Assembly (NCBI GenBank): GCA_965202585.1
Contig: OZ241833.1
Coordinates: 44,330,001-44,394,000, forward strand
Direction: 5' to 3'
From: Thalia democratica
Taxonomy: Eukaryota
Length of the DNA: 64,000 nucleotides
Part shown: in pieces, positions 1-64,000 of the stretch
Position numbering within the stretch: the stretch's first letter is position 1
Layout of the letters: each line of letters opens with the position of its first letter
The notes under the pieces: model-generated
Databases searched by the model: none
Told to the model about the DNA's origin: nothing
Seen by the model: the letters and a program-made list of their open reading frames with translations, nothing else
Made by a program: the position numbers and the translations under genes

Positions 1-1218
1 AGGTTCAAATTCAAGGGTTCTGATTCTACAATCTGCTACTTGTGTTAGAGTTTCGCTTAGGGCACTAAATTGTCGTAATTTTGTTGCAAAAGCTTTAAAG
101 TTTATAAGTTCACGCATCTTAGCTTTGATATCATAAATTTATTTAAACGCAGGCTACTGTAAGACAAAATTGGTTTATATTAACGTTATTTATTTATGCT
201 TAGTCTACATTTTCTAGAATAAACATTAACTAAAAGTGTTCTAATGTAATTTTGATGTTTTATAAGTTTAATAAACTATAAATATATTCAAAAGACTTTT
301 AAAGTTCTTTATATAATATTGAAATAATCAAACTTTTTACATAAATTTACTTTAATTTTGGGCGTGACAACAATTAGAAATGTTTAGTGACTGTTTGCTT
401 GTAAAATAGTTAATCATTAACAAATTGTTGCAATTAAGTGCTTCTCTTTTACATTATTACAATGGTAGAAAAGCAAACATCACTTTTCACGGAAAGCCCT
501 ATTCAATTCAGCTCTCAAGGAAAATGTTGTGTTCGTTGTAATACACAAAAGGAATGAAACACGTTAAATGTAATACACAAAAGATAATTGTTTGATTGTT
601 TGAGAGTGTTGTGTATTTTTAGTTCGAATTAAAGTAATTAAAGCATTGTGAATCTGTGAAGAAAAAAGTTTTAAGACTTTTTGTTTTAAAGTGACTTTAG
701 AAAATTTTAAAGTATTTTGTTACAATTAAACCAATAAAAGTAGTTGGTTCGGTTTCTTTGTAAAAATTTTTATACTTAAGGTAGTATTTTAACTTATAAA
801 ATAAAGAATAAATACCGAAGGATATCTTAACTTGTAAAGCTTATTGCTTAATTCGAGTAAAGTATAACATTAAAAATGGTTTAAACTATTCCAAATACGT
901 TTGATAGTTGTTTTATTCCGTAGATTTAATAAGAATACTTGTTTTTAAAGTAATGTTTTTGAACTACGATTTAAGAAAAAACTTTTTTTAAACTGTGTTT
1001 TTTTTTCAACAAGAAGACTGCTTACAATAAAGTAACTTTTATATGAGAATTTATTTTGATATTTAAAATAAAAAATGGATAGACTGAATAGCCTACCACA
1101 AATAAGAATATAGATGACTTGTTTTATAATTATATGTCTTGTTGATATTATTTAAACTAACAATAGAGTAACACTTAGATGAGAATTTATTTCAATATTT
1201 AATAAATTTGAATAAAAA

Positions 1219-1305
1219 ATGGAAAAATGGGAGTTTCAGCTCTCTCCCAGGCAGATAGCACCCAGGTACCAAAGCCAAGCTCGCCGGTATTTTTCTATGA
1301 AGGAG
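1219..1305 (+). CDS. ANK2: Candidate distal first coding exon ([29 protein letters not shown])
   Basis: ATG at 1219, 29 open codons, consensus donor GAG|GTAAG, phase 0 matching exon 6569; its 3' end is echoed twice in the intron like other true exons. Confidence 0.55.
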
Positions 1306-4300
1306 GTAAGAATACTAATAATTAATTAAATTATTATTATTTTTGTAATCTAAGGTACCAAAGTCAAGTTCGCCGGTATTTTAGTTAAAAGAGGTAAAAT
1401 AAAAAATTAATAATCAGTTTTATTATTTTTTAATAGTCTAATGTATCAAAGTCAAGTTCATCGGTATTTTTGTGTGAAAGAGGTAAGACTATTATAATTT
1501 AAATACTATCAAAAACTTGCTTAATAGCTATTTTAAAAGAAGCAAAATGCATTTAACATCTTTTACAGTATAAAAAATATTTTTTCAGCATATTTTTAGA
1601 CTTAACTTGATATTTTGATTCAAAAATTTTCTCATTGTTACATCATGATTTACAAAGTTTATCCACTTTTTATCAGAAAACTGATGGTCATGACAGTATA
1701 TCTTTCGAATATAATGAAGTTTTGATATATTTAAAGTCATAATAGTTGTTTGAATTTTATTTAATCAGAAAATAAAACAAAAATTGTTTATAATTAGCAT
1801 AACCATGTTTTAACTCGTCCTTGTTTCATAAAAACATGAAATTTTCAACAGTCAGTGTATAAAAAATAGTTTTTTAATGACATTTGTTGTAACTTTATCA
1901 AAGTATTGAGTTGAAATTTGTTTTCAAAAATTAAGCTGTTGAACTTTAAATGTTAAGAAAACTACATAACCTTTATTCTTTTTACTTTTTAATTTTAATT
2001 GCTTAGTTTTTAAGGTTTTCGTTGCTTACTTGGTTTATACACAACAAAATCTTTCTAGTTTACATGTAAACAAAAAAAATCTATATTAAAGTAGAAAAAT
2101 TCTAAACATCATTTGTTCTGTTTTAACGTGAAAAAAACTTTTAGCACGTCAATAATTTGTTTTTTTTAAACTCTTAAAAACTATTTAGTCTATTAAGTGC
2201 AACTGTTTTATCATTTCTACTTGTGCAAAACGTATCAAGTTGAACTTGTGTATAACGAATGTGTAGGGATTAGTTAAGAATTGATAATTTTAATCAAAAG
2301 ATTAAATATGTCTGTTACATGTAAGCTTTTAAACTGCAAGTGATTTGTCTTAATTAAGTTTGTTTCTGTTGTCGTGCTTAAAATGCTTGAAAACTGATCT
2401 TTTATCTTAAACAAAATATTATTTTTTAATTTACTTAACACAACAAGACAGAAAACATATTCAAAATTTTTAAATACATGCAATTTAATTTTTATTAAAG
2501 TCGTAGATGGTGAAGAGTGTTTTATTTAATATTTCATTAATAATAAATGTACCTACGTACTTCGCTGTTTTAACAACGATATTTTATCAAATATTAATAA
2601 ATTTCTTGTTTTATGATCTTTAAATGCATTTCAATGCCATATTTGAAGGAGTTATAATTTTTTTTTCAAAGTAAAAAACTTATATAAACTTTTTTGCTCA
2701 AAACTAGTGCTATATGTTTTAAATTTAACTATAAAAAACTTATAGTTTTACATAATAAAATATGTTACAATACTTTAAACATAACTGCTGACTAATATTA
2801 AGAAAAAGTAATTTCAAAGTTTTTAAAACTTCTTTTTTTTGGGATTGAACACAAAAAAAAATCTAAGTTTATTTAACGTGAGCAAAAATTATTTACATTT
2901 GATAATATTTTATTAAAGCTGTGCAGATCAGATTATAAATTATTGATAATGATATGATTAGTCAGTGAATATAAAATTTATATCAATTAAAATTAGTTGC
3001 CTGTCTTACATATGTTCTGAAACCACGAGTACAAAGGTTGAACTTTCTTTTTTTAAGCTAAAACCGAGTACTGATAGCATAAAAATCAAGCTTTGTTAAC
3101 TATTTACTTATTTAAGGAAGGCTTACAACTAATTGAACTCAGTTAAACACAAAAATCGTAACAATAATTAAAATTGAAGTAAAATATTGCAAAAGTGCTC
3201 ACTGTTTATATTTTTTTATACATACCCAGAATTTTGCCACTAACTTACTAACGCAATGTTTATTAATTTTTACGTATCACTACTTCTTTCTTTTGAAATT
3301 AAATTAAAGTGAAATAAATGTAGTTATTACCATAAAAATTCTATGCAGTATCTCAGTTTTCCAACTTATTTTACCTATTTTATAGAAGTCGTCAAATGGT
3401 TTAAGCTTTATTGTATGCTACTTTAATAAAAGTTTTACGGCAGGATATTGAACTCTAACTATTGAAAAATTAGTATTTATGTGTATTGGAAATTTTTGAT
3501 GAGTCTATTTAACTATTATAAATAGAGTTTATTTTAAGTATTTATACAATTTAAAGGTTTTCAATTGAACTCAAACAACTATTAAATTTAAATAGTTTAT
3601 TTAAAAAACTTCAGTGAGTCTATTAAATAGGCAAAAACAAAGTTGTTCGAAATATTTACACAATTTGTAGCTTGGTCTGTTTTATTAAAGGTTTTACTTC
3701 TAAAATATTTTAAAACCCTGTATGTTAAGTCGTGGGCAAGTTTCAAAATTTGCTCTATGTTTTTTATTTAAGAAACAGGTTTAAATATTGAATTAAGTAA
3801 ATATTTTAAACTAAAATATACTATCAAAGTTATGCTACTTTATATCAAAATTAATTAAGTTGTCACTTGCACTCGTAAATTATCTTTGATTATTATATAA
3901 AGTTAATGTTTTTTTAGACTGTAACTTATGTAGGATGCAACGTTTTACAAAGTACAAATTAACTTTAGTGATAGAATTTATACGAGCTGTTTTATAGTAG
4001 TAACATACTACAATGTTAAATTTTGACTTTGAAACTGGCAACTCAGTGTTAATAAGTTCAAATGCATTGAAAACTATGCTATCACAACTTATGTGTGACA
4101 CTAATAAAATTTTATACTTTATACGTGAAAAAAACTTATAGTCTATTTCGAGTAAAAAACTAACAAACAAATTGTTTCGAAAAAGTATCGTCACCATACA
4201 TATCGCGTTTTATAAAACTTCCACGAGAGGTAGCTACAGCACATTACCTTTTGTTTTGATGAAACGACAGAAAAATTGAAAGTGTAAGCTACCGTACATT

Positions 4301-7300
4301 ATAATGTTATAATGGTAAAAGGAACTAAGTTCTTAGCTTTAATTTAAACAAACGGAACTTGGTTGTTGAAATATGGGTTTCTTGCATAAGTTTGGTTTTG
4401 TATAGAAATTGCGTATATTCATTTACATACTAGTTTTTGGTTATTTTAAACCTACTTTGTGCCACTAAATTTATGAAAATAGTTAATATTTTTTGTAACA
4501 CACAAAACAAACAGCGGTCTTATTTACTTTTAACTAAAAGTATATTTGATAACAATAAAACTGTTTATTTAAATTTTTATAAATATAAATTTCATGACTT
4601 AATACGCAATTCTATTTTGTCAGGTACATTTTTAGACTTTAAAGAAATTTATGAGCTTTTAAAAAAGATAACTTTCAACTGTAGTTGTTATATTGACCGT
4701 GACCATTGTGCTATGAAAAATTGTGCTATGAAAAAAAGGAACTACTATTACATACATGTAGTAATACATTTTTGAAAATCATTAAAAAAAAATTGTATGC
4801 GAATATCATGTTTATCCAGGTTAACTTCTGAATTTTAAAAAAGGTAGCAGATATTTTCTACCAAAAGGTAGTTTTAAAAAAATTAAAAAAATTAAAAAAC
4901 CTTAACTTTTACCTGGTGTCGTGTTATCGCGACCGTTTCCTCATTACAAAACACGAAAGCGCCATAAAAGCACCTGCAAGTAGTAAAAGAAGAAGAAGTG
5001 CCTGAATAATTAATAAACTCGAAATTGTGCATGAAAAAAGCAGCCAACGTACTTTAAAGCCAGCCATCAAGAGAAAAAGGCTGGAAAGGGGGAATCGGCA
5101 GCGCAAAGTTTCAAAATCGATCTGTGTTCAGAAAGTTTAGGAAGCGGGCTTTAAGTGTTCGGGCTTTTGTCGTTTGTTTGTTTTTATTGTGAAGTTTTTA
5201 GTGCGAAAAGAAATTTGTTTTTGTAAGCTGTAAGCATGATGGATAATTAAAAGTTAAACTTGGTTCATCTAAGTTTTAAATTGCTCAGTTTTGAGCATGC
5301 AGGAGCTTTTTGTTTTTAACAACTAGTTTTCAGCTTCTAAAAAAACTTGTTTATTTATTTTGCAAGAGTAAAGCTTAAACAAGGTATACCAATAAAAGTT
5401 TTTATTATTCAAATTTTTTTTAATTTTTTCAAAGTTTTAGTTAAAAACACTTATTTAATTTATTTTAAAATTCGGTTTCTGTTCAAAGCAGATTCTTTCT
5501 TATTTTTATAGCAACAGTTGAAATTTAAACACCAGAGCACCTAGTTTGGGAGCTACGTAACTAAAAAAAAAAAGAATATTTACTTTAAAAAGTGTTGAAT
5601 TTGTCTGCTAGTTTCAGTCGCGCGTATTTCAGCAAAGGGTGTGGCGATTGTATTGACAAAACAACAAAAAGATTCAAGCACCATGTTGAGCTTCAAGTGC
5701 GAGCAACAAATGAAGCAGACTTTTTTGTTGTGCAACTTTATATTGTCTCCAACAGCAAGTTTATTGTCGCAAGCTACTTTGAGTATTTTTGTACTTTGCT
5801 TGTCACTGTCTAAGAAGGGTGCTACAAAAGCGTGCTAGACTTGTTGCTTTCTTTTTTTAAAGACATGAATACACTTTTCTTTCAGCGTGACAAAAAGTCT
5901 GTTCAAATGTACTAAAAACTAGCTTATCTTGTGTAGTTTACTAGTAAAGTATTAGTGCTTTGTTTCAAATAAAACATTTTTTTAGTTTAATTTAGTTGAT
6001 TAGTGTTTTTAATTAAAAGCTGGTGGATAGCTGGTGCCAAAAAGCTATTTGTAAAAGTGACGTAATTGTCAGTTTGTGACGACAAAGTTGTTTGTGACAA
6101 AATTGTCGGTTTGTGACGACAAAATTGTTGGTGACAAAAATGGTGAGAACGAGTGAAACTTCGTCACTCTGTTCGTTTGTCAGCAATGTGAGTTGCGAGT
6201 AACTAAAATAAATAAACTTAAATAGGATAATAATAGCAATAGTTTATATGTTGTTAGCGTTTATATATGAGAACTTCGTTTAAAATTAGCAATAAAATGA
6301 ACAATTGAATAATACTTAGTAACTAAAAACTATTTCAAATTGATTTTCGACAAAAAAAAAACTCCAAAAAAAAAAACTAACTGTGTAACTATATATTATA
6401 AGAACGAAAAAAAAAAACTAAAATACCAATATCTTTAAATTAAAAATTGCTTCATCTTATCTAACTTTTAGTAGACTTCAAATAAGTATTATTGGAAAAG
6501 TTTATTGTTATTTTAATTCAAACTATAATTTTTCTCATGTTTCATAAAACTATTTATTTTTGTTATAGGGAGGAGGCGGCAGTCTTTTACGAGCAGCAAG
6601 AAGCGGAAATGTTGAAAAATTGATCAGCTTGTTGGATAATGACAATATAGATATACAGACTTCTAATAGTGTGAGTTTGAAAAAATATGAATACATACAT
6701 ATATATGTATTCTATAGTTTGTTGGAAAATGACAATATTGATATACAGACGTCTAATAGTGTAAGTTTAAAAATTAATAAATATAATTAGTCAGTTCGTT
6801 GGATAATGATAATATAGATATACAGACGTCTAACAGTGTGAGTTGAAATAGTAACATATATGATTAGTCAGTTTGTTGGATAATGATAATATTGATATAC
6901 AAACATCTAATAGTGTAAAGTATAAACAAATAACTTATTAAGTATTGCTTAGTATGTAACTATATTTGTAAGTAATCAGTTTACTGGATAATTATAACAA
7001 AGACATACAAACATAGACATACACACATCTATTAGTGTAAATTTGAAGTTATATATTGTATAGCATGTAATTTAACTGTGATAAATCAGTTTTTATGATA
7101 ATAATAATGTCGAAATACAAACTTCTAACAATGTGAGTTTAAACTAAATGTATAGTTAATTTAAGCTGAATGCATCTACTTTACTTGATAATTAAAATAT
7201 TTATATTTAAACTTGTAGTGAAGTAAATTGGTAAGTTGTAATGATTTTTGCAAAATTAAAAAGTTAGTTTGTTTTATTAACTAGCATAAGTTATTATGTT

Positions 7301-10300
7301 AGTAATAAGTAATAGTTTAAGTAGGATAATTAAATAGTGATTTAAATACTATACGTTTTTAATAAGTATTATAAACATAGAACTTTTGTCGCCTTAAAGT
7401 TTTGGTACTTTAATAGTTTAAATTATTAATGTATGTTTCAAAAAGATAGTTTAAAAAATATAAAAGAAGATGAATTTTTTTTTAAACTCATTGTTAATAA
7501 ATTATAAATGAAAGAAAAATTAATGTGTGTAATAAATCATAAGCGAAACCCAATAATCAATGACTTTTACTTAAAAAAAAAACGGTTTCGAGTCTAGACG
7601 AAAACTTTAACTTTGTGAAACAAATTTCGATATGCAAATGAAAAAAAAAATCACATCTTACATCGAGTTGAACTTACTAGTTAAAAAAATCAGAATGTAT
7701 TTAAGAATAGCTAAAATTAAAAAGCTCATTATTTAGTTTTAAAACTATTGAATTTTAAATAAACTAATAGATCTATGCATTTTAAAACGTTTAAAAAAGT
7801 ATTAAGTAAAAACTCCGTACAAAAGATTGAAAAAAACGGCAAGTTAAATATAAAGCCTAAATCAAAAAGCAGTTAAACTTTTTATTATGTAAAAATTATT
7901 TTTTCCTAACTAAAAAAAAACAAGTGTTTATGCGTGAACTTGGTAAACAACTTTGTTAAAATCGATCGACGTCTAGGGAAATGACTTTTCCAAACTTTGG
8001 TGTTAGCGTCTTATTTTTATTGATTTTTAACATCTTGCTTGTATATTGACTTGTCTATTACGCTGTTATGTTAATTTAACTTATATAGGAAATTTTCTTT
8101 AAGAACGAGTATAAAAAGTATAAAATAATAAAGTTAAACTTTAATCTAAAAAAATAAATTAAACTTTTAATTTACACTTACGAACTTGAAAAATATTTAG
8201 TTTTGAGAACAATCTCTGTCTGTATAAAATTTTTCGTAATCAGTATTAAAGTAAGAGGATTGTTTCATATATAAATATATATTTATATGTTTATTTATAA
8301 ACTAGTACCGAAAAATGTGCATAGAATATTGCTCAACTTGAAAATACTTTTAAAGTTTTGAGAATCACTGACTCTTACGTGATAACAAATAAATGTTATC
8401 TATTGATTTTATCAACAGAGCGGCCTTGCATCGATACACCTAGCTGCTAAAGAAGGTCATTGTGAGGTCATAAAAGAACTTCTAAAGAGAAACGCACCCG
8501 TCGACCAACAGACTAAGGTAGTTTATTTTAATTTGAATAATTTATTTCAAAGAACTTCAAGTTTAATTGAATGAAAATACTTTAAAATAACTTTTCAAAA
8601 TATACTTATAGTTTTGATTATTCAAAGTCAATTAAAAGTGTAAGAGAATTGCAACTGTCTACTGGCTGATAGAAGTTTATTTTTGTTTGTTTTAATGTTA
8701 TTGAATGTCAATTTAAGTAAAGTATAATACTTGGATACTATGTAAAGAAAATACAAAGTAAAGTTTTAATTTTATTCTAGAAAAAGCATTCTAAATTTAA
8801 AACTTTAGTACAGAGGTCAAAACAATTGTAAATAACTGCTTTAGAGAAACGCGTTTTTCGACTGAAAAAAAAGAAGTAAAATTAGATCATTGAATCCTAA
8901 AACTAACTTTTAAAATCGTTAAAAACTATTGCTTTAGCTTATAAAGTAGCAACATTTTCAGCTTTAAAAACTTAAGATTAGTGAAAACTTACAAAAAAAT
9001 GTTCACGCGTTTTGTGTAATTTTTAATTTTGTTCACACAAGTATACGCTGAATAATTAGAAATTTACAAACAAGTAATAAAATAGTTTAATTGAAGAGTT
9101 TTTAAAAGTTTAACCAAAAAAATAGTTTATGAAGTTGGTTGAACTTTATATACTATGTACATTTTTAATGATCATTAGGAAAGGTCTTAGAAAATAAATT
9201 ACAAGCTATAGTTTTTGTGACGTAATACATAAGTTCATAACTAAAGTTTTGACAAACTTTGAAATCATCTCTAGCTGACGGAGAAAACAAAGATTTATAA
9301 CCGTTTGTTTGAAACTAAAGTTTAATCTTAAAACTAACAATTTTCTATTTCTTAGAAAAAAGTATTTATACATAAACATAATGAAACTATTATTATAAAA
9401 ACAATGAAACAGTTGTTATAAAAACAGAGGGGAAACACTGCTCTGCACGTATCAGCTTTGGCGGGAAGAATTTCAGTTGTGAAACTTTTAGTTGAAAGGG
9501 GAGCAAATCCCAACTCCAAAGCACAAGTTTGTTATACAAACATATACTGTTTGATAGATGCTTATAAAATATTTGTCATAAAGTCGACAAATGGCTAAAA
9601 TATTTTCAAATTATAATAACTTTTTTTTAGTTTTTACAGTATTTTTTTTTAATTTTAATTCTCCTTTATTTAATTTTTTGACTAATTTCAAATATAATCT
9701 GTATAACTTATAAGAAATAAACAACGAAACAAAACTATTTTTTTATGTAATAGCTTAAATTTTTTCAGAATGCATTCTCTCCATTATACATGGCAGCACA
9801 GGAAGGCCACGAAGAAATTGTTGAATATTTACTTAAAAATGGTGCTAATCAGGGAATACCTACTGAGGTATATAGCTTAAAACTGACATATTCTAATTAT
9901 TTGCTTGTTTGTTATACTAAGGCTATCAAAACTTAAATAGAAGAGTACTAATACAGCGAAAACTTACAAATGATGTACTAAAAAACTTATAAGTTAAAGC
10001 TAATACAAGTATAAAGCTGAAAATATTAGATTGTCAAATTTTCGTTAAATATTTGAACGGAATAAAATAAAAGGTTAAGGTGTAAAAATTTCTACAAAAA
10101 CAAAATAACACTTGTCCACACAAAAAAAACCGGTCAAGTTATTTATCTTCTAATCTCTCACAACAGGACGGTTTCACCCCATTAGCAGTTGCACTACAGG
10201 AGAACAAGGACCGAGTGGTGGCGCTGTTGCTCAACAATGACGTCAAAGGTAGGGTGAAGCTGCCCGCATTGCACATTGCGGCGAGGAAGGATGACGTCAA

Positions 10301-13300
10301 AGCGGCTGCGTTGTTGCTGCAGAACGATAACAATGCCGATCCCACTAATAAGGTAGGTGATTTATTGCACATAATGTATAAATCAGGATTTCATAAGGTA
10401 GGGAGCTTTGCTCTTATGTATTATAGGTACTGGTGTACAGTTTTTTGTAATGGACTAAAAGAAGCCTATGTATCATCTTAAAAATCTGTTAATTGATAAA
10501 AAAGAATCAATTAAATCATGCAACGTTTTCACAAACAAGCACTACGGCTTTAGTAACATAACTTAAAAATATTAACTTTGACTAAAACTATGACTAGTTG
10601 TATAATTGTTATTTAAATTAATTATTTCAAAATATTGTTTCATAAAATGTACAGTTTTTGTACACAGTAATAAAACGAATTTTTTACAGATGATGGTGAA
10701 CCGGACTACTGAGGTTAGTACTTTGTTATATTTTACACCTACTTAGTGTTTTCTTATATACAGCTTACAAAGATTTTTAAATAAATTGGTAGAACTTTAT
10801 ACTCACTAAAAGTGTTTTTAAGTTGGTACTTTAATAGACTAAAACCTTAAGCTTCTAATACTAAATATTTAATCAAATCATTATACAGAGTGGATTTACA
10901 GCACTACATATAGCTGCCCACTACGGAAATGTGAATGTAGCAACACTACTGCTGAACAGAGGCGCAGTGGTTGATTATGAAGCTAAAGTGAGTAAATACT
11001 TATTGTAAAATGCAAACAAATTTGGTAATTTGTTTATCTATACTTCAACCTCAATACGTATAACGTTGTAAATTTCCATACAAATTTATAAATATTAGTT
11101 TTTTTTTTACATCTACTCTATGAAGCACCATACTTAAAGAAAAATAAAGTAAAACAAAAAACTTAATCAAAATCCTAACATCAAGCATAAGTTTTGTAAG
11201 AGTTTTTTTTATGTTTAGAAACTAATCCAAAACTTTTTTTTCTATCAAATGTTGGGCTAACTAGTAAAAATAAGCTACTGAATACATAAACAAAAAAACC
11301 ACAGAGAAATCTACACAATTAAATATTTGAGACATTTTAAGAACCAAATATATGCAAAAGCAGTTTAACATCCATCTAAACCACCAACAGAGTGGAATAA
11401 CTCCATTGCACGTGGCAGCCAAGCGAGGTCACTCCAGGTTCTGCTCTTTGGTCATCCAGCACAACGGGCAGCCCTCCAAAGCGACCAAGGACGGTCTTGT
11501 GGCGTTGCATTGCGCTTCCAGGTCAGGGCATTCCCCCGTCGTGAAACTTTTGCTGGAACAGGAAACCACACCCAGACTGGCAAGAACTAAAGTTTGTTGT
11601 AAAACTATTTTAATTTGTTTTTTAACTTAGAAAGCTCACAAAAGTTTTTATTCTTAATTATTAAAACTGAGGGGTAAATCAGCTGCAAGTTTATTTATTT
11701 TTCTAATCATGTTTTAAAATAAATGACCTTTTCCAAGCATACTTATGTGAGCTAACTTCAGTCTCGTATAAGAGAATATTTTTTAATTGCACGTGTTGTT
11801 TCAGCCTAATTCTTAAAAACTAAACATTTAAGAGTTTTACTTTTCATTTGAATTTAAGTGTTGTTTGAGAAAAAGTACCAATATATTAGTTACATTTAAA
11901 AATTTTGAACAGAATAAGTTCACGACACGTGGTTACTCGTTTATTATTACTGATTTTGTTACTTAATTTTTTAGAACGGACTATCAGCATTACACATGGC
12001 AACTCAAGGTGGCCACGCCGATGTCGTGCAACTTTTATTGGAAGAAAAATTTCCTGTCGATGATATTACTTCGGTAATTTTGTTAATCTTTAAAAAAAGT
12101 TTACTTTGTAAAGAATTAAAAACAAAATGCTTAATTGTATGAACTTTATTTGTTTTGTTTCGCTTTATGTTTTCAACGTTAACAAACTTTAAGTAGTTAT
12201 ATACTTTTTTAATGTTAGCGCAATCTTTTTTAGTTTAATGTTCAATCTTAAAAATTAGGTTGTAAGAAAGGTAAATCTTTTATATATAAATATGTGATAA
12301 CTTCACACAGGATTACCTGAGCTCCCTACATATTGCTGCGCACAGCGGTTTCACAGGAATCGCTAAGTTGCTCCTATCAAACGGAGCTAATCCCAACAGG
12401 ACTGCTCTGGTTAGTGTTTTATTATTTTATACAAAGTTTATAAGCTGCAAGGCTTAGTTTAAGCTGTAAAATGTATATTAAAATGTAAAATTTACTTTAC
12501 TTGTTTATAATAATTAGGAATTATTTCACATTTTTGAAGTTTAGAACTTCCTTACTGAGTATTAATTATTCATAACTTTTGTATAAAACACGTTAGGATC
12601 AAATTAAGGTGTAAAATGCATTAAAGCTTATGCAACAGTTTTATATGGTTTCAAGTTCAAAACTACAAGTCTTATATACAGCAAATACCATTCTTATTAT
12701 TACATCAGGGGTTAACTTCTCGTTTTTCGGTTTTAAAATTTAGTATTTTAGAATTCTCTTGTGAGAATTATTTGATGCTTTTCACATATAAAAGCTTTTA
12801 ATTAAGTGTATAGTTGTACACTACATTTGAATGGTTTTTCTTGATAATCAACATTTAATTCAAATAAGCTGAAAATACTTTTAGTTGTTTAGAACTACTC
12901 TAGAGGGTATCAATAATTCATAAAGAGTGTAAAACTTGAGCGAGCGTTTAGTACTACGTAAACTACATAAATAAACAAATATATGTACATATTTATTTAT
13001 TCATATTCGTTTATTTTAATGCATTTTATTGCAAAATACTTATAAGTTGGTAAACAATTTTCTCCACAAAATTAATTGTAATTAAAAGTGCTAACTCACA
13101 TACTTATACTTCTCTCGCAAACCATTTTTAGTAGCTGAGATTAATAATTCATAACGATTGTAAAAACGGCTGCTCCAGCTCTTAGGTTAGGCTTAGATAA
13201 AAGATAAAAAGTAAACGGTTTTATGCATGTATACTACTAAAAAGTCGAATATTCTTAAAAAAGTCCAAAAAATTGACTAGGAGTTTTGTATTAAAAAAAC

Positions 13301-16300
13301 TTTATGAGCGCTAGAGCTGAACTAATAAGAAATGAAGTATTAAAATTTGAGTAATATAATTTTATGTTAAGAGCTTATTTGTGTGAAAATTTTAATATAT
13401 ACCTTTAATGTAATTTTATATCTACTGTAAGTACATTTTTTTAATAAAAATCAAACTAAAAACTCATACTAGACTCCAAAATTTCATTTATTTCTAATTT
13501 TATTCACCTAAAACCTCCTAAAAAAATATTTATATCCTCTTAGTTTAAAAAAATTTAAGTTTTTACAATACTTTCGCGTATCATAATCTTAGTAAAATGA
13601 TATACACTTGTCATAATATTAAATCGTTAGCTTCGATTTTTCAAAATTTCTTTATTGATGACATAGTTATTGTTTTCGGAATTTAACTTTAATCTAAAGC
13701 TGCACAAGTTAAAAAGTAGCTTTTTAACTTAAATTAACTACAACAGAACGGATTCACTGCACTACATGTGGCTTGTAAAAAGGACAGAGTTGAAGTCGTT
13801 GAACTTTTATTGGAAAATAGTGTCGATGTTGAAGCTATTACTGAAGTTAGTAAAAAATTTTTACTCATAAACTTAATTTTGTATACATTGTAATCGATAG
13901 TTGTGAGTTTAAGTTTTTTCTTTTTACGCATTGTAGACCAGAATTTTAATGTAAATGTGCTCATTATATTAAGTATTAAATATTTAGGTTCATTGCTGAA
14001 ATTCTATTTTTACAAACTAGAAATTATTAAAGTTTGTTTATTGTATTAAGTAAAAGCTACATACTGCAAAGTTATGAAAATACTTTTGTTATTAAAAGCA
14101 ACAAAAAATGGTGTTTTGAAACTGTTTTAGTTCTTTAACTTTAAGTATGAAAAAGTCAACGACAATAAGAATCATGTTTTATTGATTAAAAGAAATTTTG
14201 AGACAATACTCGCGACTTCATCAATAATTCAAACGACCTTTTTCTAGAAAACTATTTGTTGAAAGTCTTATACTAATTATTATACTGACGTTGCAGTATT
14301 GAAAAGTTCAAAGTTAGAGATCTTATAATTCTATTCAAAATTTCTAAAATGCGCTGTCAGTACAAAGTATTATTACGTAGTAAAAGTTTAAAAATGTAGG
14401 GTTTTAAATGTTTGGTAAAAAAACTGAAATACTATTAAGTTAATCAGCAGTTTTTACTAACTCACGTTGAACTATGCAATACATAAATATTGCTGTGGTT
14501 GTTTGATTATTATTTTGTAGTTTCCATGTGTTGTTTCTATAGATTTAATTACCATCTTCTGTAAGTATTTTTCATTGGAAAAGAGTTTAAACACAAGTGT
14601 ACACTGTACATACACGCCTTAGCAATTTAACTGTGTTAATAATTTAATTTGTAGAATTTACACAGGAATATACGTAATTAAAATATAGTAAATAAACGGT
14701 GTAATAAACAGAAATATATATGTGTTTTTTTATTTTACAGTCCGGACTAACGCCCCTGCATATCGCCTGCTTCATGGGAAATTTCGAAGTTGTCAGAATT
14801 CTCGTTGAAAAATCAGTAAATCTCAACAGCGTTAATGTGGTCAGTTTGTTTGTTAACATTTGTTTTATAAAACTTGTTTTATTTAATGTAGTGTTTTAGT
14901 TGTTTTTGGTACAAGACCTTAAACTAACTTTAAAAAAAAATTGTTTGAAACAAGAATAACATTTTTACAATACTAAAATTTTTTACTATTCTAATAGTCT
15001 TAAATTATTTTACTCAAAAATTTTTATACTAACATACAAAAACACTTATTGCAGAAAAATTTAATTATTTTACCTTTTTGTTATTACGTATAATTAATCA
15101 TTTAGCTGTACAATTAATAATTATTCTTATTAACTTATCACTTACAGAGATTTGAAACAGGATTTCACATGGCTGTTTTTTACAGTTCAAACTTTTTTAA
15201 TTTTAATCTGTTTGTTATTTGTATCAACATACAAATCAAAATATTTTGTTAGTTAGCTTTACCGTATATACTTACTACAAATAAAATATAAAACTTTCAT
15301 ACTTTAAGTGGCTCACGTTTTGATACTTGAGTCCAGCATTGCACAATACAAAAATAATAGTTATTATCTCACAGAGAGGTGAAACAGCATTACACATGGC
15401 AACTAGGTCAGGAAGATACGACATTGTTGAATATTTGCTACAAAAAGGTGCTTTCCCAGACTCGAGAAAACAGGTGAATTGTTTGTTATTGTAGCTAAAA
15501 TTACAATTTTAGACTTTTTATGTTCCAGCAAATTTTATCTTTAATATTATAAAACATATCTGAATTATTTTTCTGATTTAATTTGAAGTAAGCCGTTACT
15601 TAAGAACTGTACAAAGTAGTTAAACCTAAAAACTAATAATCAAAGCTTTGGAAACTTAAACATTGATTCAAAAGCAAGCTAGTGTTTTTTGAATATTTAA
15701 ATATTATTTCATGGTAAATGAAGTTTATTTTTATCAAAAACTTATCGCTTATTATTTGAAGATTTACGAAGGTTTATATCCAGAGGTGAGGTTTTTGTCG
15801 TCAACTATTATTGTTTTGTAATAATTAATGTCGTAAAAAAACAAAATATTATTGAAACTACTGTTTGTTACAATTAAGTTGAAACTATATGTTTGCTGTT
15901 TTGATTATTGTAAGATTTAATGTTGACAAAATTAATAATGTGAATATTATGAGTTATTGTCTAAAATTTATCATACTTAAAGCTTTTAAAAGTTTTTTTT
16001 AATAACCAAAAACCCTTGTTCTATTGTATGTTGAGATAATTATCTTGTAAGCATTCTCATTACTTGAGATTACATCAGTTTGTTTGTGTTGTATATAAAA
16101 CTTACTTATTTGTTTTAATAAAAAGGAATCCCAAACATGTCTGCACCTTGCATCAAGACTCGCAAAGAAAGAAGTTATCAAACTACTATTAGAGGTGAGT
16201 TTTAAAAATGTTATACAAGCTAAACAAACTGTCTTTTTTTTTAAACTAAAAAAGTATAACAAGGTATAGTAACACCAAGAAGTTTCATAGAAACTAGTTT

Positions 16301-19300
16301 GTAGAAGAGTAAAATAGTGGTTAATTTTGTAAAACTTTAAAAAAGGTTTTAAAAGCTTACTGTATAAATGTTTTTGTTATTGTCTATAAAAGAAGTTTTC
16401 TATTTGTAAAATTGTGTTTAATAATTTGAAAGTAAGTTAGTTCAAAACTAAACAAAAATATACTACCTTACTTCTGAGTGTAATATTGATCGCTTTTTAC
16501 TTTTATGTTAAAAATTCGATTTCGCTTTTATGTAATGACTATTCTAGCTATACAGTAACTACACTATTTACTGTAAAATCTTTTTAGCCATCTGTCACGG
16601 AGATCCTTTACATTACCGAAAAAAAAATAAAAAGATGTACTTTAATTTATGTAGAATCATTAAAATTTCCCTTTGTTTGCTTACAATAAGAAATCATGTT
16701 GTTTTGTTTACTACAAACTCAAGCACTTGTAAGCAAGAGAGTTACCAACCCGTAGTAAACAAATCTAATCTATGTTATCATGTTGATTTCCCTGGGGATT
16801 TTATATCCTTAACATCGAATATTTTTCAAAAACACGTGTATTATTATCTAAAGTAACAATAAGAATAGTAACAACTGAATTTACTGGAATAAAAAAATTG
16901 ACTGAAGATCAAAGGTAACCATCCGTGGTAGAAAATTAGTCATGCTTTTGTCTTTAAATCTTTCAAGCTTTCTATCAATGAAATCACTTCCTTTTTAAGA
17001 ATTAAAAAATAAATACTTTTTTTTATTTATGTAGAGTCATATAAACTAAACAAGATTCTTTTTGTTTACAAAATGTAAAACTTAATACGTCATTTTGTAG
17101 TAGTACATTACTTAACAATATAAAAACATCAGAATTACAAAATCAAGAATCACGCTTTTGTCTTTTTGCAAAATTCCCTAGAGATTATTTTTTTCAAAAA
17201 CGAAGTTTATTCAACTATAAGTTTAGCGGGTAAAGGTGAAACTTTAATTTCATGTACATACAACACATGTAATATTGTTTACAGTAAAGGCAAGCTTACC
17301 AAACTAAGAATCACGTTTTCAATTATTTCTGTCAAGGTTCATTCTCTAAAAGTTTTCAACCAAATACTTTATTCGAATACAAAACTTAGCGATGAAATAA
17401 GAATTAAACTTGATTTTATAATATTCACACAAAACATATAATTTTGTTTACAGTACAAGGCGGACGTGAACGCTGCGATGCATGACGGTCACACTCCGTT
17501 GCACATGGCTTGCAAGGAGAATCACGTGGATGTGTGTCACGTGTTACTTGAAAACGGCGCCAACATACAACTCGCTACTAAGGTGGGTTTTTTATATTGT
17601 AAACTTAATAGTATATAATGTTAAAAAGCCACAATCAGCCTCAGCTTAAGGCGTAGTTTTTCATATTATGCTTTATATCTGTATATATGTATACATTTAT
17701 TTTTAACGAACGACTCAATAACTGAAAGGTATTTTTGAACAATAGGTCTTTAGACCAAACTGTTTCAACGTTATTTTTATCTTTCAATAAACATTAATAA
17801 TATACTGTACATTAAGCATAATATTTTTTCAGTACATACACATAAAACATAAAGCTAATAATGTTTTTTTATCAAAGTTAAACTAAGTTATTTTCGGTTC
17901 AAATAAGTTTATATTATAACTAATAGTGAGTTGATAGCCTCTTTCAGTGACAAAGTTATTTCAAGTAGTACTTAACCTACTTTTATTACGTTTTTTATTA
18001 TCTTCAAAAAAATTTAAGAAATTACAGTTATCAAGTATAGCGGTAAAATTGTTCATAACTTTTATTATTTTCTCTGTTAAATTAGAAACTTTAACAAAAC
18101 TAAGAGTTGTTATTGTTATTTGGTTTTTAAAAGTATTATAAGACAGCATCTTTTCACTTCTACAGAAAGGATTTTCAGCCCTGCATCTGGCTTCCAAATA
18201 CGACAGACATGAAATTGCTAGTTTGTTGCTGAAAAATAAGGCAGACCCAAATATGAGCGGAAAGGTAAGACAAAATTATATATTCTAAGTTGTAATTTAC
18301 TAATTATAACAATATAAAAAAAACTATGATCTGTTGAAATGACTTTATTGTTTTGAAATAGTACATGGTTTAAATAGTAATTTTGTACAAACTTGATGCT
18401 TTCTATTTAGGTATAATTAATATAAAAGAAACTATTTAACTAATATTTCACTGTAATAGAATATAATAAATTTTTATTTAAAATACTCATTTTTTAAATA
18501 CAAATATTTGTCACAGGACGGCCTAACACCCCTACATGTAGCTGCTCACTATGACAATCAAAATGTAGCTCTATTGCTCCTTGAGAATGGTGCTGATCCT
18601 CAAAATGCCGGCAAAGTTTTTTTAGTTTATAATAAAAATACTGTAAAGTTTTATATTTTATTTACTTGGTTTAAGCTACATATACATTGCAGTCACTTGA
18701 TGTGTACAAGTTTTACTTTTATTTAATTGTAATAATTTAATAAATAAGTTTGCGACGCTAGAAATACATTATATTTAAAAATTAAACATGATTAAAGTAG
18801 TTATAAACAACAGCAGGAGCTTAAAGTTTAAAACATTGTTCCACAAATTATTTCTTGTAAAATAAAGTAAAAAATAATAGTTCCAATCTGTTTTTCCAAA
18901 CACAGAACGGATACCTTCCACTGCACATAGCAGCTATGAGAAACCAATCTGAAATGGTTTGTAGTTTGCTGGAGTACAATTCCTCTCCTGATTGCAAGAC
19001 ACGTATGGGAATCACTCCTCTACATCTGAGTGCTAGGTAATTTACTGACAAATTTGGAATTATTTGACAAATACTAATGATTTTAACAAGTTAAGGAGCA
19101 CATGGATGATAGTTTAAGTAAAATTTTAATCAAGAGCAATTATTTTTATTTAAGTATGGACACATTGACGATAAACTTTAAACATTTAAAAATTGTTAAA
19201 TTATTTTAAGAAACGGACATATTGACTATGCTCTTAATTTTTTTTTTAGATTATTTTTTTTGTACTGTTTACTGTTGTTATTATATTTCATTTATCCTTT

Positions 19301-22300
19301 CAGGTACGGACATATTGACGTTTGCTCTTTATTACTGTTGAAGGATGCAGGTGTCAATGCTTCAGCTAAGGTTAGAGTTTGATTGTTAAAATTAAATAAA
19401 CTTAAAAGTTAAATGTTTTACTTCTAAAGCTTTTACTTAAAGAAAATCTTTTGAACAGATAACGCTTAGAAATCTATAAAAGTGCTTAGAAATTAACAAG
19501 ATGGTTAAAAAATCGAGTATTAGAAAATACTGCATCCGTTTATATAAACAAAAAAGTAAAAGAAAAAGTAAATAGAGTTAATGAAAAATTCACACTATTG
19601 GCATATTTTCTCTAAAGCTTTACAGATTCTGACTTAAAATTTAACTGGAAAATATTTATGTTTGTCTGTTTTACTTATGTTCGTCTGACGTGTTTATTTT
19701 ATTTATATTGACGCGTATTGACGTCTGTAATCAACTTGACAGCATTTTTATGCGGATTTAATTTATACAGACAATTTGTTGACCAGTCAATTAGAACGTT
19801 GACAGCAAAACACGTCAGCAAATAAATCAATTAACAGCTCAATCAGCTGATTTAAAAAAAAATTGAAAACATTTTCAAACATGTTTTTTAAATTATACTT
19901 ATCAATAATTAAATAAAATATTAGACCAGTTACGCTCAAAAGTAAAAAACTAATCAAAAAGCACATCATATGTAATTAAACAAAATATTATACTTTTATG
20001 GTTTTCCTTAGAAAATTCAAAATATTTGACCAATTACACTCCCGAGCAGCTGTGATCATCCAGCAGCCATTGTGACGTCACTGCTAAACCATTATGACGT
20101 AACGAGGAAAGTGCAGAGTTAAGTGGCCGCCAAATTAACCTCGCTGAGGCAGTGTCAATTTAAATGTTATTTCGGGAGCAACAATTTTCATTATTATGTC
20201 AATACACAATGTTTAGCCGTAATCTCTTATTTCAAAAGCGTACAATCAATCAGCAAAAGTTTACAGTAGGATATTTACGGTAGAGAAACTTGCTTACTCG
20301 AAAAACTAACTGACAGTATAACTTCATATTATAATTTCAATTCTTTGTGCAGCTTATCAAAATACGCGGATTTCAAAGGTTTTTATGATAAAAGCAATAC
20401 TTTCAGTTCAACTTAAAATTTCTTAAAAAAACTGTTAAACGCGTTGATCATTTCAAGTTTACTTATATGACATAAGTTTGTTTGTGGTATCAATGTTACT
20501 TTAACGCCATTAAGTAAGTTTTTTTTTATTTGCAAAAGTTTTGTAGCGGCCCAATTTTAAAGTTTAACTTTTACTAAAACCTTAACTATTTAACGTAAAG
20601 CTCTGCATTTACTTGCTTATATTTTAAACACACTAGTAATGGTTTTATATACTAACTGCAGGTTCAACTATATATGTTTTCTGTAACTTTAATAATTTTA
20701 CACAAACAGTTCGGACTCACCCCAATGCATCTGGCTGCCCAGGAAGATCGGGTCGCAGTGGCCAAGATTTTGTACGACAACGGGTCATTGATTGATCCCC
20801 TGACGAAATCAGGTTTGAATATTTGAAATATGTTTTCTAAAACTATTAAACGAGTATTGTATGACAAAAAGTCACTAATCGACCGAATGACTAAATCAGG
20901 CTTGATATTTATTAGTTTTTTTTATTTGTTATTATAAATATTTTGTATGACAACGGTTTACTAATTGACCCCTGACTAAATCAAGTGCGAAAAATTTCAA
21001 TAGTTTTAGCTAAATTGATTGAAACTAAAAACTATTCACTTTCTTTACTAACTTTAAAATTATTAAATCTGATTTTAGTTGTGATAGTTTTTTTGACATG
21101 TTGAACTTCTTAAAAAAAGTTTTTAGAATCTATTAAGTTAAAACCTTCAAAGTATATTTGTTTTATATTGCTTCAATTTTAATTATTTCCAGGTTGCACA
21201 CCACTGCATATAGCGGCTCACCACGGAAATGTAAAAGTAGCGGATTTTCTAATTACCTACGGAGCTAAAGTCAACGCTAAAACTAAAGTTAGAACTTGTT
21301 TATCTTTTTTGATTGTTTGAAATGATATTTTAATTATAAAAGATTTCTTATAAAACTTTTCTTGTTGTAAAAGTACCAGTAAAATTCACATAACTAAAAC
21401 AATTTTGAGTGCAGTTTGTTATAGATATAAAAAACCAGTAACAGTTATTTTGTTTATGATTTTAAAAAACACTTCTGTTTACAGACAAGTTAATTAAACT
21501 GAGTATAAAAATTACATAGTTTATTTTAGAAAAACTAGTTGAATAACTTAAAAATAAAATATCTGTTCTAAGTTTTTTATAATTTACAGAACGGTTACAC
21601 GCCCCTCCATCAGGCGGCCCAGCAAGGGCACACCCACGTGGTCAATTTGCTTCTCAAGAACGGGGCTTCCCCAGATGAGCTCACTCATGTCAGTTTGGTT
21701 TAAGTTACAAAGACTTATAGTTGTTTAAAACTTTTATTTTATTGCAATTCAACCTTATATGTAATTAACTATTTTAGACTAGTTTATACAAAGTAAAAAA
21801 TAAAATTTTTGTTTGAAATACTAAATAAAATAGTTTTAAAACTCATTTTGACAGTTTTTTATAAAGTAACACGAAACGAAACTAACTAATAAATTTTTAA
21901 CAGAGCGGGAATACTGCGCTGTCATTGGCCAACAGGCTCGGTTACGTGACTCTGGTGGAGGTTTTGAAGAAAGTCACAACGGAAACAACTACCACTGTTA
22001 GTTTGTTAACATATTTTCTTTATTGTAAATATATATAAAGTAATATTTATTAACATAAAATTATTAAGTACAACTTTTGTCTTGTAATTGAATCAAGTAG
22101 ACAATTTTTCGGAATTTATTTTTTTTTGTTATAGCTATTTTTATCAAAACGAACATGCTTTTCTAACAGTAATTTACTAAAGTTTGACTAGATATATCTT
22201 TAAAAATTATACTCGCATAAATTGTAAGACTCTTTTGTATTTTTAAACAGACCTTGCAGGTATTGTAATGTATTTGTGAAACAATAATTAAAAAAACATT

Positions 22301-25300
22301 TTTGGTTTTTATTTCTACTTAGTTAACTTTTTGCAACACAAAGTAATCCTTTTGTTTGAGCTAAAAAAGTAAAAACAAATAGTTGTTATGTACGTAATAA
22401 AACAAAATAACTTAAGTTCAGACAAAGCTATTGGTATGTATTTATATTTTTTGTTATCAGTCATATGAGAGAACAAAAAAGACCAAAAATAAATTTAAAC
22501 AAAATTTTCATATTACGCTCCTGTCAAAGCTCTTAGAAAATCTCTATGCGGTCGCTTTATAGAAAATAAAAAATAAATTATCGGCCTGACAGCTCTAAAT
22601 AATTCATTGGCAATTTCTGCGCAGTGTCGCTTTGTTCGTTCCGTTATCGAGTTTTTCGTTGCTTAAATTAAAAGCAGGGTTTGAAGGCAATTTTGATAAA
22701 AATTTGAAACAGCTGTGGTGATAGTAGTTTTAGATTGCGCGCATTTGAAAAGTGTGATGAATTATTCAGTTCAAATTATAAATTTTAGGTATGCTTATAT
22801 TTCAGGAGCCAATTTTTAAATACAAACTGTTTTATTTATTTAATTTTTGCAAACTACCTTGTTATGCCCATTTTTATATGTTGCAATCTATTTTACTAAC
22901 TTGTTTATCTAAGTGTTTTTGTTTTATCTAAACACCATAAAAAATTAAAAAAGTGTTACAACTTACAGTATTTAATAATTAAGATCACATTTCAAATCTG
23001 TACAAAAGTTAAAGTACAACTAGCTGTAAAAATCTTATTTCCTTATGTTATCACGATGATAAAACACAAATTTTTTCAGCGCTTCCGTATTCAAAATAGG
23101 AAAAAGTCATAAGATGAGTTTAATCCGCTTAGTTCACAAAAGCAGTTTATTTAAGAACGCTTTAAAAATTTAAGCCGAGTTTATATTGAGATTTTCAATT
23201 AACTTATCTCTTTCAGCCGTTTGAAGAGACGACTTCTTTGTCGCGTTTTTTCTTTTGTCTTCGGCTAAATACCTTGTGACAGTCATTTAGTTTAAGTTGT
23301 TAGGTGTTCAGCAGACAGTATTTTTAGTTTACGCTTGGTGTTTAAGTTTGGTAGGTTTATATAGTTATTTTTTATGATCAAGTAAAAGTTACACTCGATA
23401 ATAGTTATTATCATATATGTACTAGGATTAATTTTACTTTTAAACAGTTTTGGTATTAAAGTTATAGATTTTATATAATTAACTTATCATAAAAAAAGTT
23501 TGTATAATTTTACTTTGTTATTGAAGTAAACTATGTTTAAAAAACAAATCCTTAATAATATCAACTATGAAAGAATATTGTATTATGCTTGGTTTTTGTA
23601 GACAAAAAATGATCTTATACTTTATTGTTCATGTAGTACGAGACTGAATGTCTAGTCAGCAAACACAACTTGATAACATGCTTGTGTATTTATACATGAT
23701 TATGTTTATGTTTATGTTTTTATTTTTGTATAGGTGATAGAAGAAAAAAAGAAGTTATTTGTTCCTGAAACAATTGGTGAAGTTTTTATGTCGGATGCAT
23801 CTGACGACGAAGGTAGTGTTTTTTTTTATTTTTTATTGTCTATTTAGTTTGTGTTTATGATAACTATTGCTTATTATATTTTTCATTGTTATATTATTTA
23901 TATAATTTTGAAGCTTTTTGTTAATTTATTTTGTCGTAAACGCACTGAAAGTTAGTGTACTTTAAAACTAATTTAAATAACCAAAGTTGAATTAAATTAA
24001 AAACTAAAATCTGTTGTTTTACTATTTAACTATTTAATGTTGTTTATTATTTTTTTTAGTAAGCATGTCAAAGAGTTCATGATAAAAAATGTAGAGTTTT
24101 ATTATAAATAAAAGATTAAGCTTTTATTTAGTTTAAGCTTAAAGCTCTAGTAATACTTTAGCACAAAGAAGTTGTTTTTATAGTAGTTTTTTAAACGCTT
24201 CTCCTTTGTTATACACACAAGCTAGTTGTTATAAAATTTCATGTCAATGAATATCAGTGTTTTAAAACTCAAAAACAAAGGCATATTTTTATTAACCCAA
24301 ATAAAATATTTTCTAGTGATTAAAACACATATAGTTAGAAAATTCTATGCTTATAGCAACCGACAAGAACACAAGTTTTACAACTACATAAGTAGAAGCA
24401 GAGTTTATAAAATACAAGTTCAAGCAGAACATGATTGAGCAAATAAGCTTTAGTTATTAAACAAAAACAACATATGCTGGTACTGCATAATTTTTTGATA
24501 AATAAAACTAGTATCGAAATATTTTCTTACACATCTCATTTAGTTTTTTAAAAGCTTTTTAATTTGTTTTTTAATTTAAGAAAACCAATAACAAAAGTTT
24601 GCAAACTTACTTTTAATATACTTTTTGTTTTTTTTACTACTTTTAATAAATCAAACGTAAGTCCTCGCGGTTTTTAATAACTACTTAACATAAACAAAAT
24701 TTGTTTGCTTTCCTTTTTTCTAAAACTCAATACTATTTATATAAACTCTTATATTATAAAAATTTGAAACTTATTGTTAAAATTCATGTTATCATGTTAT
24801 CTAAACAAACTTTTTGTTTTTGTGATGTAATTTTGTGATTTGGTTTTATATCATTTAAAACTATAAAAACTAACCAGAGCAAGTTATGTAGAACATATAA
24901 ATAAACAATTATGTATTAAATGTTGGTATTTTCGAAACATAAAAGTTAATTAATATTTGGTAACTTTTGAACTTTTTATTGATAATAAAAAGTTAATTAT
25001 GTTAACCCACTTTTTAACTAGCTCATACCTTTCTTAGAAAATTTGAACTTTTAAATTTGATTGATTTAAATTACCAGTGCTGCAGGTCATCTTTGTAAAT
25101 ATAGAAGTATGTAGCATTATGACGTAATAATGTTGCGCATAGCAACATGTCGTTATGCGGCATTTCTCAACAAGTTCAATAAACTCAGAATGTCGTGTTT
25201 ATATTTGATCATTGCTGCTAAAAGACTATAACTTGTAGGTATTAGCAATTTTGAAATTTTTTTGATGGTTCTTTAGTTTTTTGTCAGTTTTATGCTTGGA

Positions 25301-28300
25301 ACTTTAGTTTAAACAAGTTAAACTAAAATAGTTTGTTTCACAGAGCTTCATTTAAAAATTAACTAAAATTTACAGAAGTAAATAAACTTCAAACCTAGTA
25401 GTTTTGAATTTAATTTGTCAACTAAGAAGCAATGACTTAAACAAACATTTATATGAAGACTTTGTTACAACTAAGATTTTTTTTTACTTCGAATTTATAG
25501 TCTAGCTTACAAATTACTATACGGTAAATTGAAAAATTGATTAACGTTTACAAACAACTTTTCGTTTCATATTTTATTTATAAGTTTTTATTGTTATTTA
25601 CAGCTGACGGAGTAGGAGGTGATTTTTTAACGACAAACGAAATGAAGGAATTAGGAGATGATTCGATAGTTCCAACTCAGGCTTCACTTCAAGCCGCCGG
25701 AAAGTAAGTTTTTTAGTTGTTTATATTTATTTTTTTTTTGTTTCCGACTCGATAGCTCCTACCCTACCAAAGCTGCTGGAAAATTATTAGTTTAATTGTT
25801 TATTTTAATTTTGTTTGAGAGGACTTTATAGTTTCTACTTAAGCATCTCTACAAACTGCAAGAAAGTAAGTAGTGACTTTATAAAGTTGTAAGATTATAC
25901 TGGTTCCTCAAAAAAATAAAGCTTTTGACAGTGTTAAGAGTACTTGTATATTGTGGTAAGTTTTATGAACAAGTATGTAATTGTGTTAGCATCTACCAAT
26001 TATTGATTTCTTATATTGATTTTATTTAATAAAGTTGCAGCAACTCTGAGTTCTGAGTTCTATAAAAAGATGTGTTAGTAGCTTACTGTCTAGTATTCTT
26101 TAAAAATGTTACACAGTATACTATTACACATTAAGTATTGCAGAAATTATGTTACTTTGAAATTTACTAAGCTCCTTGTCGTTTGAGATAAAGCCTGACT
26201 CCTGTTAAACTTGTTAAAGACTGCTTACTTCATAGTTTGTAGGAATGTCAATAATTTAAGCACTTATTTTTATAAATAATTTATTATTTATACATTATTT
26301 TACATGCAGTGATGCGCGCTACACGGTAGGAAAAGGACCTGGGAGCATCTTGGAAAGGAGATCTTCATTCAACTCATCAATCAGTGGATCTGTTGACAAT
26401 TCGAGGAGTGGAAGCAAAACTGGAGGGTTGGTTTTTTTACAAAAATAATCTATTATTTTTTTAACATTTATAAAATCTTATAATCGAGTAGAAACTACAT
26501 AATTCTTAGTAAAAACGTCCAAAAATGGTTTGAGTGCCTACAGTTCGAATAATTAGTTATAGTGAGTGTAAAAGTATTAGTTAGGGTTATTACTAAGCTA
26601 AAAAGTACAACTGCAGTAAAAGCTTTTATAATCATCATATGGTTGTTACCTATAAAAACCTTAACTATGTATACATTAGTCACAAAAATACCAAATAAAT
26701 TATAAACTGTATTCATTAACCTACTGTATATTAAAAAAGCATAAATTTGAAACAAGGCTGTTTCTATGTATTTTAAATAACTTTACTTTTACCTTGATAT
26801 CACCTACCACAGATTCCAAGTCTCGTTCGTAGTGGATGCGAGAGGGGGCCAGATGAAGTCGAGGAGAAACTCCCAGCTGCGGGTGGTGGTTCCCCCCAAA
26901 GCGTGCACCCAACCGACCCGCATCACGTGCAGGTTCACCAGAAGGAGACCACTGATGTTGTCACAGCAACACCAGAGCAGCAACAACCCCTCCATGTTCG
27001 ACGGGGAGGGGAAGGCCAACAGGGTGATCGAGATCGGGCCCCACGGAACTTCGTTTCTCGAGTGAGGGGATTTTTAAATAAATGTTTTGTTGAACATCAA
27101 ATGTTTGTAATTGTGGTTGTGTAAAAGTGTTATTAAGTTACAGCACATATGATAGGATACACCTGTAGGTTTTAGTGTACGAACCAACGCATTTTTTTGT
27201 GACTTAGAAAACAAGTTATATTTTTGACTTTAATTTTAATATTTTGTTTTAGTTAAGTCAATTTGAGCTTTTTTTTGTTATGGAAATTAAATTTTGTTAT
27301 TTTATTTTTAAACAACTTGCGTTTCTCTTGGCTACTAAACATCAAAATGATTGTTTAACTTGAAAATGACAAAAAAAAACTTATCATTTGAACTGATTTG
27401 AAAAGTATTTTCATATAGCAACTAAAATGTTGTTTTAGTCGCTTATGTTTGAAGATTAAAGCTCGTAAGCAGCACTTTGAAAAACCCTTGATCTAGCTGG
27501 ATTTTGAAATAAAAAGCAGCTTTTTTGCAAGCATCGGCATAAAGCTTTATTACGTCATACGCTAAGAATTTCTTAGAGTTATTCAAATCTGCCCTTTGAA
27601 AGCGAACTTTGTCATTGTGTGATTTTTTTCTTTTTTGTTTATAAAGCTCACTCTTACTTACAATGATTTTATTTTTACTTCAGCTTGAGGTCTTTTTTAA
27701 AAGCTGTTAGTGTCCGTCCATACATTTAACAAGTATTTTATGATTTTCATTTGAAGTTTATCCTAACTAGACTGTTTAGCCACAAACAAAAAATAAACTT
27801 TTGTCATTTTCCATTAAAAAGTCTTTATATTTCTGTTAATTGCGTTTTATACCAGAAATTTAATCTGTTAAATTTTAGTTCCCTACGTTCTCCAAAATCT
27901 TATCCCGAACTAGATGATGTGTCAGGACTAGCCGTTCATGTTCTGCAAATTATTGCGAATAATGAAACAAAATTTGACAAGTAAAAGATAAACCAGCAAT
28001 TATGTAGACAGTTAATTTAGACAAAATCTTAATCATAATACCGTTTTAAATTAAATTTTGACATAACAATAATAATGTCAATATTTATTTTATTTCTTCC
28101 AAAATAGTCAAATGCTTTTAAATTTTGTAAAAATGCTAAGTACATAAATAATTTTTTTTTTTCAACTAATTGGTCATGATCTGATTTACTTATAATAGTC
28201 TCAATAATTTGAATAAACATCACTAATTAGACTTCAAAGAACAAAAAATTAAAAAAAAAATCATGTTAAATATAATATTTTTTACTGTAGCATAGTTTAT

Positions 28301-31300
28301 CTAACATTTTTATAGTTTGTTGTTGATTACCAAGGTAAATGAAGTTGTATTTTACAAAAGAGAGAAAATTTATAAGTTTATGATTGATAAACTTTAGCCT
28401 ATAAGCTTAGAGAGTTATAGTACCAAATATCATGAAATGACATTGGTATTGTTAATTTAAATATGTCTACTAACGTAAAACTAATACTACTGTTCTTATA
28501 GTATTTACATGCTAAACTTCTTATCATTTTGTTCTGAGAACTTTACTAAACCTTCTATAACTTGACCAATTGCAAACTTATAACAATTTTGTTCTTACGT
28601 TCTTACTTTTTTGCACTGGCTAAAACGTTTAAATTTGTATTTTTTTAGTCTCGTGATTAAAAGGAAAAAAAAACATATTTGTGATTTCTTTTCTTTTATG
28701 AAATACTTGATAATTTGCCTTTATTTTTTGTAAATGTTATATTTCAGTTAAGTATTTTCTTATTTTAATAATAAAAGTCCTATGTCAATCAAGACTTATT
28801 TTGTTTATTGTCAAAACGTTTCCTTAAAATGATATAATTAAAAAAATTTTTAAAAAGAAAGAATAAAACATTTTGAAAAAAAAATATCAATCTATAAATA
28901 ATTTTTTTCTATAGCCTACGTGTGTTTAAGCTTATAACAAGCACATTTTTCAGTATTATAGAAACTAGCATGATATTTTTATAATGTTCCACTTCAAATT
29001 ACTGCAACCGCCTCGTTGATAATGATCATATCAAGCTATTTCTGAACCAAGTGTTTTTAACAGACCGGTAGCAATAGAAGTTCCCCACTTCGCTTCACTG
29101 TACAGTAAGACGAGACAACTGGCAGTATTAAGGAGTAACGACGGAGAAACGTGGAAGGAACATAAAGCTCCCTGCAATGAGCATGTATTCAATAAGCAGT
29201 ATGCTTCAGAAGGTTGTTAATTTTAGTTTATCAAATTTATTTAGTTTGTAAGTGTATTACAAGGAACAAGCTTTTAATAAACATTATACATCTGAGCGTT
29301 TTTAGTTTATGAACTTAATAAAAAGCGATTACAAAAAAAAAATGTAGTGAATAAATATAACTTAAAAAAACCGCATTCGAAGTTTATAAGAAACTCCTGG
29401 TAGAAAGTTTTTTTTATTAGAAACTATTAAGTTAAAAAGAACTACTGAAGTAATTAATCAATGTTACGTTGATAAAAATCAAATTTGTTTCACATTTCAA
29501 ACCAGCACTAAAAGTCGGGGAGAAATTCCTTGTTGAAAAACGAGTCAATCGCGTCATAAAATATAATAAGTAACAAATAAAATAAAGAACAATATAAAAT
29601 TCAATCAGCGCTCGAAGTCGGGGAGAAACAGCTTGTTGAAAAACGAGTCGATCGCGTCATAATATACAACAAATAAGTAAAAAATAAAACAATAAACAAA
29701 ATATCACACACAGCACTCGAAGTCGGGGAGAAACTGCTTGTAGAGAAACGCGTCTTGCGCGTCATCACCTCCTCCTTTCCCAGGTACTTCGCCATCGTAT
29801 CCCGCCCCATCGAGAACTCGACGCTGATTGGCGCGGACGGCGGCAACATCCAATCGACGGTGGTAGAGGGCGCCAGAGCGTTCTTCCCGAACGGGGCGTT
29901 GACCAAAAGAATCGCGATCGCGCTGCAAGTAAGCTATATGTAAATTATTATTTTTCTATACAACAAGTTTAATATTTCTGAACATACCTTGTGCAAACCT
30001 TTTTTTTTAAACTCTTATGATAACTTACTTGTTTTTTTCCAAACGGGGCGTTAACCAAAAGAATCGCAATCGCACTGCAGGTAAGTTGGTCTTTGTAGTA
30101 AGATAAATTAACTAAAAACTCAAAAAGTATCAGATGTTTTACCGCTAAGTATTTTTACAAGAAAAACTTAATAAAATACTTTAGTGTATAAATTACTAAG
30201 TGAGTTGTTGACGACTGGTTCAGTTTGATTTGAGCGAGTTATACATAACGAGTTATAATATGATAAATTAATTTAAAAAGCGTTTATTTTTCTTAATTTT
30301 TTTTTTACCACAACGAAATGTTCATTTTGGTTAGATAATTTAACTTAAATATAGAAATATTAGATGTTTTATCGCTAAGTGTTTTCACGAGAAATACTTA
30401 ATAAAATATTTTAAAGTATGAATAGTTAAGTGACAATCGCGCTGAGGTAAATTTCTAAACAATCAGTTTAGTTTGTTTAAAAAAAACGAGCTGTAATGTA
30501 ATAACTCACTTTCAATTGAACTATTTTTTTTTGCCGGCAAATATTTAAAAGCTGACCAAATAAAGAAATAAAAACTTATTATATCTAAAAAAATTCTTTT
30601 TAAGATATAAATTTTAGACAAATAGAGAACTTTTATTATATCTGAAAAAGTATTTTTTTTAACAAAAAATCTTTTCAAAAAGGTGTTACCAGTACCGAGT
30701 GATCTTTGCAAGAGAGCGATAGGATCAAAAGCGAAAGCGAGTTCAATATTAACAATCGAACCGAGAAGAAGAAAATTTCATAAACCAATCAAATTAACCG
30801 TTCCGCTACCAGGTACATAAGTTTAAGTAATTTTTAAGTATTTTTAATACTAGTTATAGATACATACTTTTTCTTTATAATAACTAGGGGAGGTTAAATT
30901 TTTATAAAATTTAAATTTTTAAAAGTTTGTTTTATAATTGTAAATATAATATATGCAAAATCCAAAACGTCAAAGAAAAGAACAAGTTTTTGTAAATATG
31001 TACCGTTTTATTATTTGTTTTAAGTACAATCAATTAAATAAAAATCTTAATAGAGGGAACAAATATGAAAGACTACCTTAGTACAACAGAAGAATCATCA
31101 TTACGCCTTCTTTGTAGTATATCAGGTATTTACATTCAAGAGTAGCCACATTTTGCTTTTATCACGAGTTAATTTAATAAATATTTTAGTTGTTATACTT
31201 TTAGAATTTAACTATTTTGAAAACGTTTTAGTATAAAGCTAAATACAGTCTTAACTTAAACTTTAAATATGTTTGATTTACTTCTAAACTACCTATTTTT

Positions 31301-34300
31301 GAACTACTATTCTTATAGTATTTAATTCTTAGGTGGTGCGGACCCTGCACACTGGGAGGACATTACTGGGTCGACCCCCTTAAATTTCCTTGACAACTGC
31401 GTCTCCTTCACATCCACCGTTTCCGCCAGGTAAATATAAAACTAATAAAGTATAAATACAATGGTTTTTAAATACTTATTTTTGTTATGTTTAAACTTAA
31501 ATTTAAGTTTAGATGGCAAAAAACTATAAAAAAAAACATTTATACAAATTAAAATTATAAAATTTTTGTTTTATAAATTAAAGAACTAGCTTTTGTAACT
31601 TAAGTTGTTAAAAAATATGTTGTCAACTCAAAAGCAATAAAAGTACTTAAAACAAAGTAACCTAAACTTCTTTCCACCCCTTTCAGGTTCTGGCTGATTG
31701 ACTGCAGGAACGCGGTTGACTCGTGCCCCATCGCCCACCAGATATACGCTGAAGCGACCAGGGTGCCGTACATGAGCAGGTTCGTGGTGTACGCCCTGAC
31801 CAGGGACCAGGGACAGGAGGCTGACGTCAGGGTGTTCTGCACCACTGAGAAGAGGTAATTTTTGTTTATTATAATTTGTTTCTAATTTTTTTCATGATTT
31901 TAGTTTTTGTATTTTGTTTTATTGTTACTAGTTATTTAAATTTTATTTATTTATTTTGTTACTGAAAAATGGGTGTTCTGCATCACTGAGAAGAGGTAGC
32001 TGTTATTTTAATATTATTTAATACCATTTTGATGTCTTTTTTTTTGCATTCTATGTTTTACAACTCAGAATATTAGATTCATAGTTGTTTTAATACTATA
32101 ATTTTTTTTGATTTATATACAATCGAAATGCTGTATGCAGTTTCGCATAGCTTAGTGTACTTAGTACTGAAAAATTTTAATTATGATAACGATTATTCTA
32201 AATAACACAAAAGGTTGATTACATTTCCTTAAGTGTCTAAATTCTATTTTAAATGTCCTTAAATACTTTGGTGTTATAGTTTTTTTTAAGCATGATTTTG
32301 TTTTATAAACATTCATTATGTAGAGTTGCAAATGAAAAATGCAAATAAAAAAGTTTTAAAAAATTTTAAAGTTCTCGTGCTTAGTTTCTTGCTTTTAGAA
32401 AATTTGCTGTAGGTTTATCTTAATTCTAAACGTACTTATAATTATCTTTTAAAAGTTTACTTTGCTACATTTTGTAAAACTGAAAAAAATTAAAAAAAGT
32501 TTTCTAACTGCTTCGTTTATATTAAATTATACAAAAAAGTTTTCTTTTATTTATAAGCATAATCAAAAAGAAATCGTTCCATAGTAGTGAACTTTATAAT
32601 TTGTTGGTTTTTAAACTTTAATGAAAGTTTTCACACCTATCACAATAAACAAATATACAAATACTGCTTCATATGTTTTTTTGTATTTTTTTGTAAAATT
32701 TAAGTTTGGCACGCTTTTTAAAGACTTTTTTAAAGATAAGAACTTATTTTACTGCTAAAATTAAGAATACTTTTTACCTAAAACTTTGTTTATTTTATCT
32801 GGTAATGCAACAAAAAAGTTTTTATTAGTTTTTTAAATTGCAACAGTGTATGTTTATTATTTAAAACATGTTTTGTATGACTCACTAGTAATTACACTCT
32901 CAATTCTTTTTTTTAATTTTTGTTAAATCTCAAACTACATAAGTTATAGTATAGACTTAACTACAATACAAACTTTTTTGCGAGAATATAAAACTATAAA
33001 ATGTAGCAGTGTATTTGTTTGTTGTTTACTAGAGAAATTTAAAGCTGTCAATATGTACTAGTTTTATACAAACAAAATATAATCCTCTTATCTATTTAAA
33101 CAGATGTTAATGTTTAACTGTATTATTTTTCAACTTATTAAATTTGCTGTTTCGTTTACAAACACATTAGGGTTGATTTGATTACTGATTTTTATAGCAT
33201 TTTTATCATTATAATGTTGTTTTAATTGGTGATTAATACCAAATTATTTTATTACCACATTAAACTTTCATATGCAAAAAGGTAAAATGACAACGTTATT
33301 TCTGCCTTTTTATATCAAAAATTTTTATTAATGAACTAATGAATGTTTTTGAAAGTTTTTACGACTTAATTTTTACGTGTGTCAATATGTCATTTCAAAT
33401 TATTGTTCTACGTACTAATTCAACTAAATGTTCAACTTTTATTATCGATTTTTTAAAGGCACTTATAAACACTACAGTTTCAAGTATTAACGCATTAATA
33501 AATTTCTAAAGTTTAAGCATTGTAATGTTAAGATCCTTAGTAAGTAAATTTATTTTGAAATTTAAAAAACTTTATCGTGCAAAAACTCTGACACAATAAC
33601 ATCTGTGTCTGACAAAATTTTTAAGTACTAAAGCGTCGCTTCGTAAAATCAAAGATTATCTAAGACATCAGGAAAGTGGTATATGTTTATAAAAGCATAA
33701 AAAGCTACAAGCAAAATGTATCAAAAACTTGTTAATATATAAAAAAAATTAATATATATATAAACTATATAAATAATTAATAAAATATATAAACTTTGTA
33801 AAAAAATAAAGCTACATAACTACAAAAAAGTTGCTTAATATTATACTTATGTACATAACCTATTTTTACCTATACAGAACATCAAAGACGTTAGAGGAGC
33901 GACAGAAGTTCTCGGAGGTGGCACGCAGCAAGGACATTGAGGTGTTCGAGGGAAGCAGCATCTGCGTGGAGTGCAGTGGTAACCTGAACATGGGCAGTAA
34001 AAATTCAAGTAACAACAAGAAGCACGTTTTCAACCCCTTCTCCGAGAACCAGATGCAAATGGTTTTGAAGGTTTGTGGTTACTTTGCTGTGATACAATGA
34101 TTTCTGAACTCTCTGTGAAGTATTATACGTTTTCGTTTGTACAAATTATTTATGTTTCGAATATGTTTGAACTTATTAAGCTAAATTTAAAGTTTTAGAG
34201 AACAAATAAATAAACGTGTTCTTTTCTAACTTTAAATTTAATAATACATGTAATTAATTTGTAAAAAAAATAACGTGTTTTGTAGCTAAATAGCTGTTTT

Positions 34301-37300
34301 TTTTTGTATTCGAACTTTCATTCTGAATTATTTCTCAGGTCAGGGATTCCACCCAAGACCCGTGCGGAAGATTGACGTTCTACAGGGCGTCTGGGGGTCC
34401 TCCTAAAAGTCACGGGGCTCGAAAAACCTTATGTAGTCTCAACATCACACTACCCGCGTTTGATCAGGTAAATGCACTATTAAAATTATTTTATAGTTAT
34501 GGTATTATGTAGCTCATAATAATTACAAATTTTTGTTTTCTAAATAAAAATGCATACAAATTTTAAATTATTGATTAATGCCAGTTTAAAACATTTATGT
34601 AATTTAATTAAACAGCAGATTTTTGAATAACTTTTGAATAGAAAGCAGCTACTCTGCTAAAATGTTAATTAAATCTAGGCATAATTTATAGAACAAAATT
34701 CCTATCAATTTAATAGCTGTAGTTTTACTGTCTATTATAATTGAAGTGTTGAATCGTAAACAAAACTCAATTAAAAAATTGTGTTATCAAATTGCTACTA
34801 GATGATGATAACATTGCATTATCAAAATAAAGCATAACAATTGTATAGATTCAACTAAAAAGAAGAAACGAAAAACATTTTTTGTAATATTTTCAAAGAA
34901 AATATTATGCTAATTCACAGCATCAAAAAGCTTTAATGAAACTTTTTATTCTCACCACATAAATATAATTAAACTAATAATTTTAATTTTGTAATTTATC
35001 ACGTGACTAACGAGCATGCGACACGTGTGACAGGTTTCCGATTCCGAAGGAGAAATGACGCAAGAGGATGTAAAGACGCCGCATAATCAGGTTGTTGTTA
35101 CGTCATAGTTGTAATTTGTCATGTTGTAATTCATCGTGTAATTTAGCTTGCGGTCACTGTTTTAAAAATTAATAAAGTTTCAGCTTCAGTTTGCACAGAT
35201 TTTTTATTCAAATTTAAAAGCATAGAAAACACTTATACAAATTCTACTTTTATTGATTTTATATTTTTATTCAATTTCTTTGCTCAGTCAAAAAAGCTAC
35301 TTGACATTAACTTTAGAGTTGTTTGTAGTTAAAATGGATTTTAAGTTCTTAAAATATTTTAACTGATTTTTCCAATTTATTTTTTATAAAAGTTTTGTAT
35401 GTGTAATGTGTATACTTTAAATTATAGAACTATTTATTAATAACAAAATAACTACAATTAATGATAATAATAATAATTTTCATACCATTAAACTAAACTA
35501 TTTTATAACTATTCAAGATACTCAAGATGAACGATAAAAATCTTATTAAGTGTTATCATTATTCCCATCCCGTATGTATTTATTTTGTTATTTATAAATA
35601 AATATGTATCTAAGATTTGCAAATTTTCAAAACTTACTTGTTAATGATTTAATTAAAAGAAAATTTACGATGAAAATGGTTTTTACATATAGTCTTATTA
35701 GTTTTATTTTACAAAGCAATTTTTTTTCAGCTAAAACCTATAATAGTGTAAAATACATTGTTTTTGTTCAAAAATAACTACTCGGTTTAAAGGCATAAAA
35801 TAAGAAAATTGTATTTTAATGAATAAAGAATTTTTAATAATTTATTTATAATAAAATTTTCAGGAAAACCCAGCTACTCAACCAGATAAGAAGAGATACT
35901 ATCTTGTCGATCCTAAATCAGGTAGTTATTTTATAATATATATATACATATATACAAATAGACACGATGTTTTAAAGTTAGTGTTATATAATTTAGCCTT
36001 TGATATATACGGTAAATAATAAATGGTAGCTGTATAAACTGAAACAGCAATATTGAAAAGGTTTTATTTTTAATAATGTTATAAACTAAAAGTCTTATCT
36101 TCTTCAAAATTTTACATTAAAATCTAATATATTCATTTATATCACAAAAAAAGTACTTTATTTTAGCGCTGCTGTAAAACCAATTTTTTAATTAGCGAAG
36201 CATAAACTCATTTTTACTTTAACGGTATTTTTTATTCGACTATCAGTGCTTCCTTTAATCTTTTTCTTTAAGTAATATATGGACACGAATACTGTTTAAA
36301 TTATAGCAAAATAACAAGTAGTAGCAATCTAGTTTTGTAATGTTTTGGTTTTCCGTCTAACTAGATTTATTTTCGCTTGCTTTCTCTTGGACATTGGTTG
36401 ATCTTCCAAAAAACTGGTAATTTAATTATTCGTTGCACTTGGTTGTTAATACGTGTATGAAAATACCTGTTGAACTTATGTACTTGTGCTTGTTATTGTT
36501 TTGATGTTTGCTTGTTGTCGTTTCGCATCAGTGATCACGCCCGATACCGTCCAATCGCCGTCGGGATTGGCCCGTGACATCCACTCAGTACTGACCCAAC
36601 TCAACGAGGTAAAAACTCTGCTTGAGTCGCCACCCGGTGACAAAACCTCTCGTCCAATCACGGATAAGCATTTACCGAACGAGCCAATCGGAAGCGAGGA
36701 CTGTCAGGTCACAGACGCGTGCGAGGTGGTGGGCGAGGTGAAGAGGGGACTGTCGAAAGTGATGAACATCCTGAGCATGGACGATATTGAGGGCGCTGCT
36801 CAAAAAGTTTTGAACCAGGGAAACTCCCCAAACGTGATAACCAGCACCATCGAGCAGATCGAGAACGACGAGGACCTGAAGCGCTTATTGGCCGACGGCG
36901 CGGAGAGCGTCGACGAAAATCCCCGCGACCAAAACTTCAAGAGCTCCTTCTCCTCGAGCTCCTTGGAGAAAAGGTACTTTGCAGGGAGGCGAAGAAGTTC
37001 ACTCAAGCATGTCTTCAGGAGGTCCTTGTCCTTCGAAGGCGCAAAAACCGTACGCTTCAGCGGCTCCGTGGAAGTCATCAACTCCGGCGTTCCCCTCGGC
37101 TCCAGCCAATCACGGGAGCCGCTCAGACTGACGCCCGTCTCCGATTCGATGAGCAGCTTGCCGAAAGAGGTGAAAAACTTCCCCTCGCCCGGCAGAAGGT
37201 CGAGCTCGGACAGCTCGTTGGACTCGGTGACTGAGAACTGCCAGAACTTCCTGAGGGACTTTTACTGCAGGGTGGACCCGTCGAAAAGCTTCCAGGAGAG

Positions 37301-40300
37301 GATGGCGGCGTACCAGAAGGCGAAGGAGGAGCTGCACGTCGAGATCGAGAGGTTCAAGGTTCTCACCTCGCCCAAGCCGGTGAAGGGTGCGGGAAATTCC
37401 CCGAAACAGAGTAAAAGTTTGAGCGTTGAAAATTTGGATTTCCAAAACCAAAATATAGCTTCCCTGGTTGAAAAGGGGCCTGGATTGGTCGAGGAGTTTG
37501 ATAGACTGACTTTGACGATGCAGAGGAAGTCTACAGAAAGCTCCCCGGAACAGGATAAGTTGGCGGAAAACGGAAGTGCGCCTCTGCCGGCTAAAAGGAC
37601 GAGTCTGGAAAAACGAAGCTTATCTGTTGATGAAAAGAGGGAAATACCCGCGACTGAAATTTCACCGAAAATAATCGAGGAATCGCACACAGTGGGCGAA
37701 CTGCTTAAGACGTGGGAGCAAAAGTCCCCCATTAAGGTAGCTAAAACTAAAACTAAAAATTCCCCTAAACTTTCAGACTCGACACTTGCTGGTGGTAGAG
37801 AGCAGATTGGGACAGGAGAAAAGAGACCGGTGGCGGCCAAGCGTGTTAAATCGGTGTCTTTCGACCAACCGGAAGCTAGCAGCGTTGGTGAGGTTAGCCA
37901 ATCACAGAAGACCGAGGTAACTGTAGATAAAGCGCAATCAATTAACCAATCAAAAGACTTGCCGGCGAATAATTCGACTAATCAGAATGCTGCTAGCTCG
38001 TTCGACTCGCCGGCTTCGGTAATTGAAGCTGGCGATGTCAAACCTGCCAATGAGCTCAAAACAACAAAAGATGACGTTTTTGAAAGTAATGAGTTATCAT
38101 CTGGAATCGATCAATGTTTGGAGTCGCCGGAAAAACCAGAAACCAAAACTTTTAACAAAACTGATAATGAAAACGTTAGTTCTGAACGTAAGGAAGAAGA
38201 AAGCAGTGGTAATGAAACGAAACCTATTACTGAGCTGGTAGAAAAAAGACATAGCTCTCCCATAGATAACAAACCATATAGCAGTAACACTTCAACAAAA
38301 CTTGAAGAAAGGCCTGATATGTCTCAAAATGAACTTCGCGTTGACAAAACTACAGAGAAAGTTAACGATGAAGTCAAAGCTACGAATACCGATCAGAGTT
38401 CTGACAATAAAAATTCTAAACATAAAAGTGTGAGTGAGTCGCTTGAAGACAAAGCTACTGTTGGGACAGGCACAGACACTAAAATCGAAAACGAGAACAT
38501 AATTTCTCCTGTTGGCCAAATATTACCAGGCGAAATTTCAGGAGAAAATGTAGCGCTTGAAGGTACGGATGCCAGTAAAGTTAATGACATAAGAGCAAGT
38601 CTTGACAGTGAAAATGGTAAAAAAGAAGCTGAAAGTCCGGTCAAACAAAATATTTATAAAGACGATGTTAAAAACTTAGATCTTTCTGCAAACAAAACCG
38701 ACGCTGAAAGTGAAAGTTTTGCTGAGAATAAAAACAAGGAAAATCAGGGTGAAACTGCTCGCGATAGTTTTGTGGAACCAGCCGAAAACAAAACTGATGA
38801 AACCGTTGCTAAAGTTTGCAAAAGTCCCATTGTTGTCACACTTGATTCTGGAGAAAGTAAATCGATTATTTCAGAACAAACCAGGAAAAATGATAATGAA
38901 ATAAGACCTTTAAAAGATGACGTAGGTACAAACGACGATAAAACTATGGTTGATAATTCACCAATAAGTAAAAGAAATGAATACGGCAATCATGAAATTG
39001 AAAACGACTATTGTAAAGAAAGTTCGGATAACTCACTCTCTGATAAAAATAACGATAGTTTGAAAGCAGAAAAGCAAAAAGAAACACCTGAAAACATAAA
39101 ATCTAAGCCGATGAGTTCTACATTAGAAACGTTGTCTGACTCAGAAGCAAATGATACACAATGTAGTACAAAGATCATTAAGGAAACATCAGAGGACTTA
39201 AATAAAGATGATGAAGCGTTTCCAGTAAGCAAAAAGATTACACCGATTAATTCGAATCTAAATACGCTAACAAAGTTTGAAACCGATGCAAAAACGTTCG
39301 CCGAATTGTCGAAAGACAACCAAAATAATGCGAATTTAGACGAAAATGATGAGAAACAAAAAGTTGTGGACTCAAAGAAAACACCTCAGAGCTTGTTGAA
39401 ATCGGCCGCACTCATCCGCGGCGACGAATTCACTGACAACGAATCGGAATGCTCCACCGTGCACTACTCCGACAACGAGGCTTCTCATTGGCCGGTACTT
39501 CCCAGAGAGGAAACCGTCACCCCGGTGGTGAGGAGAAAGGTGGAAACTAACTACGACGACCTGAGCTTCTCGGATGACGACGATGATGACGTCAGCAAGC
39601 TGATGGAGAACTTGCAGGAGCAGCAAAAGTTGCAGGAAAATTTGAAAGATAAAATGAGGGCAGATATGACTGTTGAGGTCGATTCTGAGGTTTCTTCCAA
39701 CGGCACCGTCACCCCTCCCATTGTGGAGGAAGGCAAAATATTTCCGGTTTTCGCGAAACACGGTAGCGTGAGCAACTTGGCTGTTGATACGAACGTTGGT
39801 GGTAACAAGAGCGAAACAAGCGAAGGAAACGCAGTTGAGCAGCTTGGCAACTTGGCCGATGATGCAAGTGTTGACTGTAGCAAGAGTGAAGCATCTGAAG
39901 CAAAAATCAGGTGCGATCAGATTGGTAGCTTGGGTAAAGACGAGTTGTATGCTGACACAGAAGATGTTGTGGATGCACAGTCAGAACCTAAAACTCCTAG
40001 TTTTGAAAATGAACCAGCATCGCATCAGAGTAGTGAAACCGATACTTTGCAAAACACAGATTCAGACTTGAAAAGTGACTTGAGTGAGAGTCCTACAGCA
40101 GGAGAAAAAAGTATTAAAAACAATTTTGACGAGCTAGAAACTCAAACAAACAAAATGTCTAGTGATAAAGTGTTAACCGATAACTTTTCTCATGCAAGCA
40201 ATGATTCAAAGGATAAACATGAGGGTACTGACGAAAATGAAGCGGTAAAAAGTTTCCCAACATATCAACCAGGTGAATCTGGTAAACAAGCGCATGAAAA

Positions 40301-43300
40301 AAGTGAAATTGACGACCTCAAGTTAAGCCTAGATACTAGTTTAGCTGGTAAAGTATCGGAGCCAAATGAAATTGCCGATAGTACAGATGGTCTGAATCTG
40401 TTTGAAAGCGATTCTACTGAAAACGACTTGACGGTTATTTCAGAAGCTTCCGTGGTTTCAGACAGCGACAATGAGCTGGAACGTTTTGAGTACTCGGAAG
40501 AAATAAAAACAGAAGTGGTTAATGAGCCTGCTGTATCTGAATCTGACTCTGATGATGATATGGCACACTTTATGTCTTTTAAAGTCGTCAGCAAAAGCAG
40601 AGAAGACCTCGTTTCAGACTCTGACGTTGCAACAGAAGGCGAAAACGAAGAAGTGAAAAATTGTCAGAAAGATCTGGAAAACGAAATTTGCCTTGATTTT
40701 CCCGAAACCAAATCATCAGACGGCGTGACAAAATATGATGTTACAGGTGAACAAATTTCTGAATTGCTAAATTCCGATACATCTACGCCACCAGAACTAA
40801 ACACTGATGAAACAAAATCAACAGAGTTAAACCAAGATAATAATGTTAAGCCACAAAAACTTGATTTTGAAGAAACGATTTCATCAGACTTAAAAACGGA
40901 CAAAGTAACATCACCGAAACCAACAACAAAGTTGAACTTTCCGTCGGACGACAACACAAAACTATCAGACTTAAACAAAACTGATGAATCGCAGAGGTTC
41001 AGTTTCGGAGAAACGACCCCATCAGATTTAAAAGCGAACAAAGTCGCGTCACCGAGGTTAACAAAAAAATTCAGCTTCGAGTCAGACGATATCGAAAATG
41101 CTACGTCACCAAAGTTCAATTTTGAGTCGACCGAGCTCGAAAAAGTGGCGTCACCGGAATTAAAAACGAATGTAGTCACGTCACCAGAACTAAACTCTGA
41201 CGAAAACACGGCGTCTAAACAAGCAACTGGCGAAATTAATCCATCAAAGTTCAGTTTTGACAACTTTACTCCACCCGACCACAATATTGTCACATCACCT
41301 AAACTAAAAACTATGACGTCATCTGAGGAAACGTCAGACGAAGCATGCAAAGTCGCGCAAACAGAACCAACATCAAAGTTTGACTTTGAGTCGACCGAGC
41401 TCGAAACTGTGACGTCATCGAAACCTAATTTCGGCGAAACGACGTCACTCGAATCGGCAGACGGCGAAGCAAAAGCGCCAAAGTTCGGCTTTGAAGACTC
41501 GACTTTGTCCAAGTTGAAAACATCCGGTCGCAATGTTTTGACACCGAAACTAAGAGCCATGATGTCATCGGACGAAACGTCAGAGGCCAGCTCCGACAAC
41601 GAGATCGGCAAGTGCGCTCTGTTGGATCAGAAGTCCGACGCAAAGTACGAGGAGACGGCCAGCCAGGGAACCTCGGTGTTCTCGGAGGAGGAAAGCAGCG
41701 GGGTGGAAGCGTCGAAGCCGGTTTACTCGCAACCGCCCTGCTTCAACTGCGACGTGGTGAGGGATGAGGGTGACAAGAATGTCAGTAAAGTGAGAGTTTC
41801 GTCAGACAGTGACGATTTCAAGACAAAACGTGAACCAGCTGAAGTTTTCGCTGATAAAGAACTACATGTTGAAACTGGTAAAATCACAACTGCGGTTACC
41901 GCTGGCTCTGAAGTCAGTCAAAATGTTGGGTCGAAAAACGAGAATGTGAGTGAAAACGAAATTAGTGATAGTGCAAATTTAGCGGTAGATGATGTAAAAA
42001 GTATAACAAGCATGCGTGGTGACGATTCTGCGGTCACTGCTTCGTCAGCAGAGAAAAGTACACTTGAAAGTAGTGGTGATTCTAAACTAAGTAAAAACAA
42101 CAAGCTTTTGACTGATGAAGCAAAAATGGTAAAAGATACAAAGGATAACGAAGAAACATCTACTTCAAAGCTTGTAGAAACACAACTCAGCCAAAGTGAA
42201 GAAGGTGACACTTTACAAAATATCCAACTAGACAAGAAATCAGATTTACAAAGTAGTCTGGTACTCGATGAAACAACTTCAGCTGAGACGGAAAGCAATG
42301 AAGGCAATACTGTTGAAGCAAACTTTCACAACGACGGTAGTGAGGATGGTTTTCCTAGGATAAAAACCAATTTGGTTCAGAAATCTTTTGCGGACATTTT
42401 TGATTTTTCCGCAACTGAAGTTGAGAGCATTGAGAACGACGACAAGTACCTGCTCATTAAAAGCGACTCCATCGACATGTTTGCAGAAAAAATCAAAACC
42501 GATACGGTGGAAGAAAAACCAACGAACGAAACAGTAGAAAGTTCTGATTTTGTAAGTATTTCTACAGCAAAAGAACAGCCTGAGAGTTCAGAAGAGCAAA
42601 ATAAAAACCAAAAACTGAGCGAGAAGAACAAGCTGGTAAAAGACTATTCTTATGACAAAGTAATGAATAGCACGTTTCATGTAGAACTGTCTAGTTATGA
42701 AAACTCCCCTAATGTAGAAAATACACAAGGTGTAACTCAATTTTACTTGGGTGAACAAACAGAAATCGACAGTACTTTTACTGTACAACATAAAAGTATT
42801 GTGCATGATGAATACATTCAAAGTGAAACTTTGAGTGAATCTTTTGATAAAGCACAAGTGAACAGTCAAGCAGGTATGGACGAAACTTTTGATGACCAAG
42901 ATACTAAAAAGACTTATAAAGGGAGTTTAGAAGACAGTAGTTTACAGAGTGAGTCTTTTGATAAAGCGCAAGTGAACAGTCAGGCAAGCAAGGACGAAAC
43001 TTTTGATCACAAAGATACTAACAAGGCTTATGTAAATTATGAAGAAAGCTTCGAAGATGGTAGCTTACAAAGTGCGTCATTTCCAACCAACCCTTCTGAA
43101 ATCAAAACTTCAAATGAACAAAGCAAACAGCTTTTAAACAGAGAAGATAACTTCTCTGAGCTAAAAATTCTTGAAAACAAGTATCTTAAAAATTATGACG
43201 AAGGTGAACAGACCGTGCTTACGAAAGAAGACTTTCAAAAAGAAGTTTCTACTACTTGTGCAAACATTGAAGACCTTACAAGTCAGCTTAAACTTGAAGA

Positions 43301-46300
43301 TGATCCATTTTTGATGAAAGCTAGTGAAAAAGTAACGAGTGTTGCAGATGAACTTGATTCTGAAAATGATAACACGCAAAGAAATTTTGAAAGCAAGTTT
43401 AACACTGAATATAATTCAGATAAAGTTAAAGAAGAAATTGAAAATGATACGTATAATGTTAGTACAGTAAGTGCAAGTAAAATCGAACATCCAGACAAAA
43501 CCAAAAAGTCGGACGTCGTTACCGATGATTATAAAATTGAAACTAAACAACAAATGACAAGTTCAACTAAAGAAAGTATGAATGCTAGTGAAAAACTAAC
43601 GGGTGAAACGGCTACAAATAAACTAGGTAACAACGAAGAAAGTTTTAAATCCAGCTTTAACATAGCAGATAGTTCAGTAATCAAAGTTAAAGAAGAACTT
43701 GAAAGTATTACGTACAATAGTAGTACAACAAAAGCAAGTAAAACCGAAATGCCTGACAAATCAAAAATGTTAGATGTAGTTTCCGATGATTCTAAGTTTG
43801 GAATTAAACAAGAAACGGCTAGTGTGAAACAAGCTCCTATTAATGCAGATAAAACAAACGATGAAAATGCATCTGAAAAAGCTGAAGTTGTTGATAATGG
43901 CGATTTAATGCTTGATCAAAACGTCTCAAACTCAAGTTTTTTAGATTCTGAAATGCTTGATAAAGTAGCACAAGACAAACCATTGACAGTAAAAAAATTC
44001 AAAACGTTGAGTATTGATACTAGCGCTGAAACTTTAAACAAATCTTATGAATGTTCAAGCGAAGTTTCTGCGTCACAATCTAAATATTTAGTTGAAAATA
44101 CTTTAAAAGATATTGATAATTGTAAAAACGAGTCAGTAAAAGGATCAAGTGATGATTTAAACGAAGAAACTATTAATGCAGATAAAACAAACGATGAAAA
44201 TGTATCTGACAAAGCTAAAGTTGTTGATGCTAGCGATTTAATGCTCGATCACAACGTCTCAAATAAAAGTTGTCTAGATTCTGGAAGGCTTGATAAAGTA
44301 GTACAAGACGAATCAATCATTGAAGAAAATGTCGAAACATTAAGTACTGGTGTAAGCGTTGAACCTTTATACGAAATTTGTAAAAAGTCAAGCAAAGTTT
44401 CTACGTCACAATCTGAAAATTTAGTTGAAAATACTTTAAGAGATAGTGAAAAACGTAAAGACGATTCAGCAAAAGAACTTATTAGTGGTTTTTTGAATGA
44501 ACAGAGTGTATCGAACAATGGAAGTAGTGATTTGAATAACGTAGAGGTTAAAACCTACGATTTAAATACTAAAAGTTCTGATAGCTTCCAAAATGAGAGT
44601 TTTAAAGCAACTAAAGCTTCAAATGATCATTATGAACCAAGTACAAGCGGTCTTGTCTCGCCTGAACAAGGAAACAACAATGACTATACATCAAACTTAG
44701 ACACAAAAAATGATTCAGTGAATAAACAATACACTTCGAAAGTAACTCCTGAAAATAGCGAAGATTCTGTAACCGAACACAACACTAGTTCCACGCTGGT
44801 TGATAAATTTGATGTGGCAGTGAGCTTTAATGATTTTGAAGCTTTTGATAGCAGCTCAAAAGTTGAACATGCTTCAACACCTACCGCAGAAAACAGTGTT
44901 GAAAAAGAAGTTGTCGAACGTGAATGCGTTGGTTTGGGGTCTGATACAAATAGTAACTCTACTATATATAAAGATTCGACGAGAAATTTTGAAGAGGTTT
45001 CGAGTGTGATCGAGCATGAAAGTCTTGCTACTGGAAGTAAAAATGAGAGTGAAACTTGTTTAGAGTCGAAGTCAAAGAATGAAAAAACTCAGTTTATTCA
45101 AAATACAGGTGAAGACACTGAAATTAGGTTGTCAAATGACTTAAACGAAAAAGTTTTTGGCAATGTTGACTTTTTAGGTGTTGAAACCATGAACAATGAT
45201 AAAAATGAAGTTAAAAACGCAGATTTAGTTTCAAATGAGGTTGAGTTTAAAGAACAAAATATTAGTGATGACGAATATAGCAAAAAAATATCAAATACTT
45301 CTAGTGTAACTAAACACTTAATAGAGGATTCAAAAAGTAAGAACGAATTTCTAGCACCAAAAAACTTTTCGGACAACGAAGACGCTAGTTCGGTAAAAAG
45401 TGCAGATTTTAATAAGTTTTTTTCAATCATTGAATCTAGTTCATTAATTAAAAGTGAAAACTTATTCAAAAATCCTTCTACCAGTAGTCGTTTGGACAAA
45501 GATGACAAAGCCGAAAGACCTACATCTGAAGAAAAGTCTACGGACTTTGACGAAAAAGTAACTGTACAAATTAAAGTATCTAGTGAAATGCAAAACGAAC
45601 AAGATATAGACGAAGACAGCTGTATGGACAGTCTGAAGCTAAAAAGCGGTGACGTGATAGACGAAGACTCCATTGACGTTAGCAAACAGCTTTCGGTGGA
45701 TTCCCTCGACAAAAACATGGCGGTTTCATCAGACTCCCTGAACGAGGTTACCATAGCTACCGACTCGCTGAGCGTTGGCAACGAGCTGTCACCCGGTTTC
45801 CAGGGAGCTTTTGACAGGTTCGATGATAGTGCTGAAAAATGCAAAGAAAGCAATGAAGTTTTAAGCTCGACAATTCATGATATTGTACAGTCACCTGACC
45901 TGATTAAATCAACAAATCGTAATCATGAGGCAGAGTTTGAAAGTTTAGACGTCGTAAACGATGCAGAAAAAGCAGATACTAATGTTTTAACGGGTAGACA
46001 GTGCATATTTGAAGAGTCTGCAGTCAAAACAAATGACGAGCTAAAAGGTTCTGGAATCTTACAAAGTGTTTACGAAAGCACGGGAAACAAAAATGACCAA
46101 ACATCAGGAAATGAAAATATTTTGCTGTCAGAAAACAGTAATAATGTGTTCGGCAACACAGCAGAATTTATTGGCACCGATGCAAGCGTTTTACAGAAAA
46201 ATGAACAAAGGGAAAGTTCTGACAGAGATAATAGTAGCTGCACGGATAAAGTGCAACAAGAAATTGCAAAAACTGAAACTCCAGCAGACAACTGGGGAGA

Positions 46301-49300
46301 GTTCGTAGAAAATCGCCTGTTTAAAAACGATCAAGAAACTTCAAACGTAACTAGTGATAAAACGGAAAATAATTCTGACAAAAATGATCTTCAACATGTG
46401 GTGAGCTTGAAAGAAATTCTGTTGGAATCGGAAGACTGCGAAAGTGACGAAAGTGAAGACAGTCCGTTGCTACTAACAAAAGCACAGAAAAATGTTGATA
46501 TCTCTGAAGCAAAATACTTGAGTGACTCAGACGGTAGTGAAACCGATAAACTGCTCCCAACTAAAAAGGACTATCCCCTCGACAGCTTGAAACCAGTTTA
46601 CGCTGAAAACCCTAGTTTGTTGCACAATGAGTACGAAGATTTAAAAAGTACCAAGAAAAACGAGCATGAACAAAGTAGCTCTTGTAAAGTCGGAATACCG
46701 AAAAGTCCATCCACGTATGATTTTAGCAAAACGTTTTTAGGTGAAAACTTCACTGACGAAACGAAATACGGTAATGCTTCTACTAATTTACAAAAGCAAG
46801 ATATTAAAGATTCAATGAGTGAAGGACTTAATCACGCTGAATTTAATCCAGAAGTCACGAGTCATAATATAGCAATTTCATCGCAAAAAGCGATTGAAAA
46901 GAGTACTGATAAGTTGCTTGAAGACTACGAAAGACCAGCTTTTTTAACAGACTTTAAAGAAAGTACTGATACTTTGGAGTGCAGTAAAGCAATAAGAAAA
47001 GGTCTGCAAAGCTTGAAAATGACCCAAAAAAGCTTCGACTCGGCCGCCGTGACACCAAAACTAGAACAACGTAGTTCGTCTAGTGACAAATCTCAAGCAA
47101 GTGTGGTTTTAGATGACATATCTTCGTCAAGCCTAGCAAGACATAACGTACCTTCTACAGGCTCGTTAAACAAGTTTAAAGATGAAATTTTTCCGGATGA
47201 TTTAGACGAAATACCTGCAAGCCCGTTACTTGAAACTACATATGACATATCTCCACTAACCGATGAAAGACCTATTGTAAGTTCACTGAACAGAACTACA
47301 TACGACATGTCTCCTACCAACGACAATGTACCTGCGAGTTCGTTGCATAGAACTACATATGACATATCTCCAGAGAACCTGATAACAGACGATAAACATA
47401 CTACAGGTACGCAAAAAAGACCTACATACGACATATCTCCTACCAACGATATTATACCTGCAAGCTCGTTGCATGAAACTACATATGACACATCTCCAGA
47501 CAGTCCGGTACGAGATGACAATCCTCCTGCCAACGACATACCCGCAAGCTCGTTGCATAGACCTACATGTGACACATCTCCAGACAGTCCGGTACGAAAT
47601 GACAATCCTCCTGCCAACGACATACCCGCAAGCTCGTTGCATAGACCTACATGTGACACTTCTCCAGGCAGTCCGGTACGAGATGACAATTCTCCTGCCA
47701 ACGACATACCTGCAAGCTCTTTGCACGGAAACAACCAAAGCGGTCGCGCGACGAGCGTCAGTCCCGACAATCTGCACGGAACCCACAAGGGTTCCATCGA
47801 CGATCTGAGGGCAACCAGTTCGGTGAACATCGCAGACGCGTTTGATTCGCTGAAAAGTGCAGAAGTTGCGGATTGTTTGGAGGAGCGCAAGAGTGGAAGC
47901 TCGTCAGAAAGGAAACCTTCGGAGAGCACAGACTCGACGAAAACGGCAGTGGCTGTCCCGTCGAGCGAGCCCCGGTCTTCCGAAAGCACGTCCCTGGTCG
48001 GGAGCTACAACGCCGATTTCGACAACGGGGATTTCCCGAAACAGAAGGAAGAGGACGAGTACATGTCGATGGGGCGCGAGTCGAGCTACTCGAACCTGGA
48101 GGACTCGGTTGCCTCGCAACCGCTGCAGGCCATCCCTGAGAACGAGGTTCTCTCGCCTCTCTCGAAAAGCTGGGGATTCCTGTCGGACGAGGAGAGCGAC
48201 GAGCAGAAGGAGCAGCACATGCGCAGCTTCACGGAGAAATTCTCCCAGTTCGTCGCCACCGTAAACGTCGATGCTCCTTTAGATTCTCCGTCCACAGTCG
48301 TCAGTCAGAAAGACAACATGACACTTCAACTGCAGCCTAGTAGTGACGTCCAAGTTGTTGGAAAGTCGCCGATGTCGACATCTTCCATCAGTAGCTATTT
48401 GGAATTGGAGAAGGTGGCGTTCGAGTCGACCAACGAGGACTACGTGTACCTGAGCGGGCACCACGGGGTAATACCCGAGAAAGAAACGAATATTAATGAC
48501 AACGAATCGTTTGCAACCAGCGCCAGCTTCACCGACTCGATAATGTCCGAGCAGATCTTTCACACCACTTCCTTCGAGGAGCTGGACTGCAGAAGCGTGA
48601 CTAGTGACGTCACAATGATAAAGAAGAAGCCGAGGAGCAAGATTCCGGTGCTGAGGGAGCAGAGGTCGTTGAGGAGCTCGAAGTCGAGCAATGTCAGCAA
48701 GAAATCGGTTGGTAGTAGGTTGGCATCAGCAACCAAGGCGTCTAGTAGCAGATCTTTAGCATCTAAGACGAGGCAAAGAAGCTTACACGATCGAACGACG
48801 CCGAAACGAGCAGTAAAAGCTAAAAAAGACCTCAACAAGAACGTTGTGGAAAGGCCTGTTAGGACGCAAAAATCAAAACCGCCTGTAAAGCAGTCTAGCA
48901 GCGGCAAAACGAAAACAAGCGTGGAAAAAACCCCCGTTAAGAAACCGGAATCCAAGAAAACGTTGGCGAAGAAGCAGCTTCAGTCAGTCAACAAGCTGTC
49001 CTCACCTCGCCCCATGTCCCCACTTTCCCGCTCATCCTCCAACAACTCTCTCAAGTCGGCTCGCTCCAGGAGCATGGTCTCTTCGCCGGGGAACCCCGAA
49101 GACAGGTCAATCACGCTGAAGGGCCAGGCTCAAGCGGGCAAAAAGTACATAGCGTTGAAGGAAGGCGTGTACACCTACAAGATGTCTTTACAGGAGGAAA
49201 AAGAGAGGCAGGTCCAGTCTCCGATGAGCCAGGACTCGATGGGCTCGAGTCAGAATGTGTCGGCGGTTCTCGGGGGCAGTGCTAACTTGAAGAGCAAGAG

Positions 49301-52300
49301 CGGTTCTTTTTTAGCTGATTGCCTGGGGTCAGGCGGTGAGGTTTTGAAGGGGGATTTTCCCGTAAATAAAACCGCTGCCCCAGGCAACCACAAGTTCGTG
49401 TCGAAGATTCCGAGGTCCAACTTCAACGAGAACTCGAACGTAACGACTCGAAAAGAAATCAAAAAGGAATTATTAGCTACTTTAGAGAAAATATCTGACT
49501 CAACAAACGTATCAACTAGAAGAAAAATGAAAAAGGAATTATTAGTACCTTTGGAAAAAAAATCTGAATCAACAAAGCCAAACGTAAAACCAACAAAGAA
49601 ATCCAAAAAAGAGCCTTCTAATACCGAAAAAGTTCCGAAAAAGCGCGCAAAAATTCTGTCGGTAAAACGAAGCAAGCCACCAGCCCACAAACGGATAATC
49701 GAGATATCGGCGCCGATCAGAAAAGGCAATTATTCGGTGTTGTTATGTATGCTAGGTGGCGTAATAGCGAGCTCGTTTTGTCGCCTGTATGTTTCTCGTT
49801 GTGTTGCCTTGCAGTTGACATATTTCACATCTAGTTGTTTCCATATGAGTAATGTGAACACCGTGTATTCAGTCCCTCATTTGAACTTTTAAGTTTATTG
49901 AATGTATATTGTGTAAGACCTTGTTGTAAACTGTTGTTGCTTGTTTACAGTCGTATAACTTATGTACTTGTTTGTTTTTTTTTTTCAGCATTACTTGTTG
50001 TTTTTTATGCACTAGTAATGGGGCTTTGTTGTAAACTACTGTTGTTTGTTTTGTTTGTGTTGTGTCATTTATGTTGTACTACTATACTTTGTTGCTTTTT
50101 TATTTAATATGATATACTAACCATGATTCAAAAACTTACCAGGCAATATTACTATCAATCTTATGTATGAAAAAGCTTTTTTTGTTTGAACTGTTTAACT
50201 CGTATTGAATCCTTTTAAATGCTTTTTTTGTTTGTAACTTTTTTAGATGTATCCGGCCAAAAAACTGTTAAATGTATATCCGACCAAAACTGAGAAAGTA
50301 CCGTATTATTTTTGGTTTACTGCTATATCTTACTTTTATCCGACCAAATGTACATCAAATCACTGTCAACATTAAAATCTTAGCTTTAAAAAATCAATTA
50401 CTGTTCCAATTAGTTTTTGTTACTTTAACATTAAAAAACATTTGTCAATTTTATCCTACTAAAAAGTATCATTGTCAAAATGTACTGTCTTTTTTCATAC
50501 GAGAAGAAAAAGTTGTTGCAATATCTTTTTACCCAAACACCATTTACTTCGCAGTCATTAATTTCTTCTTATTAGCAAACAAACTAACTTTCCAATTTGA
50601 ACAATTCAGAGGGTCTCAAACCCCAACGAGACGTGAGACCCCAACTCATTCGCGTCGCCACGGGGGTGGGGATCCAGTGGCCGCGGTTGGCAAGGCAACT
50701 GGAAATCCCCGGAGAGAGAGTTAGGAGGATCCAGATGGAGATAGACTCCTCAGATTTCGTGGGTCAGTGCGTTGCCATGTTTGATGCTTGGAAGGAAGGG
50801 AAAGATGAGGGTGATGAGAAAGTTCTTGGTGAGAAATAATTACATTACAGAAATAGACGATAAAATTTAATTAGTTTTGCTTTGTTTATAAGGTATTGTA
50901 TAAATTTTAAAACACATTTATTAAAGTCTCTCTTTGTTTTCATAACTATTTTTGTTAAAAATATTTTAATTATACCAACAAGTATTTTAGTTACACTACT
51001 AAGTATAAAGATACGTTTTTTAACTTTGTTACCTGAAGTTCAGAAAAGTTTGCTTGTTTTATCGAAACAAGCTCTACCAGAACAACTTATTCAAAAATAA
51101 ATATCTTTCATTATTTTATCTATGTAAACATTTGCTGTTAACTTAACTATTTTTTGTAAATATAATAAAAAAAAATTAAGTATTGTTCATATTTTTCCAT
51201 GCTTTAGCTATGCCTTTAGTTTATATACTCTTAACCTTTACAGACACTGAGTTGAAAGATGCACTCACTAAAATCGGTCAAAACGAACTAGCACAAAGCT
51301 TTGATAAAAATGAAAGTGATGAGACATTTGAAGCAAACCAGTCAATATCATTAGACTCTCATGACCTATCAGGTTACAAATACCTTTTATTTTGGCTCTA
51401 ACCATGTGTATAGCTAAAGTTATCGTTTGATTATTAATCCTCTTCGTCTTGTTTTTAATCTATCTAATATTTCGAACATTCTCGCTATTGACAATGTCTT
51501 TGGTTATTATTTATGACAAGTAGTTTCATAATCAAGCTAGCTTTACTCAAACTTGCTTGTATTTTAAACATTTTAATTTTCATAATTCTCCTAAATTTAG
51601 GTTCTGTGAGTAGATTTTTTAGAACTTTTTTTGAATAATTTTTATCATTTAACAGCATTCAACGCATTGGAAGCAGAGTTGGGATCACCTCGATCTAACG
51701 CCAACTTGCACGTCAGTTCTCCTTATCCGCACAGGAAACCCTCTCTACCGCCTCAAGTAGATGTCGACGCTACAAAGGTTTGTGTTGTTAACTGTTAGTT
51801 AAATTACATTAAATGTAAGCTGTTAAATTTTGTAGGTTTAGTTTAAAAACCTGAGTACTTTTCCATACAAGTAACGTCAATAGTTGATAGCTTTAAATAG
51901 TTGCATATAAGTATTTCAAATGTGTGATATTATACTAAGTTTATATTTTTGTAAGTTAAGATCACTAAGACATCAATTTTGTAATGTTTATACCTCTAAA
52001 TTCTCCCACATTATCAACAAAACTAAAAAAAAGAATCGTTTTTCAACGATCAGAACTTTTATACTTACTCTATTTGAAAGGCAGAAATATAAGAATAATC
52101 TAAAAACTTTTATAACTCAAATATTAAATAGTAAAACAAATATTTAAAAACTCTTCATTTTTTTCAAAAGGCTGAAGAAGAAGACGAGAACATCAGTATT
52201 CAGAACGAATCTTCAGTTTGCAGCGGATCAATTACTGGATACGATTCAGATAAACCTCATTTCGTATATCTGCCAGAAAATGAAGGTTAATTAAATAAAA

Positions 52301-54123
52301 TAAATATTTAATGATATTTGAAATTATTTAAGTTTAATGACTGGATACGACTCAGATAAACCTCATTTCGTATATTTGCCCGAAAATAAAGGTAAAAGTT
52401 AATAAACAAAGTATTTAAAGGTATTTCAAATTGTTTAAGTTTAATGACTGAATACGGTTCAGACAAACCTCATTCGTATATTTGCCCGAAAGTAAAGGTA
52501 AAAGTAATTCTTGAATTAAAGTTTTCTGTTTGTTATAAGGATGTAGTATATAGATTAGAATTATTAAGTAAGTCATATATCTAAGGATCAATGAAAAAAG
52601 AAAAAAACATAAAATAAACAAACTTTCAGGTGAGACATCTTCTGCACAGGAAGACGAAAATGGTTCAAGGTTAGTACTTTTTTTGTTTAAACTAAATTAT
52701 AAAGTTTTATCCAACTAACTGAGTATAAATTTGCGCATTGTAAGCCTTTAATTTAGTTCATCATTGTATTTTAGAGTTGTTAAGAAAACGCATATAAATC
52801 AAGCCATAACTAAATTAAACAAACATAACTATTCCATTGTTGTACTTATATTTCAGTCATTTTCTTTTTTTGTTCTCTAGTTATCATAAGGCTATTTGGT
52901 TTTATATAAACATTGTGTTGAAACTTTGTTCTACTTTTAACCAATTTGTTTATTAATTTTTGAAACTGTTAGTAATTTTATTTCAATTAATTTTTTCATC
53001 ACAGCAACGACAGCAATGACAAAAACTCGACAACAAACAGTCAGAACTCGGTGTGCAGCGAAATTAACAACAAAGGTTAGCATGTTTGTTTACAGATTTT
53101 TATATTTTTCTTATCAAAAATCACCAGTATTTGACTTAAGATAGTAGTGTTGAAAACCAGTGTGCTATACTAAGTAGTTTAAAATGTCACAGCCATAAAA
53201 TAAATGTATACTATATTGAGATCTCTTACCGAAAAGCTAACAAAGAAAAGGCTTAAACGATTTTATTTTACAACACATTACAAGCACAAAGTTTATGATT
53301 TGCTTTATTGCTTTTGACACTAAAATTTTACAGTTTTTATTGTTTCTTTGTACTTTGCTATTGGGATTATTAGCTTTAGCCTCTTTAAAGATAATAAAGC
53401 TGCATTGAGAGTGGTCTTGTTTGTCAAAAACAAAACAACAAAAATACAGATATTAAAACTTTAAAGTGTGCATCTTTAAGGTATTTTAAAAAAAAGTTAC
53501 AAGTCTAGTTTGAAGTAAACAAAAACTTCGTGATAGTTTAACATGAATGTTTACTACAAGTACCGTTGTTCCACAGTTATACAATTAGCTAAACACAGTC
53601 TAGTTGAAAACTATAGTTCTGAGATGTTTATATATATATAACTTATTTAACTCCATGGTTTATGATGCAAACTAGCAAAACGTACTAATATATTTTTAGA
53701 AATAGAGAACGAAACGAAGGAAGAGTATGTAGACGCGTCCTTGGAAGATATCCACAAGACAAACTCCGTAGAAGACGAAGGAAACTCTGATGGAGACATC
53801 AACGAAGGGAAGGCAAGCTCCGAGGAAGAAGTCGACATCAGCTCGAGATACACCTTCACAGTTCAGGAGGTTGGTGCTGAAAAAAAACGTTGGTTTTTAT
53901 TATAATATTTTTTTATACAACAATTATCAAAATTAAAGTAAAAATGATATTTTTATTTTAAGTTCTTTCATTAAAAAAGAGAAGTATGCCTTAACTAATA
54001 TTAAATATTAGTTTAATGGGTGTTGTAGAAAATTAGTTTGCTAGCTTTTTTTTTTAAACTAAAGTGAACTTTTAAAACTAAAGTTCAAGTGTTTGATAAT
54101 CAAGTTTTGTATAACAGAAATGA
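1219..54123 (+). CDS. ANK2: Multi-exon canonical ankyrin gene (24 ANK repeats, ZU5-ZU5-UPA, giant exon, death domain, C-terminal tail); likely pro-orthologue of vertebrate ANK1/2/3, most ANK2-like
   Basis: Hand-spliced GT-AG exons join in frame from repeat 1 to the tail. Peptides match ankyrin hallmarks: [69 protein letters not shown]. The 5' and 3' terminal exons are less certain. Confidence 0.96.
4915..5240. promoter_or_regulatory. CpG-rich island, possible proximal promoter or 5'UTR
   Basis: GC- and CpG-rich patch in very AT-rich DNA about 0.9 kb upstream of the candidate first exon at 6140; compositional evidence only. Confidence 0.25.
6140..6187 (+). CDS. ANK2: Candidate proximal first coding exon ([16 protein letters not shown])
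   Basis: AAAAATGG start, 16 codons, consensus donor AAT|GTGAGT, phase 0 into exon 6569. Confidence 0.55.
6569..6670 (+). CDS. ANK2: ANK repeat 1 exon ([34 protein letters not shown])
   Basis: tag|...|gtgagt, 102 nt, phase 0/0. Confidence 0.93.
6716..7138 (+). repeat. Five intronic tandem copies of the last 15 codons plus donor of exon 6569-6670
   Basis: Copies start at 6716, 6793, 6870, 6978 and 7088; each ends in agt/aat followed by gtgagt, gtaagt, gtaaag or gtaaat. Confidence 0.9.
8419..8517 (+). CDS. ANK2: ANK repeat 2 exon ([33 protein letters not shown])
   Basis: cag|...|gtagtt, 99 nt. Confidence 0.95.
9428..9526 (+). CDS. ANK2: ANK repeat 3 exon ([33 protein letters not shown])
   Basis: cag|...|gtttgt, 99 nt. 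Confidence 0.95.
9769..9867 (+). CDS. ANK2: ANK repeat 4 exon ([33 protein letters not shown])
   Basis: cag|...|gtatat, 99 nt. Confidence 0.95.
10167..10352 (+). CDS. ANK2: ANK repeats 5-6 exon ([11 protein letters not shown]...[31 protein letters not shown])
   Basis: cag|...|gtaggt, 186 nt, 62 codons. Confidence 0.96.
10690..10713 (+). CDS. ANK2: 24-nt microexon MMVNRTTE
   Basis: ttttacag|ATGATGGTGAACCGGACTACTGAG|gttagt, phase 0/0; same peptide as the vertebrate ankyrin-B insert between repeats 6 and 7 (from memory). Confidence 0.9.
10889..10987 (+). CDS. ANK2: ANK repeat 7 exon ([33 protein letters not shown])
   Basis: cag|...|gtgagt, 99 nt. Confidence 0.96.
11391..11591 (+). CDS. ANK2: ANK repeats 8-9 exon ([14 protein letters not shown]...TPRLARTK)
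   Basis: cag|...|gtttgt, 201 nt. Confidence 0.95.
11975..12073 (+). CDS. ANK2: ANK repeat 10 exon ([33 protein letters not shown])
   Basis: tag|...|gtaatt, 99 nt. Confidence 0.95.
12311..12409 (+). CDS. ANK2: ANK repeat 11 exon ([33 protein letters not shown])
   Basis: cag|...|gttagt, 99 nt. Confidence 0.95.
13747..13845 (+). CDS. ANK2: ANK repeat 12 exon ([33 protein letters not shown])
   Basis: cag|...|gttagt, 99 nt. Confidence 0.95.
14741..14839 (+). CDS. ANK2: ANK repeat 13 exon ([33 protein letters not shown])
   Basis: cag|...|gtcagt, 99 nt. Confidence 0.95.
15375..15473 (+). CDS. ANK2: ANK repeat 14 exon ([33 protein letters not shown])
   Basis: cag|...|gtgaat, 99 nt. Confidence 0.95.
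16126..16194 (+). CDS. ANK2: ANK repeat 15, first part ([23 protein letters not shown])
   Basis: aag|...|gtgagt, 69 nt; AAG acceptor. Confidence 0.9.
17454..17582 (+). CDS. ANK2: End of ANK repeat 15 plus repeat 16 ([24 protein letters not shown]...LATK)
   Basis: cag|...|gtgggt, 129 nt. Confidence 0.95.
18166..18264 (+). CDS. ANK2: ANK repeat 17 exon ([33 protein letters not shown])
   Basis: cag|...|gtaaga, 99 nt. Confidence 0.95.
18517..18615 (+). CDS. ANK2: ANK repeat 18 exon ([33 protein letters not shown])
   Basis: cag|...|gttttt (weak donor), 99 nt. Confidence 0.93.
18906..19036 (+). CDS. ANK2: ANK repeat 19 plus start of 20 ([14 protein letters not shown]...[10 protein letters not shown])
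   Basis: cag|...AG|gtaatt, 131 nt, ends in phase 2. Confidence 0.93.
19304..19370 (+). CDS. ANK2: End of ANK repeat 20 ([23 protein letters not shown])
   Basis: cag|G...|gttaga, 67 nt, phase 2/0. Confidence 0.92.
20710..20812 (+). CDS. ANK2: ANK repeat 21 exon ([34 protein letters not shown])
   Basis: cag|...TCAG|gtttga, 103 nt, ends in phase 1. Confidence 0.93.
21193..21287 (+). CDS. ANK2: ANK repeat 22 exon ([32 protein letters not shown])
   Basis: cag|GT...|gttaga, 95 nt, phase 1/0. Confidence 0.93.
21590..21688 (+). CDS. ANK2: ANK repeat 23 exon ([33 protein letters not shown])
   Basis: cag|...|gtcagt, 99 nt. Confidence 0.96.
21904..21996 (+). CDS. ANK2: ANK repeat 24 exon ([31 protein letters not shown])
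   Basis: cag|...|gttagt, 93 nt. Confidence 0.95.
23734..23812 (+). CDS. ANK2: Linker exon ([26 protein letters not shown])
   Basis: tag|...G|gtagtg, 79 nt; VPET motif of the ankyrin autoinhibitory linker. Confidence 0.92.
25604..25703 (+). CDS. ANK2: Linker exon ([33 protein letters not shown])
   Basis: cag|...|gtaagt, 100 nt, phase 1/2; KELGDDS motif. Confidence 0.92.
26310..26426 (+). CDS. ANK2: Linker exon ([39 protein letters not shown])
   Basis: cag|...|gttggt, 117 nt, symmetric phase 2/2 (skippable). Confidence 0.8.
26813..27061 (+). CDS. ANK2: ZU5-A exon ([32 protein letters not shown]...GPHGTSFL)
   Basis: cag|...GA|gtgagg, 249 nt; DARGG spectrin-binding motif. Confidence 0.96.
29064..29212 (+). 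CDS. ANK2: ZU5-A exon ([34 protein letters not shown]...)
   Basis: cag|...G|gttgtt, 149 nt, phase 2/1. Confidence 0.95.
29503..29661 (+). repeat. Two intronic copies of the acceptor plus first 18 codons of exon 29714
   Basis: cag|cactaaaagtcggggagaaa at 29503 and cag|cgctcgaagtcggggagaaa at 29606; period about 104 nt. Confidence 0.9.
29714..29928 (+). CDS. ANK2: ZU5-A/ZU5-B exon ([31 protein letters not shown]...[15 protein letters not shown])
   Basis: cag|...|gtaagc, 215 nt, phase 1/0. Confidence 0.95.
30033..30086 (+). repeat. Intronic copy of the last 16 codons plus donor of exon 29714-29928
   Basis: Encodes identical [16 protein letters not shown] followed by gtaagt; 7 differences, all synonymous. 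Confidence 0.92.
30683..30812 (+). CDS. ANK2: ZU5-B exon ([14 protein letters not shown]...[22 protein letters not shown])
   Basis: aag|...G|gtacat, 130 nt. Confidence 0.95.
31054..31125 (+). CDS. ANK2: ZU5-B exon ([24 protein letters not shown])
   Basis: tag|...G|gtattt, 72 nt; LRLLCSI motif. Confidence 0.93.
31333..31429 (+). CDS. ANK2: ZU5-B exon ([32 protein letters not shown])
   Basis: tag|...AG|gtaaat, 97 nt. Confidence 0.96.
31687..31854 (+). CDS. ANK2: ZU5-B/UPA exon ([11 protein letters not shown]...[11 protein letters not shown]...VRVFCTTEK)
   Basis: cag|...AG|gtaatt, 168 nt. Confidence 0.96.
33878..34070 (+). CDS. ANK2: UPA exon ([26 protein letters not shown]...ENQMQMVLK)
   Basis: cag|...|gtttgt, 193 nt. 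Confidence 0.95.
34339..34467 (+). CDS. ANK2: UPA exon ([15 protein letters not shown]...[13 protein letters not shown])
   Basis: cag|...|gtaaat, 129 nt; PCGRL and LNITLP motifs. Confidence 0.95.
35034..35090 (+). CDS. ANK2: 57-nt exon ([19 protein letters not shown])
   Basis: cag|...CAG|gttgtt, phase 0/0, acidic peptide at the expected post-UPA position. Confidence 0.7.
35864..35921 (+). CDS. ANK2: 58-nt exon before the giant exon ([19 protein letters not shown])
   Basis: cag|...G|gtagtt, phase 0/1; supplies the phase needed by both the giant exon and the death-domain exon. Confidence 0.8.
36532..49725 (+). CDS. ANK2: Giant ankyrin exon, about 13.2 kb / 4,400 aa, S/E/D/K-rich and probably largely disordered
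   Basis: Lies in the 4468-aa ORF; acceptor gcatcag|TG in phase 1 at 36532. The 3' end is uncertain: GC donor after 49725, GT donor after 49755, or read-through to the stop at 49892. Confidence 0.9.
40860..41600 (+). repeat. Degenerate coding repeats with KF(S/N/D/G)F(E/D/G) and (V/T)(T/A)SP(K/E) motifs
   Basis: Protein track: KLDFEE, KLNFP, RFSFGE, KFSFES, KFNFES, KFSFDN, KFDFES, KPNFGE, KFGFED interleaved with VTSPK, VASPR, ATSPK, VASPE and VTSPE. Confidence 0.75.
42820..43085 (+). repeat. Two coding copies of an about 39-aa unit ([18 protein letters not shown])
   Basis: cttttgataaagc(a/g)caagtgaacagtca at about 42841 and 42955. Confidence 0.85.
43837..44490 (+). repeat. Two coding copies of an about 110-aa unit ([10 protein letters not shown]...LVENTL)
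   Basis: ctattaatgcagataaaacaaacgatgaaaatg at about 43837 and 44170. Confidence 0.85.
47200..47730 (+). repeat. Coding tandem array of T(Y/C)D(I/M/T)SP units; last three near-identical with an 84-nt period
   Basis: [21 protein letters not shown](D/N)DNPPAN repeats and five earlier TYDxSP variants. Confidence 0.9.
50610..50828 (+). CDS. ANK2: Death domain exon ([33 protein letters not shown]...[11 protein letters not shown]...)
   Basis: cag|AG...G|gtgaga, 219 nt, phase 1/1; W-x-x-LARQL death-domain signature. Confidence 0.93.
51244..51372 (+). CDS. ANK2: Death domain end exon ([20 protein letters not shown]...)
   Basis: cag|...G|gttaca, 129 nt. Confidence 0.88.
51656..51777 (+). CDS. ANK2: C-terminal exon ([41 protein letters not shown])
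   Basis: cag|...|gtttgt, 122 nt, phase 1/0. Confidence 0.82.
52171..52285 (+). CDS. ANK2: C-terminal exon ([38 protein letters not shown])
   Basis: aag|...G|gttaat, 115 nt; 3' end echoed twice. Confidence 0.82.
52340..52503 (+). repeat. Two intronic copies of the last 52 nt plus donor of exon 52171-52285
   Basis: Copies at 52340 and 52447, period 107 nt. Confidence 0.9.
52630..52669 (+). CDS. ANK2: 40-nt C-terminal exon ([13 protein letters not shown])
   Basis: cag|...AG|gttagt, phase 1/2. Confidence 0.72.
53005..53075 (+). CDS. ANK2: 71-nt C-terminal exon ([24 protein letters not shown])
   Basis: cag|...G|gttagc, phase 2/1. Confidence 0.72.
53700..53869 (+). CDS. ANK2: Acidic C-terminal exon ([20 protein letters not shown]...SRYTFTVQE)
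   Basis: tag|...GAG|gttggt, 170 nt, phase 1/0; read-through would stop 12 codons later. Confidence 0.78.
54118..54123 (+). CDS. ANK2: Possible terminal exon start (K-stop), followed by 3'UTR
   Basis: ataacag|AAATGA in phase 0; AATAAA near 54309; no independent support. Confidence 0.3.
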   Translation, partial: K

Positions 54124-56437
54124 AAAGAAGAAAGATTCAATTTGAAAAACCTCAGTAAAATACAGACCGAATTGAACAGCAAAATATCCATCAAACTACT
54201 TATCACATTCATTTACTTTTTATTAGAACATTTTATTTAAGTCGGTCGCTTCACTTAATATATATACTAAAAGCTATACTTAATAGCTGCTACACAAACT
54301 TATTTCCAAATAAACAAACAATTAAATTTTTTTATAATTTTCTGTAAAAGAGTCGATTAGGTTTTCTAGTGCATATTCAAGTTACTGCTGTTGTATTAAA
54401 CGCTCAACTTTTTTTTATTTTCTGCTCTCTTTTCATTTTCTCTCAGCTTTATTTTCCTACAGAATCAAGTGTGCAAATATTTAATTACATTAATTTGTTC
54501 GTAGTTTTTTTATTTAAATGTAAATTACATATACACGTATTTCTTTAACTCACCTTAATAAAACGTTAAAGCTAAGATAAAATTCTCTTTATAAAAAAAT
54601 GCAAGTGTTTTTTTCAATTAGTCTTCAAGTGAGAATTTATAAATGATAAGTAAGCATTTGTAATTTAAAGTAATATAAATTTATATTAAATTTAAAAAAT
54701 AATAATTTTTACTTAAAATTACAGTTTACTAAACTGTGGCATGTAATATATCTCAATTTAAAATGCTGAAAGATGATAAAATGCTAAACTTAAGCAGAAA
54801 CTTACACTGGCTAGTAAAACTTACTAGTTTAAAGTTAACATTTGTAAATGATTTAAAAATAAGTTCTAAAATGAATAAAGTAAGAAAACAAGTTCAAAAT
54901 TAGAAAAGAAATACCTTTACAAATTTTTTTCCTTATTGAGTTTACTTTTTTTATATATAACATTTTAACCATACTATCACTTGTAAACAACTATAAAAGA
55001 TAAAGTTCACATACAAGCTATTTATAAACTTTATTTCCAAACAAACTAGTTAGCGTATGTTCCGAAAATTACCCAAATTAAGAAGCAGCTACGGTAGAAT
55101 TTAAGCAGCACAGTAGGAGCTAAATAAAATCTACTAAAATCCAAAAACCTCTCAGCCACAACCACATGTGCTTAGTGTATATATATGTATATAAGTATAT
55201 ATATGTTAACTTGGTAACTTTCTATATAGTGTGGCCTCAAGAAGCTTATACTCTAGATACTGGCCAATGACTTAATTCTAAAAAAGGCAGCCGACAACTG
55301 CATTATAACATGTAAACACTAATACTGTAAACCAGTTTATAACCGAAATAAATATTTTTACATGTAATTCACAACTGCATTTTAAAGAACTAATTACAAA
55401 TAAAAATTTGAAAATTTTTCAATCATAAAAAAACTATTGCTTTTAACATTGTTGCTGTCAGCATTGGACAGCGTAATGTAAAACAATTAAAACTTGTTTT
55501 TTTATTTTAAATGGAATCCGAAAAATAGTTTTGAATCCAGAGATAAAACAGAACAAACAACTTAAACAAAGGTATTTTTCATTTTTGTAGACATTTTTGT
55601 GTCGCATAAAACCTTAAAAACAGCTAAAATTAGTGAGTTTTTGGCTCTGATTAAAAACAATCCCAATATGCATGAACTAAGTTATATTTTCAAGTCAACG
55701 GTAAGATTTTTAAAACAAAAAGTTATTGTGTATCTATGATATCAAATGAGAAACTCAATGCTGAAATTGAAAACTTTTATAAGTTTGCAATAACTATTTT
55801 ATCAGTTATTTAATTTTAAACAGGATAAAAAAGTTTGATACATTAAAAACTTAAGTGGATAGGTTGAAAAATACTTTAACCTTCTTTTTTTTTGCATTTT
55901 ACACTTTATGAAAAAATGCTTGAAAAAATCAAAGCTTCAACGTTTGAAAACCTTATTTGATTTCAGAGCAAAAAAGATTCATCTTTTATCACAATAATAT
56001 AGTTAATTAAACGACAATAAAAATACAATCAAAATGTTTGGTCCGAGGACCCGAAGCACGAAGAACCTTTCGGTTACCGGGTCGCCAGCTCTTAGATACC
56101 TTTTAACGTCTTGTCCAGGACATTATATTAACATACATGAATTAATATACTAAGTTAAATTAGCAGTAACCATAGCAAAACACTTTTCTGTTTGTTTAAG
56201 AGTTTTTAATGCTTAAAACTTATCAGCTTCAATTAAGCAATTTAATATTCAGTTCTCAAAAAAAAATTATTGATTAATTTTCACAAAAGACATGTTTAAG
56301 CTTTGCTTTAATTGTTTTAAAAAGTAAAATTTAAGAAGTTTTAGCTCATTTGATAATAGGAGACCTATAAGCTAACTTTACCAATACTTAGTTAAGTATT
56401 TTTTATAGATTTTAAGAATACACTTATTAGTTTAAAT

Positions 56438-59400
56438 CAGGGGTCGGCAAACTGCGGCCCGCGGGCCAATTGCGGCCCGCGAAGGGTAAATCTGCGGCCT
56501 GCGAGCACGTTATTTTTTTGAATGGAATGCGGCCCGCGAAAGAAAATTTTGTGGCCCGCTGAGCAAAAATATCTTTCAAGTTAAATTTTTTTCGGTAACT
56601 CGATTTAATTTGATTAGTTTGGTTTTAAGTCTCTGTATAACATTTAAAAATAATTAGAAGAAATTACTGCTTTAGTTTAAAAATGTGAAAAAGACAAATT
56701 AGCATTTTAACAGGATATTTTTCTGAGTTTCATAATAACTTCTTTTTTACAACAGCAAGTAATTATCTGAAAAAAGAGTGTAAAGATTGCTTGAACTTAA
56801 TAAGTTAGTTATATAATATCTATTTATTAAATAAACTAAATGCAAGTGTTTTCCATTTTGTACAAAAGTAATTCACAGTAATTAACTAAAGTGTCATTTC
56901 TTTATAGCTTAGATATTCTTTTTCACTGTTTTTTATACCTAGTTATATAGAATTCTTTTATAGATTTTTTAATTTGTAAATGTTATATTTTAGTGTAAAA
57001 ACATTTAAAATAACATAGTAATAAGAAATAAGGTTTTTTTAATTTTTCTTTTGACACATTTTAATTTTTTAGAAGTTTTCTTTGCACTTAAATTAATTTA
57101 TATGTACACCAACTTAAAAAGTTGCTCATATTTTAAACCACTTTTTATTTAATACTTTAGTTAGTCTAAGTTTAGTTTATGCATAAGTATCTAACATTGT
57201 TGTTTCTACATGTATCATCTAAATTTGTACAGACACATTTAAAAGAGTATATATGATATAAATTCAAATAGATTTCGTTAGGTATACATTTTCATTTTTC
57301 AAACATTGTTTTTGTAAAACTAAGTTAACTTTTATGCCTTGCATATCAATACACACATTTGCTGATTTTTGGAGCTACCTAATTAATATAAACTAGACTT
57401 TGGGATGGTAAATTTATCAAGGTTGTACACTGTTAATCAAAATAGTTCAAATTCAAGCTAATAAACAACTAAACATTGACACACACTTAGACTATCGCTA
57501 TTTGTAGACTTCAAATCTCAAGCCAACTAAGTCATTTTATAGTTTTTGGCTAGAACTGTTTTTTGTATACAAAAATATCAGAAATGGTTTTGTTGACTTA
57601 GGCTGGCTTTTTGCTTGAAAAAGTGGCAAATTAAACTTATGATGTATGTTTTGCTCAATCCACAGTGTTAGTTTGAGTTATAATATATGTTAAATTTTAA
57701 GTCTTGCTGCTGATATAATTCAATATATTATTTATATTATTGTGTACATTTAAGTGTGAACAATCAGTGTTGCCAAAAAAACTTGAATCCCGGAAAAGCT
57801 TTGAACTTGAAATATAATGCTTAAAAGTTCTGGAAAAAAACTTGAATTTGTGATTTTTTGAATATACCTGGAATTTCAAACAATTTTTCAATGTAAAGTA
57901 ATGAAATTTCGATTCGACACAAAAAGTTTAGCAAATAAACATTTCTTTATTAAAAAATATACTAAAATAGCTTAACAGTGTTTTTTAATATTGATATATT
58001 TTTTAAGAAACATTATAAACTTTAATTAAACTTTATACTAAAATAAAAAGAAGGAGTTGTACTTCTAAAACCTTTGTATTGGTGCATTGCAGCTTTACTT
58101 GTAAAATTTCACCGATTGTTGTGCTTCGTGTTGGAACTAAATCAAGAAGTTCTACTAAAATGTCAAAGTTAGTAAAAACATCTCTGACAAAAATTCTCAG
58201 GTGAGCAATAGTTTTTCTATCAGTGTTCTTTTGTTAACATATTGATTAAAGTCTTAATTTGATTTATGCGACTTTATAACCTTAATGCATTTCCTAAATA
58301 CGACCTTTTGTTGTCATTGAAGAAATAAACAAAAAATTTTCATTACTACCAACATAAATTCTTTAAAAAAGTTTTCAATTATAAACGGTATCTCATTTTA
58401 AATAATAAATTTTGCTACTTTATAACTTTCCTTAACAATCTTTTTCTGATAATTCTGTAGTTACTAAAGATAATCTTGTGCTTTGTTGGAACTGATTTTG
58501 GTGATTTGTTTTTTTATCGTTTCTCGCAATAACTCTTAAATAGCTTTTTCTTTTTTGTAGCTCGTCTTATATTTTGCAATTAATAATTTTAAATGCAATA
58601 TTCTTATTGCAGATAAAGAATTGCTATAATGCTTAATAAAAAACAAGTTTTTCTATTCCGCTAATGATTCAATAAAGTTTAATACTTTTGTTAAAATTGT
58701 TTAAGAAACTTAATTGTCTATTCCAGCTGACTTGTAAGTTTTTTTGGCATGTAATTTATTTACTGTTAATAACTTTCGTTATTTCTTTATGCTGTGAACT
58801 TTGTTTTAACTGGGTTGCTACACAAACAGGCTATTTTAAAAACTTAAAAACTTAGGTTTGTGTGAAACTTTTATTTCAAACACTTTAAACGAATCTTTTA
58901 ATTTCCAGAATTGTCTTTATGATTGTAGTGTAGTTTACTAATTGTAGTTTTTTCTTGTTTTCTTACACTTTGTGTACTTTTTGAAGATGATGATATTTTA
59001 CTAGGTATTTAAGCTTAATTACCAACGATTTATTTTTTTTTCAACTTTTAATAAACTTAGGCTGGTTTGATACAACTCAGACATTTTTGCTTTCTAAGTG
59101 GCAACTATGTAAAAGACTAGTTACTAATAAGATATTTTATTTAAGTATTCGAGAATTAATTATGTTAAAGAATTTGTTCTAGCTTTCTGGAATACAAACA
59201 GGTATTAACCTTATAAGTTAACTAATTACTAAACTTTTTAATTAATGTAAACTGTTTAACACGCAAAAACATTTTTTTGAAGTAAATATTCTTAGAAATA
59301 TGAAAAAAGGGGTTAATAGTATGTCAAATATATAAAAGTAACCTATAAATTGTCTTTCAAATTTGTTTTTTATAAAGAGTTAGGTAGTTAGTAAAGTTAC

Positions 59401-59693
59401 AAAAGTATTAAGTTTAACTTATAAATGCTTCTGAAAGTACATAGTTATTAACACTTAAGTATATTAGTCAATGTAAATTTTTATTTAAATAAATGTTTAT
59501 TTAAATAAGCATTCTATGTATAGCTAAAAGTCATTTGAAATGATAAGGTGAATAAAAGTAAAACTTTTCTATCGTGTGACTAAAACTAAAACTAAAAGAT
59601 TATTCAAATTTCACTAAAACTAAAACTGCGGCCCGCGAGGACTTCGTAAACTTGAAATTTGGACCGCGACCACCAACTGCCTGCCGACCCCTG
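56438..59693 (-). mobile_element. Decayed hAT (Charlie/SPIN-like) DNA transposon, 3,256 bp
   Basis: TIRs caggggtcggcaaac (56438) and ctgccgacccctg (59681-59693); exact 8-bp TSD gtttaaat on both sides; subterminal tgcggcccgcg repeats; transposase relic on the minus strand. Confidence 0.92.
58102..58224 (-). pseudogene. hAT transposase relic (TDRKTIAHLRIFVRDVFTNFDILVELLDLVPTRSTTIGEIL)
   Basis: Hand translation resembles the Charlie/GTF2IRD2-type segment STD..AQL.IFVR..D.NF...EELL.LVP...TT.GE; flanking sequence carries stops. Confidence 0.75.
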
Positions 59694-61332
59694 GTTTAAA
59701 TGTTATATAATGGTAATGGCATAAATGCATTATATTTATCACTAATTGAAAATTAATAACTGCATATCAGTTATATTAATTATTAATCAAGCTTACTGCC
59801 TATATAAGAACATAGTGTTAGTTATGGAAAAGTTTAATGTAAATAATTTACAAGCCTAAATTGACTTCATTAAAGTTTTTTTTACAAATTATATTATCTA
59901 TTATTTAAGTCACATATAAATTCATTTCAAAGCTTTTATAAACATTTTGTTGTTAAATACTTTTTAAAATGAAATATTGCATTATAACATTGAGATCTTG
60001 AATGAAATTAAATTATAATTTTTCAAATAAAGTTTGTTTATACTTTTTTAATTATGCATGAGGAACTATAAAAATAACATGTCTTCTATGTACAGTTTTA
60101 TTATTTAATTTCATATCAATTTATTTAGACAAGTTATAGTTTGTGTTAGGTGTTTTGTATTTGTTACTGTTTTTATGCATCTGTAAAAATTTATCAATTC
60201 AGTTTGCTAACTAAAATTAAGTTTTAAAACTTACCTCGAGTTTTTTTTCTTTTAATATTAACAAAAAATTTGATAGTTTTGATCACTTTGCTTCAGAGAC
60301 CTTATGTCAGTTAAGATGCAATGTTTGTTTTAATCCGAGTTACTAATCGTTAGGATTTTATAGAATTAATAAAATAATTTCCAATTCGATCTACTTAAAT
60401 CCAAATCATTTCATTATATACTTTTGTTTCGTGTGTATGGTTATAACTGAAGATCTCTTAAGGGTAAACATTATTTTGTAGTGGAATCATTTTCTTTAAA
60501 TAAAAATGTTTGTGCTTATCATCTTCATCCAACTTAAGAACTCTAGCTGTTGAATTTAAAACCAAAATTACTGAAATTCAATATATCATTATAAGAATCA
60601 AGTCATTCCCTGAAATATTGCTCTACTCCAAACTACATATAACTCAATAAAATTTTCTTAGTTTATTTTATAAAAATAAAAACTATAAGTTATACGTTGT
60701 AAAAATAAAAATTAAAGCAACATTAAAATGGAAAAAGGAAGTTTGAACCCTTTTATCTTAACTAGAAATTGCTGTAGTAGGAACTTATGGGTAGAATTTT
60801 TGAAAATGTGAATAAATTTTTAGAGTATTGTTTTGAACGGGTTGCCCTTGTGTCTTTTGTTTTCTTTCGTTTTTTATTTTTAACTTTAATTTGTTTTAAA
60901 ATGATATGCCCATATAAACTGTTTATGCTTGTTTTTGTGATCGTTGTAACTGATTTATCGTTGTTTACGCTTCAGAAGTTGTAACTTAAGTCTGACAAAT
61001 AAAACTACTTATAGTTTTACTAAAAAGTATGTATAAAATTTTAGTTGGTAGTAAACGCGATGAAGAATTTGACCGTTTTTAATAATTATCAAACTAAACA
61101 TATATAAACTAGTAAAAAAAAACATTATAAAGCAATTATGTTCAGTGTTTTTAACAACTTTATTCCAATAAAATAAGTTCGACAAAAAGTAACAAGATTG
61201 ATATTATTTAATTGTGATTTTCCAACAGCTAAATAAAACAAAGTTTCAAGTGCGTGTAAACTTTACACTTTTATAAATACAAAAATCGCAACTACTTCAT
61301 CTTTTTATCTTACACAGAGATTTAAAGTTAGA

Positions 61333-61803
61333 ATGGTACAAAGAGACTATCGACCGAAACGAGGTTTACCGCCGGCGCGCATCCGGGAATTTCGAACGTT
61401 CCGCGTGACTGAACACGGGACGCGTAATTGCAGAATTTGCATTGAGGATGTGTAAGTCGGGACAATCGTGACGAGACCGGACTGCGATGGAGAACATGTA
61501 TTCTGTAAAAAGCGCATCGAAGAGCGATTCAAGGAGACCACCACATGCCCTCTGTGCAGGTACCAATTCGATACCAGGAACGTGGAGGGAGACTTTGCAG
61601 ATCACGATGACAGATCTTACAGACATGTTTGCGTTCCCTATTTGAATGCCGATGTTGTGGATCAATACGTGAATGCTGGACAAGATGTTGGTCCCGGTTG
61701 GACCGATGGTGCTTGTTATGTTTGTGCAGCGCTTTCGCCTGCATATCCATTTATATCATGTATAGATAACAATATAAAATTGATTACCAATCAATTTTTT
61801 TAA
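61333..61803 (+). pseudogene. Intronless RING-finger E3-ligase-like pseudogene
   Basis: ATG at 61333; CRICIEDV*VGTIVTRPDCDGEHVFCKKRIEERFKETTTCPLCR; in-frame TAA at 61453; the expected ligand Cys in HVFCxxC is Arg (CGC). Confidence 0.72.
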
Positions 61804-62904
61804 TTCTTTTATTGTGTTTTATAGTGATTTTCGTTGCTTTTACTCGCGATGAGGCAGAAAAATAAATAAACTCGTGTAAAAGAGGATTGTGTGTATAACT
61901 TTAAAAGAAAAAAGCTTAGTATTTTTTCATGGCCAAAATTTAAAATTAATTATTTAAACATTCTGTAATAACTTTCTTTGAAAGTTTGGTCATAAAAAAG
62001 GTAGCCCGTTTGAAATTGTAAAAAGGTTTACTTGTTTTTTACAATTAAAAAATATACTTTTAGCCTTAATTTTTTTTTTTAGTTTCAAACACAGAGTTTG
62101 ATTTCAGCACAACTAAAAATTGAACTTTTTTTTTTGTAAATCCTAAAGTAAAAACATTATACTAAGAGTTACAAAATTATTCAATATTTTTTTAAACTTT
62201 TATTACTATTTAAAGATACTCCGGTCAGCAGTAGCTAATAACTTTACAATAACATGTTAATTACGTCAAAAAAAGTTTCTGTTGATGTTAAAAATAAACA
62301 CAAATTCGCGATTACGCAGTTAGCTAGAATCGCGCTGGGCTTGGAACTAAATTTCGCACAAATCAAAGGGTTGCGGTTCATTAAAAAAGTATATCAACAA
62401 AATTTTTAAACTAGGCCAAAAAGTGTTACTTAGTGAGAATAACTTTTGATTAAGTGTTGTTTTTGAACTAGTAAGTACCATTTTACTTAAAAAATTCCAA
62501 TATAATCACTAAAGTTTTGTTTTACTTAGTTTATTGTATATAATAATGTTGTGTGAGGCTTTTGTGTTATGTTGTCGTATAACAATATTGTGTTTCTACT
62601 TGAACATTTATATTATTTAATTATGTGTCAACCAACTGGGTTTAAACCTTAAAAAGTTCAATTCAGAGAGTTTTCAAAATCATTTTTAGACAACTACACC
62701 ACCTTGCAATCTATTATTTTATCATAAAATGGTGTTTTAATATTTTTGTTTAAGTTCTTTTATTTTTGTATATATGTTGGCCACAAAATAGATTCATGAT
62801 TTTTTGAAACTTTCAACTCAAAGAGATTTCAAAACCATTTGTAGAATCCCTGCACCATCAGGCAAACATTTATATAAAATTTAAAGGTATTTTAATTACA
62901 TTTT

Positions 62905-63432
62905 ATAAGTCTAAACAGTTTTTTAATGAAATTTCAATTTTATAGATTAAATTACTTGAAAAAGTATATTTTTATTATAAGTAGATATATAAACGTAAAG
63001 AGTTTTAAATTTAAAAGAAAAATTTGTAAAAACTCAATTTATACTAACATTTTAATCAAAATTGAAATTCTCTTTAATTTTTATTAAAATGTTATGAACT
63101 TACAAATTGTACATCAAAATTCAAATCTGTTATTTAAAACAAAAATATTATAGACATAACTAACATACTCTATAAAAAATTAACTTTTTTATCAGAAAAC
63201 AATACTATAAAATAATAAAAACTAGAATAAATTTTTATAAAGATATTTTTTAATTTAATTGCATAAGTCTAAACATTTTTTAGTGAAATTTCAATTTTTA
63301 TAGATTAAATTACTTGAAAAAAAGAATTTACAATAAGTAGATACATAATTGTAAAGAGTTTAAAATTTAAAATAAAAATTTGTAAGAACTCCATCTATAC
63401 TAACATTTAATTCAAAATTTAAATTCTCTTTA
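62905..63432. repeat. Two AT-rich direct repeats of about 170 bp (62905-63076 and 63263-63432)
   Basis: Both run from ataagtctaaaca to aaattctcttta with scattered mismatches. Confidence 0.8.
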
Positions 63433-64000
63433 TAAAAATTTATTCTAGTTTTAATTAGTATAATACTGTTTACTGATAAAAAAGACTTTTTTTATAGAGT
63501 AAGTTAGTTATGTCTGTAATATTTTTGTTTTAGATAACAGATTTGAATTTAATATACAACTTGTAAGCTAATAACTTTTTCCTGGTTCTTTTAGTTTCAA
63601 TTTATCTAAATTTAATACATTATAACAAATAAAAAATATAACGTTTTTCTACTACTATTTATATGTCTTTTTAAGCAGAAAAAAAAAGCATTTTAAACAC
63701 AGGGTTTTTCGGGTAAATATTGCGTACTTAAATGGCAGTGCATACCTAAGAAATGCGTACTTAAGCGGCAAATTAGAAACAAAAAAATATGTCTCTTTGA
63801 AAAAGTCTAGACAGGCCCCTGATTAAAACAACGCAAATCGAAACAAATCTATTGAGCTTGATTGTAGTTAAAAATTTACAAAACTTAAGTTTTTTCAACA
63901 CAGCGTTAAGGTTAGTATTAGTTGTTAATGACTAAAGTGCAGTATGTTGCTAGGCATTTTTGTCGCCTGCGTCTTTAAGAACCTTAAGTAGGTATACTAA

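Follow-up and report, generated by a model that had tools for sequence, protein, structure and literature searches.

Along a single gene, the ends of exons recur in the adjacent introns together with their splice sites, and these intronic copies, here called echoes, differ from the exon largely at third codon positions. The question raised by this locus is how DNA lying in an intron can diverge from an exon in the manner of a coding sequence. The initial annotation had offered three mechanisms: (a) that each echo is the exon end of another allele, (b) that silent sites of exons are rewritten faster than intron DNA, or (c) that echoes move repeatedly into and out of the coding position.

Echo arrays along a giant ankyrin gene

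The window, by which we mean the whole 64,000-nt stretch of DNA analysed, contains one large plus-strand gene in AT-rich surroundings, with a GC content of about 25% outside exons. This gene (1219-53900, plus strand) comprises ANK-repeat, ZU5/UPA, 13.4-kb giant and death-domain exons, and the exon translations matched the Pfam families Ank, ZU5, UPA_2 and Death in a profile search. The giant exon (36486-49892) is a 4468-aa open reading frame located between the UPA exons and the death-domain exon. Judged from its sequence, the gene is a giant ankyrin. The GC fraction is 0.33-0.58 in exons and about 0.25 in introns. Exon 1 would be best read from the ATG at 1219, its phase-0 end at 1305 joining the phase-0 exon 2 (6569-6670).

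The giant exon has in-frame tandem repeats of its own (40881-41423, 42833-43031, 43422-44469 and 47211-47725), with periods of 84, 114, 126, 132-138, 261 and 333 nt and Ser/Pro/Thr-rich repeats in the product; a homologue search with this exon returned no matches, and an Rfam search gave none either. Downstream of the ankyrin gene lies an open frame of 115 codons (61456-61800) that matches a RING finger weakly (zf-RING_2, E 0.002) and probably belongs to a neighbouring gene. A GC-rich element, which looks like a dispersed repeat of the SINE or MITE type, occurs twice (56440-56560 and about 59620-59700) and contains the motif GGGGTCGGCAAACTGCGGCCCGCGGGCC.

Echoes were detected by repeat search, self-blastn (same strand, offsets of 30-900 nt) and pairwise alignments. 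At 11 exon edges, one to five intronic copies of the exon end and its splice site were found 77-230 nt apart; the nearest copy lies at 77-162 nt, or at 227 nt for the acceptor at about 15375-15387. All nine edges named in the initial annotation (seven donors and two acceptors) were recovered with these approaches, and the junction scan described below added donor 29217 and the acceptor at about 15375-15387. All arrays are on the plus strand, and differences are given below in the order of codon positions 1/2/3.

The donor of exon 1 (1305; array 1264-1505) is followed by echoes at 1353-1411 and 1443-1505, spaced by 89 and 88 nt, with 2/3/5 changes; the first echo carries a 1-nt gap and an in-frame TAG. 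The exon 2 donor (6670; array 6618-7154) has five echoes, at 6716, 6793, 6870, 6964-7054 and 7085, with spacings of 90, 77, 77, about 100 and about 100 nt and 3/4/16 changes, copy 5 being interrupted by an insertion. The acceptor at about 15375-15387 (array 15141-15400) has one echo at 15141-15173, with a scan z of 4.8 and a uniform 1/2/1 distribution of differences, and acceptor 19304 (array 19149-19333; z 10.1) has two, at 19196-19239, with a 1-nt gap, and at 19149-19170. Two echoes also follow donor 20812 (array 20764-21023; 4/3/9 changes), the first (20857-20910) having GC in place of GT and the second (20937-21023) a 1-nt deletion. For donor 25703 (array 25655-25871), the single echo at 25817-25871 shows 4/1/10 differences and an in-frame TAA, and for donor 29217 (array 29175-29308; z 8.3) the echo at 29260-29308 can be compared robustly over 37 nt, with 2/0/6. 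Acceptor 29714 (array 29494-29765) is preceded by echoes at 29565-29660 and 29494-29557, spaced by 103 and 105 nt. Donor 29928 (array 29881-30469) has an echo at 30033-30085, with all seven differences at third positions, and a short second echo at 30436-30469. Donor 31854 (array 31830-32030) has one echo at 31971-32030 with a single exonic difference, at a second position. Lastly, donor 52285 (array 52230-52502) has echoes at 52336-52442 and 52443-52502 with a period of 106-107 nt and 2/3/4 changes, the second bearing a 1-nt deletion.

In three of these arrays the whole unit, exon and intron parts together, could be aligned from copy to copy (52285, 106-107 nt; exon 2, 77 nt; 29714, 103-105 nt), and these are therefore true tandem repeats; at 25703, 29928 and 31854 the junction segment alone is still alignable. 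GT is retained in 15 of the 16 donor-side echoes and CAG in both 29714 echoes. As previously proposed, divergence mostly grows with distance from the exon, the exception being 20812; our alignments reproduced this trend.

Some further observations concern single edges. At 52285 both echoes have GTAAAA, a stronger donor than the live GTTAAT, read-through of the live donor meets an immediate stop (GGT TAA), and both echoes start with an in-frame ATG that the exon does not have. A weak acceptor-side echo was seen at 11896-11938 relative to 11963-12005 (z 4.9), with AGT for the TCA of the exon, both encoding serine; this alignment is too weak to build on.

Junction preference and codon-position structure

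The initial annotation had placed these duplications specifically at exon edges. We scanned the 82 junctions (41 donors and 41 acceptors) of an approximate exon map, scoring each junction 55-mer against the flanking 700 nt and against its own composition-matched null of 150 unrelated intron windows. A z above 4 was obtained for 9 of 41 donors and 4 of 41 acceptors, so that within this gene 13 of 82 junctions scored as duplicated, as compared with 2 of 400 intronic control 55-mers, both of which lie within the exon 2 array. Duplications are thus about 30 times commoner at junctions than inside introns. We also simulated uniform tandem duplications of 75-160 nt in which dead DNA decays everywhere and the live exon changes at third positions only; junction-type pairs made up 24% of the detectable pairs. 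The junction preference is real and large, and the longer detectability of half-frozen pairs is insufficient as its cause. A few local tandem duplications were seen away from known exon edges: a pair with a 358-nt period outside the gene (62890-63432), a pair with a 37-nt period in intron 1 (6057-6142) and a pair with a 136-nt period directly upstream of the start codon (1021-1202).

The reported third-position counts could be reproduced: 7/7 at 29928, 13/14 for copies 2-4 of the exon 2 array (4/4, 4/5 and 5/5) and 10/15 at 25703. These are, however, the most extreme sets, and others lie near the null, with third-position shares of 5/10 for exon 1, 9/16 at 20812, 7/13 at 29714 and 4/9 at 52285. 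Pooled over nine sets, pairwise differences amount to 24/21/85 (65% at third positions), or 20/18/62 (62%) when counted as events, each variable site being entered once per extra state. In our null, a dead copy changes everywhere, with G/C one to three times as mutable as A/T, and the live exon changes only synonymously; each live lineage is paired with a single dead one or, alternatively, the echoes form a ladder. This null expects 43-47% of differences at third positions, within the 40-50% estimated earlier, and a real excess above it remains (z 3.1-4.0). Taken singly, only the exon 2 (P 0.02), 25703 (P 0.04) and 29928 (P 0.01) sets depart from the null.

Since some arrays include intron sequence that was duplicated along with the exon end, rates could be compared within the same units. 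Per base class, third positions change at 1.14 times the rate of the co-duplicated intron overall (G/C, 0.54 versus 0.50; A/T, 0.39 versus 0.25), and positions 1 and 2 change at 0.37 times the intron rate, below the 0.5 or more expected under the simple model. The excess is driven by four arrays: exon 2, 29928, 25703 and 29217. Copies 1-4 of exon 2 show eight or nine variable third positions versus one change at positions 1 and 2, while their 32-nt intron parts differ by 22%, and third-position states among the copies are mosaic (ATA/ATT and ACT/ACG/ACA). The 29928 echo has no change in 28-32 sites at positions 1 and 2, compared with 5-7 at third positions, and at 29217 six of eight differences fall at third positions. 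A modest third-position excess in these four arrays is left unaccounted for by the simple model.

Three mutational causes of the excess were rejected. CpG sites changed no more than other G/C (0.15 versus 0.23 at positions 1 and 2; 0.57 versus 0.50 at position 3), a split for which exon 1 was read in the frame of the ATG at 1227 rather than 1219, so that few of about 400 sites were misclassed. Strand asymmetry of A/T changes was not found, intron A changing at 0.25 and T at 0.26. A bias from G/C to A/T acting on GC3-rich codons is already within the null, and is insufficient.

Origin of the codon-like divergence

We then considered which lineage had changed. Seven echoes carry a frameshift, an insertion or an in-frame stop. 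In the arrays with at least two echoes, changes private to one echo are distributed 9:12:20 over positions 1/2/3, and differences from the exon that are common to all echoes 3:3:14; the third-position excess therefore arose mainly on the live-exon lineage. Differences between echoes, counted by hand on the alignments, are uniform (3:1:3 at 29714, 0:3:2 at 52285 and 3:3:4 at 20812). The two 29714 echoes have non-synonymous changes in common and hence a dead common ancestor. Echoes decay as dead DNA.

An outgroup was provided by L001, a 663-nt TARA Oceans scaffold that was the sole match to the 71-aa ZU5 exon and comes from a relative present in marine plankton samples. Aligned against positions 29056-29931 of the window, it contains orthologues of the exon ending at 29217 and of the exon starting at 29714, with 87-88% exon identity, 4/1/23 differences over the three codon positions and a third-position divergence of 32%. 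Its intron is 220 nt long versus 498 nt here, with about 25 nt upstream of the acceptor conserved, and an echo of the 29714 acceptor was looked for in this orthologous intron and is absent. The 29714 echoes would thus be specific to the lineage studied here, or have been lost in the relative. Polarised in this way, three of the six third-position differences at 29217 are live-exon changes, the echo agreeing with L001, and the changes of the echo itself fall at two first and three third positions. At 29714, GTT>GTA and CGA>CGC are live-exon changes. At 29928, three differences belong to the echo lineage and one to the exon lineage, and three are ambiguous. Two degenerate DNA patterns searched in JGI metagenomes gave no matches.

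These data are probably best explained by junction-spanning minisatellites of the 'mirage' type, combined with selection on the live exon and high silent polymorphism. According to this model, a segment of about 75-160 nt would be duplicated in tandem, in some cases more than once, by slippage, unequal exchange or templated repair; it would comprise 20-55 nt from one end of an exon, the adjoining splice site and the beginning of the intron. Of the resulting copies, the one still continuous with the remainder of the exon would alone be spliced into mRNA, and the others would decay as intronic DNA. The live copy would be frozen at non-synonymous sites and free at silent ones, while a dead copy may change everywhere; divergence would look codon-like mainly because the live exon is selected and the dead copies are free. 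Moreover, recombination would effectively unlink an echo 100 nt away from the adjacent exon allele, so that the live exon beside an echo would be an effectively random allele of a very polymorphic species, adding purely silent divergence. We infer, rather than observe, both the mechanism of duplication and the size of the polymorphism term. The model gives no reason for the roughly 30-fold targeting of junctions.

Polymorphism could be assessed using short reads from run X1, which is from the same species as the window and is heterozygous, with 174 variable places in 5981 nt; at many of these sites the alternative base is at half depth and is fixed in X3, a sister taxon. For the second haplotype of X1, a contig tied to the unique part of exon 2 (6581-6652) has other bases at 6613, 6616 and 6628, each of them a third codon position. 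In the sister taxon the live exon 2 departs at 6628 and 6643, also third positions, and the variant bases at 6628 and 6643 are those that the echoes carry. The measured diversity is about 3% of intron places in X1 and 3 of 24 third positions of one exon, perhaps about 12% at silent sites. We estimate that a silent diversity of 0.04-0.12 would lift the expected third-position share to 0.52-0.60. The measured polymorphism fills only part of the third-position gap, and very few sites were measured. Mechanism (a) is plausible and partly supported in a general form, in which an echo is set against a live exon taken from a highly polymorphic population, exon 2 having third-position variants of which two match the echo; the allelic divergence seen is too small for the whole story. 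In intron 1, at 1647-4381, heterozygous sites are dense in X1 (for instance 10 in 3968-4138), with the alternative base fixed in the sister taxon, which suggests very high diversity or introgression.

A broader reading would have junction duplication as an active, targeted process, tied for example to transcription and splicing or to repair, that seeds arrays at a sizeable fraction of junctions; selection would keep some echoes competent for coding or splicing, and the arrays would be a standing store from which exon ends could be renewed and new alternative splice sites or introns could arise. We consider this unlikely.

The narrower proposal that some echoes are under purifying selection for an encodable peptide, as alternative exon ends, alternative 5' splice sites or alternative first exons, draws on several features of the arrays. 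Copies 2-4 of exon 2 keep the peptide (13 of their 14 differences being at third positions), the 29928 echo preserves 16 of 16 residues, and exon 2 through copy 2 forms an open frame at the 90-nt spacing. The 52285 echoes start with an in-frame ATG and have donors (GTAAAA) nearer to consensus than the live GTTAAT, and GT is kept at all but one of the 16 donor-side echoes. However, no canonical splicing path puts echoes in frame. In-frame paths translating echoes were sought by hand at exon 2, 29928 and 29714, and none was found: an AG before the exon 2 copies yields a 43-nt exon with a shifted frame, and no AG lies between the in-frame stop at 30021-30023 and position 30033, where the 29928 echo starts. 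The frameshifts or stops in seven echoes and the spread of private echo changes over all codon positions also argue against selection on the peptide.

RNA evidence bears on the same proposal. Run X4, an RNA run from the same species (47 million letters), yielded a 546-nt contig that starts exactly at the exon 2 acceptor (6569), runs to 6670 and continues into exon 3 (near 8419). Joining exon 2 to exon 3 in this way, the contig shows that X4 is RNA and that the live donor at 6670 is used; the contig has no branch at this donor, and this is the sole junction checked by RNA. That the contig begins at this acceptor hints at alternative exons upstream. A search of RNA runs for the ZU5 region gave no match. 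Sequences able to pair, as RNA, with the exon 2 units were also looked for, with only chance-level AT-rich inverted matches. Given a single unbranched contig using the live donor, and the broken frames, we give peptide selection on echoes a low probability.

We hold it equally improbable that turnover is faster at the silent sites of live exons than in dead intronic DNA, as in mechanism (b), either because a fixation bias holds GC3 above an AT-rich mutational equilibrium or because conversion from echo to exon is tolerated only if silent. In its favour, judged against the decay of echoes at positions 1 and 2, silent changes on the live lineage look by our estimate 2-3 fold too many; exon 2 of the sister taxon differs at 4-5 of 34 third positions, versus about 4% in flanking intron contigs; and exon GC (0.33-0.58) is far above the intron value of about 0.25. 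Yet the third-position rate per base class approximates that of the co-duplicated intron, divergence in the intron is underestimated, the comparison being confined to contigs above a likeness threshold, and population-genetic theory holds that a fixation bias at equilibrium reduces silent turnover. With third positions changing at 1.14 times the co-duplicated intron rate per base class, faster exon turnover is not required.

Mechanism (c), by which frequent unequal exchange would expose each unit to selection intermittently as echoes enter and leave the coding position, is very improbable. Mirage arrays in amphioxus are unstable in length (PMC3087553), the exon 2 array is rearranged in the sister taxon, and the mosaic alternation of ATA and ATT among exon 2 copies suggests exchange. 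Selection on the first unit is nevertheless powerless over mutations in units that stay intronic, and broken frames persist; the seven broken echoes and the 9:12:20 spread of private changes make this a poor fit to the present copies. Indirect, 'hazard' selection through exchange from echo to exon was ruled out by argument, as the rate it needs would homogenise the units, which differ by 22-27% at silent and intronic sites.

Finally, an assembly artefact in which haplotypes were merged in tandem, raised initially as a condition that would undo the pattern, might be suspected from the heterozygosity of the sample but is extremely improbable, since a 925-nt short-read contig of run X1 (which may be the same individual) equals 6631-7260 with 0 differences, the sister taxon X3 carries a homologous exon 2 array with its units in another order (joint 6845>6728), the units differ by 10-30%, far beyond allelic divergence, and there are as many as five units per array.

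Relation to known junction repeats

The initial annotation knew of no named description of this pattern, but names exist. 'Mirages' in amphioxus are tandem duplications that resemble minisatellites and span exon/intron boundaries (PMC3087553, PMC3902484), first described, according to these two papers, by Canestro et al. 2002 (NAR). They are known from Adh3, the globins BflGb6 and BflGb9, troponin C and PGBD5; their units of 10-160 bp occur at 5' and 3' edges, mostly with AG/GT, and splicing is normal (PMC3087553, PMC3902484). Haplotypes vary in copy number, and how the arrays arise is described as unclear; neither paper takes up how divergence is distributed over codon positions (PMC3087553, PMC3902484).

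The preferred reading, mirage-type repeats with a selected live copy, agrees with this description in several respects. The units studied here span the exon/intron boundary, with the live junction as one terminal unit, and carry copies of AG/GT. Array length and arrangement are unstable, the order of units being different in X3 and the L001 intron having 220 nt and no echo versus 498 nt. Differences were also found. Unit identity is 81-100% in amphioxus mirages versus 65-90% here, the present arrays being more decayed, and a single gene here has 13 of its 82 junctions affected, while mirages are known from a few lancelet genes. Unlike in amphioxus, the host is an AT-rich marine animal with introns of about 25% GC, and is probably no lancelet. 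The GC content of Branchiostoma is about 41%, and the intron GC fraction of about 0.25 found here therefore argues against a Branchiostoma-type host.

Other systems are less similar. In human F7, the first element of a 37-bp VNTR in intron 7 (IVS7) spans the exon 7/intron 7 boundary, so that the authentic donor is followed by silent pseudo-donors (PMC1557585). Repeated pseudo-donors after a live donor are also seen here, and in F7 the upstream site is used; the F7 repeat, however, is a single polymorphic locus, and its pseudo-sites are identical to the authentic donor. Introns can be created or extended by internal tandem duplication, as in the Rogers model and in Gao and Lynch 2009 (as cited in PMC3087553; also PMC3265369, PMC4974935). 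As in the Rogers model, local duplication with splice signals gives redundant sites and exon-derived sequence turns intronic. Unlike that model, no new intron is formed: the introns are old, since L001 shares the exon borders found here at 29217 and 29714 and the ANK exons belong to the conserved 99-nt type. Tandem clusters of mutually exclusive exons resemble the arrays in their local tandem copies with peptide-conserving divergence, but the units here are exon ends of 20-55 nt only, 77-110 nt apart and without another splice site in frame; a cluster of this kind was ruled out, as use of an AG shifts the frame and stops and frameshifts are present. The structure is of a known kind, in a host that is probably new.

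The apparently unnamed pattern is thus a 'mirage' structure, and its analysis indicates that codon-structured divergence between an exon and an intronic copy is, by itself, no proof of function. Selection on the live copy accounts for most of the codon structure, to which high silent polymorphism can add. Of remaining interest are the roughly 30-fold preference for junctions and the modest silent surplus over the simple model. The arrays form a natural internal clock, in which the evolution of exon silent sites can be set against that of the intron.
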